Source: Epithemia pelagica (lineage: Eukaryota > Protista > Bacillariophyta). From it: a stretch of 64,000 nucleotides of DNA. The translations under genes were made by a program, and so were the position numbers. Every line of letters begins with the position of its first letter. Positions within the stretch are counted from its first letter, which is position 1. Positions 1-64,000 of the stretch are shown in pieces. The notes beneath the pieces are model-generated. The model had not been told where the DNA came from and did no database searches. It saw only the letters and a program-made list of their open reading frames with translations. The stretch spans positions 5,084,001-5,148,000 of the forward strand of contig OX337229.1 in the NCBI GenBank assembly GCA_946965045.2, given 5' to 3'.

Positions 1-4
1 TCCA

Positions 5-523
5 ATGTCGAAGAACGATACGATGGCGATTGTATGGCTAGGTATATGCAAAGTATGCTTTGTCATATTTGGTGCCGCAATGCATATTTGGTTGAACATT
101 TCAGACAAATGCGATATTGCGGAGCTTATGGGAGCTGTAACGTTCTGCTCTCGGACAGTATTGGCAATCATCGTGTCTCTGACAGGGATGCTTGTGGGTA
201 GTTTTGTCATCATCATCCGGTTTTTTCAAACAGTGAACAAATCGTATCGATGCGATCGAATTCAAGCTCATATTGAGATAATTCTTTCAAGCTTTTTACT
301 GTTGCTTTTCGCAGCCGCTGTTGCACTCATTACTGGTATTGGTGGGCCGGGTCAATCGGTTGGGGATCTCTATTACTCTACCTGGCTGTCGTTCGCTGTT
401 GCTCTGGGGATATTTGTGCACTGCTATGATCAAATCACACAAGCGGATGACGATGAGTCAAGGCATTCGAACATTGTAGAGAGAGCGCTTTCGGGTGAAG
501 ATCCTCAAAGCGTGTTGGTCTAA
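5..523 (+). CDS. Multi-pass membrane protein (MARVEL-like repeats), probably the 3' part of a gene starting before the window
   Basis: The 172-aa ORF has about 4 hydrophobic segments and the motif GDLYYSTWLSF followed by an acidic tail. The frame is open at the window edge. Confidence 0.55.
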   Translation: MSKNDTMAIVWLGICKVCFVIFGAAMHIWLNISDKCDIAELMGAVTFCSRTVLAIIVSLTGMLVGSFVIIIRFFQTVNKSYRCDRIQAHIEIILSSFLLLLFAAAVALITGIGGPGQSVGDLYYSTWLSFAVALGIFVHCYDQITQADDDESRHSNIVERALSGEDPQSVLV

Positions 524-836
524 CCTATAGAAAATCATGATAGGAGTATACAATTGCCGTACCTTCGAAGCTTTTGGTTTCGGCTAGCAAATCTACATCT
601 TACGTTTTTGTGAGAAAGAGGTGCGAGTTGGGGCCGTGCACTGTGCACGTGCACTGTTGCCGATCCTGCGATCACACAATTATGGATACACCGCTGACTT
701 CAGTCAGTGTGCCGGGGCGCTCGGTCGACCATCCCACAATTTTTCAGGCTCCAATCAGCCATCGAGATTGAGATTGAGCGTTGGCGAAGAAGACGACGGA
801 CGTTGAAAGTTGAAATCCATATCCAGAAACTCGACG

Positions 837-2696
837 ATGTCTTCCATGTACTATAAAGCCAGGGAAGATGGCCCAGTTGTAGTCCATGGGCAAGATGTTC
901 GCACCGATGGAGCCTTCAGCCAAGCATTATCCCCGGCGCAGACGCACAACATGCAGTCACCTCCATTGTCTGCGTCTCAATATCAGGCAGAAGAGCCTCC
1001 CCCGAGAGGCTGTCGAGATGCGATATTTGGGATTGCATTCTACGCTCATTTGGGTGTGATTGCATGGGCGGCCGCAACGTACACTCCAACCATGGCTCGA
1101 GACGTAGGGGAGGGCGTTGTGAACCACATGGATCAATGGGGTGGTCGACGTCGATTGAATGAAGAAGCCGACAACGACGGATTTAACATCAATTTTGACG
1201 CGGTTCATCTGACGATGATCACTGTGATCTCAGCCTTCCTGGCTTTTGTTTTGTCATCGTTTGCTCTCGGTTTGATGATTTCTTGCGCCCAACCACTCAT
1301 TAAGATGGCTCTTATATTCAATATCGTGCTTTCTGGAGTACTCATGGCCGTCTTCTTCGCCTCGGGTGCGATGCCGTTGGGAGTTTTCTTCTTGATCCTT
1401 TTTCTCATTGCATCATATTATGCATACAAAGTCTGGGCACGGGTGCCATATGCTGCTGCAAACCTGGTAACGGCAGTCACAGCAGTCCGTGCGAATATGG
1501 GGCTTGCCGTATATGCTTATTGGTCTGTGATCGTTCTTTTTCTTTGGAGTATTGTGTGGGCCTTATCCAGTTCTTCCACCATTTTCGTTACTGCTGGCTG
1601 CAACGCGGAGGGGGAATGTGAGAACTCAGTCAGTGGCATTCTAATATTCTTGTTCTTTCTATCGTATTATTGGACCACACAAGTAATTGCGAACGTCGTT
1701 CACGTTACAACGGCAGGAACTGTGGGAACATGGTGGTTCCATCCCACAGAGGCAAGGGGCTGTTGCTCGAAAGGTTAGTAGGTCCTTCTGCTAACTGCTT
1801 TTTACAGCAATGAGGTCTCAACTTGGCTCTGTATTGTTCGCGTTTCGTAGCGGTACGGGAATCCTACGGTCGAAGTTTGACCACGTCTTTTGGCTCAATC
1901 TGTCTCGGAAGTTTGCTTGTCGCAATCGTACAATCAATTAAGGAAATGGTCTATCAACTGAGAGACGCCGATGATTCAATTCTTTCATGTATCGCGGTTT
2001 GTATTCTAAGTTGCATCGGTAAGCACACTTCGCATCACCCGATAATGTATACTGTTTATATTTTGGTTCCTTATCATTGTTTTCTTTTACAGAGAGTCTG
2101 GTAAGCGTTTGCCAGAAACTGGAAGTTGACTCGTGTTGTCGGAATGCTTTGTCCTTACTTACCTTCAATTTTCGTGTCTACCTAGATCGAATACTTCAAC
2201 AAATGGGCGGTAAGCAATCTCATCCCAAACTACCCATATCACGATGGTACTTGCATCTCACCGCACTTTCTCCTACGTTTCTTTTCAGTTTGTTTATGTC
2301 GGTTTGTACGGATATAGTTTCATGGAAGCGGGCTCAAATGTCATGGGACTTTTCCGGACACGTGGCTGGACGACCATTATTGCCGATGTCATGATTGATA
2401 CTGTTCTTTTTATGCTTAGCCTTGGAGTTGCTTGCTTGATTGGTATACTCTCGTTGGTGATTGGTGCATCAATGCAAGTGAATGACGAAGCGACACTGTT
2501 ATCGGCGTTTCTCCTTGGGCTACTCATAGGATATGGTATATGTGCCACCTTGTTCTCGTTGGTCAGTAGCGGGGTGAACACTGTGATAGTCTGTTTCGCG
2601 GAAGCGCCCAATGAATTCCAGATGAACCACCCAGAACTTTCAGAGAGAATGCGAGCGTCGTGGCGTCAAGCATGGCCGAACGACTTCAGGTACTAA
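837..2696 (+). CDS. Choline transporter-like (CTL/SLC44/PNS1 family) membrane protein, 5 exons, ~514 aa
   Basis: Exons are 837-1773, 1851-2018, 2093-2100, 2186-2209 and 2289-2696 (1545 nt, in frame). All four introns are GT..AG. The spliced product has CTL motifs VHVTTAGTVGTWWF, TTSFGSICLGSL and CIESLIEYFNKWAFVYVGLYGYSF. Confidence 0.92.
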
Positions 2697-2989
2697 GGGC
2701 ACGTCTTGTTTTAATATTGATTTCATATGACGTCGTTGGTACTGTTTTAATCTATCTTAAAAGTGGTTCTCGAACTCCCCTCTACACGATGAAGGACATG
2801 ACTGCGGGTAGACTCCCACTCCTAGGAGTAGGTAGTCCGACTCCTATTCCAGTGGATGCTCCTTGGAGTAGTTAGCAAGGGTAGCTTCGTGGATTCTTCT
2901 CGCAGTCCAATCAGTGATCCAAGATGGATGCACACCACGAAATTTTTTGTCTCCGGAGAACACAAAACTCTAGAAAAAAACATCACAAC

Positions 2990-4324
2990 ATGTCGTCCTC
3001 AGACGAAACTAAGCAAGAATCACTCGCAAGTAGGGGACTCGTTCTCGACGAGAAAGAAGACCAGCTGCGACATGATATCCTTCAGCAGAAACCACTGGAT
3101 GCGGACAGCACAGTTTCAGCGAAGCCCCATATCCCCTCTGTTTCGGCATCGGCGGTTCTCGGAGAAGGCTCATCCATGCCAGCAGATGCAATGCAGTGCA
3201 AGGGATTCAAATTTGACGACGAAAACTCTTCTACCATTCTCGATTCCATGATGGAAAGCTTCATGACGACAGGTTTCCAAGCAACAAATCTCGCTCTGGC
3301 AGTGGCGCAAATTCGGGAAATGAGATCTTGGCGAATGTCAGACGTGCCATGGAAGGAAGGAGACGACGAGGCTCTGAAAACACCCAGTGTTCGACAGAGA
3401 ATCCGTGCAAGAATATTCTTAGGATACACAAGTAATCAGATATCTTGCGGCCAGCGTGAAGTGTTGCGGTTCTTGGTTAAGAACAAAATGGTCGATGTTA
3501 TCATAACAACAGCAGGCGGCATTGAGGAGGACATCATAAAATGCTTTCAACCCACATACATGGGAGACTTTAAGTACTCTGGGAAGGACCTTAGGAAGAA
3601 AGGGATTAATCGTATTGGGAATCTATTGGTTCCAAATAAGAACTATTGTGAATTTGAGGACTGGTTTTCCCCTCTGATTTCCAAGATGCACGATGAACAA
3701 GATGCCGCGGGTCTCAAATGGGCAAAGCAAATTGCTGCAATGGACTTGTCGTCCGATTTGGATGATTCGGTTCCGGCACGGTTTGTGTGGACACCATCGA
3801 AGGTCATCCATAGAATGGGAAAGGAGATAAACCATGAAGACAGTGTCCTGTATTGGGCTGCTGTCAACGATATTCCTGTGTTTTGTCCGGCTTTGACAGA
3901 TGGAAGTGTTGGTGATATGCTTTTCTTTCACAGTTACAAACGGCCCGGTTTTGTGCTCGACATTAACGAAGACATTCGTCGGATCAACGACTTGGCTGTG
4001 CGCAGTCACTGCACAGGGCAAATCATTCTTGGTGGTGGCCTAGTCAAGCACCACACATGCAATGCGAACCTGATGCGGAACGGCGCCGATTATTCAGTCT
4101 TTGTCAACACAGGGCAAGAATTCGACGGCAGCGACAGTGGTGCATCACCAGACGAAGCAATCTCGTGGGGCAAGATTCGCATAACTGCTAAACCCGTGAA
4201 GGTGACATGTGATGCTACGATTGCGTTTCCTCTCATCGTCAGTCAGACCTTCGCCAAGAATGTAGAGGAATGGAAAGAGGCCACAAGCGATACTGTTTGC
4301 TGGGTTGAAGACATCAATGAATAG
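2990..4324 (+). CDS. DHPS: Deoxyhypusine synthase
   Basis: Intronless ORF (open from 2924, likely start 2990). Motifs: TTGFQATNL, FLGYTSN, TTAGGIEEDIIKC, CPALTDGS, GGGLVKHH (active-site Lys), GSDSGASPDEAISWGK. Confidence 0.97.
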   Translation: MSSSDETKQESLASRGLVLDEKEDQLRHDILQQKPLDADSTVSAKPHIPSVSASAVLGEGSSMPADAMQCKGFKFDDENSSTILDSMMESFMTTGFQATNLALAVAQIREMRSWRMSDVPWKEGDDEALKTPSVRQRIRARIFLGYTSNQISCGQREVLRFLVKNKMVDVIITTAGGIEEDIIKCFQPTYMGDFKYSGKDLRKKGINRIGNLLVPNKNYCEFEDWFSPLISKMHDEQDAAGLKWAKQIAAMDLSSDLDDSVPARFVWTPSKVIHRMGKEINHEDSVLYWAAVNDIPVFCPALTDGSVGDMLFFHSYKRPGFVLDINEDIRRINDLAVRSHCTGQIILGGGLVKHHTCNANLMRNGADYSVFVNTGQEFDGSDSGASPDEAISWGKIRITAKPVKVTCDATIAFPLIVSQTFAKNVEEWKEATSDTVCWVEDINE

Positions 4325-4491
4325 CTCTTAAAATAGATGTTAAAAGCCCACCTTCGATTCCATAGATATTCTTTTAAAAAAAGATGTGATGCCAGGAGTC
4401 TCTCTATGATGTTGAGGGTCCGCAATCCGTTATCAACTTCGTAAACTCAGCCCTCCTTCTGGGCTCAACCGGTAACAGATGAAGCCAAGTT

Positions 4492-5824
4492 TTAAACACC
4501 GTCCCCGTCAGCAATCACGGTAACCTCCAGGGACAGTTCTTTCTGCTGCAGGCATGCTGGAACTGGACCGACCGAATTCGAGGACACATCCAGTGTTATT
4601 AGCTTGTTGAGGCAACAGAGTTCTTTTGGTATTTGTCCCTTGAGTCCATTATCACCTGCAGAAGAGTAACAGTGAATGTTAGGAAACGTATCAACAAAAC
4701 GTCTGATGCATACCAAGACGCACACACGTACGGAGATAGAGCCCAGTGACAGCCGCTCTGCCGTCCACCCGGGTGTCGCAGACAATGGTACCCGATCCCC
4801 ATAAACACACATCTGTATCATGGAACCACAAATACCCGTCACCCCACAGCTCTCCATCGGCTGAGAGATAGAGGACCATAAGGGCCCATCGTTCCAGAAG
4901 TTCCTCTGTCCCCATAGTCGAGTTGTTTCCCCATTCGACTACCAACTGATTGAATACTTGGTGTTGGATCGATTCCGTCTGAAGAACTTCGCGCATGTCG
5001 TTGTCTGCACAGGTTGCTAACTCTTCGTATACACTTTGTTGATCCTTTTCACTAATTTGTATCGGAAAAGTAGGTGACGGTGTCGGATATCGGGAAGGGC
5101 TTGGAGAGGGTGCCAAGGATGGAGAAAGCGTAGGGCTTGACGTGAAAGATGATTGACCAACCAGGCCATCAGAAACAGAACTCCTTGTGGTTGATGTTCT
5201 TTTCCGAAGAAGCGGAATAGACGCAATCGTGGCAATGCTTGCCAGCAAAAGCGAAATGAGAGCTGCGTACAGAAAAGTGTTTCGAGAACATCCTTTCCGT
5301 TTGGTGGGCATCGTATTTTCCAGTGTACTGGGATAGGTAGCTTCGCTTGCACTATTCGACATTTCCTCGGCATCAAGACTAGGTGCAGTAGGAGGAATCC
5401 ACCTACTTCCTTTGGCTGCGTTCACCAAGCTATTGTCAAACGATGATCCATTGCCACCACCCCAATCATCTTCATCAAATTCCCAATCGGACAGTGCAGA
5501 TGCCCCTGCGGAGGATCGCAAGCTGAACGGTGGGTCAATCTTGACGGACACGGGCGTAGAAGTAGTAGATACGGTTCCAGCCCTGGATGTGATTTCGGAT
5601 TGGAGATCTTCCCTCGAGTTTTCTGCAATGGAGTATAAGGACGCCTCTTCGACGTAAAATTGCGTCCTATACAGCGGAGTTTGCTGGGAGAGGGATGGCG
5701 GGAGATTCATCAGCGATGGTTCCTCCCTTCTCCCGCTTCCTGATAGACTGCTTGTGGAATGAGAGGGATTGTTTACCATGGTTCTATCTAGGAGTGGTAG
5801 GAGTTGGAAGTCGGGCTCATACAA
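4492..5824 (-). CDS. Single-pass membrane protein with a Ser/Thr-rich stalk and C-terminal LRR-N-cap/LRR (diatom L-domain-like family), ~418 aa
   Basis: Exons 5824-4732 and 4655-4492, with a 76-bp GT..AG intron. TM segment FLYAALISLLLASIATIASIPLL. Then ERWALMVLYLS..W..DTDVCLW..IVC, spliced into YLRDNGLKGQIPKELCCLNKLITLDVSSN. Confidence 0.75.
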
Positions 5825-6662
5825 GATGGAAATGGCTCAATGCTTACCAAGAAGCCACAGTTGATCCTGTTGTACCTCTCCTTGCCAGGTTTGCTGCCAA
5901 CCGCCCGCACCAATAGCGGGAAAACGACTCGGCGCGCGTTCATATGGCCATACTCTGGCGACCACGACCCACACACACATCCGAATCCTTCGCGTATCGG
6001 AATCAGATTCTCCATATCAGGTTCCCGATATGCAGTAAATCTCTCGCCATCAAAAGCTTCCGTAGATCTCCGTATTAGATCCTACACGCCTATATTTTCT
6101 CACTGTTGAATACTAATATGTGCTTATTCGTCATGAATCCAGTCTTGAGAAGTCCAAAATTTTCGGGGCTGGCGTACTCCCAATATAAGTACATAAAATA
6201 CTTAAATACGTATTTTCGGGGTTATTCGAACTGGCCCCCTAATTACGTGGAAACCCTCCGACGAGCATGTACAACCAAGAAGGTTCAAGGATTCTACAAC
6301 AACGATAGATCCAAAACAAACGATATGGCGACCGCTGCAGCTTCAGGACACGGCGACAATGACCAAAATCTTCGTCTCTCGTCTCTCTGTTGTGGTGGGA
6401 TTGTGCTGCTATAGGAGAACCTGAAACAAACAAAAGCGAGAAGCTGCTTGGGTTATCCGCAATTCTTGTCGCTCTCTTCGTCACCGTCAAGTTCATTGCG
6501 TTAAGAAGAAGAGGCCGGGAAAGGCAAGGGACGAAGAAAAGACTGATCATTCAAGAGTGACTAAACTCACTGTCGTGTTGGTCATCGGTTGTTGGCATTG
6601 GATTCTTGCACAACGGCCAAAAGTAACAAGGACCGTTTGATCAATTATTCCAATCTGCCATC

Positions 6663-8349
6663 ATGTCGTCTAGTATCAATGGAGTGGGTGGTGGAAGAGG
6701 GCGTCAAGCCATGTCTTCCATTGACTTTTATCGTCGGGTGCCCAAAGATTTGACCGAGGTTCGTTGTTCAAGAATATGCCGTGGGACCAACAAAACTAAA
6801 CTCAAGCTCCTATTCTCACGGTTCTACAAATTTTCTGTTCGTTGCTCATTGCTCTTCTTTTCTCCTGCACAATGAAACGTTTGCGAAACAAATGACTTAT
6901 TCGCGTTTGATTGAATCTCAAACCATCCGTTTTCATATGCTTGTTTCGTTGCGTTGTGGTTACTTTTGACAGGCCACTGCATTGGGCGCGATGATGAGTT
7001 TGTGTGCCATGGCCGTGATGGCAATTTTGTTTTTGAGTGAAACAGCTGCGTTTGCTCGAACGAAAATTACCACCAGCATTGCATTGGACGATACAGCCGA
7101 AGCCCAAATTCGCCTGAATTTCAACATTACTCTACTCGATTTGCACTGCGATTACGTATCGGTCGATGTTTGGGATGCCTTGGGGACGAACCGTCAGAAT
7201 GTGACCAAAAATGTAGACAAGTGGCAATTGGACGACACTGGCGCACGCCGTGTCTTTGCCGGACGCAATCGTGAATCCAGAGAGCTGCGTCACGAAGAAC
7301 ACGAGGAGATGGAACGATTGCAATTGGTGGAGGCAGCCCATGCAGTGGATCTGACCAAGGACAATTTCCAGCAGTTCTTGACCGATCACGAAATGGCCTT
7401 TGTCGATATGTTTGCTCCGTGGTGTGTCTGGTGTCAGCGGTTGGCTCCCACATGGGAGAAGTTTGCCGCTCAAGTCGCTGCTGAAAAGATGCCCATCGGA
7501 GTGGGGAAAATTGATTGCGTTGCGCAAGCAGATCTGTGCCGAGAACAAAAAATCATGGCCTTTCCGACCCTGCGATGGTATCACAATAAGGAAGCAGTCA
7601 TGCCTGATTACAAAATGGACAGGACGGTACAATCCCTGACTGCCTACGCCAAGAGAAAATTGGAAATGGATTCGAAATACAAGGAATGGTTTCAAGAAAA
7701 TGAGCACAAGGTGGAAGATGAAGAAAAGGAACGAAAACGACAATTGTACCAGCAACACCGACCCGAACATCCTGGATGTCAAGTTTCTGGCTTTCTCATG
7801 GTGAATCGTGTACCTGGCAATTTTCATTTGGAGGCCAAGTCGAAATCGCACAATCTTAATGCCGCCATGACCAACTTGAGTCATGTGGTGAATCATCTGA
7901 GTTTTGGTATACCTTTTAATGAACTGCAGCAAGATCGCAAAGCAAAACGAATCTTGAAGCAAGTACCAGCCGAACACAAGGAATTCTCCCCCATGGATGA
8001 TTCCGAGTACGTCACGAGACAGCATCATCAAGCGTTTCATCACTACATCAAAGTCGTTTCCACCCAGTTCAACATGGGAGGCGGCGGAACTCCAACAACA
8101 ACTGGTCACAATGATTTGCTAGCCTATCAATTCCTCGAACAATCGCAAATTGTCTATTACAGTGAAGTCAATGTCCCGGAAGCACGATTTTCCTATGATT
8201 TGAGTCCCATGAGTGTGGTGGTGGAAAAGCAATCTCGGAAATGGTACGATTACCTCACTAGTTTGTGTGCCATTATTGGAGGTACCTTCACTACCCTTGG
8301 TTTGATTGATGCCACATTGTACAAAGTCTTCAAGCCAAAGAAACTGTAG
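6663..8349 (+). CDS. PDI-C type protein (ERGIC_N + thioredoxin CxxC + COPII-coated ERV domain), ~490 aa
   Basis: Exons 6663-6758 and 6973-8349, intron GT..AG. Motifs: IDFYRRVPKDLTEAT, FAPWCVWCQRL, GCQVSGFLMVNRVPGNFH, FSYDLSPM, CAIIGGTFT. Confidence 0.93.
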
Positions 8350-9364
8350 ACTCAATACGTCACACCAAGAAGATTGTTCTTAGTAACTCTAAACCTGGCC
8401 AAGCAATCATCAAACCACGTTACAGCATTTCGTTCATCAAGCGACCATTTCATGAACGCTCACTGACACCAAAAAGTTTTTGGAACGGCACCATGAGACG
8501 AAACCACGTTGTATCAACAGCAACATACATGACACATACACTCTTCACCCACTTTCACATGAATGCACTCACATCAATCACAACAATCATATCCACGTTT
8601 AATCGGGTGACTCTTGCCAGGGGCTTGCGCGTGTGTCGAGACCATTGAAACAATCAAAGTCCTTTACACTGTCGTTTGGGAACGTTGCACCTCACATAGT
8701 CGAACGAAAGAGCTCCCTAATCATTTGCACACTTGAAAGTAGCAATAGTAGTATTTTTCCATGCAACTCTTAACGACAGTACGACTGGCCATGTTGTGTG
8801 GTGCTACATTTTGTGGACACAACTTTATGCTTCCTGAACCGGCATTTTGGGACCATTCTCTTTCTAGATCTCTAGAGCCCCTCTAAAGAACGTCCGACAC
8901 GGGAGGGATTCGAGAATTATTTGATCATGGGAGTTTTGAGAATTTGATGTGCCGCCGTCAGTCGCCTTTGATGAGGGGTGCTACTCACCCCGCTCTCTCA
9001 CTCGCCTATTTAGTGCATGTCCCGCATTTATTTGAAGAAAGTCCGCGACAGCGAGCGAGGTGGACCCGTCCAACGCTTGAACGGTATTCAACCACAAGCA
9101 AGACTGTACTCTTCGGAGTAGTCTTATTACGGGCAACTAGAGTATCCACGACTGGGAGGATGGACCTAAACCAGTCAAGTTGTGCGAGAATTTTAATTTA
9201 CTGTAGCTCGAAAAGTACTATCACTATCATTGGTCGGCGCACAGCGGTGGTTGGTCTGATCCTGCCTTTTCATGTATGTGTGTCTTTTTGTTCCGTGGGT
9301 TGGTTGAATGAACCCTCACTTTTTTCGTGAGACCTTGTTGCACCTCTTTGGGGTTTGATAGACC

Positions 9365-10360
9365 ATGCCGGACCACCATCATTCCAACCACAAGCAATGC
9401 ACTGCCATTTCTTCCTCCTGGCTGTGGTCGTCCAAAAAGAAAGCAGCGGCACAGAATCACGCGCGCAGCAAACACAAGAGAGACGGTTCGTTTCCCATGG
9501 AGGACGAGCTCGAGCAGAAATCACGGGTCGTCCACCACCAAGCTCCACCAAGGACAGAACCAATCGACACGGAAACACCACCATTCAGTCATGAAACCAA
9601 GCGCAGGATTCGATGCCATACTTCTTTTGCGCGAGCATTGACATCATCCTCTCCAGCATCCTTGTCCTTGTCGTCGTCCTCCAACTCTTCGTGTTCCACC
9701 ACCAGTACCACAAATTTGTCCTGGACCGATGGTGGTAATTCTCCCGTGCGACAGTCTCCGAGGTCTCGTCACTCGCTTCACACTACGTTGCATTCTCAAT
9801 CACAAGGAGTGCATCACCACCACAACGAAGCACCCCATTCTCCACTGCAAGTTGTGTTTGAACGGTTGCCCCTGCACGAACAAGAAGATGAATTGCAGTA
9901 TATTGTACAAAACTTGCAGCTCACATCCACCGCAAACAATACATCCTCCTCTACACCATGGGCTTGGGAAGGACCACGAGCCGACCAGGGGGACGAGGAG
10001 GAGCACTCCGTGTCGCGACCAACAAGAGGTTCACACCACTCGGGCCATGGAACGCGACGAAAATCACGTTCCAGGAGAGTGACACCACGAAGTGACCAAA
10101 GGACGGAATCACGGAGTACCCGAGGTCTAGAGCAAGAAGAAGATGAACCAGATGCGGTGGCTCTGGCCAATGCCGTGATTACCAACATGTCAGTGGTGGT
10201 ACAACAATCTATGCGGAAAAACCGACCGTGGAGACCATCATTGTCATCGTCAGCCTCTTCGTCCTCCACCTTTATGAATACCATGCATTGGGAACAGGAG
10301 TTGGACAAGGTATTGTCAGGCAATACGGGGGAGCGAACTCCCCCCTCGTCAACCATGTAG
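9365..10360 (+). CDS. Hypothetical Ser/His/Arg-rich low-complexity protein (start may be 9497)
   Basis: 331-aa ORF with no recognisable domain. Support is ORF length and composition only. Confidence 0.5.
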   Translation: MPDHHHSNHKQCTAISSSWLWSSKKKAAAQNHARSKHKRDGSFPMEDELEQKSRVVHHQAPPRTEPIDTETPPFSHETKRRIRCHTSFARALTSSSPASLSLSSSSNSSCSTTSTTNLSWTDGGNSPVRQSPRSRHSLHTTLHSQSQGVHHHHNEAPHSPLQVVFERLPLHEQEDELQYIVQNLQLTSTANNTSSSTPWAWEGPRADQGDEEEHSVSRPTRGSHHSGHGTRRKSRSRRVTPRSDQRTESRSTRGLEQEEDEPDAVALANAVITNMSVVVQQSMRKNRPWRPSLSSSASSSSTFMNTMHWEQELDKVLSGNTGERTPPSSTM

Positions 10361-11258
10361 GGACTGTAGGGACCAACCGATGCCATGTCTGTTTCACGAG
10401 ATAGGGCCTATTCTTGGAATTAAAACTCCCTCTTCAACCAATCTTTCTTCTGAAAGGCTATTTCAGTAGAACCCATGAATTTTTGTCGTTGTCGTTTTGT
10501 TTCTAGGAGAACTTCCGAGGAGTTCATGGTCTCTAGCTAGGGGAGATAGAGCTATCCCATACCCACATAGCAATATTAGTAGGAGGGTAGTCTTTGTCTT
10601 TCGTGTTTGGGGAGTCTTGCCGCCCACCCACGACCAAGACCAAGGGCCATTCGATAACGTATACAGCCCCACGCGACCCATTGCAGTCGCGTACGTATCA
10701 AGGATCAAGGCACAACATCTTGCGCGACAGACACAAAAGCAGCAGCTGGTACCATCTTCCGCAATTGCGGTTGTGGCACCAGGCTTCTCTTTTCGAGTAC
10801 GAACCCAATAAGGTGTGCCTTCTCCTCCAAGAAAACGAGCGGAAGAAGTGAAGTATCTGGACAATTGAGAGAGGAGAATAGAGAGCGGCTGTAGGCAACA
10901 ACAACACGCGAGGAGGAGAGAAACGATACCACCCTCTGCTACCAAGTTTCATCTATTGTGTATCACTGCCAACGTGTGGCTCCGGATCATTTTGTTTTTC
11001 TCGCCTCTTGTTGTGAGGCGAAAACGACTGTTCTTTTTTCTGAAGGGGCATTTCCATTGGATTCTCATCGACTCCATACCTAACAAAAGCTCCAAAAGAA
11101 TCTATCCAACATCGGAAGTCACCTCCGTTTCTTCAAGTCGTTTGTCTCCCTGATCATTTGTTGTCGGTCTTTCTGCTTTAATTCTTTTTGTCGTGCCTTC
11201 ACAGTCTCCTGTTCGACTTTTCTTGAGAGAGTCATTTAATAATTAACATACTTGGACC

Positions 11259-13160
11259 ATGTCTTCGTCCTCCCAGCCATCGTCCTTGTCGTCGTCGCTG
11301 TCACGTTACCTTTCCTTGTTGCCGGCTGCCTCGTCCTCGGCTTCCTTTTTGACAAGGCAACAGCAAAACAACCGAAAGCGAAGGAACACCAACCGAGGAA
11401 CCACTCATACAGCCAGTTCCACCACTACCAGTCAGATTCAAACGGACGAGGAAGAGGAAGGGGAAACCGAAGAAGACGAAGAACACGTCCAACTCTTGAC
11501 CCTGCCGCATCCAACCACTACTGCTACTGCTGCGGCTACCTCGGAAGCAGCAGCATTTGCCGTCACATCTTTCTCGGACAATACCAATCATGGATCTCAT
11601 CACCCAGATACGAGTCAAGGGAGCCACTCGTCGTATAACCAACAACAACGACAATTACCTTTGCAACAGGGCGGCACCCTGCCTACTCACACATTGGTCA
11701 AAACCACTACTACAACAACAACAACGACCAAACGAGTTTATGCTTCCACCACTCCTAAAATCAAAAACAGAACCACAACTGCAATTTCAAACACGAACTC
11801 GCTGCAAGTGGCATCACACCAACAACAAGCGCAGGAGGATAGGAGAAAAGCACCACCCAATTCTGCTTCGGTTGTTTCCCTTCTTCCTATACTACAATCT
11901 CCACTTCGATCTTCTTCCGAAGATTCGGCTTCGGGTCGATTGTCATCCAGTCGTCGTCTTCGTCCTTCTCCCAGCAGCCACCCATTGGGCGATGGATCCA
12001 GTAGTAGTGCTACGGTCGCCTACGACAATACACATCCGTCTTCTCAACATTCGTCTTCGGCTTCGTCGTCGGGGAAAACAACCCTTGCTGCTCGAAACCA
12101 TTCGACTACAGCACAATCGAGCCACTTGTCCGTGCCGCAACAACAACAACCACCGCCACCACCACCATCTTCCATACTACCATCCAAACCACCATCCAAA
12201 CCAGCAGCCACAAGGTCTCCCTCTCCTCCACCCCGAAGACGGCAATCGGACCCTCCAGCTCCGACGCATTGGTTGTCCCACCCAGATGGCGGATGTCGGT
12301 GTTGTTGTCCTCCGACCAACCAAGCTGCTGCTTCTTCTTCTTCAGGTCCACACAATATGTGGATGTGGTGCTGGGGTGGTGGAGGCGGTGGATTTCAGTA
12401 TTTAGGCAAGAAGAATTCCATGGCCCTGTGGACCGCCACCACCACAGTGCAGCAAGGGCAAGAGGATACCAAGAATGCACCGGACCACAATGAGTCCGAT
12501 GCGACCGAATCGTCCTTGTGTGGATGCTGTCAATGGGGTGATGCCTTGTATTTGGTGGACGAGTCGGCGCGCGATTACAATCGTGTGGCGGCACATGTCG
12601 GACTGCCATCGGAAAATGCCATGACATCGGAACAAATTTATTTGTACCGCCTCTTGGCCTGTTGTGGAGGATCCTGTCTCTTGGCGTATCGGGCCATGGA
12701 ACTCAAGGTCGCCTACGAACAACAGCACGACATTTTGACCCGTCGTCCCTCTTCGTGTGTTACCAATGGATTGAGTAGTTGTTGTCTCCTTTGGATTTGG
12801 CCTGGACCCGAAGCCTATTGGCCCATGTGCCTCCGTGATTACGAACTTCGCTATGGAAGACCCATGCCACATCCGACGACTGCGAGGACAAGCAGAACAA
12901 GGACGAAACGACACGGAGCATCGAATACCAAGGCACCGTCCACCGACCATTCCAGCAGCAACAACAACGCTACCAAAGGCGTCAAATCGCCCGCACCCAA
13001 TGGAGAGACGACCTCTCTTCCACCCGCACATGGCTCAACGACACATGCTGCTGCCGCAGCAGCTCCTGCGGATTCTTCTGCTACTAGACATGCTGCAAGG
13101 CACCCTCACAACAATGCCACTCGTGTACCTACTTCCCAAACAACCATGGAACGCTATTAA
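11259..13160 (+). CDS. Low-complexity protein with a Cys-rich PLAC8-like region
   Basis: 633-aa ORF with S/T/Q/P-rich flanks. The central region LCGCCQW..LLACCGGSCLLAYRAMELKVAY..SSCCLLWIWP..C..YELR resembles PLAC8 by eye. Confidence 0.6.
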   Translation: MSSSSQPSSLSSSLSRYLSLLPAASSSASFLTRQQQNNRKRRNTNRGTTHTASSTTTSQIQTDEEEEGETEEDEEHVQLLTLPHPTTTATAAATSEAAAFAVTSFSDNTNHGSHHPDTSQGSHSSYNQQQRQLPLQQGGTLPTHTLVKTTTTTTTTTKRVYASTTPKIKNRTTTAISNTNSLQVASHQQQAQEDRRKAPPNSASVVSLLPILQSPLRSSSEDSASGRLSSSRRLRPSPSSHPLGDGSSSSATVAYDNTHPSSQHSSSASSSGKTTLAARNHSTTAQSSHLSVPQQQQPPPPPPSSILPSKPPSKPAATRSPSPPPRRRQSDPPAPTHWLSHPDGGCRCCCPPTNQAAASSSSGPHNMWMWCWGGGGGGFQYLGKKNSMALWTATTTVQQGQEDTKNAPDHNESDATESSLCGCCQWGDALYLVDESARDYNRVAAHVGLPSENAMTSEQIYLYRLLACCGGSCLLAYRAMELKVAYEQQHDILTRRPSSCVTNGLSSCCLLWIWPGPEAYWPMCLRDYELRYGRPMPHPTTARTSRTRTKRHGASNTKAPSTDHSSSNNNATKGVKSPAPNGETTSLPPAHGSTTHAAAAAAPADSSATRHAARHPHNNATRVPTSQTTMERY

Positions 13161-13930
13161 CCACACCTTGAACCATCTTCGAGACAAAGGAAACGCCAAA
13201 CCAAAGACTCACACGTACAAATTTTACCACCAACCACCTATTACAGGAACATAATCACAACCAGTTCTCCGTGCGGGAACCCCCAAGCAACCACCAAACC
13301 ATGCGCTGTATCAATGTGAAATGGGAGGAAGCCTGCCGGACAAACAACAGGACCTTGCCAACTACAAGCCATCACCTACTATTGTGTTCGCTTTGGCAGA
13401 ACCTCTCACCGTTCTCCGGCTTCATCCTACAATTGTATCAACCAAACGCATTGGATTTAAATGGTACGGGTTGTTCTTGAAACAATTGCTTGAAGACCAC
13501 ACATACCCACGATCCCGACGTACAAATACTCCTCCTATAATTAACACCAATAAGATACCATGTCTCGATGTGTAGATGGTTCTCGTACCCACAAAAGAAA
13601 CTTCACACTGCGATTGAGTGACAACACAGATTGTAAAGGTCCTGGGAAGTGGCATTGTGATTTCTCCCGTAGGTACGTACGCTTAGGCCGATGGACTTGT
13701 CTGTGAAAACAGTTCTAGAGCTAGAGGTATATTCTATGCCATGCGAAGCCGCGCGTCGAGGCTCGCGGCCGAACGCGAACCAGGCCTGGCTAGTCGCATT
13801 TGATTCCCTGCCGATGCCGCCTCCCCGCCGGCAGCGTTACGTAATCACGCGTGGCATGCCGCGGCAGCCGAGCTGCTTCTAAAGACCAGTTGCATATTCG
13901 TGCAGTTTTTTACAAAAACAAAAAAACAAC

Positions 13931-14010
13931 ACACATACAAAACATTTTCGTTGCGCGAATGAGAATGAGCACACATACAAAACATTTTCGTTGCGCGAAT
14001 GAGAATGAGC
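13931..14010. repeat. Perfect 40-bp tandem duplication upstream of the disrupted surface-protein gene
   Basis: ACACATACAAAACATTTTCGTTGCGCGAATGAGAATGAGC occurs twice (13931-13970, 13971-14010). Confidence 0.95.
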
Positions 14011-14143
14011 ACCAATACGACCAAGAGATCTTTGGCCACAATCCGCGCAAACCAACTTGAAAGACAATTGCGGTGTGGCCTGGTAACAAAAGAAAACCTG
14101 ATCATGCGATTCATCTTGTTCTTATTCCTCCTTCCCATCGCCT

Positions 14144-14926
14144 TGTTAGAATTCTCACCGTCTATGGTGGTTAGATTCTACATCTCATCGATTCCCCATG
14201 TCACATAGCCTCGTGCTATCGCATCATGCCCTCTAGCTTCGAGCTATGTTTCCTAGCTTCGCGCTATATCGACCTATATTTCTTCGCAAATCATGAAAAG
14301 TGAGAATAGATTGACGAACTCACTCTCAAGACTAAACTGGGTCGTGCGGTATTACAACGGACATAAATTTGGCCGTTGCTCGGACATTATACTAACGCCC
14401 TAAACATACGCGCCCGAAATCATCGAGCGCACCCAAGCGACATCCGAGCGCTATCGGCATCTATCCGATCCAACGGTCTAAGTATCCCAAGCACGACACA
14501 CGATCACGCGAGACCATATTTCCATTCCCACAATCTCCAAATTGTCAACAAGCTGCGCGCCATGAAAACAACTATGCCAACCCAAAGCAAGAGCTGTTGA
14601 CCCTGTATATGTTATCCGCCCACATATACATGTCATATACATCACATGAATCAACTCCAACTATTCCAAACCTGTTGCCGCCAAGAACCTATGACACATG
14701 ACCCTTGGCAGGACCGAACATTTCACGTAGACCTATCGTAGTAATCAACACACAATCTAACAATATCACCATTTATCACATCCTCTTTTGTGTCCCGACT
14801 ATCCTTCTGATAGACTTCGACTTGCTTGCTTCTCTGACCCTGAGAAGCTTGTATCGGTTGGTGACCTACCTGATTGTCTGCTCTACCGAGCATCAATGTC
14901 CCTACGATTCAGAAAGAATTGTAACA
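14144..14926 (+). repeat. 5' LTR (783 bp)
   Basis: TGTTAGAATTCTC...TTGTAACA. I found no difference from 21745-22527 by eye. Confidence 0.97.
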
Positions 14927-14944
14927 GATTAACAGTCTCAAAGC
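14927..14944 (+). promoter_or_regulatory. Primer-binding site, complementary to a tRNA-Asn(GUU) anticodon arm (half-tRNA priming)
   Basis: GATTAACAGTC directly follows the LTR. Its reverse complement GACTGTTAATC is G30-A31-C32-U33-GUU-A37-A38-U39-C40 with paired stem bases. Confidence 0.7.
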
Positions 14945-14962
14945 TTATTTCCTTGTGGTTTC

Positions 14963-15742
14963 ATGGATACTAACGAGATTATCACTCCTGTACGACAGAT
15001 CTATCGAGCCAACCTGCATCCCGGGCAGCCCGATACCCTGGTGCAGCAGGAACTGGTGCCGACGCCGAAGGCAGCCAACACATCGGTCAACATCTCCGTC
15101 GACAGTTCCAACAGCAATCCATTCGAGACTCCAACCCAGCCTCACGCTCCGATCCCTGCGCCGTTGCTTCGGCCCCCGAGTCCGCCTCGTCGGCTCGTCC
15201 CTTCTCGATCCCGTCGTACCACCCGGTTGATTGCTGATCATATCAAGTACTTCCGCCAACCAACTTGTTCGACCTTCGATCCCGAGATCATTCGTGGGGA
15301 GACCCAGATCGAACGCCAGTTCCAATCGGTGACCCACATCGTCGACCAAGAAGACATTGACCGTCTGAACGACCAACTTCATCGTTCTCCGAGGCGTCGC
15401 CTCATCTTTGCCGCCCTCTCGGGCAACCCCATCCGTACTGTCCACCTCCGCTTCCTAACCTTCGAGCGCCCAACTGGATACTACAATACCATCCACGTCG
15501 TGAACACGACGACTTGCCCTCTGCCTCCCAACGTTGTACGCCTAGATAACTACGTTGCCTACATCCACGAGGTCCATACCATCGAGGACCATCGTGCAAC
15601 TATCTACCCTTTGCGTGCCGAGGTCGAGAACCACCTGGCTGAAGGTGATTCCCCTTCTTCTGTTGCTTGTGCTGCCCCATCTGAGCCTGGAAGCGACTCT
15701 GATCATTCGGAAGAGGGTGAGGATTCGGAGACCGAAGCTTAA
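14963..15742 (+). CDS. Extra retroelement ORF (259 aa) upstream of gag-pol, function unknown
   Basis: Clean ATG..TAA ORF between the PBS and gag. Pro-rich N-terminus, globular-looking core, acidic C-terminus. Confidence 0.7.
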   Translation: MDTNEIITPVRQIYRANLHPGQPDTLVQQELVPTPKAANTSVNISVDSSNSNPFETPTQPHAPIPAPLLRPPSPPRRLVPSRSRRTTRLIADHIKYFRQPTCSTFDPEIIRGETQIERQFQSVTHIVDQEDIDRLNDQLHRSPRRRLIFAALSGNPIRTVHLRFLTFERPTGYYNTIHVVNTTTCPLPPNVVRLDNYVAYIHEVHTIEDHRATIYPLRAEVENHLAEGDSPSSVACAAPSEPGSDSDHSEEGEDSETEA

Positions 15743-16062
15743 TTACTCATAGTTAACTCCCGTCCTCTCAAAACCTTTCCAAGACTTAAACTCAACGCAC
15801 ATCCGGGTACCCTTGGTCGCACAACACGCCACACATTCCCGTCAAATCGCGAAAATTCGGCGAAAATTTGTTGAAACTCGGCGAAAATTTGTCGAAATCA
15901 ACGGAAATTTCCAGGAGTCGCACATCACAACACACATCCGGGTATCACATACGTGGTACATACGTGGCACACGTGGTACATCCGGGTTCACATCACATCA
16001 CACATTAAATAAACCACATCACACCGCACATTAAATAAACATCGAACCAACCAAATAACACC

Positions 16063-19000
16063 ATGGATCCTCAATCACCCAAGACACCTACGACTCCTAA
16101 GGGAGAAGATAACCAAGACAATGTCTCGGACACAGACCTATTCGACCACATCATATTTACTGTCTGCCAATTCTTCACCAAAGAAAGGGCCGACTACTTA
16201 ATGAAGTGGATGAAATACCATGGTTTTGAGAACATTACTCATGTTATCTCGTATATGCAAACTAATACCGAGGAATCCATGAAGGAACTGACACAATACA
16301 AGGTCAACAAACAGACACATGATCTGCAAGGCCCTACAAGACAGCAGATCAAGCTCTTGGCTTATTGGGCCACATACAAGACCAATGAAATTCAAGACGA
16401 GCTATCCAATAGCGACTGGATGAACCTAACGAGGAAAGAGTTCAACACTTGGAGGATCAACACAGATTTCTCTAAGGGACCACCTAGCCAAGTCCCAGTC
16501 TCGCCAATGAAGTCACCGTCATCTGTGAAATCTGTCAGCACAGTTACTGCCGCATCCCAATCTCAACAAGACCTTACAGCATTCAGAAAGGGAACTAAGC
16601 GCGACGCAACTGCATATGAGGTATTCAAGGATGAACGATACTACGATTCATTCTGGCGTGTATTCAAGACTACAGCTAAGGCTCAAGGCCTATCCAACGT
16701 TCTGAATTTCAAATACACACCACCCCATGATGATGAATATGCCGAAGAACTTTTTCAAGAGCAACAAATATTTCTTTACTCCGTTCTTGTCCGTATCATT
16801 CAGACTGATCAAGGTCGAGCCTATGTACGTGAACATGAACATGATGAAGATGCGCGTGCCGTATTGCAGAAGTTACACTCTTTGCATACCGAATCCGACC
16901 TAGCAAAGCGAGAAGTCCTCCGCTTAACCAACTACATTTCCAATCTACGTCTTGACGACACATGGCGCGGAACAACACGTCAATTTCTTCTACACTTTCA
17001 AGAGCAGCTACGTTTGCTAGACAATTTAGTGACATTGTCTGATCGCATCCCTGATCATACCAGGATGACCTTCCTCATGCAAGCTGTAGAAAAGGTACCT
17101 GATCTCCGCCGAGTCAAGATCTTGGATAATGTGGTGAACACCAAATCCGGTGCAAAATCCCTTTGCTATCAATCATACTTCCGTCTCCTTCTAGACGCAG
17201 CTTATGACCATGATCAAGCAACCCAGTCATCTGTTCATAGTCGCCGTCGACATGTCAAACAACATGAATCACTATATGGCCAAGATACAGATGCTGACAT
17301 AACCTCACAAGATGATATGGAGTATCATGTCCACAACACCAAAGTGACATCTGAATCTCCATCCTCTTCGTCCAAGGTTAGTCTACCGCGTGACCTATGG
17401 TTCAAACTTTCTGAAGAAGATCGCAAGTTGATCATTGAGTATAACAAGATGATTCAAGCACCTTCATCAACAACACCGAGGACAGTGCAAACACATGCCC
17501 TCGACATTGATCCGGAACCTGATCCTGACCCCAACCAAGTTGCATCTGATGACGACTCACCTGGCGTAGTCCCTGAGCATTCAGATGATTCAGATCCGGT
17601 TACACAATTTATCAACCAAGCCATGACGACTGATATCAATCACCCGGCAACTGACCTGACTAGTGTTCTTTCTAACGCCAAGTCCAAGACAAGCAAGAAG
17701 GTTACTTTCAAAGCCAACATGCATAAACAAGCAGGACATGTCCCACGCTATCTGTTTTCCAGGAAATCTACTTTACCAGGGAATCAATTGATTGACCGTG
17801 GTGCTAATGGAGGACTTGCTGGTTCTGACATGCGCATCCTTTCTAAGACTGGCCGTCATATCACTATTGTGGGTATTGATAACCATGAACTTACTGGACT
17901 TCCTGTCGTCACATGTGCCGCAAAGTTTGAGACCAATGATGGACCTATTGTCGGCATCTTCAATGAATATGCTTATTATGGGAAGGGCTTATCTATCCAT
18001 GCTCCTGGTCAATTCGAGCATTTCGGACTTGCTGTTGATGAACGATCTGTTAAAGTTGATGGTAAACAACGCATCACTACACTTGATGGTCGTGCCATAC
18101 CCCTTCACATCAAGGATGGGTTAGCCTACATCCACTCCTTGGGTATCCCCAGCGACGATGACATGGATACCTTACCTCAGATCATCTTCACGTCACCCGA
18201 CACATGGGATCCTGGTGTTCTGGACCATTCGTATTCTCCCACACCCTCTGACAATGATCCTGATTGGAAACACGTTAAGACTGATGGTAGTATGTCGAAC
18301 CACCCATATGACAACTATGGGGAGTATACTGATCGTGTTGTTTGTAACCTCAATCTCCTTTTGGATCTCCCATATGATCATGGACCTGACGACGCACCCT
18401 TCTTTTCTATCTATGCTGACGCAGAAGGTAATGATCCTACACTTCATGCCTCTGTCCACCGTCGTTACCAGGAAGCGTATGACTGGAAGAAGTTCCGTCC
18501 ATTCTTTGGTTGGCAATCTGAAGATGTTATTGCCGATACGTTCAAGCACACTACACGTAATGGTAGCATTACTTTTGACCACGACACCCTCAAGAAACAT
18601 TTCAAGGCTCGCAATCCGGTCCTTAATATACCTCGACGTCATGAACCCGTTGCTACTGACTCGGTTTTCTCCGACACCCCTGCTGTTGACCATGGCGGTA
18701 AAGTCGCACAAATCTTTGTTGGTCGCGATACTCTGGTTACTGATATCTATGGGATCAAGTCAACCAAACAGTTTGTCAATACTCTCCAGGATAACATCCG
18801 GTTTCGTGGTGCCATGGAGACCCTTATCAGTGATGGTGGTTCATCTCTCATCTCTCAAAAGGTCAAAGACATTCTTCGCACTTTGCTTATTGGGGAGTAT
18901 CGATCTGAACCTTATCATCAACACCAGAATAAGGCTGAAAACCGTTATCAGACCGTTAAACGTATGACCAACGCTCTCATGAATGCCACTGGTTGCCCTG

Positions 19001-21750
19001 CCAACACCTGGCTTCTTTGCCTTGAGTATGTCTGTGACTTATTGAACCATACGTCTTCACCCACCCACTCCGGTCGCACTCCTCTTGAGGCTCTCTCCGG
19101 ACGCCCACCCGACATTACTCATCTCTTGTTCTTTCCTTTCTGGGATGAGGTTTACTACCGTGTCGACCCCGCTGAACCCACTTCCGGTTCATATCCATCT
19201 TCTTCTGATGAGAAACTTGGCCACTGGGTTGGTTTTGCTCACAACGTTGGTGATTCTTTTACTTGGAAGATTCTCACCCAGGATAACCAGATAATCTACC
19301 GTTCTGCCGTTTGCCGTGTTGAATCCACTACACCCAACCTCCGTGTGGATCGACCTTCAGGGGAGGATTCGTCTGAGAAGGATGACAATGATAAGCAAGC
19401 TGACACTGTCTTCATTCGCAGTGATAGTGAAGATCCATCCAAACCAATGCCCACGATCGATTTTGACGACATGATAGGACGCACATTCCTATGCGACACA
19501 GAAGAAAATGGGGAGCGACACCGTGCACGTGTCATCAAACGAGTCATTGATCTTAATGAAGAAGCAACGAAACAGGAAGAACGTGTCAAGTACATCTACC
19601 GAAAGACAAATTCTGATGTTGATGAGATGATATCCTATAATCAACTCATGGAGTATATCGAACGAGATAACCAAGCTCAAACCTCTGGAGATAATCTTTT
19701 CAGGTTCAGGGATGTCATTGCCCATCAAGGCCCACTGAACACAACTGATCCAGATTACAAGGGGAGCAAATATAATTTGCTTGTTGATTGGGAAACTGGG
19801 GAGACTACCTATGAACCTTTATCACTCATCGCCAATGATGATCCGATCACTGTAGCAATTTATGGAAAGAAACATGGTTTACTCAACGAACCTGGATGGA
19901 AGCATTTGAAACGTTATGTCAAAACAAGCAAACGCCTCATTCGAGCAGCCAAACAGTCAAGGATTAAACAAGTTCACCATTCCGTCAAGTATAAGTTTGG
20001 ATTTCAAGTACCACGCAATTATGAGGAAGCTGTCGCTCTTGATAAACAACATGGCAACACAAAGTGGCAGGATGCAACAGAATTAGAATTGTCACAAATC
20101 CAGTCCTACAAGACATTCAAGGATTTTGGGAAAGCCATCTTCATTAAAGGGAAAGTATCCAATGCACCTGAAGGATATCATAAGATACGTGTGCATCTTG
20201 TCTTTGACGTAAAACATGATGGACGACATAAAGCAAGACTTGTCGCAGATGGACATCTCACAAAAGAACCTGTTGAGACAATCTATTCAGGTGTTATTTC
20301 CATTCGCAACCTCCGCATTGCCTTATTCCTGGGTACTTTGAATGACTTGGAAATATGGGGAGCAGATATTGGAAATGCATATCTGGAAGCCTTGACAGGG
20401 GAGAAAATTTTCATTGTCGCAGGACCTGAATTCAAGGAATTAGAAGGTCACATCCTGATTATATACAAGGCACTTTATGGATTGAAGTCATCAGGCGCAC
20501 GCTGGCATGATGTCTTATTCGATGTTTTGACAGACATGGGATTTTCACCAAGCAAAGCAGATCCGGATATCTGGATGAGGAAAGCACCTGGAGAAGACTG
20601 TTACGAATACATTGCCGTATACGTTGATGACTTAGCCATTATTTCTACTGATCCTGGGAATATCTGCAAGATCCTGAAGGAGAAATACAACTTCAAACTC
20701 AAAGGAGATGGACCTATTGATTTCCATTTGGGATGTTGTTACACCAAGGATTCTGATGGAACATTCGTAGCAGATCCAAGACGCTACATTGGTAAGATGA
20801 TGGACACTTTCGAACGAATCTTCAAGGAGAAACCCAAGAAAGCCAAAACACCTCTTATTGGTGGAGACCATCCTGAATTGGATGATTCTGAGCTCCTTGA
20901 TGAAGAAGGTACTAGCCATTTCCAAACTCTGATTGGACAACTCCAATGGGTGATCACTATTGGTCGTTTCGACGTCTTCACCGCTACAATGACGCTATCA
21001 CGCTTTCGTGCTGCTCCGAGGAAAGGACATCTTGATAGAGCCAAGCGTATCTATGGATACCTTGCACATCTCCCAGAAGGCGCAATCAGATTTAGGATTG
21101 GAGAGCCTGATTATTCAAGTCTTCCTACCCAAGAATTTGATTGGACTCGCACTGTCTACTCGAATGCAAGTGAACGTATTCCTGAAGACTGCCCAACACC
21201 TCTTGGCCGCTATGTTACCACAACTCATTATGTTGATGCCAATCTCATGCATGACATAGTCACTGGTAAATCCGTCACTGCTGTTCTACATTTGTTGAAC
21301 GGAACACCTATTGACTGGTACAGCAAGAGACAGAGCACGGTGGAAACTGCTACCTATGGATCCGAGTTTGTGGCTGCAAGGACAGCAATAGATCAGATTA
21401 CAGAATTACGACATTCTCTCCGCTACCTTGGAGTACCTATCCGAGAGCGAAGTTACTTGTACGGAGATAACAGATCTGTTGTGCTCAATGCAACCGTTCC
21501 TCACTCCATACTATCCAAGAGACACCATCTTCTGTCATACCACCGAGTTCGTGAAGCCATCGCAGCAAAGTATGTTGCATTCTACTGGAAAGATGGAAAG
21601 ACCAACCCTGCCGATATCCTTAGCAAACATTGGGATTTCGTATCTATTTGGCCCATGCTCAAGCCATTGTTGTTTTGGAAAGGAGAAGTTCAAGATCTCA
21701 ACAAATCCAATGATGACAAGGCTGAAACGACGAGTTGTGGGGAGTGTTAG
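16063..21750 (+). CDS. Copia Gag-Pol polyprotein, 1895 aa, intact
   Basis: Protease LIDRGANGG, integrase VATDSVF..LISDGG..SEPYHQHQNKAE, RT KARLVADGH..LYGLKSSG..YVDD, RNase H YVDANL..STVETATYGSEF..NPADILSK. The order PR-IN-RT-RH is Copia. The stop codon lies in the first 6 nt of the 3' LTR. Confidence 0.98.
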   Translation: MDPQSPKTPTTPKGEDNQDNVSDTDLFDHIIFTVCQFFTKERADYLMKWMKYHGFENITHVISYMQTNTEESMKELTQYKVNKQTHDLQGPTRQQIKLLAYWATYKTNEIQDELSNSDWMNLTRKEFNTWRINTDFSKGPPSQVPVSPMKSPSSVKSVSTVTAASQSQQDLTAFRKGTKRDATAYEVFKDERYYDSFWRVFKTTAKAQGLSNVLNFKYTPPHDDEYAEELFQEQQIFLYSVLVRIIQTDQGRAYVREHEHDEDARAVLQKLHSLHTESDLAKREVLRLTNYISNLRLDDTWRGTTRQFLLHFQEQLRLLDNLVTLSDRIPDHTRMTFLMQAVEKVPDLRRVKILDNVVNTKSGAKSLCYQSYFRLLLDAAYDHDQATQSSVHSRRRHVKQHESLYGQDTDADITSQDDMEYHVHNTKVTSESPSSSSKVSLPRDLWFKLSEEDRKLIIEYNKMIQAPSSTTPRTVQTHALDIDPEPDPDPNQVASDDDSPGVVPEHSDDSDPVTQFINQAMTTDINHPATDLTSVLSNAKSKTSKKVTFKANMHKQAGHVPRYLFSRKSTLPGNQLIDRGANGGLAGSDMRILSKTGRHITIVGIDNHELTGLPVVTCAAKFETNDGPIVGIFNEYAYYGKGLSIHAPGQFEHFGLAVDERSVKVDGKQRITTLDGRAIPLHIKDGLAYIHSLGIPSDDDMDTLPQIIFTSPDTWDPGVLDHSYSPTPSDNDPDWKHVKTDGSMSNHPYDNYGEYTDRVVCNLNLLLDLPYDHGPDDAPFFSIYADAEGNDPTLHASVHRRYQEAYDWKKFRPFFGWQSEDVIADTFKHTTRNGSITFDHDTLKKHFKARNPVLNIPRRHEPVATDSVFSDTPAVDHGGKVAQIFVGRDTLVTDIYGIKSTKQFVNTLQDNIRFRGAMETLISDGGSSLISQKVKDILRTLLIGEYRSEPYHQHQNKAENRYQTVKRMTNALMNATGCPANTWLLCLEYVCDLLNHTSSPTHSGRTPLEALSGRPPDITHLLFFPFWDEVYYRVDPAEPTSGSYPSSSDEKLGHWVGFAHNVGDSFTWKILTQDNQIIYRSAVCRVESTTPNLRVDRPSGEDSSEKDDNDKQADTVFIRSDSEDPSKPMPTIDFDDMIGRTFLCDTEENGERHRARVIKRVIDLNEEATKQEERVKYIYRKTNSDVDEMISYNQLMEYIERDNQAQTSGDNLFRFRDVIAHQGPLNTTDPDYKGSKYNLLVDWETGETTYEPLSLIANDDPITVAIYGKKHGLLNEPGWKHLKRYVKTSKRLIRAAKQSRIKQVHHSVKYKFGFQVPRNYEEAVALDKQHGNTKWQDATELELSQIQSYKTFKDFGKAIFIKGKVSNAPEGYHKIRVHLVFDVKHDGRHKARLVADGHLTKEPVETIYSGVISIRNLRIALFLGTLNDLEIWGADIGNAYLEALTGEKIFIVAGPEFKELEGHILIIYKALYGLKSSGARWHDVLFDVLTDMGFSPSKADPDIWMRKAPGEDCYEYIAVYVDDLAIISTDPGNICKILKEKYNFKLKGDGPIDFHLGCCYTKDSDGTFVADPRRYIGKMMDTFERIFKEKPKKAKTPLIGGDHPELDDSELLDEEGTSHFQTLIGQLQWVITIGRFDVFTATMTLSRFRAAPRKGHLDRAKRIYGYLAHLPEGAIRFRIGEPDYSSLPTQEFDWTRTVYSNASERIPEDCPTPLGRYVTTTHYVDANLMHDIVTGKSVTAVLHLLNGTPIDWYSKRQSTVETATYGSEFVAARTAIDQITELRHSLRYLGVPIRERSYLYGDNRSVVLNATVPHSILSKRHHLLSYHRVREAIAAKYVAFYWKDGKTNPADILSKHWDFVSIWPMLKPLLFWKGEVQDLNKSNDDKAETTSCGEC

Positions 21751-22527
21751 AATTCTCACCGTCTATGGTGGTTAGATTCTACATCTCATCGATTCCCCAT
21801 GTCACATAGCCTCGTGCTATCGCATCATGCCCTCTAGCTTCGAGCTATGTTTCCTAGCTTCGCGCTATATCGACCTATATTTCTTCGCAAATCATGAAAA
21901 GTGAGAATAGATTGACGAACTCACTCTCAAGACTAAACTGGGTCGTGCGGTATTACAACGGACATAAATTTGGCCGTTGCTCGGACATTATACTAACGCC
22001 CTAAACATACGCGCCCGAAATCATCGAGCGCACCCAAGCGACATCCGAGCGCTATCGGCATCTATCCGATCCAACGGTCTAAGTATCCCAAGCACGACAC
22101 ACGATCACGCGAGACCATATTTCCATTCCCACAATCTCCAAATTGTCAACAAGCTGCGCGCCATGAAAACAACTATGCCAACCCAAAGCAAGAGCTGTTG
22201 ACCCTGTATATGTTATCCGCCCACATATACATGTCATATACATCACATGAATCAACTCCAACTATTCCAAACCTGTTGCCGCCAAGAACCTATGACACAT
22301 GACCCTTGGCAGGACCGAACATTTCACGTAGACCTATCGTAGTAATCAACACACAATCTAACAATATCACCATTTATCACATCCTCTTTTGTGTCCCGAC
22401 TATCCTTCTGATAGACTTCGACTTGCTTGCTTCTCTGACCCTGAGAAGCTTGTATCGGTTGGTGACCTACCTGATTGTCTGCTCTACCGAGCATCAATGT
22501 CCCTACGATTCAGAAAGAATTGTAACA
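21745..22527 (+). repeat. 3' LTR (783 bp)
   Basis: Direct repeat of 14144-14926. Confidence 0.97.
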
Positions 22528-23695
22528 CGCCTCTCAAGCGTCGACATTGGTGCGCCGCGGCCGCTTGGACTTTGTGAGCGAGGACACTTCCAACTTGGAA
22601 TTTGGTGGTACGTTGGATTCCAACTCCAACACGGCTTCCAATGGCTGCTCGTCCAACACATTCTACGACGACTGTCCGGGTGTCACTGGAACCCGCGTCT
22701 ACACATCGTCCATTAGTGGTCCCTCCAATAAGGGACCCTGTTACGTTTTGAATGGCAACACTGTCACCTATTGCGGTCGATGGCGGCGTGAGTCCAACTG
22801 TGTGACGAGCAATAACGCCGGTTCCACGGTGACGACACCCACTGAATACGGTGCATCGACCCGCGTCCAACGGGTTGTGGCATCCACCACGGAACTAAGT
22901 GTCTTGCCAGTATCACGGACCTTGTCGGGTGCCTGTTCCGGAGTGTGCGTCGACCCCAACGATGCCAGTAACTTGATTTTTCCCTTGCAAGCCAGTTCCA
23001 CGTGTGCCGTGTCGGGGGCATGGGTAGCCGTCAATGACCATTACGACGACGTGTGTGCCGTCCAACAAACCTGCAATCGACTCGTGGTGAACCAGGGTTG
23101 TGAAGGAACTGGTACAGGGTCCCTCGCCGGAACCTACCGGCCCCTTGCCAATCCAGCCGCCGAATGCAATGGCGATTACGTCGATTTGACGCGATCCGTC
23201 TACGTCAACGACGACAACGACAAGTACCTCTTTTATCGTGCGACACAGGATGAATGGGTGTTCAACTCCTTTTGTTCCAGTCTGGGCAATAGCAAAGGCT
23301 ACTTTGATGGAGGCAATGAACCCTTTCTCAACACGGAAGCTGAAATCCAGTGCTACGACGAAGGGTTTGGCAGTAGCAAGTCCTACGACTGGACAACGCT
23401 GGAGCTGTCCTGTACCGAACAGTCGGGTGGAATTGAAAACAAGGGAGGTCTTGGAACCGGCGAGGATGGGGGCACTTTCAACCTTTCTTCGTCTGCTGCG
23501 AGCCGCATGAATGGCGCTGTATTCTCCAGTTGTCTCGTTCTTGTTGTGCTTGCAGTTGTCTCCATTTTGTAGAGAGCAACTCGATGAATCAGACTGAGTG
23601 GTTTGGCAGGGAGAACGATCAAACTACCGAAAGGTGGATTGAGGTTCTCCATAGTTAGGTAACCTTGCCTCTTGAGGATTGAGGAGTACTCCTAG

Positions 23696-23891
23696 TGCCT
23701 CGTCCCAGTGTGTACCCATTACACCCTTGGCGCGCTCTTTGGGTACACCATTTCAACTAGATAGAACATGACCAATATTAGGCCTACGACAACATGTGGA
23801 TGTCCAAAGTTAATCTTTAAGACATCCTCTGTCAACATTTGATACCCCATCACACCCATATATGACATATCTAGGTCATATGAGCGCCTCC
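23696..23891 (+). repeat. Left TIR of the piggyBac-like element
   Basis: Inverted, imperfect copy of 29968-30163. Example: GGGTACACCATTTCAACTAGATAGAACATGACCAATATTAGGCCTACG matches exactly. Confidence 0.92.
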
Positions 23892-23917
23892 TTTCGGGGG
23901 TTGTGCTCGATTTTAGG

Positions 23918-23957
23918 CATGTGGGGACATGTGGGGACATGTGGGGACATGTGGGGA
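23918..23957. repeat. Subterminal tandem repeat (CATGTGGGGA)x4
   Basis: Four perfect 10-bp units just inside the left TIR. Confidence 0.95.
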
Positions 23958-24268
23958 CAGTGCTGCGGAAGGTCCTATGACAGTCCTACGACCATGGACG
24001 GATGTCCAGATATTTTAGACATACTTTCTGCGCCATTTTGTGCCATGGTCGACTTCCAGAACATGTCCTGGATGGGCATATAGATAGATAGATGCGCGCT
24101 GCGCACCGCTCCGGCGCGTCAATTCGGAACCCGCGGCACGAAATTTCATGTGTGTTCTTTCTGCACCACCTGAAGATCTCAACAAAATTGTACGACGATG
24201 ACCGCCTTTCGAACAGTCCCCCTCGGGACTGTTTGATGCGATCCAAGCCTGCTGCACCCAAGCAATAC

Positions 24269-24300
24269 AAGCTTTGTGCAATGATCATTGCACAAAGCTT
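24269..24300. repeat. Perfect 32-bp palindrome upstream of the transposase start
   Basis: AAGCTTTGTGCAATGATCATTGCACAAAGCTT equals its own reverse complement. Confidence 0.97.
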
Positions 24301-24427
24301 CTATTTTTTGGTTGCAGCAGCGAAGAAGACGACGACGACAAATAACGACGGGGGTGGTAGAGATCACAAACAGGCAAGACAAACACCAACTTCTACGACA
24401 ATCAAAGTGGCAGAAACAACAACAACA

Positions 24428-27400
24428 ATGCCTGCATTAAGTCGCTTAGGTCCAGGGTCCAGGGCTTTTGTTAAGGGCAGCAAACCTGAGGAGCCTGTAT
24501 TGATTGTACGAGCCCTTGGAAGCAGGTCCTGGGAAGTGGAACGGCAAAACAGGAGCAATGGAACGAGAACGGGCGAGCTGATGAAAAAGACTTCTTACCA
24601 GCTAAGGAAGCCACTGCAAGGCGAGGCATTTCCTGGAGACAATGGTGGACCAAGGTATGCTGCGCGTGGTACTACTAATGCAAGTTCAACAGCTGCCTCG
24701 TCTTCTGGTGGAGGTGCCGTGGCAAACAACGCCAGCACTCAAGAGCAGGTGCTTGTCGAAGAAGCAAGTGGTGATGGGAATGAGGAGGTGGAAGTTGTGG
24801 TCCGTGGTGGTGACGAGCAGGGACAGCAGCAGCAACAGCAGGCGGTAGCGCAACCGGACGTGGAGCAAGAGGATGTTGTGCTGGTCATGAATGAAGGTGG
24901 CAGCAATGAACAAGTTGAAGTGCTTGTCGACGAACGAGCAACAAACAATCAGCACGAGACAAGAACCGAACAAACAACGGCCACTGAACAAACAACAAAC
25001 CGACAACAAACAACAAACCAACAAATCAGCACACCCACGTCTCCTCCTCTGCAACAAGCAGCTGCACAGATTGCACAGGCGCTGATGGAGGATTCCTCAT
25101 CAATCAGCAGTGAAAACATTCACGTGCCAAGAATGGAAAATGAGAACCAGCAGCAGAACAGCACTAACACTGGTCCTCCGCAGCTTCTTCCCGGTGGTAT
25201 CCATGTTGACAACGATGACGTCTCTGAAGTGTCCATGGACGATTACTTTACTGGGATGGAAGATTTCCCGTATTTCTTTGCGGACGACGAAGATGCCATT
25301 GACCCGAACAGTGCTGCACTCGCTCATGAGCTTGAACGCAGAGACGTGTACCGGGTCAAGCATCAGAAATATGTTGCAAGGAAGAAACAACTTGTCGACG
25401 AAAATTGGAAGGTTCACCTCGAAGCTCCAAAACGAAACGGAATTGAGATTGGTGATCTGGTATACAAAAAAGTCAATGGATCCACCATCAATCGGCATTA
25501 TGGTGTTGTTGTGGGGAAACATCCGGATAGTGTGCATGGAAACCCTCTGTGGAATGTCCAGTTTGATGGCGAGAACCACGTCGAGCAAGCACTTTCAGGG
25601 GGGAACCAAATCCGTTTGATACATGACAACCGAGCATTTACGTGGCAAATCGTTGATGGCGACACCAAGCCTGACAATCCGGTTGAAGAATTCCAGGACG
25701 TGGGAGTCATTGGATTTGATTTTCAACAATCCTTTTCGGCTGCAAACTTGTCCATCGACAATGAGCAGTACGATTTCCCATTCATGCGCCTTCTCCTTCA
25801 CTTGTGGCCCGGTAAGTGTTTGATTGCTAAGTGTCCTGGGGATTGCTTTGGATTCTTGTCGACTAACAGTCTGTATCATGTCTCAAAAGGGAGTTGGCGA
25901 CAACAACTCAACAAACTGAACCAAGCGATTGATGAGCGAAACGAGGGAAGGTTGCGAAGCCGCCATCTCCGGTCCGTGTCCGAGTTCGAGTGGTGGGCCT
26001 TTTGGGGCATCATCATTGGAGCTTCCCCTTGTCACAAAGGTGGCATCCAACTGTTTGATGACGCGCCTGCGTATCGCAAGTTCTCACCGTCCGTCAATGT
26101 GTCCAAAGGTGGAATGGACGTGATGTCAAAGACTCGGTTCTTTGACATCAAAGAGATCGTCCACCGGGCATTTGAGGGCGAGAACTCAGGCAACCCTTGG
26201 AACAAGATCCAGCCCTTAATTGATGGCTTCAACGAAAATCGCCATCAAACAGTTGCAACCTCGTCAACGGTGACGTTAGACGAGATCATGAGCCCGTTCC
26301 AACCGCGAACAACTCAATCGTCCACCCTCCCCCATCTTTCATATATCCAGCGAAAACCAAAACCGCTAGGTACAGAAATGAAGGTAAGTTGGTGCTTTTG
26401 CAGTTCTTGCGTTGGTGCTTCGAACTCATCCAGTTGATTGTTACTTGTTTGTTGGGTGTTTCTTGGCTACGTGTCTAAACAGGCTTCGGCGGACACTAAG
26501 ACAGGCTGCCTCGTCTTCCTTGAAATACAGGAAGGACAGATTCCCATGAAGCTCAAGAAGTTTGTTCCTGACCTGGGGGTCACAGCTGGTACGTCGCTTC
26601 GGTTGGTGGAGGGAATTCAGTTTTCGGGACAGTCAATCATCGAGCGTGTACAAGCCCAGAATGAGGGCAACATGCGGTCCCTGATTTGTGCAGACTCGTG
26701 GTTTGGTAGCGTGAAAATGGTTGAGGCAATGAAGTGCCTGCACCAGAAACCAAGGCAACCAACAGCTCGAGACCGTCGCTCCTACTTCGTGGCGGTTGAC
26801 AAAGAGCTTGGACAAAACAACAATGCACCCGAAGTTATCTGTGCGATCAAAACCAACACAGGTTGGTTTCCACAGGAGGAACTTCAGAAAGAGATGGAAG
26901 GGTATCCATCTGGAGCCTACCTAGTATTGGAATGCAAGGCCCCAGGTACCAACGTTGACCTGGTGGCCATTGGATACAAATACAATTCGCGGAAAACGCT
27001 TACCTTTGCGATGTCCAAGAATGCGGAGACAACCGAACCTGGCTACCCCTACATCGCCAGGTTCGCCGACGAGCACGGAAACGTGCGGGAGCGACGAGTG
27101 CTCCGTCCGAAATGCCTGTCCGTGTACTTTGGGGTTTCAAACATCATCGACGTACACAACCATTTCAGGCAAGGCATTCTGCGGTTGGAGATGCTTTGGA
27201 AGACGCCGAACCCGTGGTTCCGGCTTGTCTCAACGATAATCGGTGTCACCGTGGTTGATTGTCACATGGCAGTCAAGTTTCACTTGGGACGACAATTTGC
27301 AGGCTCATGTGGGATCGAACAGTTCGCAGATTGCCTCGCCTGGGATCTCACGCACAACAAATTCAACAAACAGATTGATCCGCATGCCACCATCCGTCCC

Positions 27401-27997
27401 AACATTGTGCCGAATTTCATGGGTCGCGGAGGTGATGGAACAGGAACCAACGACAGCATCGCTGAGTATGTTCGCATGATGCACAATGCATTCATGGCTC
27501 AACTTGGTTCTGGAGGTGTACCAGCAGGAATCATGAACCCACCATTCCCTGTTACTTCCCCTGCAGAGTCCTCGTTAACCAGCTCCAGCTCGTCCATTGC
27601 TGCAGACGATACGAGCGTCTCAACTGCTGGCGGAGCATTCTCGTTATGGTGCCTTCCTACCAGCCAATCGAGTGGATCATCATCGTCTCAGCATCCAACC
27701 GCTGACCACCGGCCAATCTACAATCCTGATAGGACCACCGATTCAGATGGGAAGCAACGGCCTAAGGGGCGTCGGTGTGTCATCTGTGGGTTTCAGACGC
27801 GATCCATTTGCGGGCATCCATCCTGTATGTCTCAGACGAGTATGCGCAAGGTGCAAGGATCCGAAGAAATGAAGGAAAGCTGCGGTGTCCCAATTTGCCG
27901 TGCCCACATTATCCGTCCTAAATTTAAACATCCGTGCATTCAAGAGCACATTATTCGGTTGGAAAAAGAGAGGGCACGACAGCAAAACGCAGAATGA
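24428..27997 (+). CDS. piggyBac-like (DDE_Tnp_1_7-type) transposase, 3 exons, ~1130 aa
   Basis: Exons 24428-25811, 25890-26383 and 26483-27997, with GTAAGT..AG introns (the first is in frame and stop-free). Catalytic-type motifs TLDEIM, ICADSWFGSV, IIDVHNHFRQ, plus RKPKPLGTEMK and a C-terminal Cys-rich domain (CVIC..C..C..CGVPIC). The frame is open upstream to 24092, so the start is uncertain. Confidence 0.88.
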
Positions 27998-28120
27998 CGC
28001 AACAACTTGTTCATGATATCTACGGAAATTACATATGATTAGGAAACAAACAGACCCATAGTTATAAGAATAATTCTACTATAGTTGATTTCATGTCACA
28101 GATCCTCTGCATTTGTAGCA

Positions 28121-28711
28121 CTACGGCAGCTTTTTGAGTATAGCATTGATGGAGTGCTGCGTCTTGTTCTCAGTGTCACTTCCTTCATTGCGATTTTTCT
28201 TCACGAGAGACAACAGCGTCGAAGCTCCAACAACACTCATTTTAAGAGTGATGACCATCGGCTCCATGGTCACTACAGTATTGAGAGAATGGGTGGTCTC
28301 CACAACAATCTTGGTCTTGACAATGCTTCCGGTGCTGGAGCGTAAGATCGAACCACTAAGTTCGTTCTTGATGTACGTGATTGGAATCACGAGATCAGGT
28401 ACGGAGTCGTCCATCTTTCCACGATAGAACAGGCGAATTGAGAGCTCGTTTGGGTGCATAGCAGACAAGTAGGATCGCTGCAAGAGTAGAACACCCCGAT
28501 CAACAATCAACCGCCCGTCAGTTGTTGCGTTTTGATTACTTGTCGCCGAGTTCATGTATGCATTGACGCCGGCTTCCCCAAACATTGTAACTGTTTCGCC
28601 AACCGCGTTGAGCTCTTGACCACCATCACACACGACGATGAATCCGTTCGCTAACTTCATTGTCTCAAATCTCTTGCTTTTAGTACTTCCTTCCAGTGCA
28701 GGTTGTGCCAT
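28121..28711 (-). CDS. Passenger ORF inside the piggyBac-like element (~196 aa), unknown function
   Basis: ORF is open from 28780. The likely start is 28711, just after a GTACGT..CAG intron-like segment in the leader. The sequence is non-repetitive and globular-looking. Confidence 0.55.
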   Translation of the reverse strand: MAQPALEGSTKSKRFETMKLANGFIVVCDGGQELNAVGETVTMFGEAGVNAYMNSATSNQNATTDGRLIVDRGVLLLQRSYLSAMHPNELSIRLFYRGKMDDSVPDLVIPITYIKNELSGSILRSSTGSIVKTKIVVETTHSLNTVVTMEPMVITLKMSVVGASTLLSLVKKNRNEGSDTENKTQHSINAILKKLP

Positions 28712-29071
28712 CTTTTCTGGATACAGTAGGGCGAGTGAAAATGTAAGAAACTGGCAACATCCAAGGTCAATCAACACCATTTCTGTACGTACCGGCGTAT
28801 GTTCAGTGTGGAGTTTGCAAAGGGGAGCTGTGGCTATTTGCTATAGCTGCTCCTGCTGTCTGGTTGTTGTTTGGGTTGTCGTTTTCTGTTTTGTGAGACA
28901 CTGGATTGTGGATCAGGTATTGGCGCCGTCCGTTGCGCAGCGCGCTCCAATTTTTTAAATAATAAAGTGAAGCGTCCGGCGCATACTCGGAACCTATTTG
29001 TTAACAAACACGACCCCATCATCTATAGTCGTCTCATTCATTTTCATGGAAGTGAAGAAGAACGAAGAACC

Positions 29072-29686
29072 ATGTCGACAATTATCAACGGCCGCCGCAT
29101 CAGTTTGCGGAATCGAGAACGAAACAAGGAAGGTAGCAGAGACGTCCTTCCATCGTCCAGTTCTGCTGTGCTTCGGTCCAACCCCCTACCAACCGGATCA
29201 CTTTTGTCCTCGTCCTCCTCGAAGCAGTCGAAAACGAAGAAAGCACCTACAAAGGGAAGGGTGACTGGCAACAACGTGAAGGGGGCCAAGCGGCAGGTGA
29301 AGGCCAAGAAAGCAATGGTAGTAGAGAAAAGCAACGATGGAAAACAGATCGAGGAGCAGAAGAGCAAGACGAAACAGGTTGTTGCGGAAAAACCACCCCC
29401 CAAGATCATTGTTGCAGCACCTGACAAGTTCGACCTTATGATGACGATGCATTGCAACCACAACAAGGAAAACAGTGGTGTATCCAACAATCTACCAAAG
29501 AATCAGTCCATGGAGGCATTGAGCGACAAAGAGACGTCTTGCGGCGGAATTGTTGCTTCCAAAGGCGACAGTGCTGGTGGGGAACCTAAGAATCGCAAAT
29601 CCAGCATCAGTGTGGACAGTAATCTGTCATTTGAGTTTGCCGAGACGCAGCAGGAGCCTTGTATCGCCTACAAGTTTGAGTACTAG
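29072..29686 (+). CDS. Second passenger ORF inside the piggyBac-like element, Lys/Ser-rich (~204 aa)
   Basis: ORF is open from 28871, likely start MSTIINGRR at 29072. It is divergent from the 28711 ORF. Confidence 0.5.
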   Translation: MSTIINGRRISLRNRERNKEGSRDVLPSSSSAVLRSNPLPTGSLLSSSSSKQSKTKKAPTKGRVTGNNVKGAKRQVKAKKAMVVEKSNDGKQIEEQKSKTKQVVAEKPPPKIIVAAPDKFDLMMTMHCNHNKENSGVSNNLPKNQSMEALSDKETSCGGIVASKGDSAGGEPKNRKSSISVDSNLSFEFAETQQEPCIAYKFEY

Positions 29687-29967
29687 AGTGAAAACGTAGC
29701 TTAAACATGTCTCCTTTATAAAATCTTCCATTGCCAAATATTTATCCAATAGTAGGAAATCCGCCACGTCGTTGCTTGGACAGACCTGTAGCATGTCGTG
29801 ATAGAGCCCGGACCAGAGAGTGACATCCCCAATCCATCAACAGCATACCACTTGTTGATTGGACAGCGCCATGGCACCCTATCATTGCCACAGGTTGCTC
29901 TCCAGTGGGATGGGTACATTGGGTGAAAGTGTGCCCAAACGTGCCGCACGCTGCACATGCCTCTAAT

Positions 29968-30163
29968 GGAGGCGCTCATATGACCTAGGTATGTCATATA
30001 TAGGTCTAATGGGGTATCAAATGTTGTTAGAGGATGTCCTAAAGATTAACTTTGAGCATCCACATGTTGCCGTAGGCCTAATATTGGTCATGTTCTATCT
30101 AGTTGAAATGGTGTACCCAAAGAGCGCTCCCGGGGCGTAATGGGTACACCCCGGGACGAGGCA
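29968..30163 (-). repeat. Right TIR of the piggyBac-like element
   Basis: Inverted copy of 23696-23891. Confidence 0.92.
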
Positions 30164-31106
30164 CTAGCTAGTAGCTTATCGACTACTCCCACGAACCATC
30201 AGTCATGAATTGAATGGTACATGTGACTGACGTGCGTAAACGTGGACAAAGTCACACCAGAAACTGGCCTTTGATTTTTTGTATGTGCAAAAAGTCCCCG
30301 TGCATGTACACTATGGTCAATAGTAACCGTTGATGTGATCGCTTCACTTCCGAATCATTGTAGTGTAGCGATCGTAGCTTTCAGAATTCACTCCTAAGCG
30401 TGTGTATTGGGCCCATTCATACTTTATCCAATGATTCATTTCCCCTTGAAGCACTGGAAATTGTTGTCTGCGACCGGATCTATCGTCTCCGCCACCTCAT
30501 TCCTCTCCCTCCAACAAACCCAGCATCTCTCTTCTGTTTGGGCCCCAAACAAAGAACAAGGATAGCAGCAGGCGGGGTGGAAAGACTCGTCCGTCTCGTC
30601 TCTCGTCTCTCGTCATCTCAAAGCGATCGTCTCTCTCTCGCAACTTTTGAACTCTCTGTTGCTGCCCCTTAGTCAAAGAGCCGCTGGATTAGAAGCCATT
30701 TTTGTGGACGAAACTTTGCATCAGAGAAAACGAAAAGTAATTCCTTTGCTGGTTGGGTCTCTTCATTTGTCAGCATTCCTTTCTTGACCTCTCCTCCTAT
30801 CATCTCTCTTTTGACTCTCGATAGTGGTTGTTTTCCTCTCCATAGAATATTGTGAGTATGACTGTCGCACTTCGCATGCGTTGCACCTTCGCCAAATTTG
30901 TATCTAATTCAGGAGAGCGGTCGCACCTCCTTTTCACGTTGCAGTTTGCCTCCCTCCTTGCTTTTCTTTTATCGATCAAGGCCTTGTGTATTTCATTTCG
31001 GATTTGGTCCATTCAGTTCCATTTCATCCTCAAGTCCCCCTTCCTTTTCCAGTGACACGACACTTGATACTTTGACTAGCCGAACCATCAGTGCTCCATC
31101 CACATA

Positions 31107-34100
31107 ATGTCGTCGTCATCATCTTCCACCATGATTACACCACCCCGAAATTCATCGTCGTCTCGATCCACACCGTCGGCTCCTCGGAAACGATCCCTAA
31201 TACCATCGTTTCGCAAAAGCACCAAGAACCAGTCGACCCTGGCCTCTCCAACGACACCTACGGGTAGTCGACGTGGCTTGTCATCGTCGTTGCGACGATT
31301 GCCCGCATCGCTCAGTGAGAGCACGGCAGCCTTGTTTGTGCATCCACCGGATGTGGAAGAACCAGAGGGCGAATGGAAGAAACAAGAGATGCATTCAACA
31401 GAAGAACAACCAGGAGACCCGTCCGGCGTGGACTCTTTGCCCTTGTCGTCATCGCCAGTTCGACGATCCATGATACCATCCTTCACCACAAGGAGTAGCA
31501 ACAACAACAATAACAAGAAAAGCGACAACGACAAGCCCCATTCGTCATCTCCCGTCAAAATGTCCACACCCACTCGACAAACGCGTCCGACTTCGGCTGG
31601 GAGGCGATTGCCAGAATCCTTAACCGCAAGTACTACCGCTTTGTTTGTCGAACCATTGGATCTGGAGGGCAACGAGCCACTGCAAAACCAAAAGGAGAAG
31701 AAGAGCTCCATGGACCCCAACAAGAGTGTCGATCCAAACCAACCACAACCGCAAACTACCAACAACAACAACCACGATCCTCCCATGTCTCCCTCCCCCT
31801 CCAGTCCTCCGGGACGGATGGTAAGGGACGAATCGTTTGGACCCATGGAGGAGGAAGGAGAAGGCAACCCTAATAATAATAGCCTCTCGGTCATGATGAT
31901 GAGTCCTCGTCCGGACGATGACACGGACGATCAAGCCAGTCGGTCCAGTGACATGAGTCTCAGCGTTCGATTTCGCATGACCGAAGAACGGTTTGACCGC
32001 CGTTTGTCGTCCTTTTATCACAAGACCAGCAATAACAGCGGGCTGGTGCCAACCAAGGATGGTTCCGCCGAACTTATGGACTCGTACTATGATGATGACG
32101 ATGACGATGATGTGGACAAGCATGATTTGGATGACCTACAGCGACAATTGGATAAAGCGGCTCAAGAATTCATGTTTTTACAAGACAAGGATGAGGAGGA
32201 ACCAGAGAAGAACAACAAGAACGAACTACCAGACGAGCAACCTGGTGTTTCGCATAGCGACGAACCAGACTCTCGCCAACCATTGCCTGAGACGACAAAC
32301 GACCCTTCATCCAAGACTGCGGTACCCTTCCCTCGCAAAGCAAGCAATGGGCGCATTCCGTCACTTACGTATTCTTCCGCATCTTCGTCATCCTTTTCCG
32401 TACCGCCTCTTTCGACCATTACTCATGTGAAACAAACCTCATCCAAGCAACTCTCTGGGCAAGTGGACAAAACCGCCGACAGTGGCAACAGCAAGGATTA
32501 TTGGGTTATTCCAGTGAAAAGTGTGGGAACAGGAGGAGACACTGGTAGTACAGGAGGGGGAGATTTGAGTTGCCACAGTGACTTTACACCCGAAGAATTG
32601 GATGAAACCAACGTCCTGGAGCTTGAGCTCATGGAAGATGAAGACGATGAACCTGTCGAATTGAGAGACGATCAAAGCATTGACATGTTACGACCACCCA
32701 GCACGACGCCCAGCGATATTACCAATGATAACAGCGTTCCTCATTTGGTCGAGTTGGGATGGGTCTCCAAGGACAATCTTGATACCAATGACAACAGCGT
32801 TCCTCATTTGGCCGAATTGGGATGGGTCTCCATGGACAATCTTGATGGTTCCAGTTCACATGTTCCGGAGGAACCCACAACAACGACCACTACACCGGAC
32901 ATGGAGAAGAATGCACCGCGCCGAGATGACGATCCATCCGAAACGGAACCATTCTCAATGTCCAAGTTGGCAGCTCACAGCAAAAAGGAACGACATCCAA
33001 CTTGGTTCACTCGTTTGCCAACGAGTGACACGACAGCACCAAGTACAGATATTCAATCCTCCGCTCAAAAACCATCCAATTCCATGCAGTCGCCGGACAA
33101 CTTAGAGTCAGTAACGCAATCTCCACAAGATGCCGTCAATGAGCTGTCCACACAAGGTACGAACCGTTGATGACTGGTCTATTTACACCCATTGATTCGT
33201 TGCTAACAAATGCTTCTTTCTTTGCTTGAGTCAGCCAAACAAGAGACAGACAGCCTTACTCAAACACCAGTAAACGAAAAGCCAATTAATGCAGTTTCGG
33301 CCAAGAGCATTGGGTCGCTTTCCTTGGATGAAAATTCAAACGATACCGACGACAAAGGTGAACAAGAGTGCAACAAGGCAGTCTCTGCCAAAAGCATTGG
33401 GTCACTCTCCATGGACGATGTGCAAGAAAATGAGCAACATGAAGCGGAAGGAAGTCTGGAGGAGTGCACGACGACGGCTGTTGCGGCCAGGAGCATGGGT
33501 GCCTTGTCCATGGATGACATGGATACGTCCGAGGAGGAAGATGAAGAAGATGCTGAAGAGGAGGCTTCGGAGGAAGCAGCTTCTTCAGAATCTGAGCCAC
33601 CCCCTCGAACAAAACCTGTGCGTCGGTACTCTGGTAATATCCCAACCATGGAAACTATTCTTGAAAGCGACGATGGGGAACCCAGCCATGAAAGTAGCAG
33701 CAGCGACTCCGATTCTGATTCCACCAGTGGGAAACAGGATAAACGGCCCTCTTCTGAAACCCCTTCTTCGAGTAGCGCTACATTGGAATCATCGTTGTTC
33801 TCATTGGAGCGATCGATGCGTTGGAACGGTATTGAAGATTGCGGTGATTTCATCGACCTCGAAGGACCGTCGAAGAAATCGAACCGCAGTATCTGGTTTA
33901 TGGCAGGCCTTATTTTGGCCATGTCGGTACTAGCCGTCATTGTTCCTGTCGCGCATTATTACTTGCAGCCAGCACCGTATCGGAAACGGTTCAAACGCAA
34001 TAGCCGTATGCTCGTCGTAGACCATGGTCCGACGGCATCGCGTCCGCAACAGCAACAAGCAGAGCAGTTGGAAACCAGCAAAGCAAAGCCCGCATCCGCA

Positions 34101-34364
34101 AGCGCATCTTCAACATCATCGACCGCTCCTGCGGATTGTACAGATGAGCAAGTGTCAAGCGACAGGGTGCAGAAGGAAACTCAATACCACACAGAGCAAG
34201 AAGAACCAGAAACAAAGACATCAAGTCCATTGATGTCAAAGGTGCCCGTCAATGATTTCGAGACAAAAGATAGCGAAACCGAAGTTTCGGAAGAAGAGAG
34301 GCCTCATCGGCGTTGGACGTGCCAAGTTTTGGGACGACATCGTTGCCCTTCGTGGGGAAAGTAG
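31107..34364 (+). CDS. Large acidic, Ser-rich single-pass membrane protein (cluster member A1), 2 exons, ~1059 aa
   Basis: Exons 31107-33156 and 33235-34364 (GTACGA..CAG, branch CTAAC). TM segment IWFMAGLILAMSVLAVIVPVAHYYL, then RFKRNSRMLVVD and C-terminal RRWTCQVLGRHRCPSWGK*. Confidence 0.85.
32721..32846 (+). repeat. Intragenic 63-bp (21-aa) tandem duplication in A1
   Basis: TNDNSVPHLVELGWVSKDNLD followed by TNDNSVPHLAELGWVSMDNLD. Confidence 0.93.
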
Positions 34365-35560
34365 ACAATTGCAACCCTGCGCATGGTACGATAATCATTG
34401 TACGGAAACGCACTACATACATGATTGAGTGCATATTCATTCATCCTGCCCATCGGTATGTCCGCTTACAAGAGCACCTTCATGGGACAAGCATAACAGA
34501 AACGTCATTTCACATAGAATTGGAAACAAGGAACTCAAAACGATTCAATTGTGCAATCACTCAAGCCACAATATGTACGACATGCAATATATACAAGGAG
34601 GACCGTTGGTTGCAATCTCCACAAGTGGAGAGGGATCGTGATCCAATGTTGGGAAATGGGCCTTTATACGGACAATGCCCACGCGTTTGTGGGTTGTGTG
34701 GAAAGAAACGCTTCGAAAGCCGAAAGATCCTAACCTTGTTGCGAGTGAAAACCAAGTAGTATCGATATGAATCTACATACTTAGAAGGATTTTCTTTCAA
34801 GTTGACCAAGGGGTACCGTCACTTCAAGTAGTACCTTTTGTTGAGCCAAAAATCTGGACAACCATTTCATCCTCGGGGTTCGCAGACAGAACGCGCCATC
34901 GTTGACCGATCGCTCAGCTCTGTCATTCTTGAGAAAATGAGTAGGCATGAACGTTTCGTCGTTCTATTGAGGGGAGGCGTCCTGGGCCTTCCTGAGTGTC
35001 TACCAAGGACTCAAAGAAGCGACTGTCGTGCATGGATGATGGAGGGGACTGCAACGACAGCTACAGCCGGACGTCGCTGACTCCTAACGTACCTTGTGCT
35101 CAGGCCACGAGCGAATGACAAACCGTGAATACACACAATCAAACGAACAACAAGTACACGGATCAAATTATTGATCTATTGATGGGTTCTGTGTGAGGCA
35201 GGAAAGGTCCTACCTAGCTAGGACAATGTCCGAAGTCCCGATCGAAATGCGAGCGGGCCGTATCTCCTTGGACTGACCACAAGTTACACACCTGTACCGT
35301 ATTGAAGTATATAAGACTGCGGGCAGTGAAAGTGAAAATGAAATGGCCTTGGGCTTGGCCCCAGCCCAGTCGCGTGGTGTCATCCTATTCATGGGTCCCC
35401 TTATTCATGGGTCGAGTAAAACCATGAGCTCTCATCCGACACAACCGGGTTCAAGGCAAGTATATCTCAGTTCTATTCTCATAATAATGATCCAAAAGCT
35501 TTCCTGGTCTTCAAAATTCGGTTTCGTATCCGCCATTGATATACTATCACCATCACGACT

Positions 35561-36961
35561 ATGATTTGCCAACCGAGTAATTCCAGGTTTGCTGCCAACC
35601 GATGTCGTTCGACCAGTATGTCGACAACTGCAACATCAAAAGGAGACTTTCCTACTTTGCAAGAGGAAGAAGAAGAAGAAGAACAAATCTCTTTTCCTCA
35701 TAAGAAAACGTCAACACCTGCGAGCGTGCGCCCATGCTTTCGGATTGGAGCGCTGTTTCAACTGGATCCACGAAGACGGAACAAGTCTTTGCCGTCGTTT
35801 CATCGTTCAGCTCCCATTGTTGTCACCCTTCGATACTATCACAATGGCGATAAAGATGATCGTGGCAGTACCCTTACCGCTCCGCGACATTCAAGAACAT
35901 CGATACATTCCGACACAACGGAGCTTCCTTCCAGTGAGAATGTTGGTAAAGGCTGGACTGTGAAAGAGCAAACCATGTTGGTTCGATTGGATGATCGCGC
36001 AGCCATGCTTTATCAACGCGTGGTGCAAGCGCTACATTTCGAGTCCGTCCAAGAGTTCGACTTGATACGATTCGTGCCACGTCCAGCCGAGTCCGAACCA
36101 ATGCAAAGAAAGGAGCAACCACAAGACTTGGTACAAAACGAGAAACGTCAAGCAACAACGACAATATGTCATCAAGCAGAGCAAAACAACCATTTGAACG
36201 AGACCACCGACCTGGAATGTATAGCATCCACCTCAGCGTTGGTCGCGATACCTCGTACGCGACGTATCCGGCTCAACAAGGTTTTTCAGCCAGTGGCGGA
36301 ACAGCAACAGCAACACCCGTCTCGATCGTCGCAAGGGTCCGCTTCTTCCGCATCATCACTGTGGTCATGGTATACTTACTCTCTTGTTGAAAATACCAAC
36401 AGCAGTGACAGTCTCTCCTCTGTGAATCACAGGAATTCCTTTGTCGTGTTGGTCGTTCAGCGATCTCCTTCAAGGAAAACCAACCATGCGTCCACGGCCG
36501 GTCCTGGTCCTCTACCAACCCAAACACCGCCCAGCAAAAGCGTTTATATGACAACCTCCGAGCCGACAGAGAGTTGTGATTGTGCTTCTTCCATTAGCAT
36601 TGCTGCCACGGCAGGAGATGCGCGCTCCAGAAAAGGATCAATAGAAACAAATTGTGTATGCAGCGGCAGTGAAGACGCACAAGAACAACGGGGGCAAGGG
36701 AATGAACGGCAACAACCACGGGCTTCCTGTTGCATGTTGCATAGTTCTGCTGAAAAAGCAAGGTACCTAGCTGCAACGAGCACGAATGGAAACGAAATCA
36801 ACGGTTCATCGTTCATCACGAACATTCCGATACACATTGAATTCCGAAGGAAAGATGCATCTCCTTTCAACAAGAACTCACAGATTTCTTCGTGTAGTCA
36901 ACCTCAGGGTCCGAGTGTGTCTTGTCATCTTCTCGGCGACAAGATCCCAGAAGATGAATGA
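35561..36961 (+). CDS. Hypothetical protein (466 aa; start may be ~35618)
   Basis: Long clean ORF, mostly low complexity with one ordered-looking segment (IVVTLRYY..MLVRLDDRAAMLYQRVVQALHF..FDLIRF). No family recognised. Confidence 0.6.
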   Translation: MICQPSNSRFAANRCRSTSMSTTATSKGDFPTLQEEEEEEEQISFPHKKTSTPASVRPCFRIGALFQLDPRRRNKSLPSFHRSAPIVVTLRYYHNGDKDDRGSTLTAPRHSRTSIHSDTTELPSSENVGKGWTVKEQTMLVRLDDRAAMLYQRVVQALHFESVQEFDLIRFVPRPAESEPMQRKEQPQDLVQNEKRQATTTICHQAEQNNHLNETTDLECIASTSALVAIPRTRRIRLNKVFQPVAEQQQQHPSRSSQGSASSASSLWSWYTYSLVENTNSSDSLSSVNHRNSFVVLVVQRSPSRKTNHASTAGPGPLPTQTPPSKSVYMTTSEPTESCDCASSISIAATAGDARSRKGSIETNCVCSGSEDAQEQRGQGNERQQPRASCCMLHSSAEKARYLAATSTNGNEINGSSFITNIPIHIEFRRKDASPFNKNSQISSCSQPQGPSVSCHLLGDKIPEDE

Positions 36962-38585
36962 CGGACTTCACTGTCTAAGTAGAGTGTATGACCGGAAAAG
37001 TCTTTGGACAAAATCTTGGGGGTTGGCTGTATATATCATCAATCTGCAGTCACATTGAGCCAAAGACTCGTTATTCCCCACATGTTGGAGACAGCCAGTT
37101 GCCAGACGCTGCTATGTGAGCGACAAGGCAAGCAATTAGGTTCGACTATTTTGAGACACTCATATTAGGAGTATTTTGGCGCCTGCCGTCGAACGTAAAC
37201 TAGATCCTTTCCATGTCGTTTTTCTTTCCATGTAAAATCAACATTGCATGTCTGATTCTTTCTTCCCCATGTTTCTTGAAATCGTCAATGTTGTGTTGGT
37301 GTTGGCAGTAATGGGCTTCAAACTTCAAAGCGATGATCGGACAAGACACAACTATGTGCTCGTTGAGGCGCGACTGATCCTTGTTTCGTCCGCAAGGACG
37401 CACGGCGGGCCATTTAAAAGAATCGTTCCACACATATTCATGGCAAACACAACAATTTGGCAATGTTACTTGGTCAGCATCCAGCATAAGGATCGTCCTG
37501 TACAAGGTTTGCAGTAAAAATACTCTGGAGTTTCCCATGTGTGGTTCGAGGGGACACATAGACATATTGATGAGCAAAAGGACAGCCACAGCGTATGACT
37601 TGCGACGAGAATCCAAAGTCAGATAGATGTGATCCACTGAAGCTTTCCCAAGTAGCAATGAATTGCAACAGGTGGTGTCAACACCTTTCCGAGAGACTGT
37701 GATATCAATATACAGTGACCACAAGTCTTTTGAATATGGCCATTGGAAGCGGGAACTCTATCGGTGGACGCTTCTGCGGCCTGAAATATGAGGCTGAGAC
37801 GTCATGGAATATATTTTCTCAGGGATCTGGCACAGTGACACTAACAGGTTCATCTTTGTAGGATTTTCTGTTCGCTAGCATTATCACAAACGATTCAGTC
37901 GCAAAATCTACGTCAGTCGGTCATTGTTTCGGACGAAAACTACCACCTCAAACACTTCGTATTACCCGCCATCATGACGAAAAATGATTTGTGGCACAAT
38001 AGCCTATCTTGTCGAAAGCACAAGCTTTTCCTTCCGCTTAGTCCAACAGGAGTTTAGAGTTGTTCAATGTCTTCGCATTCATGGACGAAGAATTACAAGA
38101 ATTTTTACGCGACCCATTGGCGTTTCAAGATGTGACATCATTGGCGTGAGATGCGACGTCATGTAGCAAAGTCAGTCGCACGAAGGAAGAGGAAAAAACT
38201 TGGGAAACGTTTGCTGTCTGCTTGAACGTCGCATCGGAGACGATGATATCGCCTTCTTCAGATTCGTCGAAGCACTGAGTCAGTGAAGTACTGATTGGAC
38301 TATTGGTAATTTGTAATGTGTTGAGGCGGAGGAGTCGCCTCTCGAAGTCGAAGAGCAAGAAGGTTGCGACAGGAAATCGGAAGCACATGAAGACATGGAT
38401 GCATCTGACGGCCCTCATTTTCAATGCGTGGCGGCGGCAACAACTCCGCACGTAAATCGAATCTACTTTCTCTCCTCGTGTTGACAAACATGACAAATCC
38501 ACTTTGCATTCATTTCAAACCGAGAATAATAATTATTGTTCTGGGACGCACCTTATTTTGAAAACGGAGTAGAACCCAAGTAACA

Positions 38586-39239
38586 ATGGCAATGGCAGTT
38601 GCCTCGTGCGCCAAAGCAACGACGTCTAGTGCAGATTTCATTGCTACTCCATCCGAGTTGGCCGAGTTAGATTGGACGGATGAATTCACTCAAGCCCTTT
38701 CGCATGATTTGTTGTCATGGTGGTTGACCTCGTCTGTACTTTCCCAGCACAAGCCAAAATCGAAACTACCCAACCACGATAGCAACTGTAACAACAAGAA
38801 TGGTGAAACTTTCACACGGCCCGCCTCTTCGACAGCTGCAACCACATTGGTCAGTCGTCGTGCTTCGTTGCGCTATGTGGGATTTGGACAGTGGACTCAA
38901 GTGCTGAGCGTTTCTCCCCGACCATCCCTCTTGTCCACCTACTTTGTGGCAATTCTTCCCCCTTCCTCCCCCAATTCACGGAAGCAGCGGATCGTACCAA
39001 GATTGCCAGTCACATCTTCGAGTTCCACAAGGCGTCCACCGACTCAAGTTGTGGTGGTACGCAAGCGTCAAACGATGGCCTCTGCAAGGCGTCCACCGAC
39101 TCAAGTTGTGGTTGTTCACAAGCGCCAAACCACAGCACCAGTTCAACCACATCAACCAAAACCAAAAATGGCTGCTGATACTGATTTTCAAGAATTAGAC
39201 TCTCTCGTTTGGTTGGATGCCGGTAACCACGAGGACAAG

Positions 39240-39272
<33 letters not shown>

Positions 39273-39701
39273 CCAGCAAACCAAGATGAAGACGAAGCTG
39301 TTGTACAACAAATGCTGCAACAATGGGAACACGAACTTGGAGTAATGGTAACAAAGGAAAGTAAACAGCAGTGCTCTAAGACCGTCAAGAAATCCTCGAG
39401 GCAAGACAGTCAGTTTTATCATCCTCCAACCCACCTTCATCATCAACACAACAGCCAGGGGTCAATTTTGTGGATATTTCTCTTTTGGATGTGGATTGTT
39501 TCCATGACTCTCACTGGCTGGTTTGAAATGGATGATCACTCTGTTTCTTCTTCATCGTCGTCTGCTTCACCAGGAAGGACAACAACCACTACTCGGTCCA
39601 GGTCCCATCACCACCACCACCACCACAATTCCAAAGATGTGCCGGAACGATTCAAGCGTAACAGTCGCATGCTGGTGGTGGATCCCAAAGCGAGCCGGTA
39701 G
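38586..39701 (+). CDS. Single-pass membrane protein (cluster member A2), 371 aa
   Basis: TM segment SILWIFLFWMWIVSMTLTGWFEM, His run, RFKRNSRMLVVD close to the C-terminus, and an internal 20-aa repeat RRPPTQVVVV(R/H)KRQT x2. Confidence 0.8.
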
Positions 39702-40497
39702 CCCCATGCAGACGGAACGGCGTGGCACAACTGGGGAATTCACATGGACGTTTCCAGGGTGCTACCATTCCCGCTTCTTCATGTTGATTGATTCCTTGCA
39801 ATCCCGTACACCTGTTGCTGGCTCGACAGCAGGATTTCCGGTACTTGTCCCAATAAAAGGGAGCCTCGAGTGGTCTTTCCCGTTATGTTCAAAGCATGAC
39901 TTGGTCCTCAAGTGTCATTTTCACACGGACTTGCATTGAATTTAGTTTGATGGCATTCCCCCTACGGAAACCTCTTGTTCAGAACAAGAAGCGATCACAC
40001 GCAAAGCACTTGCCATTCCTAGGTTGGAATCAACGAGACACATCCGACCTCATCTCCCATCGCTCCGATAGAAGCTAGGTACTCCTAGAAAGAATCACAA
40101 AAGTTAGGTGAAAGATAGACATGAGTTTCTTGTTTCTTCTCTCTCTTCCCAAAAGACATTCTAGATTGCCTGTCATGGTGTACCCGTCGTTGGAAAACGT
40201 GTGATTGTGTGCAGCGATGTGACTGCTTTGAAAATGGCTGGTAGAGCAAAGTCAACAATGAGACGCAATCTCGTCGCAGAATATCAACCGGTAGTTACCT
40301 TTGCACTAATCAATAGGGTAATCCTAGTTCATTAGAGTTAACTTTTCTTTTCTAAAATACATTTCTAAAAATTGTGCACTTTTTGACATTTGCTTCTCTA
40401 AGATACCTGGGATCGTTCCTCCTCCGTCGGTTCAACACAACGAGTGTCAATGCCAAGGCCTCTTCTCTTTCAATTTCAGTGGGGCGTAACAATGCAT

Positions 40498-41730
40498 CTA
40501 GTTCACCCTGTCTCGCCCTCCCCAAGAAGGACACCTGTGGCGACCGAGAACTTTGCACGTCCAACGTCTCTGAGGACCCGTTTCGATGCTGCTCTCGAGA
40601 ATTCCAACTTGAACTACCTCCTCTTCATCAGTAGTCAAATCATGATCTTCGAGCTCTTCCTCTTGTTCTTCAACGTTTGGTCCTTGATTGCGTCTATCTA
40701 CAACCAACATGCGACTGTTTCTCTTGAATCGTTTGTGTTCGACTGGCACTGGTTCTGGTGCTGTGGTGGTGGCTTGCGGCATGTCGACCTCGTCAACGTC
40801 TTCTTCCATGTTCATCTCTTGCACATCCACGGCAAGAACCGTCTCGGTTTGTACGACCTGTACAGTCTTGTGATCTTCTTCTTCATGGACCAAAACTCCA
40901 CCAAGCCCAGACACAGCCAAAGCAGAAGTAAGAATTGCAACAAGGAAAGTTACGACCATCAAGTACCAGACCATTGATCTGGACTTTCTTTCAATCTTGT
41001 CGGTACTCCTTGCCATACCCACATCCTTCATTGTGATTTCTTCATCTTGTTCGAAAGCAACGGAATCCACATCACCTAGATGTGGAGTGACTTGAAAGAC
41101 ATCTTCGGACAGTTCGAACTTGATGAGGACTTCCGCAGGGACACAACTGCTCTCACTTTGTTCTGTTGTCTTGGAGGTGTTCATTGTCTCTTGTGATTGC
41201 AAGTACTCCTCCTTGTTCGGTTCTTCATCTTTTTCACCGTACGTAACAAGAGAGGTTGTACTACTGCACACTGTTGTTGTCTCATCCATCTCTTGCATCT
41301 CTTGTTGCTTCACTGTTTCCCCTTCTCCTGGGATGTCGATGTGATCTACAGGGGTACTAACAGTAAAATCTTGTGATGCTTGTTCCAACTCTCGTCTTAG
41401 GTCCAAGAGGTAGTTCTCCTGATGCTTGGCAGAGTCATCATCCTCAGATCGGAATGAAAAGTCATCTTCACTGCTAGAAGCGCTCAAGCTGGTCATGTTA
41501 GTGGGGCTTGGAGGTGACCCTAACCCTTGGTAAAACGACGTGAGGTGTTGATCGATTCTCCTCTCCGTCAAACGAAACCGGCCTCGCAGACTCAGTTGTT
41601 CTTCTTGATCACTTGTCGTGCTGGTTCGAGTCGTTTGGCTAAGTTCGTCTTCTTGTGGCTTCATGGGGGCAGACGATCGGAGGTCCGTCGTGGTGTCCGT
41701 TTCCATTTGATGGTTTAGTTCGAGTTTCAT
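40498..41730 (-). CDS. Acidic single-pass membrane protein (cluster member A3), 410 aa
   Basis: Shares with A1 RFRLTERRIDQHLTSFY, LDLRRELEQASQDF, a TM segment, RFKRNSRMLVVD and RRWTCKVLGRHRCPSWG. Confidence 0.87.
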   Translation of the reverse strand: MKLELNHQMETDTTTDLRSSAPMKPQEDELSQTTRTSTTSDQEEQLSLRGRFRLTERRIDQHLTSFYQGLGSPPSPTNMTSLSASSSEDDFSFRSEDDDSAKHQENYLLDLRRELEQASQDFTVSTPVDHIDIPGEGETVKQQEMQEMDETTTVCSSTTSLVTYGEKDEEPNKEEYLQSQETMNTSKTTEQSESSCVPAEVLIKFELSEDVFQVTPHLGDVDSVAFEQDEEITMKDVGMARSTDKIERKSRSMVWYLMVVTFLVAILTSALAVSGLGGVLVHEEEDHKTVQVVQTETVLAVDVQEMNMEEDVDEVDMPQATTTAPEPVPVEHKRFKRNSRMLVVDRRNQGPNVEEQEEELEDHDLTTDEEEVVQVGILESSIETGPQRRWTCKVLGRHRCPSWGGRDRVN

Positions 41731-42020
41731 GGCTGCTTCGACTTCGAGTAACTTGTGGATGTCACAGATTTGCTTCTACAATTATTCGTCGCTGAATTTA
41801 TGATCCTTTCGTGGCATTCATCGAATTGGAAAGATGATGGAATCTCTCTGCTGGTGGCAGGTTCTGCATCAGTTTCAAATTGCAGTGGTGTCACCTCCTG
41901 CAGCCGGTCCTTTCGTTGTTTGGATGGGATGCGTTGTTTTGCTTTGCGACCCAACTGGCCTTCGATGAGGTGGTGTCTATGCGACAGCAACAGAGAACAT
42001 AATTCTGTCGCTTCTTCTCA

Positions 42021-42297
42021 TACTCTAAATCCGTCCGACCCTACTATAGATTCGGACGACAGTTCGAGATGCGTCGATCGGAATTGGTTGTCGGAGGTTT
42101 CTCCTACTCTCAATCCGTCGGTTCCTACTCTCAATCCGTCGGACCCTCCTATAGATTCGGACGACAGTTCGATATGCGTCGATCGGAATTGGTTGTCGGA
42201 GGTTTCTCCTACTCTCAATCCGTCGGAAGCAAAACCTCCCTCCTATAGATTCGGACGACAGTTCGAGATGCGTCGATCGGTATTGGTTGTCAGAGGT
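42021..42297. repeat. Degenerate ~84-bp tandem repeat (3 copies plus a 21-bp partial) upstream of A3
   Basis: Core CCTATAGATTCGGACGACAGTTCGA(G/T)ATGCGTCGATCGG recurs three times. Units start at about 42021, 42126 and 42210. Confidence 0.9.
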
Positions 42298-42677
42298 GAC
42301 GCACAGACATGAAGTACAATTGCCCTTATGGATCTCTTACGTGGTGGGTGTGGCCCGCGCTCACAAGATCGCGAAACGATCGGTGGCCTCATTTTTCTGC
42401 TTCCGAAACGATGAATCATCGCGCCTTCTTCATCGCTGGATGTTCTGGGACACCCGTCATTTTGGTTCCTCAAGGATGACTTTACCTACCCTGCTATTGG
42501 GTAGCTAGAGCTGATCGCTAATTTCGCGAGGGCTAGCTAAACTTTATGTACAGTAGGGTTCGAGATAAATAGCCGTGTTCAAGACCAAACGAGTTGTTAA
42601 TTGTTCTTCTTTTCTATGTCGCATTTGAGTCTCGTATTATGATGATCGCTAAATAATCTTTCCTGTTTGAGTCGTGT

Positions 42678-42761
42678 TGGTGTCCACTGGTTTCGACTTG
42701 GTGTCCACGGTTTCGACTTGGTGTCCACTTGTGTCCACTGGTTTCGACTTGGTGTCCGCTG
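42678..42761. repeat. Minisatellite array A, left part (units TGGTGTCCACT / TGGTTTCGACT), split by the Harbinger insertion
   Basis: ~11-bp units. The array continues at 45854-45920 after the element. Confidence 0.92.
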
Positions 42762-42944
42762 GAGAGTGGGGTAAACCTGATAATATCAGCCCCACTTCAT
42801 CATAGAAAGGCAGACCGACTATGTTAGCTATTGCTAGGTTAGTAAGACGATCAACAGAATAATAGGTAACTTAAAATATAGTGTAATCGGTCCCCACCAC
42901 CACCCGGTTTTTGCAACCGCGACACAAGAACACTTTACAGCTAT

Positions 42945-44008
42945 CTAAAGGGCCACCATTTTGTGGCGCATTCCACCCTCGAATTTTGCATCCGGTTCGT
43001 CTAGGAATACCATCAGTGCACGAAATCCATTGATAGTGTCAAACAAAAACTCGTAGTCAAACTTTGACTGTACTGCAAAAGGCAAAGAGAGGACAAACTT
43101 GGATCTCACATAATCAGTCTGTTTTTCTTTCAATTGATTGAATGCATCTTCTAGAGCCAATTTCTTACGAATGTTTTCATCCTTCTCCATCCACTCCTGG
43201 GAGAACTGCTTCAACAGTTCTCCCACATCTGTGCTATTGGTAGGCCAAATGATTGTCACAATCAGTTCCTTCTGTGACTCACCAACCTCAATGTCGCAAT
43301 TTGTTGTATCTCTGTGCGCAACCCCAGTGGGCAGGTTGATCACTACAACCACATGCTTTTGTTTGTTCTGATCCACCCACTGGGTCAGCACATGAGGGGG
43401 CGTCCATTCTTTCATCATATCCTTCTTTTCTGACTTCTTTCTCTTGTTTTCCAATGCTCCAAGGTCAGCACCACCAACTGGAACGGCGACTCCAGACCTT
43501 TTTTTCTCTTTTCCTTGTAACAAATTCATAGCTATACTCTTAATTTTATCTGTAGAGAAAGAGAGAAAGAGCAATAGATGAGAGAACATTAGGTAGGTAC
43601 CAAGAAGTCGCCAATTTTGATCACGTACCATGACTTACCTGGTGCACCTGGTGCCTTCTTCTTCCCAAACAAACCAGAACCAGGGGGAAGGTCGTCGTCT
43701 GCATCATCCTCAACATCTTCCAATGGATTGAAACTCTCTTCCTTGCTGGTCACCTTACTGTCCTGTTCCTTTGGGCCATCTCTCAAATGGTATCCATATT
43801 TTTTTTTGAGTTTATTCAATGCAGTACGAAATGATTCAAGCTTGTACTTCATGAACTGTGGATGATCAGACCACACTTGCTTTGGTGCAGCGCTTGCTGC
43901 AAAGGCACGATTTTTTACCAAGTCTTCCAGGTACTCAGCGTCTGCTGTCCTGGAATCCCAAGAGAGTAAGGGACCTTCACCAAGGGAGTTCCTACCGGAG
44001 CGTGTCAT
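42945..44008 (-). CDS. Harbinger accessory (ORF1, putative DNA-binding) protein, 2 exons, ~324 aa
   Basis: Exons 44008-43639 and 43549-42945 (GTAAGT..CAG). The N-terminal helical domain WDSRTADAEYLEDLV..PKQVWSDHPQFMKYKLESFRTALNKLKKK fits the Myb/SANT-like partner expected in Harbingers (inferred). Confidence 0.8.
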
Positions 44009-44736
44009 AGCAATTTTGGAATGAACGTTGGGGAGTTTAGTACCTGGGTGGTTTTTTTGGCAAAACCAAACTATGACCAAGAAAGCATACTGGGTAATTG
44101 GTATTCTGGTCTGACCAGGATCAGACCGGGTCTGATCCTGATTCTTATAAATGAAGATTTCTCCATGACATTGGCACTTATGCCAATACTGAACCGACCT
44201 CCTTGTTCCTTATTTAATGAGTTAACTGTGGGTCGATTTAATATAAGGATTAATTACGTAGGTTGTCTTTGGGTCTGGTGGTAAAAAAACGACCCAGGTC
44301 GTTTTTTTCGACCCAGGCAGCTTTTTCATTGGCAGACCAGACGACCTTGTTGATGAGCAATGTTTAGGCTTAAGTTATATCTAGTTAACTCTTTTTTCAG
44401 TGAATAAGAGGGTCGCTTCTATACTGTTTCTAGAGAGACTTGCGAAAAGTTATTCATGTTTCAATATTGGTCCTCATCACTGAAACTGATACAGTGGTCT
44501 GATCCAAGATCTGACCGGATCAGACCCAAGTGACCCAGAAATAGTGACTGTGACCATTTCTGTACTTAGATTACTCCATGGCGTTCACGTAAAGACAGTC
44601 ATACATTAAATTCGAACACTACTATAACGAAAATTCTTGATGAACGAAAAGGAATAGAGTTTTGGCATTGGAACTTAGCTTCACTGCACGGCATGGGCAC
44701 CAACATGAATATCGCATAAACTCACAATTCCTGACG

Positions 44737-45676
44737 ATGGAGGTGAATGCAGGAACATTCATTCAAAGTGCTCTTCCTATGATGGGGAAGAATGGGAATC
44801 CAACAACAAATGAGTTTCATAGAGCTTTTCGAGGCTATTTCAGTCTAACCCCTTCTCTTTGTGTGCATGTGTGGGACGAAATAGAGAACCTTCTGCCAAG
44901 AGGAGGGAAGCCATTCCACCTGTTGTGGGGACTTCTTTACCTTAAGGTTTACGCCTCAGAAGATGTCCTGGTGGCAATTGCAAATACAACAAGAAAGACT
45001 TTTAGAAAGTGGAGTAAGATAGTGACAAAGCTGATGGCTCATCTTAACTATGTAAGTACTGGTAAGTGTTCATGAGGACGGCGTGTACCAGTTTGTCAGC
45101 ATTGTATTCTCACCATCTTTGTCCTGTTTTCTTTAGATAAAATGGGAAAATAGATATGATGCAAGAAAAGAAGGACAATGTTGCTTCATTACTGTTGATG
45201 GAACAGACTTTAGAATTTTTGAGCCTGCTCCATTTGACCCTAAGTGGTTTTCCCACAAATTCAAGGGACCTGGGCTGCGTTATGAAATTGGAGTATGCAT
45301 CAACACTGGGTGGATTGTGTGGTGGAATGGCCCATACCCTTGTGGGACATGGGCAGACCTCAATATCAGCAGAGATTGGCTCATAGACGAAGTGGATGAA
45401 GGGGAAATGATGGTTGCAGATGGAGGCTACAATGATGGTGGAGAATACTTCATTACACCGTCTGGACACAACAACTTTATGGACAAAATGATGGCTGATG
45501 CAAGAGCACGACATGAAGTAGTCAACAGCTACTTCAAAAGGTACAACATTCTAAAAGACAAATACAGAGGTGACCTTGGATGGCACAATGTGGTTTTTGG
45601 GGCGGTGGTAAATTTGGTCCAGCTTTGTATCGAAAACAACGACCTCGATGTATTCCAAGTCGAAGTAGAAGATTAG
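44737..45676 (+). CDS. Harbinger DDE transposase (DDE_Tnp_4/HARBI1-like), 2 exons, ~284 aa
   Basis: Exons 44737-45051 and 45137-45676 (GTAAGT..TAG). Motifs ITVDGTDFRI, WFSHKFKGPGLRYEIGV, VADGGY, RARHEVVNSYFK. Confidence 0.93.
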
Positions 45677-45853
45677 TCTAGCTAGTAGTGCTAAGTGTAG
45701 TGGTCGAAAGACCGGGTGGAGGTGGGTTTAGCTACACTAATTACGTTAGACTGTACTCCTTTGTTATGACTACCTATCTTTTCAATACGTATGGAAACCA
45801 TATAGATAGAACAACGTTCTGGTATCAGATAATATCAGGTTTACCCCACACTC

Positions 45854-45920
45854 CTGGTGTCCACTGTGGTTTCGAGTTGGTTTCGAGTTGGTTTTGAGTT
45901 GGTTTCGGGTTGGTTTCGAC
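45854..45920. repeat. Minisatellite array A, right part
   Basis: CTGGTGTCCACTGTGGTTTCGAGTTGG.. continues the array at 42678-42761. Confidence 0.9.
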
Positions 45921-46299
45921 CCCTCTACAAACTGTGAACGCAATAATCAAACATTCTCGTTCTTTTCTGTCATTGTCAAATGATGCGTCCCATGATCCTA
46001 AAGCGGAGCTACCGCTGACAGGTGTTGGGCAACAAGATTTCACAGGGGATATGGCGAAGCAATCCTATCCTACAACTAGCTCAAACAGTACAAATCGCCT
46101 CCTCTACTCTACGAGTTGCATAGTCCATAGGAAATCTAGCTTAAATGAGCATCGTTCACGTTCATCCACCCGATGCTCAAAATCTTGTCGTCAATCCGTT
46201 TGCCTTAGTTGATTGTTGTTACATCCATTCAAGTCCAACAGGAATGTTGTTTGCAGTGTTGTCGCTGGCATGATGCTCGTCCGAATAGTTTGCGTCTAG

Positions 46300-47470
46300 T
46301 TGAGTATGGTCGTGGTGTTGTTGCCTTTGTTTCGTTCGGGCGTAACGAGGAGCTGATTGTTTAGTATGGTGCTGCTACCGAGGCCGTGAGAAAGGAGAAG
46401 GATTTGATTGTTGCGGATAGTGTCATTGTCACGGATTAATTCGCTCGACCGAAAGGAGGAGCGGATTGTTGGATGTGGTATTGTTTTCGTTGTCACCACT
46501 TGCTGTCGTTGTCGCTCGTTTTCGTTCGTTGTCATTGTCGCCGCTTGTGTTGTCGCTCGTTGTGGTTATGGTTGTCGTTTTCGCTCGTTGTCGTTCTCAC
46601 CGAGTCCTGTCGTTGTCGTTTTCGCTCGCTGTCGTTGTTGCCACTTGTGGTTGTGGTTGTGGTTGTCGCTGCTAGTCGCTTGCCGTCGTTGTCGTTGCTG
46701 CGACAGTCGTTGTCGCTGCTTGTCGTTGTTGCCGCTAGTCGTTGTTGCCGCTAGTCGTTGTTGCCGTATGTTGTCGATGTCGCGTCTGGTTGTCGCCATC
46801 GCCACTACTATTGCCTTCTCAACGATTTCGATTGATTGTTGAGTATGGTGTTGTTGTTGTTGCCGTTGTTGTTGTCGCTGTTGTTTCGTTCGGGCGAAAC
46901 GAGGAGTTGACCGCGGATTGTTTCGTTGTCGAAAGAAGGTTGATTGTTGCGTTTGGAGATGTCGCAACACCGGTTGTAGGAGGACAAGAAGATGAGAAGG
47001 CCAGATCCGAGACAATCAGATCACCTTGTTGCATTCATGTTGCTTCTTGTTGTTTGGGAGGTGGTTGTTTGTTGCTTCCTTGTTGTGGTTGGTTTCGTTG
47101 TTGGGTCAAAACAATCAGTCTGGTTGCCGTGTGTCCTTGTCGTTGCCCTCCCATGCCTTACCCATCCATGTCGAATCTTCCATTGTCGTCACTGCCTGCA
47201 ATCTTCGTTTATTCCATCATCATTCGACTCCAGTCTTGATCCTCTTGTTGCTTCGTTCCAACCAAAAAGTGGAAGACTTCCCAAACTTGCCGTACGTCTG
47301 TGAAACTAGCCAACTCATCCCCGCCCGTCCATTCCCTCACGGTACACTTGGTTCGTTCCGCGGAGCTTTCGTGTTCTTGTCTATGAAGATTGGTGGTGGT
47401 CGTTGTTCTGTCGTTGTTTGATTGTTGTTGTGATCCTCGTGCTCTGATGTTGAGGGCGATCTGCACTAGC
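46300..47470 (-). repeat. CAA/CGACAA-rich repetitive tract, related (inverted) to the interior of the element at 53963-55666
   Basis: Degenerate (GTT/GTC)n on the + strand. It shares an ~80-bp unique block (47271-47350) with 54160-54239. Confidence 0.75.
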
Positions 47471-47514
47471 ACGCCAATCAACCCATCCAGACCGTCGTGG
47501 TGTCATGATTTTGT

Positions 47515-47654
47515 TGGTTTTGACTTGGTGTCGACTTGGTATCGACTTGGTGTCCACTTGGTTTCGACTTGGTGTCCACTTGTGTCCACTGGTTTCGACT
47601 TGGTGTCCACTGGTGTCCACTGTGGTTTCGACTTGGTTTCGACGTGGTTTCGAC
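47515..47654. repeat. Minisatellite array B (uninterrupted direct-orientation copy of array A)
   Basis: GGTTTCGACTTGGTGTCCACTTGTGTCCACTGGTTTCGACTTGGTGTCCACTGGTGTCCACTGTGGTTTCGA nearly matches the reconstructed empty site of array A. Confidence 0.92.
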
Positions 47655-48268
47655 ATTAACTCGAATCCACACGTGCTTGGGCCTTGCGGACTCGAAAACA
47701 TTTATAATTTAAACCCTAGTTTAACGGTCAAAATCAATTTTGATCTTATTTCAAGATCAAAAATCTTAAATATAATAAAGTCAACGGAAAGTCTCATTAA
47801 GTACTGCACTTATTCTGCTGTAGTAGATCGCTAAATTCACACTGTACCACTTTAGAAGACTACCACGAAAGCGGAAAAGTCCGTGCCGCCACCAAAGTAG
47901 CGGCTGTCCCTGTTGCTTGGTGCGTTGGCGTTTCAAGACCATTTGAGCGAGTGATTCCCTCGTGTTTGTAACTGTTGAAACTGTTCTGGAAAAGCAGAGT
48001 CGGTGGAACTTGCTCTGGAAAAGCAGAGACGGTAGATATTCGGGGTTAAGGTCCCAAAGGTTATCGTCTCCATGAGCGATGCGAAGTGGCGCTTAACACA
48101 AGCAGATATGTACAAAATATGTAAACTAGATTTTAAATTTAATATGTACTATTTCAATCTCTTCATCCCTCCTTCGACTATGCACAGTTTGTTTTGGCAG
48201 CGACCCTTTGAGCCCAAGCGTCGCCAATTGAGATGTTTTACGCTTTAGATGCATAGATGAATCGTGCT

Positions 48269-49704
48269 TCAATTCACTTTTGTGTCCGACATTTGCATAC
48301 GACCAAAGAGCTTTCGAGTCCAACGAACAACCCGGTGCGTTTTGCGAGTCTTCTTTTCAACTACGCTTGGGACAGCCGGAACGACTTTGTCCTCCACTGC
48401 TTGAGGAACAGGGACAGCCGCAGGGACAACCCGTGCTGTGTCTTCGACAATGGCAGAGGGTTTTACTTGGTCCTTGAGTTCAATCATCCCACTAGAGAGT
48501 AAACCAAAGATGAAAATCCAAAATACCAACATCCAGACCAACGCTCCGCGTCGTCCAGCTTTCTTGGTTGTGCTAGGATGCGCCAATTCTTCTGGTACTT
48601 CAGTGGCAGTCACCTCGTTGTCGCTCACTGGAGCAATCTCTGTGTAAGGGAGAAACGAAGTAAATAAGTGTGAATCCCCGAATTTGAAGTCCACGGAGGT
48701 GCTTGCCAAACAGTGTATCACGTACCAACTTCTGCTTCCGTATCTTTCGAGTCATCACTTTGTTGAATCTCAACACTGGAGGGACTTTCCGTCATCTGTT
48801 CCGTGGAGGAGGGAGAAGCGACTGCTTCATCCTCGGCCGAAGTCGTTTCGGACACATCGCTGTCCAAGTCTTCAATGGGGGTGTCTTCAAGTTCCTCGAC
48901 GCTTTCGGTGTTCACTCTGACAGTCACGTCATCAATGACAACCGTTTCATGTTGCTCGGGAAGAGACTTGTCCCGACTGGTCTCGTCTTCTTCCGATACA
49001 ACGTCATCGGTGTGATGAGAGGCCCATTCTTGCTGTTGTTTACGAAGAGCTCGCTTCTTCCAAGCTGCAGTTCTTCGCTTCCATGCGCCCCATCGTGTAG
49101 CCCAAACAAGCTTCCAGGCTCGAAGAAAGACAAAGATCATGTTTTTTCTTGTTTTCATTTTCTTGGCAAGAACGCCGCTCTGACGATCCTGTTTCACTTC
49201 CTTTTGTGGAACTGGCTGCGGCGAGATATCACCTTGTATGTCCTTGCTTTCCAAAGTGATACTTTCTTGAGTTTCGGTTGTTGTTGATATTTCCACCAAC
49301 TCCAAAATGGGACTCTCACTTTCCTCAGCTGTGTCCGTGACGTCAAAACGAACGCTTGTTTCCTTCTTGGAATCCGCTGGGACATTGTGTTCTTCAAGGG
49401 GTTGCATGAGCTGATCATCCATGTTGGGTGTCTCTGGCGCATTACAAGCCATGTTTGCGAGTCTCTCCTCAAACACAACGTCGTCCTCATCAAAAGAGGG
49501 GGCTTCTTCATGCACAGCTGTCGAATCATTCGCCTCGGAATGAGGCATCTCTTCTTTCTTCAATAAATCGATATGGTTCTGTTCATGAGTCGCATCCGTT
49601 TCCATGTACAGATGTTTCTCGTGCTCATTTGTATCCTGAACAGTGCCCATCGCCGAAGCGAGAGGGCACGAGAGACTTGTGTTTTCGACGACTGATGTTT
49701 GCAT
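48269..49704 (-). CDS. Acidic single-pass membrane protein (cluster member B1), 2 exons, ~449 aa
   Basis: Exons 49704-48726 and 48639-48269 (GTACGT..CAG, phase 1). TM segment ALVWMLVFWIFIFGLLSSGMIEL, C-terminal RVVRWTRKLFGR. Confidence 0.83.
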
Positions 49705-51206
49705 TCTGTCAAGCTACACGGATTAGTTTACAATTGTTACCTTGATGGTTGTTGAGCAAGTTCACGTGGCTTTCAAAGATATCTCTGCTCCAAGTTATAA
49801 TGAGAGTGTGGTGGACCCCAAACCACTCGCTCTCTTTTGGCGAGTCGGAGGGAGTTCATCGATCCACTACCTAGTCTATTGTGCTGGCTGCTGCGCTGTC
49901 GGATTCGTCTGTACAGCGGTGGTACAGCAAGCACGAAAAATTCACTCGTTTTTCGGCGGGGCGTAGGAGAGTTCCGATTCATTTAGCAAGAACCAAGCCT
50001 TGGATGATGCGATGGAGAGGGTGTGTGTGTGTGCGTGTCGGGGTTCGTCGATCATGAGTTGTTCGTCCTGCTTCCGGCGTTGCCGTGCGAACGACAAAAG
50101 GGAACGATGATGCGTAGGACAAAAGGTGAGGAGGACAAAGGAGAAGAGAACTGACTCACCCAGCTCGGATATTTTCTCTCTCGAGTGACAGAACATGGGG
50201 GATAGCTTCCGGATACAAAGATATTCAATATAAACACCCTATCTCCGAGAAATAGACCTCTCTTAAAGTATTCCTCTTCATATTTCTGCTCCGAAATCTG
50301 GGGTGTTGACACCTGATGTCAGAGCGAAACTCCCCCAGTCCCCACCCCCAATCCCCCATAGTTCGCGGTAAAACTTTGATGAGTCACGGTGAGTGCCTAT
50401 TTTAGCGATATACTATGAATGGATATGTTCTTTCCCGCTGGAGATTGCGTTCCCGAACGCATTTTCTCCAACTCCAGCGCGATCGTGTGTTCATCGTCCT
50501 GATTAATCTGGGTTGATGAGTAGACGGACCAACAACCCGACAAGTTGTGGTTTTGCTCTGATCTTGCCTACCTAGCTTCGAGCATGGCTATGATATATGA
50601 TATCCTTTCGATTTCGAGTGATGACTCAGATCTTCCACTCTTGCCTCCGTCAAATGTGACGCAACAAATGCTTTCTAGGAAACGATTGGGGACATCATCA
50701 TCGGCTGGAGTCACTACGGTACGTAGTCACTGGTTCTATGATAAGGAGCTCATGCGCTTTTGTGGAGAGATAACTTCGCTGAATTGAGTCGCTCTCTACG
50801 GCCCCCTCATATTTCGCTGATTGATGATGGGTGGGGTTTTGCGACCAACTTTTGCTGTGGATTTTAGCAAACTTTCTCGCTCGCGCTTGTTGCTTGCACC
50901 TCTTTGGCCGTACTCACCCTCATTATCAAATGTTGCGATTGTGCAATGCCATTAAAGACTTGGATCCAGCTCGTACTCCTGTGATGGTTGTGAGTTGAAG
51001 AAATGGCACAACTGACCCCTTGAAGCGTCGTTGGTGTAGGTCGTTGCGCTGCAATATTGACATCTAAAATGCTGTGTAGACTACCAGATGTTAAATTATG
51101 TACACTGGGGGCGGTCGATTGGAGCGACTGTCCAGATAGGGTTCCTGGTTGTCATTGTCGTTGACGGGGATAGATGCGGATTCGACTAGGTTGCCTCCAA
51201 CTGTTT

Positions 51207-52328
51207 TTATGATGGGACCTCTGCACGATTGCGACGGAACAATTTCTGGGCCCAACGAGCGACGCGGTTCTTACGTTGGTGTTGCTTGGTCGGTGATTCA
51301 GGTGCCAATCTATTCTTGTTGTCTTGAACTCCATCGTTAGTGTTCTCCTCCATGGTTTGAATAGGAGCTTCAACCTTTAATTGCCCGTGTTCCACGACGG
51401 ATTCTTGTTTGAGACCGTCGGATTCAATCTCAATGGTATCAACATCCTTTGATGCTTTTGAATTTTGCGTTAGCCGTTCAAGGCTGGTAGTGGATACTGG
51501 CATAGCACCTTTCATATCTGCAACACTGTTGTCGTCACTAACTTCTGAAAAAGAGTTGAGTTCGTCCATACTTCCATTGGAAATTTGTGCAATGGTTGCT
51601 GTTTGATTCTCTGCAGGATCAATATTCTTACTGACCACTGAATGAGGGTCGTGAAGTTCAATAATACCATTCGAAATCATGGCCAAAATCATGAGCCAGA
51701 ACACAATCAAATAAGCCAAATCACCAAGACTTTTTCCTTTGCCTGCTCCGGTGCTGTCGTTTGTTTCTTTGGCGACGAAGACTGGCAAATCAGTTTCAGA
51801 CAATTAGACAACAACAAAATAAACAATCAAGATTCGACAGGCTTGCTTCTAGTGGAAAACGAACGTACCTTTGTTGGTTCCATTCGCCTGCTGTTTTTCC
51901 ATTTTGTTGTCCACCATCTCAGAGCAACAATCGCACTGATCGCAATTGTCTTCTTGGTTCTCTTCCGCACCTGCCGTTTCTACGCTTGGCGGCACGTTCT
52001 CCTTCGTTTCCTGTGTCACTGCTTTCGACGTTGGTTCAGTCTGGTTAGCAGGTACCATTACCACTTCGGAAGGGACAGAAGCAGTAGAATCATCAACGTC
52101 TTCATCCTCTGAAGATCCTTCTGTACGGCTCGTATATTTCATTTGGTCGTCGTCAACCTTTTTGGCAGAAACGGTATCGTCGAGATTCTTGGAGGAGGAC
52201 TTGCCATCGTCGGATTGGGGCACGTCGTCGGATTCGACCTTCGCCCTTCCCTTGTCGTAACAAGGCGGATCCATCTGTGCCATTACCTTCCAGGTTGATC
52301 CAGTCAGTTGCTCTCCTTGTTTATGCAT
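51207..52328 (-). CDS. Acidic single-pass membrane protein (cluster member B2), 2 exons, ~344 aa
   Basis: Exons 52328-51869 and 51781-51207 (GTACGT..CAG, phase 1). TM segment LAYLIVFWLMILAMISNGIIEL, C-terminal RVARWAQKLFRR. Confidence 0.83.
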
Positions 52329-52962
52329 TATGGTGTTACGGAAGTTGCGAGCGGGAAAGGATGGTCAATTTCGAATCTACTCCTATGAGGTAAGCAGAGA
52401 GAAGAGATCTACAGAAATTCTCAAGCATTGTGTTGTCACTCTTCCCTCTCCGTCGGATCTCTCTGTCTCCCACATTCGACTTCGATTTTTGATGGGTTCA
52501 CGTTCGGTTTTGGATGAGGTCAGCAACCACGAGAACCAATTGAAATCCGCGAGCGCTGGATTACGTAGCGTCTTATCGAAAATTCACTGACTCACAAGAA
52601 CCATCAACTTGACTCCCCGCGAAAGCCTGCAAGTCCTTGCTAGTCGACGACAGGCCATCCTGCGAGCATTGCAGTCGCATCATATACGACTCCGGAGTCC
52701 GAAGTAGCCATAGCTACCCAAAGCCGTAGCCAGGACCAAAACGAAAACGAAGGTACTCCTACCTAGATGGTAGAAGGGCGAGAAGGAGAGGAAACAAACA
52801 AGCCATCAAAGTTGACAGACGTCGACCTAAGTGCCCATAATCCTGGTACACTCTTCTCGTTACTCTTTAGAAGAAGATTGGAGTAAAAAAAACTGGTTGT
52901 TAGGAGTAGTGCCAAAATTGGTACAGAAAATGTTGAAATCAAACACTTTCGGTTTAGGAGAG

Positions 52963-53792
52963 TCATTCTTCATCATCGTCATCATCGTCGTCGTCCATGT
53001 CTAGTTCGACTTGTTGAGCAACCGAGGATGCAAGCGCTATGGCCAACTCATGGGCAAACCTGCTGCTGACTATAGAGGAATCCCACATTATGATGTCGCC
53101 ACAAGATGTCCTGCTGCTTGGTTCTTGTGGTTGTAAGACATTCCGTTGTTGTGCTTGGGTGTCTTGCAACACCAGACTTCCCACAAGAATGCGTTCCATT
53201 CCCACCACCAATCCCTCGCGGACGACATGAGACCGTACACTTGTTCCAGTTTACGTCGTAAGAGGGGAAACACTGCAGATTCTGCTTCCTCCTGTTTCTG
53301 CTGCTGTGAGGCAACATCACAACATTCTTGATAGACTCGCGTCACAATACGTTGACACCAACTGTGTTGAGCCAGGAATTCTTGCACATCGGGCCCCAAT
53401 TGATCTCGAATCTTTTGCAACTCGGCATGAGTATACCAAGTAGAAGGTTCGTCTTCACTTTGATACAGCTCCAATCGAGTTTTGTGATCGTGTTGTGCTG
53501 ACATCTCATGGACTTGATTAGCGTTGATATCGAAGCGCACCGATTTTCGTGGCTTCTTTTGCTCGTGTTGTGGCTTGTTTGTTTCATGTTCTGGAGGCCC
53601 AGTGCTCTTTGGTGTTTCGTTGTCCCTTGTGACAGTCGAAGACAAGGATGTGGTGGAATCGTCATTAACTTCTACCTGCTGCAGCAACAGCAAATCCATC
53701 GACATGTCATTCTTTCCCTTGGACGAACGAACCAACTGACGCTTTCTCGTGGAAGAGGAAGGACGGAATGCCATACGCATGATTCTTGTCAA
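52963..53792 (-). pseudogene. Diatom-type hypothetical protein (SVRF..WY..E..GxE family) with one frameshift near 53215; pseudogene or assembly error
   Basis: The frame carrying KSVRFD..TWYTHAELQKIR..RRKLEQVYGL shifts into the frame carrying LVVGMERIL..SSRFAHELAIALA..DDDEE*. No plausible intron bridges the shift. Confidence 0.6.
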
Positions 53793-53962
53793 TCTGCTTC
53801 TTCTAGTTGCTGCTTTATGGTTTTATGAACATGCTTCTTCTTTCTCTTTCTTCTGGGTGATAGTAGTGGCGGAAACGGCCCTCGAATAGAATGAAGGCAT
53901 GCCTACTCGTAATCAAGGCTTTTGGTGGCGCTTTCTTCTCTCTTAGGTACGAGGTACGAGTA

Positions 53963-55666
53963 CGAGCTCCATCAATCGATATGGGTAACCGTAGTGGCCC
54001 GTGCTTTTCATACCCCCACTGTTTTTTCTACAGTGATTCTAACTTCGTAGGGACACCACTACTGTCATTTTGCACTGCGTAACACCACCATGACACACTC
54101 AAGCCCACCTCCAACGAAAGGTGCCAGCTCTCTTGCGACCATCAAGGATGCCTAAGAATCAAGTGTACCGTGAGGGAATGGGCGGGCAGGGATGAGTTGG
54201 CTTTTTTTATGGACCGACGGCAAGGTTTTGAAGTCTTCCTTATTTGGCATCCGAAACAGAGGAAGTGACCTTGAGAAGAAGACGACGACAACCGATAGAA
54301 TGCATCCAGCAAGTCACCGATCATACGTCCGCATGCAGCAATCAACTCCTCGTCACTTAATAGACCGAGCACAACATTGGAAAGCCTCGACCGTTGGTGG
54401 CTCAAACGCAACAAAAGCTGATTTGTCCAGACAAAACAAACGTGAACCGTGGGTGGAAGGACTGCTTCTACTGCGACAGACGATGGTGGTGCCGGTGGTG
54501 CGGCTGATTTCCACAGCACAATTTGAGTGGAAGAAGGAGGGGATGCCGTGAAGCTGATGGGCGGTGGTCGAAGAGCCTTGCGAGTCGACAACACTCGGCA
54601 ACAACAACAACAACCCAAAACCCAAACACAACAATCAACTACTCACTCCTCGCTGCCACCGAACGAACAACAACAACACTCGGCAACAACACTCGACAAC
54701 GACACTCGGCGGCAAGACTCGGCGACAAGATGGTGTGGTCGTCCTCCTTCTTCTACCGTGCGACGAAACAATCAACTCCTCGTCTTTTCGTTGCCCTCAC
54801 CCAACAAATCGAAGCCTCGTCCACTGGTGGTAACAAGCGACGACAACGACAACCACAAGCGGCTCAACTACAAATGGCGAAACAATCGGCGACGATGTCA
54901 CAGCTGATCGATCGAATGAACGAACGAACGAAAGAACGAATGAACGACAACAACAACACTCGGCGACAACAAAAATCCAAACACAACAATCAACTACTCA
55001 CCGCCACTGATCGAACGAACGAACGAATGAACAAACAACAACAAAAACAACACTCGGCAACAACAACAACAACAACAACCCCCACGCAACAATCAACTAT
55101 TCGCTTTCACCGAACCCTCTGCCCGAGACTGTGCCCTTCAACAGCAGCAAGCGGTGACAACGACAAGCGACGACAACGGCATGCGACAAGACAGCAAGCG
55201 GCAACAACGACAAGCGGCGACAACGACAAGCGACGACAGCGACATCCGACGACAATGACATACTCAACAATCAACTGCTCGTTTCGGCCAAACGGCAAAA
55301 CATTCGGCGACCACGGCACGGCAACAGCACCATACTCAACACCGAAACGATTGCCTATTGTACGACCTACGACACTGAGAAGCATGTACTAAGCTAGATA
55401 GATGTTCTGTACTAGTAGCTGTTTATATGCATACTCGTAGAGGAGGCGGGTTGATTATTGTGCTAGCGCCGCCTCACCATGGTGATGGTGTGGGTGCAGT
55501 TGGTGAGAAGAATCTCGCAACAAAATGTGCAAGAGCATGAGGGCAATTCATTTTACTTTAGGAAAATGTATAGTGTAGTGAATCTCGTAGGGCCGGAAGT
55601 TCAACCGAGTATCGGAAACGTGAAGCACGGGCCACTACGGTTACCCATATCGATTGATGGAGCTCG
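53963..55666. mobile_element. Non-autonomous DNA transposon (1704 bp), perfect 44-bp TIRs, TA TSD (Tc1/mariner-like ends)
   Basis: TA|CGAGCTCCATCAATCGATATGGGTAACCGTAGTGGCCCGTGCTT (53963-54006) and its exact inverse at 55623-55666|TA. The interior is CAA-rich with no transposase. Confidence 0.9.
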
Positions 55667-55989
55667 TACGAGTACGAGTACTCTTCAGGTTGTCTTTGTG
55701 TTGCATCCTTTCCTTATATGGGCATATATGGGCTCTCGTGATTGTCCGCCCTACCAAGTTGAGGTCCGTGACTGGGCTATTATCATATCACATACAAGTG
55801 TTATGGGGGTTAAACTTTGGCGAGATTCCCTACAGTTTGTTTCCCCCAAGCAAAATTAAACGATGAAGCCATTCAGCGTTCTTATTCTTAGAGGCTCTTT
55901 CATTTTCCATTCTCATATATTTTTTAATGGAACTTGGGTTTGAAATCTTGTCGGATGCCATTCGGAACCTGGATAGGAATCAGGTGACA

Positions 55990-56007
55990 TACGAGCTCGT
56001 ACTCGTA
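55990..56007. other. Probable excision footprint of the CGAG..CTCG element family
   Basis: TA-CGAG-CTCG-TA-CTCG-TA: both element tips joined between TA dinucleotides. Confidence 0.55.
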
Positions 56008-57726
56008 TGCCTGATGTGAAGTAAATGACTCTTGGATAGTTGTTGATGATTGATGAATTTCGTGACTCGCACTCTCAAGAATCAGATCAGACTATGGATA
56101 CTCGTAAGGTTACCCATTTCCCACACAGGGAATCCAGCAAAGATAGTCTAAAAGAATTCTATCGGAGTGTTAAACCTGTATATGAATGCTTAGTAGGCAA
56201 ATGTCGACACATGATTTCATGGAGACACGCCTGTGGCTTGCTCTGTTCTTGTCATTCAGGAGTGTCATGGACCTTGCGAGTGGATTTTCTGACACTTTCA
56301 ACCTTCTCGGTCACTTGGGTCTGACACTGCTTGGCCTGGTGACCAAATTTGTTGACTTTTTTGACAATATGGGCCCCTTCCTTGTGTATTGAGCTTCTTG
56401 GTGTGTAGCGATGTTGACGCCAAAAGTAAAGCCGCCTGGTCCAATGGACCCTTGGGGAAGAGGTGGAGGACCACCTCGCGCTGGAGCCTCGACTGTCGCT
56501 TCCAGAACGGGCTTTTTCGATTGTTCATCACCAAGCAATCGCTGCACTTCCCCAATCTCCCGGCTTGGGCGCAAGAACTTGTTGGCAAACTTGCTGTTCA
56601 CAACATAGGTAGATACTTGCTGTTGACAACTTTCCTTCTTTCTTCTTCTGACGTCATCATGACGCTTCTAAAAGGCGATCAAAGATCGATGGATGGTCGC
56701 GTTTGTGTCCCTCATGGATGGACACGAGACGCAGAGCTTCATCTATCATTTACAATCATGACCAAATATCTGGAGCATCGTTCCTTTGTCCTTTCTTCGC
56801 GTAGACTTTGCGAGGTTTTGGATAACCAATGTTGGTTTCGTCTTCAAGTCCTTCAACTGTCTGGTTCTTCGTTCCCCTGGAACCAAATACTGGTCAAACT
56901 CCCTGCAGAGCACGTGTTGACCCAGAAGCTCGTTAGAAACTTGGCATGTACCTGGACAATTTGAATTAGACCCCTCTGTTGTTAAATCAAAAGGTCGGAG
57001 AGAAGAACCTGATCATTTTTTGGCTGCTGTCGGTTGTTCTTTCTTCCATGTTTTGGTCGTCGCAAGAGTCTTCTGGTGCTATCAGCGAAGCTATCTTCGT
57101 GGTAGCTCGCTCTTATCTGCCATTTTCAGAACATCGCTCACGTCTTGCCGTGACCTTTCACTTTCAGATCTTTCAGATTCTTCTCCCTCTTGGCTCTAAG
57201 AAGTTGATCTCTCTAGAGCCTTAGTCTTTTCGTTGCTCGTAGTCATGCTGTTGTTACTTGGAAGAACTTCTCACTTTTCTTGTTGTCAGTTGCCCATACT
57301 TCATGCAATTGGCCCAATCGGCAATCCACGACTATTATTATTTGTTGTTATGTTCCAGCAACAACGAACAACGAAGGGTGCGATTTGCAACTAGCAACTA
57401 CGTACTTGTAATTCTATTCGTAATGACTATGGACATGAATCCTTCGGGTACACAATTCGTACCCTTTCGGAGTTTCGATTTTACCCCCACACGATCATCA
57501 TCATAATCTTATGTACCAGTTACCAGACAACTTGCAACACTGGTAACTGTTACTGGTACTAGAGGTACTCCCCCAAAAAGCTACGAGTAAGCCCTCTCTA
57601 GCTAGCCCCTTCTACCTTATATATTCCGATTTCCGATGGGTACAATGTGCTCATAGTTTCTAGGTTCTAGGAGCAATTCGTAATTCGTAATTATTGGATT
57701 AATAGTAGTGTCCTTCCAGTCACCGG

Positions 57727-57914
57727 TGTTGGAAATGAGAAGATAGAGGAAGTCGTCCGGCGCGGACGCGCGACCAGTCACGAAGCTGAGTCACGATCAC
57801 CAAAGACAATGACCAAGAAAGTGAGCTGGGCGGATATAGTGAAACGAAGGAAGGTAGCATAACCTGTCTATAATTTCAAATTCTGTAAGAAGTCTTGCCC
57901 TCCCGTTCTTAACA
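57727..57914 (+). repeat. Putative 5' LTR (188 bp) of the second Copia element
   Basis: TGTTGGAAATGAG...TTCTTAACA directly followed by a PBS-like sequence. The partner LTR is not in the window, so the 5' boundary is inferred. Confidence 0.72.
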
Positions 57915-57927
57915 GGTTACTGAGCCC
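57915..57927 (+). promoter_or_regulatory. PBS-like site for the tRNA-iMet half-molecule (one extra base)
   Basis: GGTTACTGAGCCC versus GGTTATGAGCCC, the complement of the initiator tRNA-Met anticodon arm, as used by copia/Ty5-type elements. Confidence 0.7.
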
Positions 57928-57988
57928 AACTGCAATTTCCTTTCTCAGTGCTCGGGCAAGACCCATTCAGGGATCTCCCTCCCTGATC

Positions 57989-60900
57989 ATGTCGTCGTCC
58001 CATCAGTCGACAGGAGATCCACCCGGTGGATTCTTCTCCCAACCCCGTCTCCTTCGTACTCCGTTCGGCCGAATGCTACAACACTTGAACATTCGTCCCA
58101 ACACCCCTTCCGTCGACAAACCTTCAGAGCCCTACGAAGTAGTACCCTCGGCGGACCCTATCCTTGTCAGTGCGAGCGATCTTATTGGACCTCCTTCCGA
58201 CCCACCGTCATCCACTTATCACTCTCATCCGCGCGTTACCAAATCGGTCGTGGTACCAGTCCAACCGACGTCCACCCAAACGACAGACCGACATCGCCCG
58301 GATCTGGATGCATCCTTCTCGTCAGAAGATCCGTTGAGCGCTTATAGTCCCTATACACGGGAAGTAATCCTACGAGGGGGCGACCAGTCCGTGTATGAAG
58401 ACTCGATCAGCTTTGCCGACACCATTGAAGCCGCAGAAGAGGCTATGGACTATTATGGTAATCTGTCATCCGAAACGTTGCTCCCAGGTGTCTCTCCGGT
58501 TCCATCAGGTGTCTCTCCGGTGCCATCAGAAATCGCAACTCCCCGTCGCCATCCGACCGTTGCCCGTCCCGTGCCACCGACTCCTCCGACACCATCTGGA
58601 CCGAGCCCGCCTCCCACGATGACTCTGGCACCTTCCGAGGTCTATGTTCAATACCAGAGCACCTCGTCGTCGGTTCTGGCCGGTGCGATCGTAAAAGCCG
58701 ATTACCATGGCGTGGCCCATCCGTATCTTCGCGGGTACATCGGGCCCGATAGGTCGACCCAACAATCGCGGAAGCATTTCTACGTACTAGTCCGACAGGG
58801 ATGGAATCCAGGGATCTATACCTCGTGGAGCGACGCCTGGGTGCGGATCGCCGACTTTCGGTCTCTCACCAGTCAGGCCCCCGATTTTGCTGGTGCCTCT
58901 ACTTACACCGCGGCCGTCCGATACCTCGGCTGGGACCCTCGGTCTGTTCCCCCGCAAGGACCGTTTCCTCCCGCGGCGACCGTCCCATATACTCAGGGGC
59001 CATGGCCTCGTCCGCCACCGTCCGTTTCTCCGGTCCCTACTACTCCTTCCAGTGTCGCCTCGTCCTTGGCTTCCCGCTTGGAATCTGCCTTGGCCGCCCA
59101 GTCGGTGCCTCCAGCGACCATCTCTCACGTGGTGACCGATCTCCACCAGGACCTGGGTCGTCCAGCCCCCATTCCTTCGGTGTCTGCTGCTTTGGGGGGT
59201 CCTACTACGCCTACGTCATCCTCGACCTCGTCGCAGTCGCTTGCCGAAACACCGAGAGGAAAACTCCGTCGGGAACAAAAGGGTTTACCCGAATTCCCAG
59301 CGACAGCCTTAACAGGAGAACTTTTTGACCAATACTACGAATCTTAACAGGAGAACTTTTTGACCAATACTACGAATCGGTCAGGAATATACTCCACATG
59401 TATCACTGGTATCTCCAAGATGGCACAACCATCCCGGGTCATACGGCTACGCCTGACAATCCATACGACAAGCAGATATCTCAACAGCTCCACTATCACC
59501 TAGTGATATCCATTCAGGCCAAGCGCAACCCCGTGGCCCTCGGAGTGCTGTCCGAACTACAATCAGATGGTTCATACGGAGATGGCATCTTGCTGTTGGA
59601 ACGTCTACAAGCTATTGCGTACCCAACAACGACTAGTTCGTTCCTGCAGGATTTTGATACTTGGAATCGTCTGTCCCATAAGAATCGCGAGGACTTGACG
59701 ACGTTCTACCGTCGGGCTAAGGAGGCCAGGATCCGTCTTCAGACTCACAAGTACAGTATAACTGACCTGCAGTTCCGGGTCCGTTTTTACTACTTGGTTG
59801 TAAAAGGGCCCTATGGCCACGCTATGAAGACGTTGGAGGAAGAGTTCAAGTGTGGACGCCTCGATCTCTTCAACATGTCGACCCAGGAATTGTTCATCGC
59901 CATGCATCAAGAATTCCGCGAACAGTGTTACAAGAGTAGAAGCACGATGGAGGTCATGGATGGAAAGCACAGTAGTGGGAGCGTCAAGGGTCGCCGGGTT
60001 AGTGCCAGTAACGACGATGGTGGTGGCGACGACGGCTTTACCACAGTTGGTGCCCATCTTAGTCACAAAGACGCCCGCCAGCAACATAAAGAGTACAAAT
60101 GCATGATCTGTAAAATCCTGCGAAAGGGGAACAAGAAAGGCGGTCGAGGGGTCCATCCTACATGGAAATGCCCCGTGCTGAAAGAGTGTGGGTTCACGTT
60201 GTCGTACGACTATGAGAAGGACAGTGTCCTTAATCCTGAAGGTCGCGCGTCGTCTTTCCCATCGGATCGCAAGGTCAGCACCAGTGATGGATCTGTGGCC
60301 GGTCGCCGCGCGCAGAGCACGGTGGATTCTCCCGTGGTTGTTGAAACTGTTCCCTCGGGTGAAGACGAGACGGACACCAACGGACCATGTAAGTTGCTCG
60401 GGCCGTCAAGACTGCCATGCGACGTTTCCTCTCACATCTCCTGTCGTTCTGTTCAGAGCGGAGGTTCCTCTGCGTCCGGTGATGACTGGTCTGAGACCTC
60501 ATCCGTCGACGATGGTTCCGACGACTGGCTGATCGACGGTCGAGATAGTGATTTAAACGTTTTAATGCATGAGTCTGTGTCAGTTCCTCCCTTGTCTTTG
60601 GGGTCCCTTGACGATACTATCACGTGTCGCCGTAGTTTGTCTCAGGGTGGGGGGTGTGGACGTCGTCTCCTGTGTCCGGACTCAGGCGCCACAGCCGATA
60701 TGTTCTGGGATAGGACCTTGTTTGTGGAGGCAGAATACAAACCCGTGACTTCCCGTTTTGTCGAAATGGGAGATGGCAGCCGCGTCCCTATTGCTGGTCG
60801 GGGTACCGTGGAGTTCCTGGTGAACGGCCACCATGTCCGTCTGGCTGATTGTTACCATGTACCCACTCTGGACGGGCACTTACTCTCCATTCGTGTGCAT

Positions 60901-63900
60901 CGGCGTCGCGGTCCTGGGTGCAGTTTCCTTGCAGATGATACCGGGATGTTCCTCACGTTCCCGTCCTTCGTTGTCCCGGTTGAGGATGCCGATGATCCGC
61001 CGTTGATACCCATCGCCTCGGTTCCTCCGGCCACCACCACTACTCCAACCTATTCCGACCGTCACGGCAGCGCTCATTTTGGACGAGCCCTCCGTGCCAC
61101 TGGTCGACGTATGCATACGCGCTCCCAGTCCGCTACCACATCAACGTCGGAGACTCCCCTTCCCTCTTGTTATGTGGCCGACACTGGTAGTGCCAAAACT
61201 CACCGCCGTACTCCCTTCGAGCTTCATCGTCTCTTCGGCAATCGTACCATATCGGATTTTTCACTCCTTGGTCAGATAGGAACGGGTATACAGGCGGTTG
61301 ACGCGCAGGAATCCACACCCACCATCGGTGACTTCACCACGATAGACCAACGGCGCCGTGGTGCATCGCGTCGCCGCGAGCGTTCCCGTCTCGATTTGGT
61401 TGGCATGGACATCGGGTACGGTTCTGGCACGTCTCCAGGGGGGTACAACTACTGCCTCACCCTGGTCGACAGCGCTACTCGCATGGTATTTAGCTATGGT
61501 TTGTCTCGCCTCACCGGGGCTGACCTTCAAGATGCCTTTTGGCGGTTTCTGGTTGATGCCGGGGGCATCCCCAAAGTGGTTTCGACAGTCGTTTTCTCGG
61601 GGGTCGCATGACGGCGTTCCTTCAAAGCCTCCGTATCAAAGTTCGTTCGGCCGCTCCACGTCGTCAATCATCCAACGGTCTGGTGGAACGAACCTGGCGC
61701 ACAGGAGTGAGGATGGCGCAATCGTTCCTGGCCAAGGCCAAGCTCCCACGCGCGTTCTGGTACTGGGCGCTCAGAGAAGCCTTTCATCGGATGAATATGC
61801 TACCCGTGCAAATCGGCCCTTCTAAATGGAGTTCCCCATTGGAGTTATTCTACGAACGGGCACCAGACTATCGGGTGCCGTTCCCTTTTGGCTCTATCGG
61901 GTATTTTCATCGTCCCAACGACGGGAAACGGCGCCGCCAGACCTTCGAATCGCGGAGCTTTGTGGGCATCGCCGTCGGACGGAGTGATTTTTGCAACGGT
62001 CTGATTTTCTATAACCCAGACCTCCAGACATTTTCTGTGTCATCCGACTATTCCCTTGACACTGACCGCAGCGTCAGTGACGCCTTTCCTTCCCTCGTCT
62101 ACGATGGGGGGATCCAGCTGTCGCTCTGGGCTTGTGACAACGGGTTCGTCAAGTCTATTTATCCGCCTGGCACTCCCGTTTTCTACCAACAGGCGGGCGA
62201 CTCCACTCGGTATCAGGGCCAAGTCGTACAGGTTCCTACTGGTACTACGCCCACCTACAAGATTGATCCCACTGATCCTCCCTCCGACGGTCCCATTGAG
62301 ATTGACGCCGAATTAGTGTGGGGGGTGAACGACCTCAAACGAGGTTCCCCAAGTCCTACTGACACCACCACCGATGCGGACTCCGCGGTTGATACCTCCA
62401 CGTGGGCCGAAGATCCCCTGCGTCCGACGTGGTTGCGCCCGTCGGAACCTGTCACTCTCCAGGTGGAGGACCAGGGTTATATCCAAGGGGCTCTGCAATT
62501 AGACGCAAGCGGAGAATGGGAGTTTGTCGGGCGTGACGCGGGAGATAACAATCAACGAACCGTGGTGCCATTGCCCACGTTAGCTCAAACCTATCGAAGC
62601 ATGATGCAAGAAGGAATCCTTGTCCCAGGTTGGACGCTCGATCCCAATGTGTCCATCGCCCGACGGTTTGTGTCTGCTGGCGGACTAGATCGCAAAACTG
62701 CTCCGGGGTTGCTACTACAACTGCCCGGACTCACCAACAACGACAGGACCATCTGGACAGACTCATACGGGGAAGAGCATGGGAGCTTAGTTACAATGGA
62801 CGTGTTCGACGAAATCGATCAAAAGACTTACGAACGGTATCAAGAGGCAGGATTCACCGCCATTCCCACCATGAATGTGTTCACAATCAAACCCGACGAG
62901 ATGGGCAATCCGTACCGTGCCAAGAGCCGTATCGTGGTTCTGGGAAACCTCGAGGAGAGGATCTGGACCAGCTCAGATCGATATGCCCCGGTGCTGCAGG
63001 CAACCAGTTGTCGTCTCTTGATATCAATGGCAGTGGAGCGTGGACGAGTGGCAAAACAGGGGGATTGTAAAAACGCATTCTGTCAGCCGGAATTGCCGGA
63101 GGAGGAAGTTGTCATATGCCTGCCTCCAAAGGGCTGTCCAATCAGCAAACCTAACCAGCACTTACTGGAAACTAAAGAAGACGTTGTATGGACTGCGCCG
63201 AAGTCCAAGACACTGGTACGACAAGTTTGTCAAAGTGCTGGTGGACCAGATGGGTTTCCAAAAGTGCGTCAACGACCCGTGCATACTGGTGGGATATAGT
63301 CCAGGTGGAACTGAACCCATATACGTGGGAGTGTACGTAGACGATTTTGTCTATTTCAGTGCCGATGCTGCTGCCGAGAAGTGGTTTGAGACCAAGTTGT
63401 GCGAACTGTTGACCGTCGATTTCATGGGCGTGGTGTCATACTTTCTCGGGTGCCGGTATCAATGGTATCGAACCGAGAACGACGGTGTGGGCGTCCACAT
63501 TTCCCAGCCGGGTTTCATTGAACAGTTCCTGCAAAAGTTTGGAATGCAGGACTGTACACCAACGAAAAGTCCCTACCGATCTGGATTACCAATCGACAGG
63601 ATTCTGTCACCTACAACGACACCAGATAACAATCCACTAGTGGGGCCTTATCGATCCCTTATGGGGGGTTTGACGTGGCTGTCCATCAGAACTCGTCCGG
63701 ATATCGCCGTGGCACACAAGCTGTTAAGTAAGCATGTGACCAACCCCAGCCAGGGACACTTCGAAGCGGCCAAACACGTCTTGCGCTACTTACGCGGAAC
63801 AACGGATCGCGGGTTATCGTTCGTTGAGAAGGCAGCTGACAACGCCATTCATGGGTACATCTCGTGGCCAACCAACACGCCAGTACCGTCACACCTACAA

Positions 63901-64000
63901 AGCGAAAAGTTCACGGATTCGAACTGGGGACCACAAGACGCGTCGCGACCCTTGCCAGAAGAACAAGAAACCCGAACCGTAACCGACGACGAATGCAAGT
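57989..64000 (+). pseudogene. Gag-Pol of the second Copia element, broken by three lesions
   Basis: Lesions: a 35-bp tandem duplication at 59309-59378, a frameshift/deletion at ~61578 (PKV..|FDSRFLGGRM) and a frameshift at ~63155 (KPN|STYWKLKKTLYGL). Motifs: PR LCPDSGAT, IN GMDIG..VDSATR..NGLVERTW, RT RAKSRIVVLG..YVDD (63334-63345), RH FTDSNWGPQDAS. Confidence 0.9.

Follow-up and report, generated by a model that had tools for sequence, protein, structure and literature searches.

A tandem family of putative single-pass membrane proteins linked by short conserved motifs in Epithemia-like diatoms

We examined a 64-kb stretch of Epithemia pelagica DNA (the window), in which a sequence-only reading had placed five genes for divergent membrane proteins. 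An ORF listing of the window recovered all five sets of ORFs where they had been placed, two of them A-type (A1 and A3), one A-type in part (A2), and two B-type (B1 and B2) (Table 1). The GTACGT phase-1 introns proposed for B1 and B2 are present just before the transmembrane (TM) helix, and a putative third phase-1 intron interrupts A1, which brings the total among the five gene models to three; the frame is restored across each. Exon 2 of B1 and of B2 has no ATG ahead of the TM helix, so exon 1 is required in both. The cluster had also been described as interleaved with transposons, which holds for one polymorphic element with terminal inverted repeats but for nothing beyond it; this element is missing from the second haplotype and lies outside the family.

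Table 1. Genes and features of the cluster (positions in the window)
Feature	Position	Strand	Remarks
A1 exon 1	31107..33156	+	683 codons + 1 nt; disordered, acidic, internal repeats
A1 N-module	31944-32171	+	Within exon 1; N-module HMM E = 8e-32
A1 intron	33157-33234	+	Putative, read from the sequence; 78 nt, GTACGA...CAG, phase 1
A1 exon 2	33235..34364	+	Three AVSAKSIGSLSMDD-like repeats
A1 TM helix	about 33897-33953	+	Exon 2, hydropathy
A1 RFKRNSRMLVVD	33987-34022	+	Exon 2
A1 tail RRWTCQVLGRHRCPSWGK	34308-34361	+	Exon 2
A2	38586..39701	+	Basic N terminus without N-module; B-type TM
A2 B-type TM pattern	39483-39536	+	
A2 RFKRNSRMLVVD	39648-39683	+	Stop follows after 5 codons
A3	40498..41730	-	One exon, 410 aa
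A3 N-module	41326-41625	-	
A3 TM	about 40906-40962	-	
A3 RFKRNSRMLVVD	40696-40731	-	
A3 Cys tail	40525-40569	-	
DNA transposon	42761..45854		3.1 kb, 27-nt terminal inverted repeats, between A3 and B1
B1 exon 1	48726..49704	-	326 codons + 1 nt; acidic, disordered
B1 intron	48640..48725	-	86 nt, GTACGT...CAG, phase 1; TM 33 residues further on
B1 exon 2	48269..48639	-	B-type TM pattern 48470-48523; tail RVVRWTRKLFGR 48299-48325
B2 exon 1	51869..52328	-	153 codons + 1 nt; acidic
B2 intron	51782..51868	-	87 nt, GTACGT...CAG, phase 1; TM about 20 residues further on
B2 exon 2	51207..51781	-	B-type TM pattern 51648-51701; tail RVARWAQKLFRR 51231-51257

Hydropathy analysis agreed with the proposal that these proteins lack a signal peptide and cross the membrane once: each had one TM-like segment, and none lay within the first 40 residues. 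The N termini of four proteins were acidic, as claimed (charge calculation, pI 4.2 to 4.6), and that of A2 was basic. Across 13 proteins, the net charge on the N-terminal flank of the TM helix was +1 to +5 in 11 and 0 in A2 and B2, and A1 was the one protein whose C-terminal flank was neither neutral nor acidic; there, a basic cluster 10 residues past the helix blurs the charge rule. The predicted topology is N-in, C-out (type II), single pass and without a signal peptide. The helices modeled by AF2 in A3 span 41 to 69, 100 to 123, and 244 to 276. In such models, the N-module, predicted to be cytosolic, folds as two helices, and the exoplasmic motifs sit in disordered sequence, which makes access by a protease plausible. 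A search with the N-module HMM showed that this module is missing from A2 and from the B-type proteins. The A-type layout is well supported: a cytosolic two-helix module, a TM helix that is not conserved (shuffle comparison), and an exoplasmic tail with RF(K/R)RNSRMLVVD. Equally well supported are the presence of RRW(S/T)CxVLGR(H/R)RCP close to the C terminus of the A-type long forms and the B-type layout, which pairs a conserved TM helix with the tail RVxRW(T/A)xKLFxR.

We looked into the distribution of the family with an HMM search of 1.84 billion representatives, which gave eight matches. Five of these are proteins of E. clementina, and the other three belong to a pair of metagenome assemblies, of which one matches the window at 99.4%. 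This exhaustive search returned nothing outside Epithemia-like genomes, and no prokaryote relative was found in our searches. E. clementina carries a tandem array of four A-type members plus a fifth (P0002 to P0006), in which the family motifs recur in the same order, as they also do in L004. These E. clementina members have the cytosolic two-helix module as well. The B-type was seen only in E. pelagica in the searches made, with a third copy, B3, on another contig. The cluster had been said to belong to no known family, and nothing was indeed found in Pfam, the PDB, or the ESM Atlas: the best Pfam-A match for eight exon products was no better than E = 0.046, PDB profile searches gave best E values of 0.018 and 0.49 and no relative of the N-module, and the metagenomic ESM Atlas gave no usable match.

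The motifs uniting the A-type proteins were those listed by the sequence-only reading: A1, A2, and A3 have RFKRNSRMLVVD in common, and A1 and A3 both carry RFRxTExRxDxxLxSFY, then an LxDLxRxL helix, and RRWTCxVLGRHRCPSWG. The 12-mer RF(K/R)RNSRMLVVD was identical in 6 of 7 copies and differed by one K-to-R change in the seventh, while at the nucleotide level, that change aside, 4 to 13 of 36 positions differed per pair of copies, all of them synonymously. The lone substitution preserves the R-x-[KR]-R pattern, and RFKR or RFRR was found in all seven copies, five of which have at least one K or R in the two positions ahead of the 12-mer. RR stands directly before W in all five long-form A tails, and R-V-x-R precedes the conserved W in the tails of B1, B2, and B3. 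Outside the motifs, constraint was weak (25 nonsynonymous versus 11 synonymous differences between alleles), the genes show repeat expansions and length polymorphisms, and in the second assembly A1 has a frameshifting deletion of 19 nt. These features would suit orphan genes drifting to loss in a functionally unimportant cluster. We regard that reading as very improbable, given that the remaining ORFs are intact in both haplotypes, that the motifs are invariant between genera although synonymous sites are saturated, and that both E. clementina and E. pelagica have kept tandem arrays since a divergence put at about 35 Mya (PMC12377750). There is good support for strong purifying selection on the motifs of otherwise largely disordered proteins. 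The description of the cluster as an old, selected, lineage-specific tandem family stands for the A-type, with its E. clementina array and a 12-mer kept through synonymous changes, but is less well supported for the B-type, which was found in E. pelagica only. Taken as a whole, the cluster is well supported as an undescribed tandem family that is real, under selection, and restricted to Epithemia-like diatoms.

We evaluated the relation between the A- and B-types with composition-preserving shuffles of TM segments and tails. The TM pattern claimed for A2, B1, and B2 is real, but its spacing is nine residues and not seven (FW-x9-G-x2-E-[LM]-x-D). The TM segment of A2 resembled those of B1 (z = 8.1) and B2 (z = 10.4), as these resembled each other (z = 12.4), which bears out the view of A2 as a mosaic of a B-type TM and an A-type motif. 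The likeness claimed for the A and B tails was detectable but weak (z = 2.6 to 4.2, P = 0.002 to 0.03 in 9 of 10 pairs), the tenth pair, L004 versus B2, falling below (z = 1.1, P = 0.15); the matches fall at the same terminal position. In B1 and B2, and likewise in five A-type genes from two further genomes, a phase-1 intron lies 20 to 40 residues ahead of the helix. A significant profile-profile match between A and B, the lack of which the sequence-only reading had named among its refuting conditions, was not obtained (A C-module versus B, hhalign probability 9.5%, TM columns only). The HMM of the A C-module gave E = 0.04 for B1 and no match for B2, and no B-type gene was found in the 34 kb that surround the array of E. 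clementina. These last results are what would be expected if A and B were unrelated families and neighbors by chance, A2 being a recombinant with a borrowed B-type helix and the likeness of tails and introns being fortuitous. We consider this rather unlikely in view of the A2 helix, the placement and significance of the tail matches, the common intron position, and the similar architecture and tandem placement of A and B genes. The unity of the five genes appears weaker than had been stated, resting on the A2 helix, the weak tail likeness, and the intron position.

Our leading interpretation, which remains tentative and to which we give somewhat less than an even chance, is that the proteins are membrane-anchored N-in, C-out precursors cut at conserved basic sites. 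The recurrent motif order, the synonymous-only change in the 12-mer, the basic sites before W, the helix-flank charges, the lack of an N-terminal hydrophobic segment, and the disordered setting of the exoplasmic motifs in AF2 models are consistent with it, and there is a precedent in the disulfide-containing peptide pheromone of pennate diatoms (review PMC12843257). After insertion with the N terminus in and the C terminus out, a kexin/furin-like convertase of the secretory pathway would cut after RF(K/R)R and before N, between RR and W in the A-type, and between RVxR and W in the B-type. Short exoplasmic peptides would be freed, one beginning NSRMLVVD and others of 15 to 26 residues, basic and starting with W; the A-type W peptide could form a C-x7-C disulfide loop, and the cytosolic module may have a role in sorting or regulation. 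Against this interpretation stand the L004 copies, which are without the 12-mer, the basic cluster past the A1 helix, the near-neutral allelic differences outside the motifs, and the frameshifted A1 allele. In addition, a signal peptide, and not a long cytosolic N terminus, is the usual feature of peptide precursors.

The short forms end 5 to 12 residues past the 12-mer. Eight invariant primed-side residues are more than a convertase site normally calls for, so that the 12-mer must have some role besides being cut. Invariance over twelve residues is easier to reconcile with a binding surface than with cleavage alone, and the proteins might instead be uncleaved membrane adaptors in which the 12-mer and the tails are docking sites for a conserved lumenal or extracellular partner, the two-helix module and cytosolic motifs recruit host factors, and the B-type helix interacts inside the membrane. 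This helix, whose outer end bears a polar G-x2-E-[LM]-x-D, is conserved and has fewer nonsynonymous changes (8 synonymous:8 nonsynonymous) than the remaining exon 2 (15:28 and 6:13); the cytosolic motifs S-I-S/C-S-x-D-S/T-x-L-T and V-P-x-E-V are common to different genera. Such a role, which we hold to be unlikely though not far-fetched, does not account for why each conserved exoplasmic element directly follows R-x-[KR]-R, RR, or R-x-x-R and why the short forms end where they do. Regulated intramembrane proteolysis, as in ATF6, bZIP28, and CREB3-like proteins, would involve a site-1-type cut at the lumenal R-M-L-V (RxLx), after which an intramembrane protease would free the N-terminal module for signaling. 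The predicted type II orientation and the conserved two-helix cytosolic module suit this scheme, and RMLV within the 12-mer fits RxLx/RxxL, the pattern known for S1P substrates, as a bare match with no discriminating power. We find it quite improbable: the Pfam search turned up neither a DNA-binding nor any other effector domain, the A-type helices are not conserved, A2 and the B-type have no N-module to release, and the conserved C-terminal tails would be without a role.

Epithemia is a leading model for a nitrogen-fixing bacterium turning into a permanent compartment of the cell. About 1,100 gene families of unknown role are common to its genomes and found in this genus alone (PMC12377750). 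OG0000250, an Epithemia-only orthogroup, has three members (Ec_g12982, Ec_g13000, and Ec_g24166) enriched in purified diazoplasts (Frail et al. 2025, PMC12377750). Our family resembles it in lacking domains and in being restricted to E. clementina and E. pelagica, with no other diatom among the matches from the 1.84 billion representatives. Ec_g12982 and Ec_g13000 are 18 gene numbers apart, and the E. clementina members ACA910_013890 and ACA910_013909 to ACA910_013912 lie on one contig 19 to 22 locus tags apart, a similar spacing that hints at the same genes. An orthogroup numbered so low, though, would probably have more members than the roughly five found here. It is a speculative and improbable proposal that our family is, or lies within, OG0000250 and encodes host membrane proteins of the compartment round the nitrogen-fixing endosymbiont, with symbiont-facing C termini from which basic-site cleavage would deliver short basic peptides (NSRMLVVD... 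and a W-C-x7-C loop). If true, legume NCR peptides would have a membrane-anchored counterpart in Epithemia, whose symbiosis reportedly involves hardly any import of host proteins; without the link, the family stays an ordinary, though neat, lineage-specific one. The cluster gives one genus-only family an anatomy, with a predicted orientation, extreme selection on a 12-residue motif, candidate cut sites, and predicted small basic peptides, and turns "hypothetical proteins" into testable hypotheses on processing, peptide release, and localization. The family is held by short motifs alone, and ordinary homology searches barely detect such families.

Among known systems, convertase-cut type II precursors (BRI2/ITM2B and the TNF-family ligands EDA, APRIL, and BAFF) are alike in the predicted N-in, C-out single pass, in an exoplasmic R-x-[KR]-R site (7 of 7 12-mer copies), and in a small, two-cysteine C-terminal product, predicted here; in BRI2, a furin-like cut releases a 23-residue disulfide-looped C-terminal peptide. 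Membership in these families was rejected, as there was no BRICHOS or TNF-homology domain (Pfam) and no sequence similarity, and the exoplasmic part is disordered in AF2 models; unlike them, the Epithemia proteins have a long disordered cytosolic N terminus, and their cleavage is predicted only. S1P/S2P-released factors (ATF6, plant bZIP17/28, and the CREB3 family) share the type II orientation and a conserved cytosolic N-terminal module, but no bZIP domain was found (Pfam), and the Epithemia proteins differ in a tiny lumenal part and a nonconserved A-type TM. KASH, plant WIP, and SINE proteins are alike in a divergent cytosolic N terminus, a helix near the C terminus, and conservation confined to a short lumenal tail; the Epithemia proteins have no PPPX or VPT end (they end in ..SWGK, ..GRDRVN, ..HSSVD, or ..SLRG, with tails of 50 to 150 residues), and their conserved motifs lie away from the extreme C terminus. 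Diatom RXL-processed biosilica proteins (silaffins and cingulins) were also rejected, since there is no N-terminal hydrophobic segment and RML is present but past the TM. Legume NCR peptides and Paulinella short AMP-like imported proteins, both directed by the host at bacterial symbionts, and SIP+ of Seminavis, a disulfide heptapeptide pheromone and a diatom precedent (PMC12843257), come from small, secreted precursors with signal peptides, whereas the Epithemia precursor would be membrane-anchored. All are nevertheless alike in lineage-specific, short, basic, cysteine-bearing products, which in Epithemia are predicted, in a host that has an obligate cyanobacterial endosymbiont.

The genes of the cluster make up a genuine family, undescribed and genus restricted, whose defining feature is a set of strongly selected short motifs. 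In the window, which has a GC content of ~48%, all five gene models proposed by the sequence-only reading were present, and every motif quoted for them was found in the sequence. The phase-1 GTACGT introns reported for B1 and B2 were read directly from the sequence, as was an intron of A1, and each joins two ORFs; the spliced models of B1 and B2 are needed for translation because exon 2 of each lacks an ATG upstream of the membrane helix. Repeats occur within A1 as well: a stretch of ~100 residues is duplicated N-terminally, another of 21 residues is also duplicated, and there are three AVSAKSIGSLSMDD-like units. The N-terminal parts were acidic in four genes (pI 4.2 to 4.6), A2 being the exception (pI 9.8), and a Kyte-Doolittle scan gave one transmembrane (TM)-like segment per protein and none in residues 1 to 40, in agreement with the claim of one TM helix and no signal peptide. 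The TM pattern said to be shared by A2, B1 and B2 exists, but its spacing had been misread as x7 (correctly FW-x9-G-x2-E-[LM]-x-D). The observation of divergent membrane proteins joined by short motifs was thus confirmed, while its interpretation was supported in part only.

Locations of the family genes, their relatives and neighboring features (window positions unless another sequence is named)
Feature	Location	Strand	Description
A1	31107-34364	+	spliced predicted protein, 1059 residues
A1 intron	33157-33234	+	GTACGA...CAG, phase 1
A1 segment deleted in L001	33017-33035		19 nt
A2	38586-39701	+	single exon, 371 aa
A2 codon 247	39327	+	poly-glutamine length polymorphism
A3	40498-41730	-	single exon, 410 aa
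A3 first N-module helix	residues 41-69		pLDDT 80-91
A3 second N-module helix	residues 100-123		pLDDT 80-91
A3 membrane helix	residues 244-276		pLDDT about 93
B1	48269-49704	-	spliced predicted protein, 449 residues
B1 intron	48725-48640	-	GTACGT...CAG, phase 1
B2	51207-52328	-	spliced predicted protein, 344 residues
B2 intron	51868-51782	-	GTACGT...CAG, phase 1
B3 (P0012)	L007, 6887-10999		third B-type gene
L004 A-type pair	10001-11758 and 14081-15847		ERZ25042306
ACA910_013909	E. clementina array		N-module only, as called
ACA910_013910	E. clementina array		long form with Cys tail
ACA910_013911 and ACA910_013912	E. clementina array		short forms, stop 9-12 residues past 12-mer
Copia-type polyprotein ORF	16039-21747
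ORF between A1 and A2	35561-36961	+	466 residues
ORF holding tandem repeat	41755-42312		opposite strand
Tandem repeat	42018-42297		just downstream of A3 start
DNA transposon	42761-45854		3.1 kb

A1, A3 and, in part, A2 make up the A type, which is a genuine and conserved family. Low-complexity words saturated a word search that used A3 as the query, and it returned only two proteins: P0001, an allele 99% identical to A3 from L001 (the near-identical second haplotype in an ENA metagenome assembly), and P0002, an Epithemia clementina hypothetical protein of 549 residues with all four A motifs in unchanged order. An exhaustive HMMER search of 1.84 billion representative proteins, for which the profile combined full-length members with trimmed fragments, matched eight proteins, a count from which composition filters and 50% clustering may conceal members. 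These were the window alleles, the four members of an E. clementina tandem array lying on one strand throughout (ACA910_013909, 013910, 013911 and 013912), ACA910_013890 on the same contig, which carries RFRRNSRMLVVD and RRWSCKVLGRHRCPSLRG, and the products of two genes in tandem (L004) from another ENA metagenome assembly. The L004 pair has the cytosolic two-helix module (N-module), the helix and the tail RRWSCQVLGRRRCPL, the 12-mer motif RFKRNSRMLVVD being absent from both, and each gene has a phase-1 GTAAGA intron ~40 residues upstream of the TM helix. The only relatives outside the window alleles among these eight matches were E. clementina proteins and the L004 pair, in line with the lineage specificity that had been proposed. 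A word search limited to the A-type C-terminal part (C-module) of A1 was too strict to recover even known members and is uninformative on absence. A protein-guided scan of JGI metagenomes found no relative, and a degenerate 36-nt DNA pattern for the 12-mer matched neither JGI metagenome contigs nor any of 185,579 prokaryote genomes.

No known family was recognized by Pfam on all exon products (A1, B1 and B2 being searched exon by exon) or by PDB profile searches, and the ESM Atlas gave no usable match, in keeping with the sequence-only reading, which recognized no known family. Readings of the motifs as FFAT-like, KASH-like or TonB-box-like were dropped by eye because the residues were not conserved or not terminal. 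Pfam found nothing in the ORFs neighboring the family genes. Family genes and Copia elements aside, the window showed no synteny with the E. clementina loci; its Copia-type polyprotein ORF, 56 to 61% identical to elements that lie beside family genes in L005 (E. clementina) and L004, is the sole likeness common to the loci, the family itself excepted.

B1 and B2 are clearly paralogous, with BLASTP E values of 3e-9 (helix block) and 2e-5 (tail) and shuffle z scores of 12.4 (helix) and 7.0 (tail). The third B-type gene, B3, lies on another contig (L007) of the metagenome assembly that holds L001 and is repeat-expanded: exon 1 holds a B2-like unit ~4 times, exon 2 has two more copies of a ~60-residue unit than B2 (three in total), and a 34-residue extension takes the place of the B2 stop. 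Neither a B-type HMM nor regular expressions found anything in L003, in L004 or in the ~34 kb that surround the E. clementina array.

The A and B types probably share a common ancestor. A2 had been described as a mosaic with a B-type TM and an A-type motif, and it truly joins a B-type helix to the A-type 12-mer, RF(K/R)RNSRMLVVD, because its helix block matched B1 (z = 8.1) and B2 (z = 10.4; composition-preserving shuffles) and no A-type helix in the shuffle comparison, and because the B profile matched A2 at E = 2e-5. A phase-1 intron 20 to 40 residues before the helix occurs in B1, B2, both L004 copies and three E. clementina proteins (P0002, P0004 and P0005). The reported likeness of the A and B tails was consistent (z = 2.6 to 4.2, P = 0.002 to 0.03 in 9 of 10 pairs) but weak, with z = 1.1 and P = 0.15 for the L004 tail versus B2. 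Against a link between the types, profile-profile comparison was not significant: hhalign of the A C-module versus the B profile gave a probability of 9.5%, over TM columns only. Also counting against the link, the A C-module HMM matched B1 at E = 0.04 and did not match B2, and the N-module HMM, among the window genes, matched A1 and A3 only.

Selection was evident where the motifs lie. The 12-mer peptide was the same in all seven copies bar one K-to-R change, with R-x-[KR]-R retained, while its 36 nt of coding DNA differed at 4 to 13 positions in any pair, which points to purifying selection on the peptide and not gene conversion. The same held for the Cys tail, RRW(S/T)CxVLGR(H/R)RCP, whose peptide was likewise kept despite nucleotide differences, so that the word "selected" was borne out for the motifs. 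Between genera, the proteins were unalignable outside the motifs. The window and L001 were 99.4% identical, and between their copies of the five genes 25 changes were nonsynonymous and 11 synonymous, with in-frame indels in addition, indicating weak constraint outside the motifs. Such changes would suit drifting orphan genes, a reading that the constancy of the 12-mer peptide makes highly improbable.

The L001 allele of A1 (P0007) lacks 19 nt, which puts it out of frame 47 codons upstream of the donor and leads to a stop; either the allele is null, the assembly is in error or the A1 exon model is wrong at this point. The L001 allele of A2 has 33 nt more of CAA/CAG repeat, and codon 282 of A3 is the site of a 3-nt polymorphism in a GAA repeat. 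The ORF that separates A1 from A2 has neither a TM segment nor a Pfam domain and is more constrained than the surrounding family genes, since its haplotypes differed by 2 synonymous and 0 nonsynonymous changes. The DNA transposon, whose terminal inverted repeats are 27 nt long and 93% complementary, is exactly missing from the second haplotype; its ORFs are Harbinger/PIF-like by eye, without a significant Pfam match. The tandem repeat near A3 encodes repeated TLNPSDP..DSDDSS units and is partly duplicated in L001.

We built an AlphaFold2 model of A3 with the family alignment, and it consisted of three helices; everything else, both exoplasmic motifs among it, was disordered (mean pLDDT for the model, 53). 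For the family, the reasonable prediction is an N-in, C-out orientation, because the signal peptide is absent and the N-terminal parts are 200 to 900 residues long. The net charge of the helix N-flank was +1 to +5 in 11 of 13 proteins and 0 in A2 and B2, and the immediate C-flank was neutral or acidic, except in A1.

Each conserved exoplasmic element starts directly after a proprotein-convertase-type basic site: RF(K/R)R precedes NSRMLVVD, mostly with a further K or R just upstream, RR precedes W(S/T)C in 5 of 5 long A forms, and R-V-x-R precedes W in B1 to B3. Short A forms end 5 to 12 residues past the 12-mer. Tails past the last basic site have 15 to 26 residues and a net charge of +3 to +4, and those of the A type contain C-x7-C. 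The family proteins may, we tentatively suggest, be membrane-anchored precursors that would be cut at the basic sites to release small peptides, a plausible predicted function in which the cleavage itself is predicted from motifs. Because the eight primed-side residues are invariant, the 12-mer would have to double as a binding or bioactive element. An uncleaved docking motif would account for that invariance directly and leave the recurrence of basic sites aside; we regard it as possible, if rather unlikely. Regulated intramembrane proteolysis is an improbable third reading. The precursor reading is the one we prefer.

The family is of moderate interest, unless a link to the endosymbiont compartment is true. 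A total of 1,109 gene families are common only to E. pelagica and E. clementina, and of the 6 host proteins reported as enriched in purified diazoplasts, 3 (Ec_g12982, Ec_g13000 and Ec_g24166/03819) are members of a single Epithemia-only orthogroup, OG0000250 (PMC12377750). The gene-number gap between Ec_g12982 and Ec_g13000 (18) is similar to that between ACA910_013890 and ACA910_013909 to 013912 (19 to 22). This spacing makes OG0000250 a candidate identity for the family, a lead that we consider unlikely to hold; its low number suggests a family larger than the one found here.

Follow-up and report, generated by a model that had tools for sequence, protein, structure and literature searches.

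The peptide RFKRNSRMLVVD, here called motif IV, is encoded by three genes (A1, A2 and A3) in a 64,000-nucleotide stretch of Epithemia pelagica contig OX337229.1 (the window), and to judge from its codons it is clearly under strong purifying selection. Our preferred reading, held tentatively and at somewhat below even confidence, is that motif IV is the central part of a short linear motif that serves recognition and lies in the disordered tail, on the non-cytosolic side, of type II adaptors that cross the membrane once.

Conservation of motif IV

Translation of three 36-base stretches (Table 1) gave the same 12 residues in all three genes, exactly at the sites and in the different codons that an earlier note on this DNA had reported. 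The A1 and A2 copies show 10 silent differences, those of A1 and A3 show 11, and those of A2 and A3 show 5, with no replacement in any pair, as expected from the note's claim of many synonymous and zero non-synonymous changes. A fully degenerate back-translation of motif IV, allowing up to 3 mismatches, matched only these three sites in the window and gave no match in 100 dinucleotide shuffles of it. A whole-genome pattern search of E. pelagica revealed a fourth paralogue 122 kb away, carrying HFRRNGRMLVVD, in which the Ser is replaced by Gly, and RF[KR]RNSRMLVVD was present in 4 genes of Epithemia clementina.

Among these eight genes of two species, 9 of the 12 residues are invariant and each degenerate codon occurs in 2-5 spellings. 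Codon pairs over the eight genes gave 167 silent versus 26 replacement differences, the latter confined to three positions (R/H, K/R and S/G). The consensus, [KR][KR]F[KR]RN[SG]RMLVVD, is followed mostly by basic or His residues, with a dibasic pair directly after the final Asp in five of the eight members; its NSRMLVVD half is the most invariant stretch, and the sequence flanking the motif could not be aligned among members. Gene conversion as the source of the identity was rejected because the silent sites differ between genes. The codons of the three window genes and the eight-gene counts both support the strong purifying selection on 12 residues that had been proposed earlier. The two species are reported to have split up to 35 My ago and to have ortholog identities like those of human and pufferfish (PMC12377750). 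Few short peptides in the E. pelagica genome show selection as clearly as motif IV does: its 12 residues have been held in at least eight genes as their surroundings, silent sites included, were rewritten.

These counts bear on the idea that motif IV and its basic flanks simply stick, non-specifically, to an anionic surface such as lipid heads, silica, a bacterial envelope or wall polymers that bear sulfate or carboxyl groups. A net charge of about +5 to +6, basic residues on both sides in most members and a second cationic segment (motif V) would suit such a patch, but charge-driven binding tolerates shuffling and exchange of K, R and H, and eight genes whose silent sites are saturated keep N, S, M, L, V, V and D largely fixed in both identity and order. 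We regard this explanation as improbable.

Gene models and family architecture

The family layout begins with an extended cytosolic N-terminal region that evolves fast and holds two conserved helices (motifs I and II); a small motif III, one membrane helix, a linker, motif IV and a tail follow, in proteins of 280 to about 1060 residues. The description of these proteins as otherwise hard to align did not hold for A1 and A3, which share motif V as well as the cytosolic motifs I-III. Motif V, which is cationic and has two cysteines, terminates the tail in half of the members (A1, A3, P0002 and P0003), with RR before it in all four; the A1 and A3 copies (RRWTCxVLGRHRCPSWG) are identical in 17 of 17 residues and differ at 12 bases. 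The spacers leading to motif V are variable, and acidic in the two long-tail members of the window. Short-tail forms occur in both species (A2 in E. pelagica; P0008/P0010 and P0009 in E. clementina). Across the eight members, 12-59 residues separate the membrane helix from motif IV and 5-113 separate motif IV from the C-terminus; the predicted luminal part is 60-135 residues long, and the C-terminal ends are not conserved.

Table 1 Features of genes A1, A2 and A3, in window coordinates.
Feature	Position	Strand	Description
A1 proposed exon 1	31107..33156	+	683 codons plus 1 base; open frame; disordered cytosolic region with motifs I and II
A1 motif I (SLSVRFRMTEERFDRRLSSFY)	31956..32018	+	A3 counterpart is a confident helix in the model
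A1 motif II (DLDDLQRQLDKAAQEF)	32124..32171	+	Alignment with A3 and E. clementina members
A1 proposed intron	33157..33234	+	78-base GT..AG, read from sequence alone
A1 proposed exon 2	33235..34364	+	Motif III, membrane helix, motif IV, acidic spacer, motif V, stop
A1 membrane helix	33897..33953	+	Sole strongly hydrophobic 19-residue window
A1 motif IV (RFKRNSRMLVVD)	33987..34022	+	12 residues past the membrane helix
A1 motif V (RRWTCQVLGRHRCPSW)	34308..34355	+	Two cysteines; stop 3 residues on (2 counting its Gly)
Gene A2	38586..39701	+	371 aa open frame; short-tail form, stop 5 residues past motif IV, without motif V
A2 membrane helix	39459..39515	+	Hydrophobicity
A2 motif IV (RFKRNSRMLVVD)	39648..39683	+	Translation, degenerate search
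Gene A3	40498..41730	-	410 aa from first ATG; long-tail form, all five motifs
A3 motif I	41530..41592	-	AlphaFold helix 48-70; 10-residue block mean pLDDT 75, 90, 83 (residues 41-70)
A3 motif II	41365..41412	-	AlphaFold helix 100-124; block mean pLDDT 81-88 (residues 101-120)
A3 membrane helix	40906..40962	-	AlphaFold helix 244-274, pLDDT about 91
A3 motif IV (RFKRNSRMLVVD)	40696..40731	-	59 residues past the membrane helix; pLDDT about 55, no secondary structure
A3 motif V (RRWTCKVLGRHRCPSW)	40522..40569	-	Shared with A1

For A1, we infer the join of the two exons from the DNA itself: the proposed GT/AG pair is the only one that keeps the frames at 31107 and 33237 in phase. Motifs I and II of exon 1 have aligned counterparts in A3 and in the E. 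clementina genes. The A1 membrane helix has a mean Kyte-Doolittle value of 2.54, the next-best window reaching 0.51. The public model P0001, an allele of A3, is 99% identical to it and begins at the second Met (403 aa). Two contigs of run X4 (38165-39228 and 39284-40120) span A2 collinearly and through its stop, and one collinear contig (40376-41810) spans A3. No run recorded as RNA contained this region, and run X4 was taken as RNA solely from the lie of its contigs; the two genes are probably transcribed, with unspliced contigs. A2 as a decaying pseudogene was rejected on account of the transcript-like contig that is collinear through its stop and of the two short-tail genes that E. clementina keeps.

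Distribution of the family

Word searches found the family in two Epithemia genomes only, those of E. pelagica and E. clementina. An exhaustive profile search of 1.84 billion representatives returned P0001, P0002 and P0003 as its only true matches. P0004-P0007 were rejected as relatives: they are repeat proteins in which one repeat after another matches motif V in its RRWTCxxLG part alone, and the resemblance was treated as chance or purely helical. By eye, their repeats look ARM-like. Three extra matches to the motif II pattern in the E. pelagica genome lacked family motifs and were dropped.

A peptide-pattern scan of JGI metagenomes found no relative, and a DNA-pattern scan gave 10 loci. Nine of these are orthologues of one unrelated protein (open frames of ~165-220 aa containing FHRNDRMLVVD), which matched because the widened second-position codon of the pattern admitted His; the remaining one was a chance match. 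Pfam gave nothing credible for the four window open frames, and neither the full proteins nor the helix I-II region matched any family with an E value of 1 or less. The helix I-II profile found nothing in the PDB below E 0.39, and ESM Atlas features gave no usable match. We found no name, domain or published description for the family.

Topology and the recognition reading

All members lack an N-terminal signal peptide and have a single hydrophobic segment, and the N-terminal flank of the membrane helix is the more basic one in seven of the eight; on these grounds the consensus prediction is type II, with motif IV on the non-cytosolic side, in keeping with the earlier note, which placed the motif in the lumen for a type II topology. 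The N-termini are hydrophilic, and in members with a complete N-terminus the hydrophobic segment lies internally, about 180-900 residues from the start. A1 is the exception to the charge rule, which is reversed there because its basic motif IV sits only 12 residues from the helix. In the AlphaFold model of A3, helices I and II and the membrane helix are confident, and motif IV (pLDDT about 55) and the ectodomain are modelled as disordered.

Were the topology reversed, or another membrane system involved, the tail would be cytosolic and KRFKRNSR could serve as a basophilic kinase site, giving a phospho-regulated membrane switch, or direct nuclear import through K-[KR]-x-[KR]. Consensus sites of the AGC, PKC and CDPK types accommodate R-x-K-R-x-S, and the C-terminal flank of the A1 helix is the more basic one, but the N-terminal flank is more basic in the other seven members, N-terminal regions of about 180-900 residues without a signal peptide are unlikely to be translocated, and the cysteine pair of motif V suits an oxidising compartment. 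The Ser-to-Gly change in the fourth paralogue, together with the predicted topology, weakens the phospho-site version. A cytosolic regulatory role for motif IV appears very improbable.

The disorder of motif IV next to confidently modelled helices is what a linear motif would show, and the presence of conserved islands on both sides of the membrane, joined by linkers that drift freely, leads us to read the proteins as membrane-spanning adaptors. Under the recognition reading, a lumenal, cell-surface or endosymbiont-space partner would bind motif IV in extended form, as a cationic and hydrophobic peptide, and some cytosolic component would be contacted by helices I and II. An extended interface is suggested because the invariant N, R, M, L, V, V and D exceed any protease subsite rule. 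We infer that docking would be the mode of action, with cleavage not required. The free spacing of motif IV from both the membrane and the C-terminus favours this reading, and so does evidence that motif IV does not depend on motif V: both species have short-tail forms, and the transcript-like contig of A2 keeps the stop. The charge rule in A1, which points the opposite way, counts against it. A SNARE-like reading of motifs I and II was rejected on account of the 25-60 disordered residues that separate them and of their distance from the membrane helix.

Proteolytic processing as an alternative

The recognition reading has a close rival, which we consider quite possible though doubtful: motif IV may be cut after RFKR, after RML, or after both, in the secretory pathway. 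The products would be a small cationic peptide starting NSRMLVVD and, where the tail is long, another peptide with a disulfide loop, freed after the RR that precedes motif V. On this view the type II protein would serve as a peptide precursor anchored in the membrane, or the cut would trigger SPP/SPPL-type release of the cytosolic part. The multibasic rule (Arg at P1, with two or more of P2, P4 and P6 basic) holds in all eight members. R-F-[KR]-R is found in seven, the fourth paralogue having R(P6)-L-H-F-R-R; the sole P2 replacement is of K by R, and where P4 is His, P6 is Arg. R-M-L is invariant in the eight members. That motif IV fits the multibasic RFKR, the diatom RXL (RML) and the S1P-like RxLx (RMLV) patterns speaks against the recognition reading, and so would the prohormone-like layout suggested by RR before every motif V and by the dibasic pair after Asp. 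Variable spacers and a site predicted to be exoplasmic and disordered are likewise consistent with processing, and a precedent is reported in the RXL domains of diatom silica proteins, which an unknown protease removes (PMC5525289).

Possible enzymes are encoded in the genome, which holds about 20 S8 subtilase loci, at least four pepsin-like loci and at least five SPP/SPPL loci. The earlier note's view of motif IV as a convertase cleavage motif stands as far as the pattern goes, which fits all eight members on paper; no canonical convertase was detected in the genome. Its suggested check for host kexin/furin genes came out negative. The convertase P-domain (PF01483) had no match in the 60.5-Mb genome, with the control genome positive; the kexin-type pro-domain (PF16470) had none either, the control for this search also being silent. 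The same domain pipeline does recover other eukaryotic families in this genome. The nine best S8 open frames, of about 20 loci, had no P domain, and four S8 genes searched against the PDB were closest to subtilisins. The subtilases checked were subtilisin-like or TPPII (TPPII being one best PDB match), and no S1P orthologue was identified among them. The genome may encode a very divergent convertase. Processing by a furin/kexin convertase is, in our estimate, very unlikely indeed, and the failure to detect a canonical convertase favours the recognition reading.

Trypsin itself cleaves after the P1 Arg of RFKR. A four-residue cleavage rule leaves the invariance of NSRMLVVD, past the proposed cut, unexplained, and none of the proteases considered requires the P3 F or the invariant N, M, V, V and D. 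The piece released after RFKR would be only 13-17 residues long in three members because they end 5-9 residues past motif IV. Known RXL proteins and peptide precursors have a signal peptide, which these members lack; the diatom RXL arrangement, with R-x-L no more than a few tens of residues behind an N-terminal ER signal peptide, is absent from them. Conserved cytosolic helices would be unusual in a mere precursor.

Possible link to the diazoplast

Families confined to the two Epithemia genomes are a natural place to seek host functions that arose with the nitrogen-fixing endosymbiont, or diazoplast (PMC12377750). An Epithemia-only orthogroup, OG0000250, has three E. clementina members (Ec_g12982, Ec_g13000 and Ec_g24166) among the six host-encoded proteins enriched in purified diazoplasts (Frail et al. 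2025). The family resembles it circumstantially in being Epithemia-only, domain-less and multi-copy. The NCBI tags of the family, ACA910_013890 and _013910 to _013912, are 20 apart, versus 18 for the gene numbers in Frail et al. 2025, and the ratio of NCBI tag to paper gene number is 1.07 in both cases. We consider it possible, yet on balance unlikely, that the family is OG0000250, its members being host-encoded type II proteins in the membrane that surrounds the endosymbiont, with tail motifs that face the cyanobacterium. The absence of nifH from the E. pelagica assembly is uninformative because endosymbiont contigs are usually removed from nuclear assemblies.

If this identity were true, RFKRNSRMLVVD and RRW[TS]CxVLGRHRCPS would either dock to the cyanobacterial surface or reach it as released peptides, host machinery would be contacted through the conserved cytosolic helices, and the whole would be a host device to hold, position or control a very young nitrogen-fixing, organelle-like partner. 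Motif IV would then be the first concrete, testable host peptide at that interface, one that can be synthesised, mutated and used to raise antibodies. If the link were false, the family would offer a compact model of how diatoms recognise or process membrane-anchored proteins.

Comparison with known systems

Several known systems share parts of this design. ITM2B/BRI2 and the TNF-family ligands EDA, BAFF and APRIL, which furin cuts in the stalk, have an ectodomain with a multibasic R-X-K/R-R site behind a type II anchor, much as predicted for the family; in BRI2, furin frees a small disulfide-bearing C-terminal peptide and the stub is then cut by SPPL2, and E. pelagica has SPP/SPPL genes. The family differs in having no BRICHOS or TNF-homology domain (no Pfam match), and no furin/kexin-type enzyme was detected. 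The S1P/S2P-regulated factors ATF6, SREBP and plant bZIP17/28 have the type II orientation predicted for the family, with a luminal R-x-hydrophobic-x (compare RMLV) not far from the membrane and a conserved cytosolic N-terminal part, whereas in the family no DNA-binding (bZIP, bHLH) or other effector domain was recognised in Pfam or PDB searches and the spacing of the site is variable.

The plant CLE, IDA and CEP precursors are small, secreted, post-translationally processed proteins with a signal peptide, encoded by clustered genes and alignable only in a ~12-residue motif at or near the C-terminus, beside a basic residue. The family is similarly unalignable outside a ~12-residue motif next to a basic residue and its genes are clustered, but its proteins, at 280 to about 1060 residues, are membrane-anchored and carry conserved helices in their cytosolic part. 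Silaffins, cingulins and silicanin-1 share the diatom secretory context and an R-x-L in a basic setting, with the protease unknown (PMC5525289). They carry an N-terminal signal peptide with the RXL domain directly after it, whereas the family has a signal anchor, a 12-residue block placed 12-59 residues beyond it and no evident silica-protein composition.

KASH peptides of LINC complexes lie at the extreme C-terminus, about 10-40 residues past the membrane helix, with a free end (PPPX or similar). Motif IV, by contrast, stops short of the end, which lies 5-113 residues farther on; neither PPPX nor sequence similarity is present, and a nuclear-envelope location is not indicated. The likeness to KASH proteins lies in the membrane-bridging logic: both are type II (as predicted for the family) or tail-anchored with a large, variable cytosolic part, and both are recognised mainly by a short luminal peptide, which in KASH proteins docks as an extended strand to its SUN partner and in the family may dock to a partner in the same manner.

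Silent divergence and selection on the peptide

The 12-residue peptide, here called motif IV, reads RFKRNSRMLVVD in each of the window genes A1, A2 and A3 but is spelled with different codons, as the earlier note had reported, and the three copies differ by 10, 11 and 5 bases with zero replacements. A search of the window with the fully degenerate back-translation, allowing up to three mismatches, matched these three sites only, and gave 0 matches in 100 dinucleotide-preserving shuffles. Because the copies differ at silent bases, recent gene conversion is excluded as the source of the identity, which is instead kept at the protein level.

Across eight genes from two species (A1-A3, a fourth paralogue outside the window and four genes of Epithemia clementina), 9 of the 12 residues are invariant. 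The other three vary in two genes only: position 1 (H for R), position 3 (R for K) and position 6 (G for S). Two to five spellings are used for each degenerate codon, and codon-pair differences comprise 167 silent versus 26 replacing. The divergence of E. pelagica and E. clementina is reported to date back as far as 35 My, and their ortholog identities to resemble those between human and pufferfish (PMC12377750). These silent spellings and the species divergence indicate a background otherwise saturated with change, and the counts support the purifying selection proposed for the peptide. Fourteen single-base differences were observed among public sequencing runs at 35900-41899, none of them in either motif IV copy located there.

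Members of the family

The fourth paralogue, found by a whole-genome pattern search, lies 122 kb downstream and carries HFRRNGRMLVVD behind a membrane helix. Relatives outside this genome were found in E. clementina only (GCA_051400955.1, contig JBGMNV010000100.1); no further true members turned up in word searches, in metagenome scans or in a profile search run exhaustively against 1.84 billion representative proteins. A fifth paralogue in this genome combines long Pro-rich stretches with motifs I and II, and motifs IV and V were not found within 6 kb around it. The 196-aa model adjoining the E. clementina cluster is perhaps incomplete or one piece of a split gene; about 2.6 kb beyond it lies an open frame that encodes a hydrophobic helix. 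FHRNDRMLVVD, a 9/11 match to the motif, occurs in nine orthologues of one unrelated protein on metagenome contigs (L033-L041; open frames of about 165-220 aa), and this likeness is taken as coincidence because the search pattern had been widened.

Genes, motifs and other features; locations are window positions unless another sequence is named
Feature	Location	Strand	Description
A1	31107-33156, 33235-34364	+	most likely two exons
A2	38586-39701	+	single open frame; stop five residues past motif IV
A3	40498-41730	-	single open frame; public model P0001 matches at 99%
A1 20-residue repeat	32724-32783, 32787-32846	+	NDNSVPHLxELGWVSxDNLD, one residue apart
A1 13-residue repeat	33291-33329, 33378-33416	+	AVSAKSIGSLS[LM]D; weaker third copy after
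Open frame between A1 and A2	35561-36961	+	466 aa, without family motifs
CAG/CAA run	39229-39283		poly-Gln in A2
Region directly past A2 stop	39716-39790	+	+1 frame gives ERR...WTF..C.H.R
Insertion in run X3	40873	+	3 bases, TCT
Fifth paralogue	L032 2628-4874 (G000:C2 about 5219127-5221373)	-	749-aa open frame
E. clementina tandem cluster			P0002 (ACA910_013910), P0008/P0010 (_013911), P0009 (_013912)
E. clementina P0003 (_013890)			about 400 kb from tandem cluster
E. clementina 196-aa model	L018 12952-13542	+	motifs I and II only
E. clementina open frame	L018 16137-16727		hydrophobic helix
Motif I			roughly SLxxxxRxTExxIDxxLxSFY
Motif II			DLxDLQRELxQA
Motif III			small, VP[ST]EV[VL]
Motif IV			peptide under study, after one hydrophobic helix
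Motif V			RRW[ST]CxVLGRHRCPS, in 4/8 members

Gene structures and transcripts

The assembly holding the window is that of a diatom (60.5 Mb, 48% G+C). A1 is most likely joined across a 78-base GT..AG intron, since this is the sole splice pair that keeps both frames in phase, and its exons were treated separately in all comparisons. Its repeats lie in the predicted cytosolic part. Four public runs cover the region, three with even, DNA-like coverage. Contigs of the fourth, X4, fall on gene-sized blocks only (38165-39228 and 39284-40120 for A2, 40376-41810 for A3) and are absent from 37231-38164 and 40121-40375, so X4 is taken to be an RNA run, which would make A2 and A3 transcribed without splicing and the early A2 stop genuine. 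Contigs of all four runs break at the CAG/CAA run. A 6.8-kb X4 contig ends at 37230 and would, if collinear, extend back across A1 to about 30470; A1 and the gene of the 466-aa frame may have overlapping or read-through transcripts. The region past the A2 stop looks like a decayed motif V (RRWTCxVLGRHRC) into which 21 bases were inserted, and the long tail of A2 may have been lost via a frame change. The X3 insertion adds a Glu to an acidic run past the A3 membrane helix, as in P0001.

Architecture and topology

The proteins had been called hard to align, which holds for most of their sequence, as almost nothing is common beyond five islands, but those islands do align. Searches for a Pfam family, a PDB relative or an Atlas neighbour were all negative. 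An AlphaFold model of A3 built with a nine-row alignment is confident in three helices only, those of motif I, motif II and the membrane segment, and gives motifs IV and V no structure. The exhaustive protein search also returned four repeat proteins (P0004-P0007), ARM-like by eye, with numerous copies of [RK][RKQE]W[TSG]C.[MIV]L[GA].LA.H, and from this resemblance motif V may form an amphipathic helix.

Each family protein has one strongly hydrophobic segment, and none has a hydrophobic N-terminus. N-terminal regions span about 180-900 residues in members with a complete N-terminus, and positive charge is higher in the 15 residues before the helix than in the 15 after it in 7/8; A1 is the exception because its basic motif starts just 12 residues past the helix. 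The suggested type II orientation, with a cytosolic N-terminus and the tail outside, is thus the best prediction. A regulatory site in the cytosol is the least probable of the readings weighed here.

A possible binding peptide or processing site

The proposed furin/kexin cleavage after RFKR agrees with the residues: in all eight genes P1 is Arg and two of P2, P4 and P6 are basic. R in place of K is the only change at P2, and where P4 is His, P6 is Arg. RR precedes motif V in 4/4 long-tail members (those with motif V), and in 5/8 the final Asp stands before a dibasic pair. R-M-L-V also fits the S1P pattern. The invariant R-M-L fits RXL-type processing as well, which has been reported for diatom silica proteins, by an unidentified protease (PMC5525289).

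A host convertase, by contrast, was not found. The convertase P-domain was not found in the genome, with a positive control genome; the kexin pro-domain was not found either, in a search whose control was likewise silent. Of about twenty subtilase loci, the nine best have no P-domain. They include one TPPII, and for the four compared with PDB the closest entries are bacterial-type subtilisins. The same six-frame search recovers other eukaryotic families in this genome, including SPP/SPPL and pepsin-like proteases, so the convertase negative carries some weight. Moreover, no protease rule accounts for the invariance of F, N, M, V, V and D, and three members have just 5-9 residues beyond motif IV. 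A processing cassette is a possible but somewhat doubtful reading, a close second, of which canonical furin/kexin cleavage makes up a small share.

We tentatively favor an adaptor that spans the membrane and offers its tail peptide for binding by a partner outside. This reading fits the conserved islands, which lie on both predicted sides of the membrane and are connected by drifting linkers, and it fits motif IV in the tail, which is modelled as disordered, is fully constrained and is free in position. A non-specific cationic patch appears improbable.

Possible link to diazoplast proteins

Six host-encoded proteins are enriched in purified E. clementina diazoplasts (Frail et al., PMC12377750), and three of them (Ec_g12982, Ec_g13000 and Ec_g24166/Ec_g03819) belong to orthogroup OG0000250, which is described there as shared with E. 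pelagica alone and as having no domain (PMC12377750). The motif IV family is likewise domain-less and was found in E. pelagica and E. clementina only. The NCBI tags of its E. clementina members, _013890 and _013910 to _013912, are separated by 20, versus 18 gene numbers in PMC12377750, and dividing tag by gene number gives 1.07 in both cases. These shared properties, the spacing and the ratio are suggestive only that the motif IV family is OG0000250; if so, motif IV would face the nitrogen-fixing endosymbiont.
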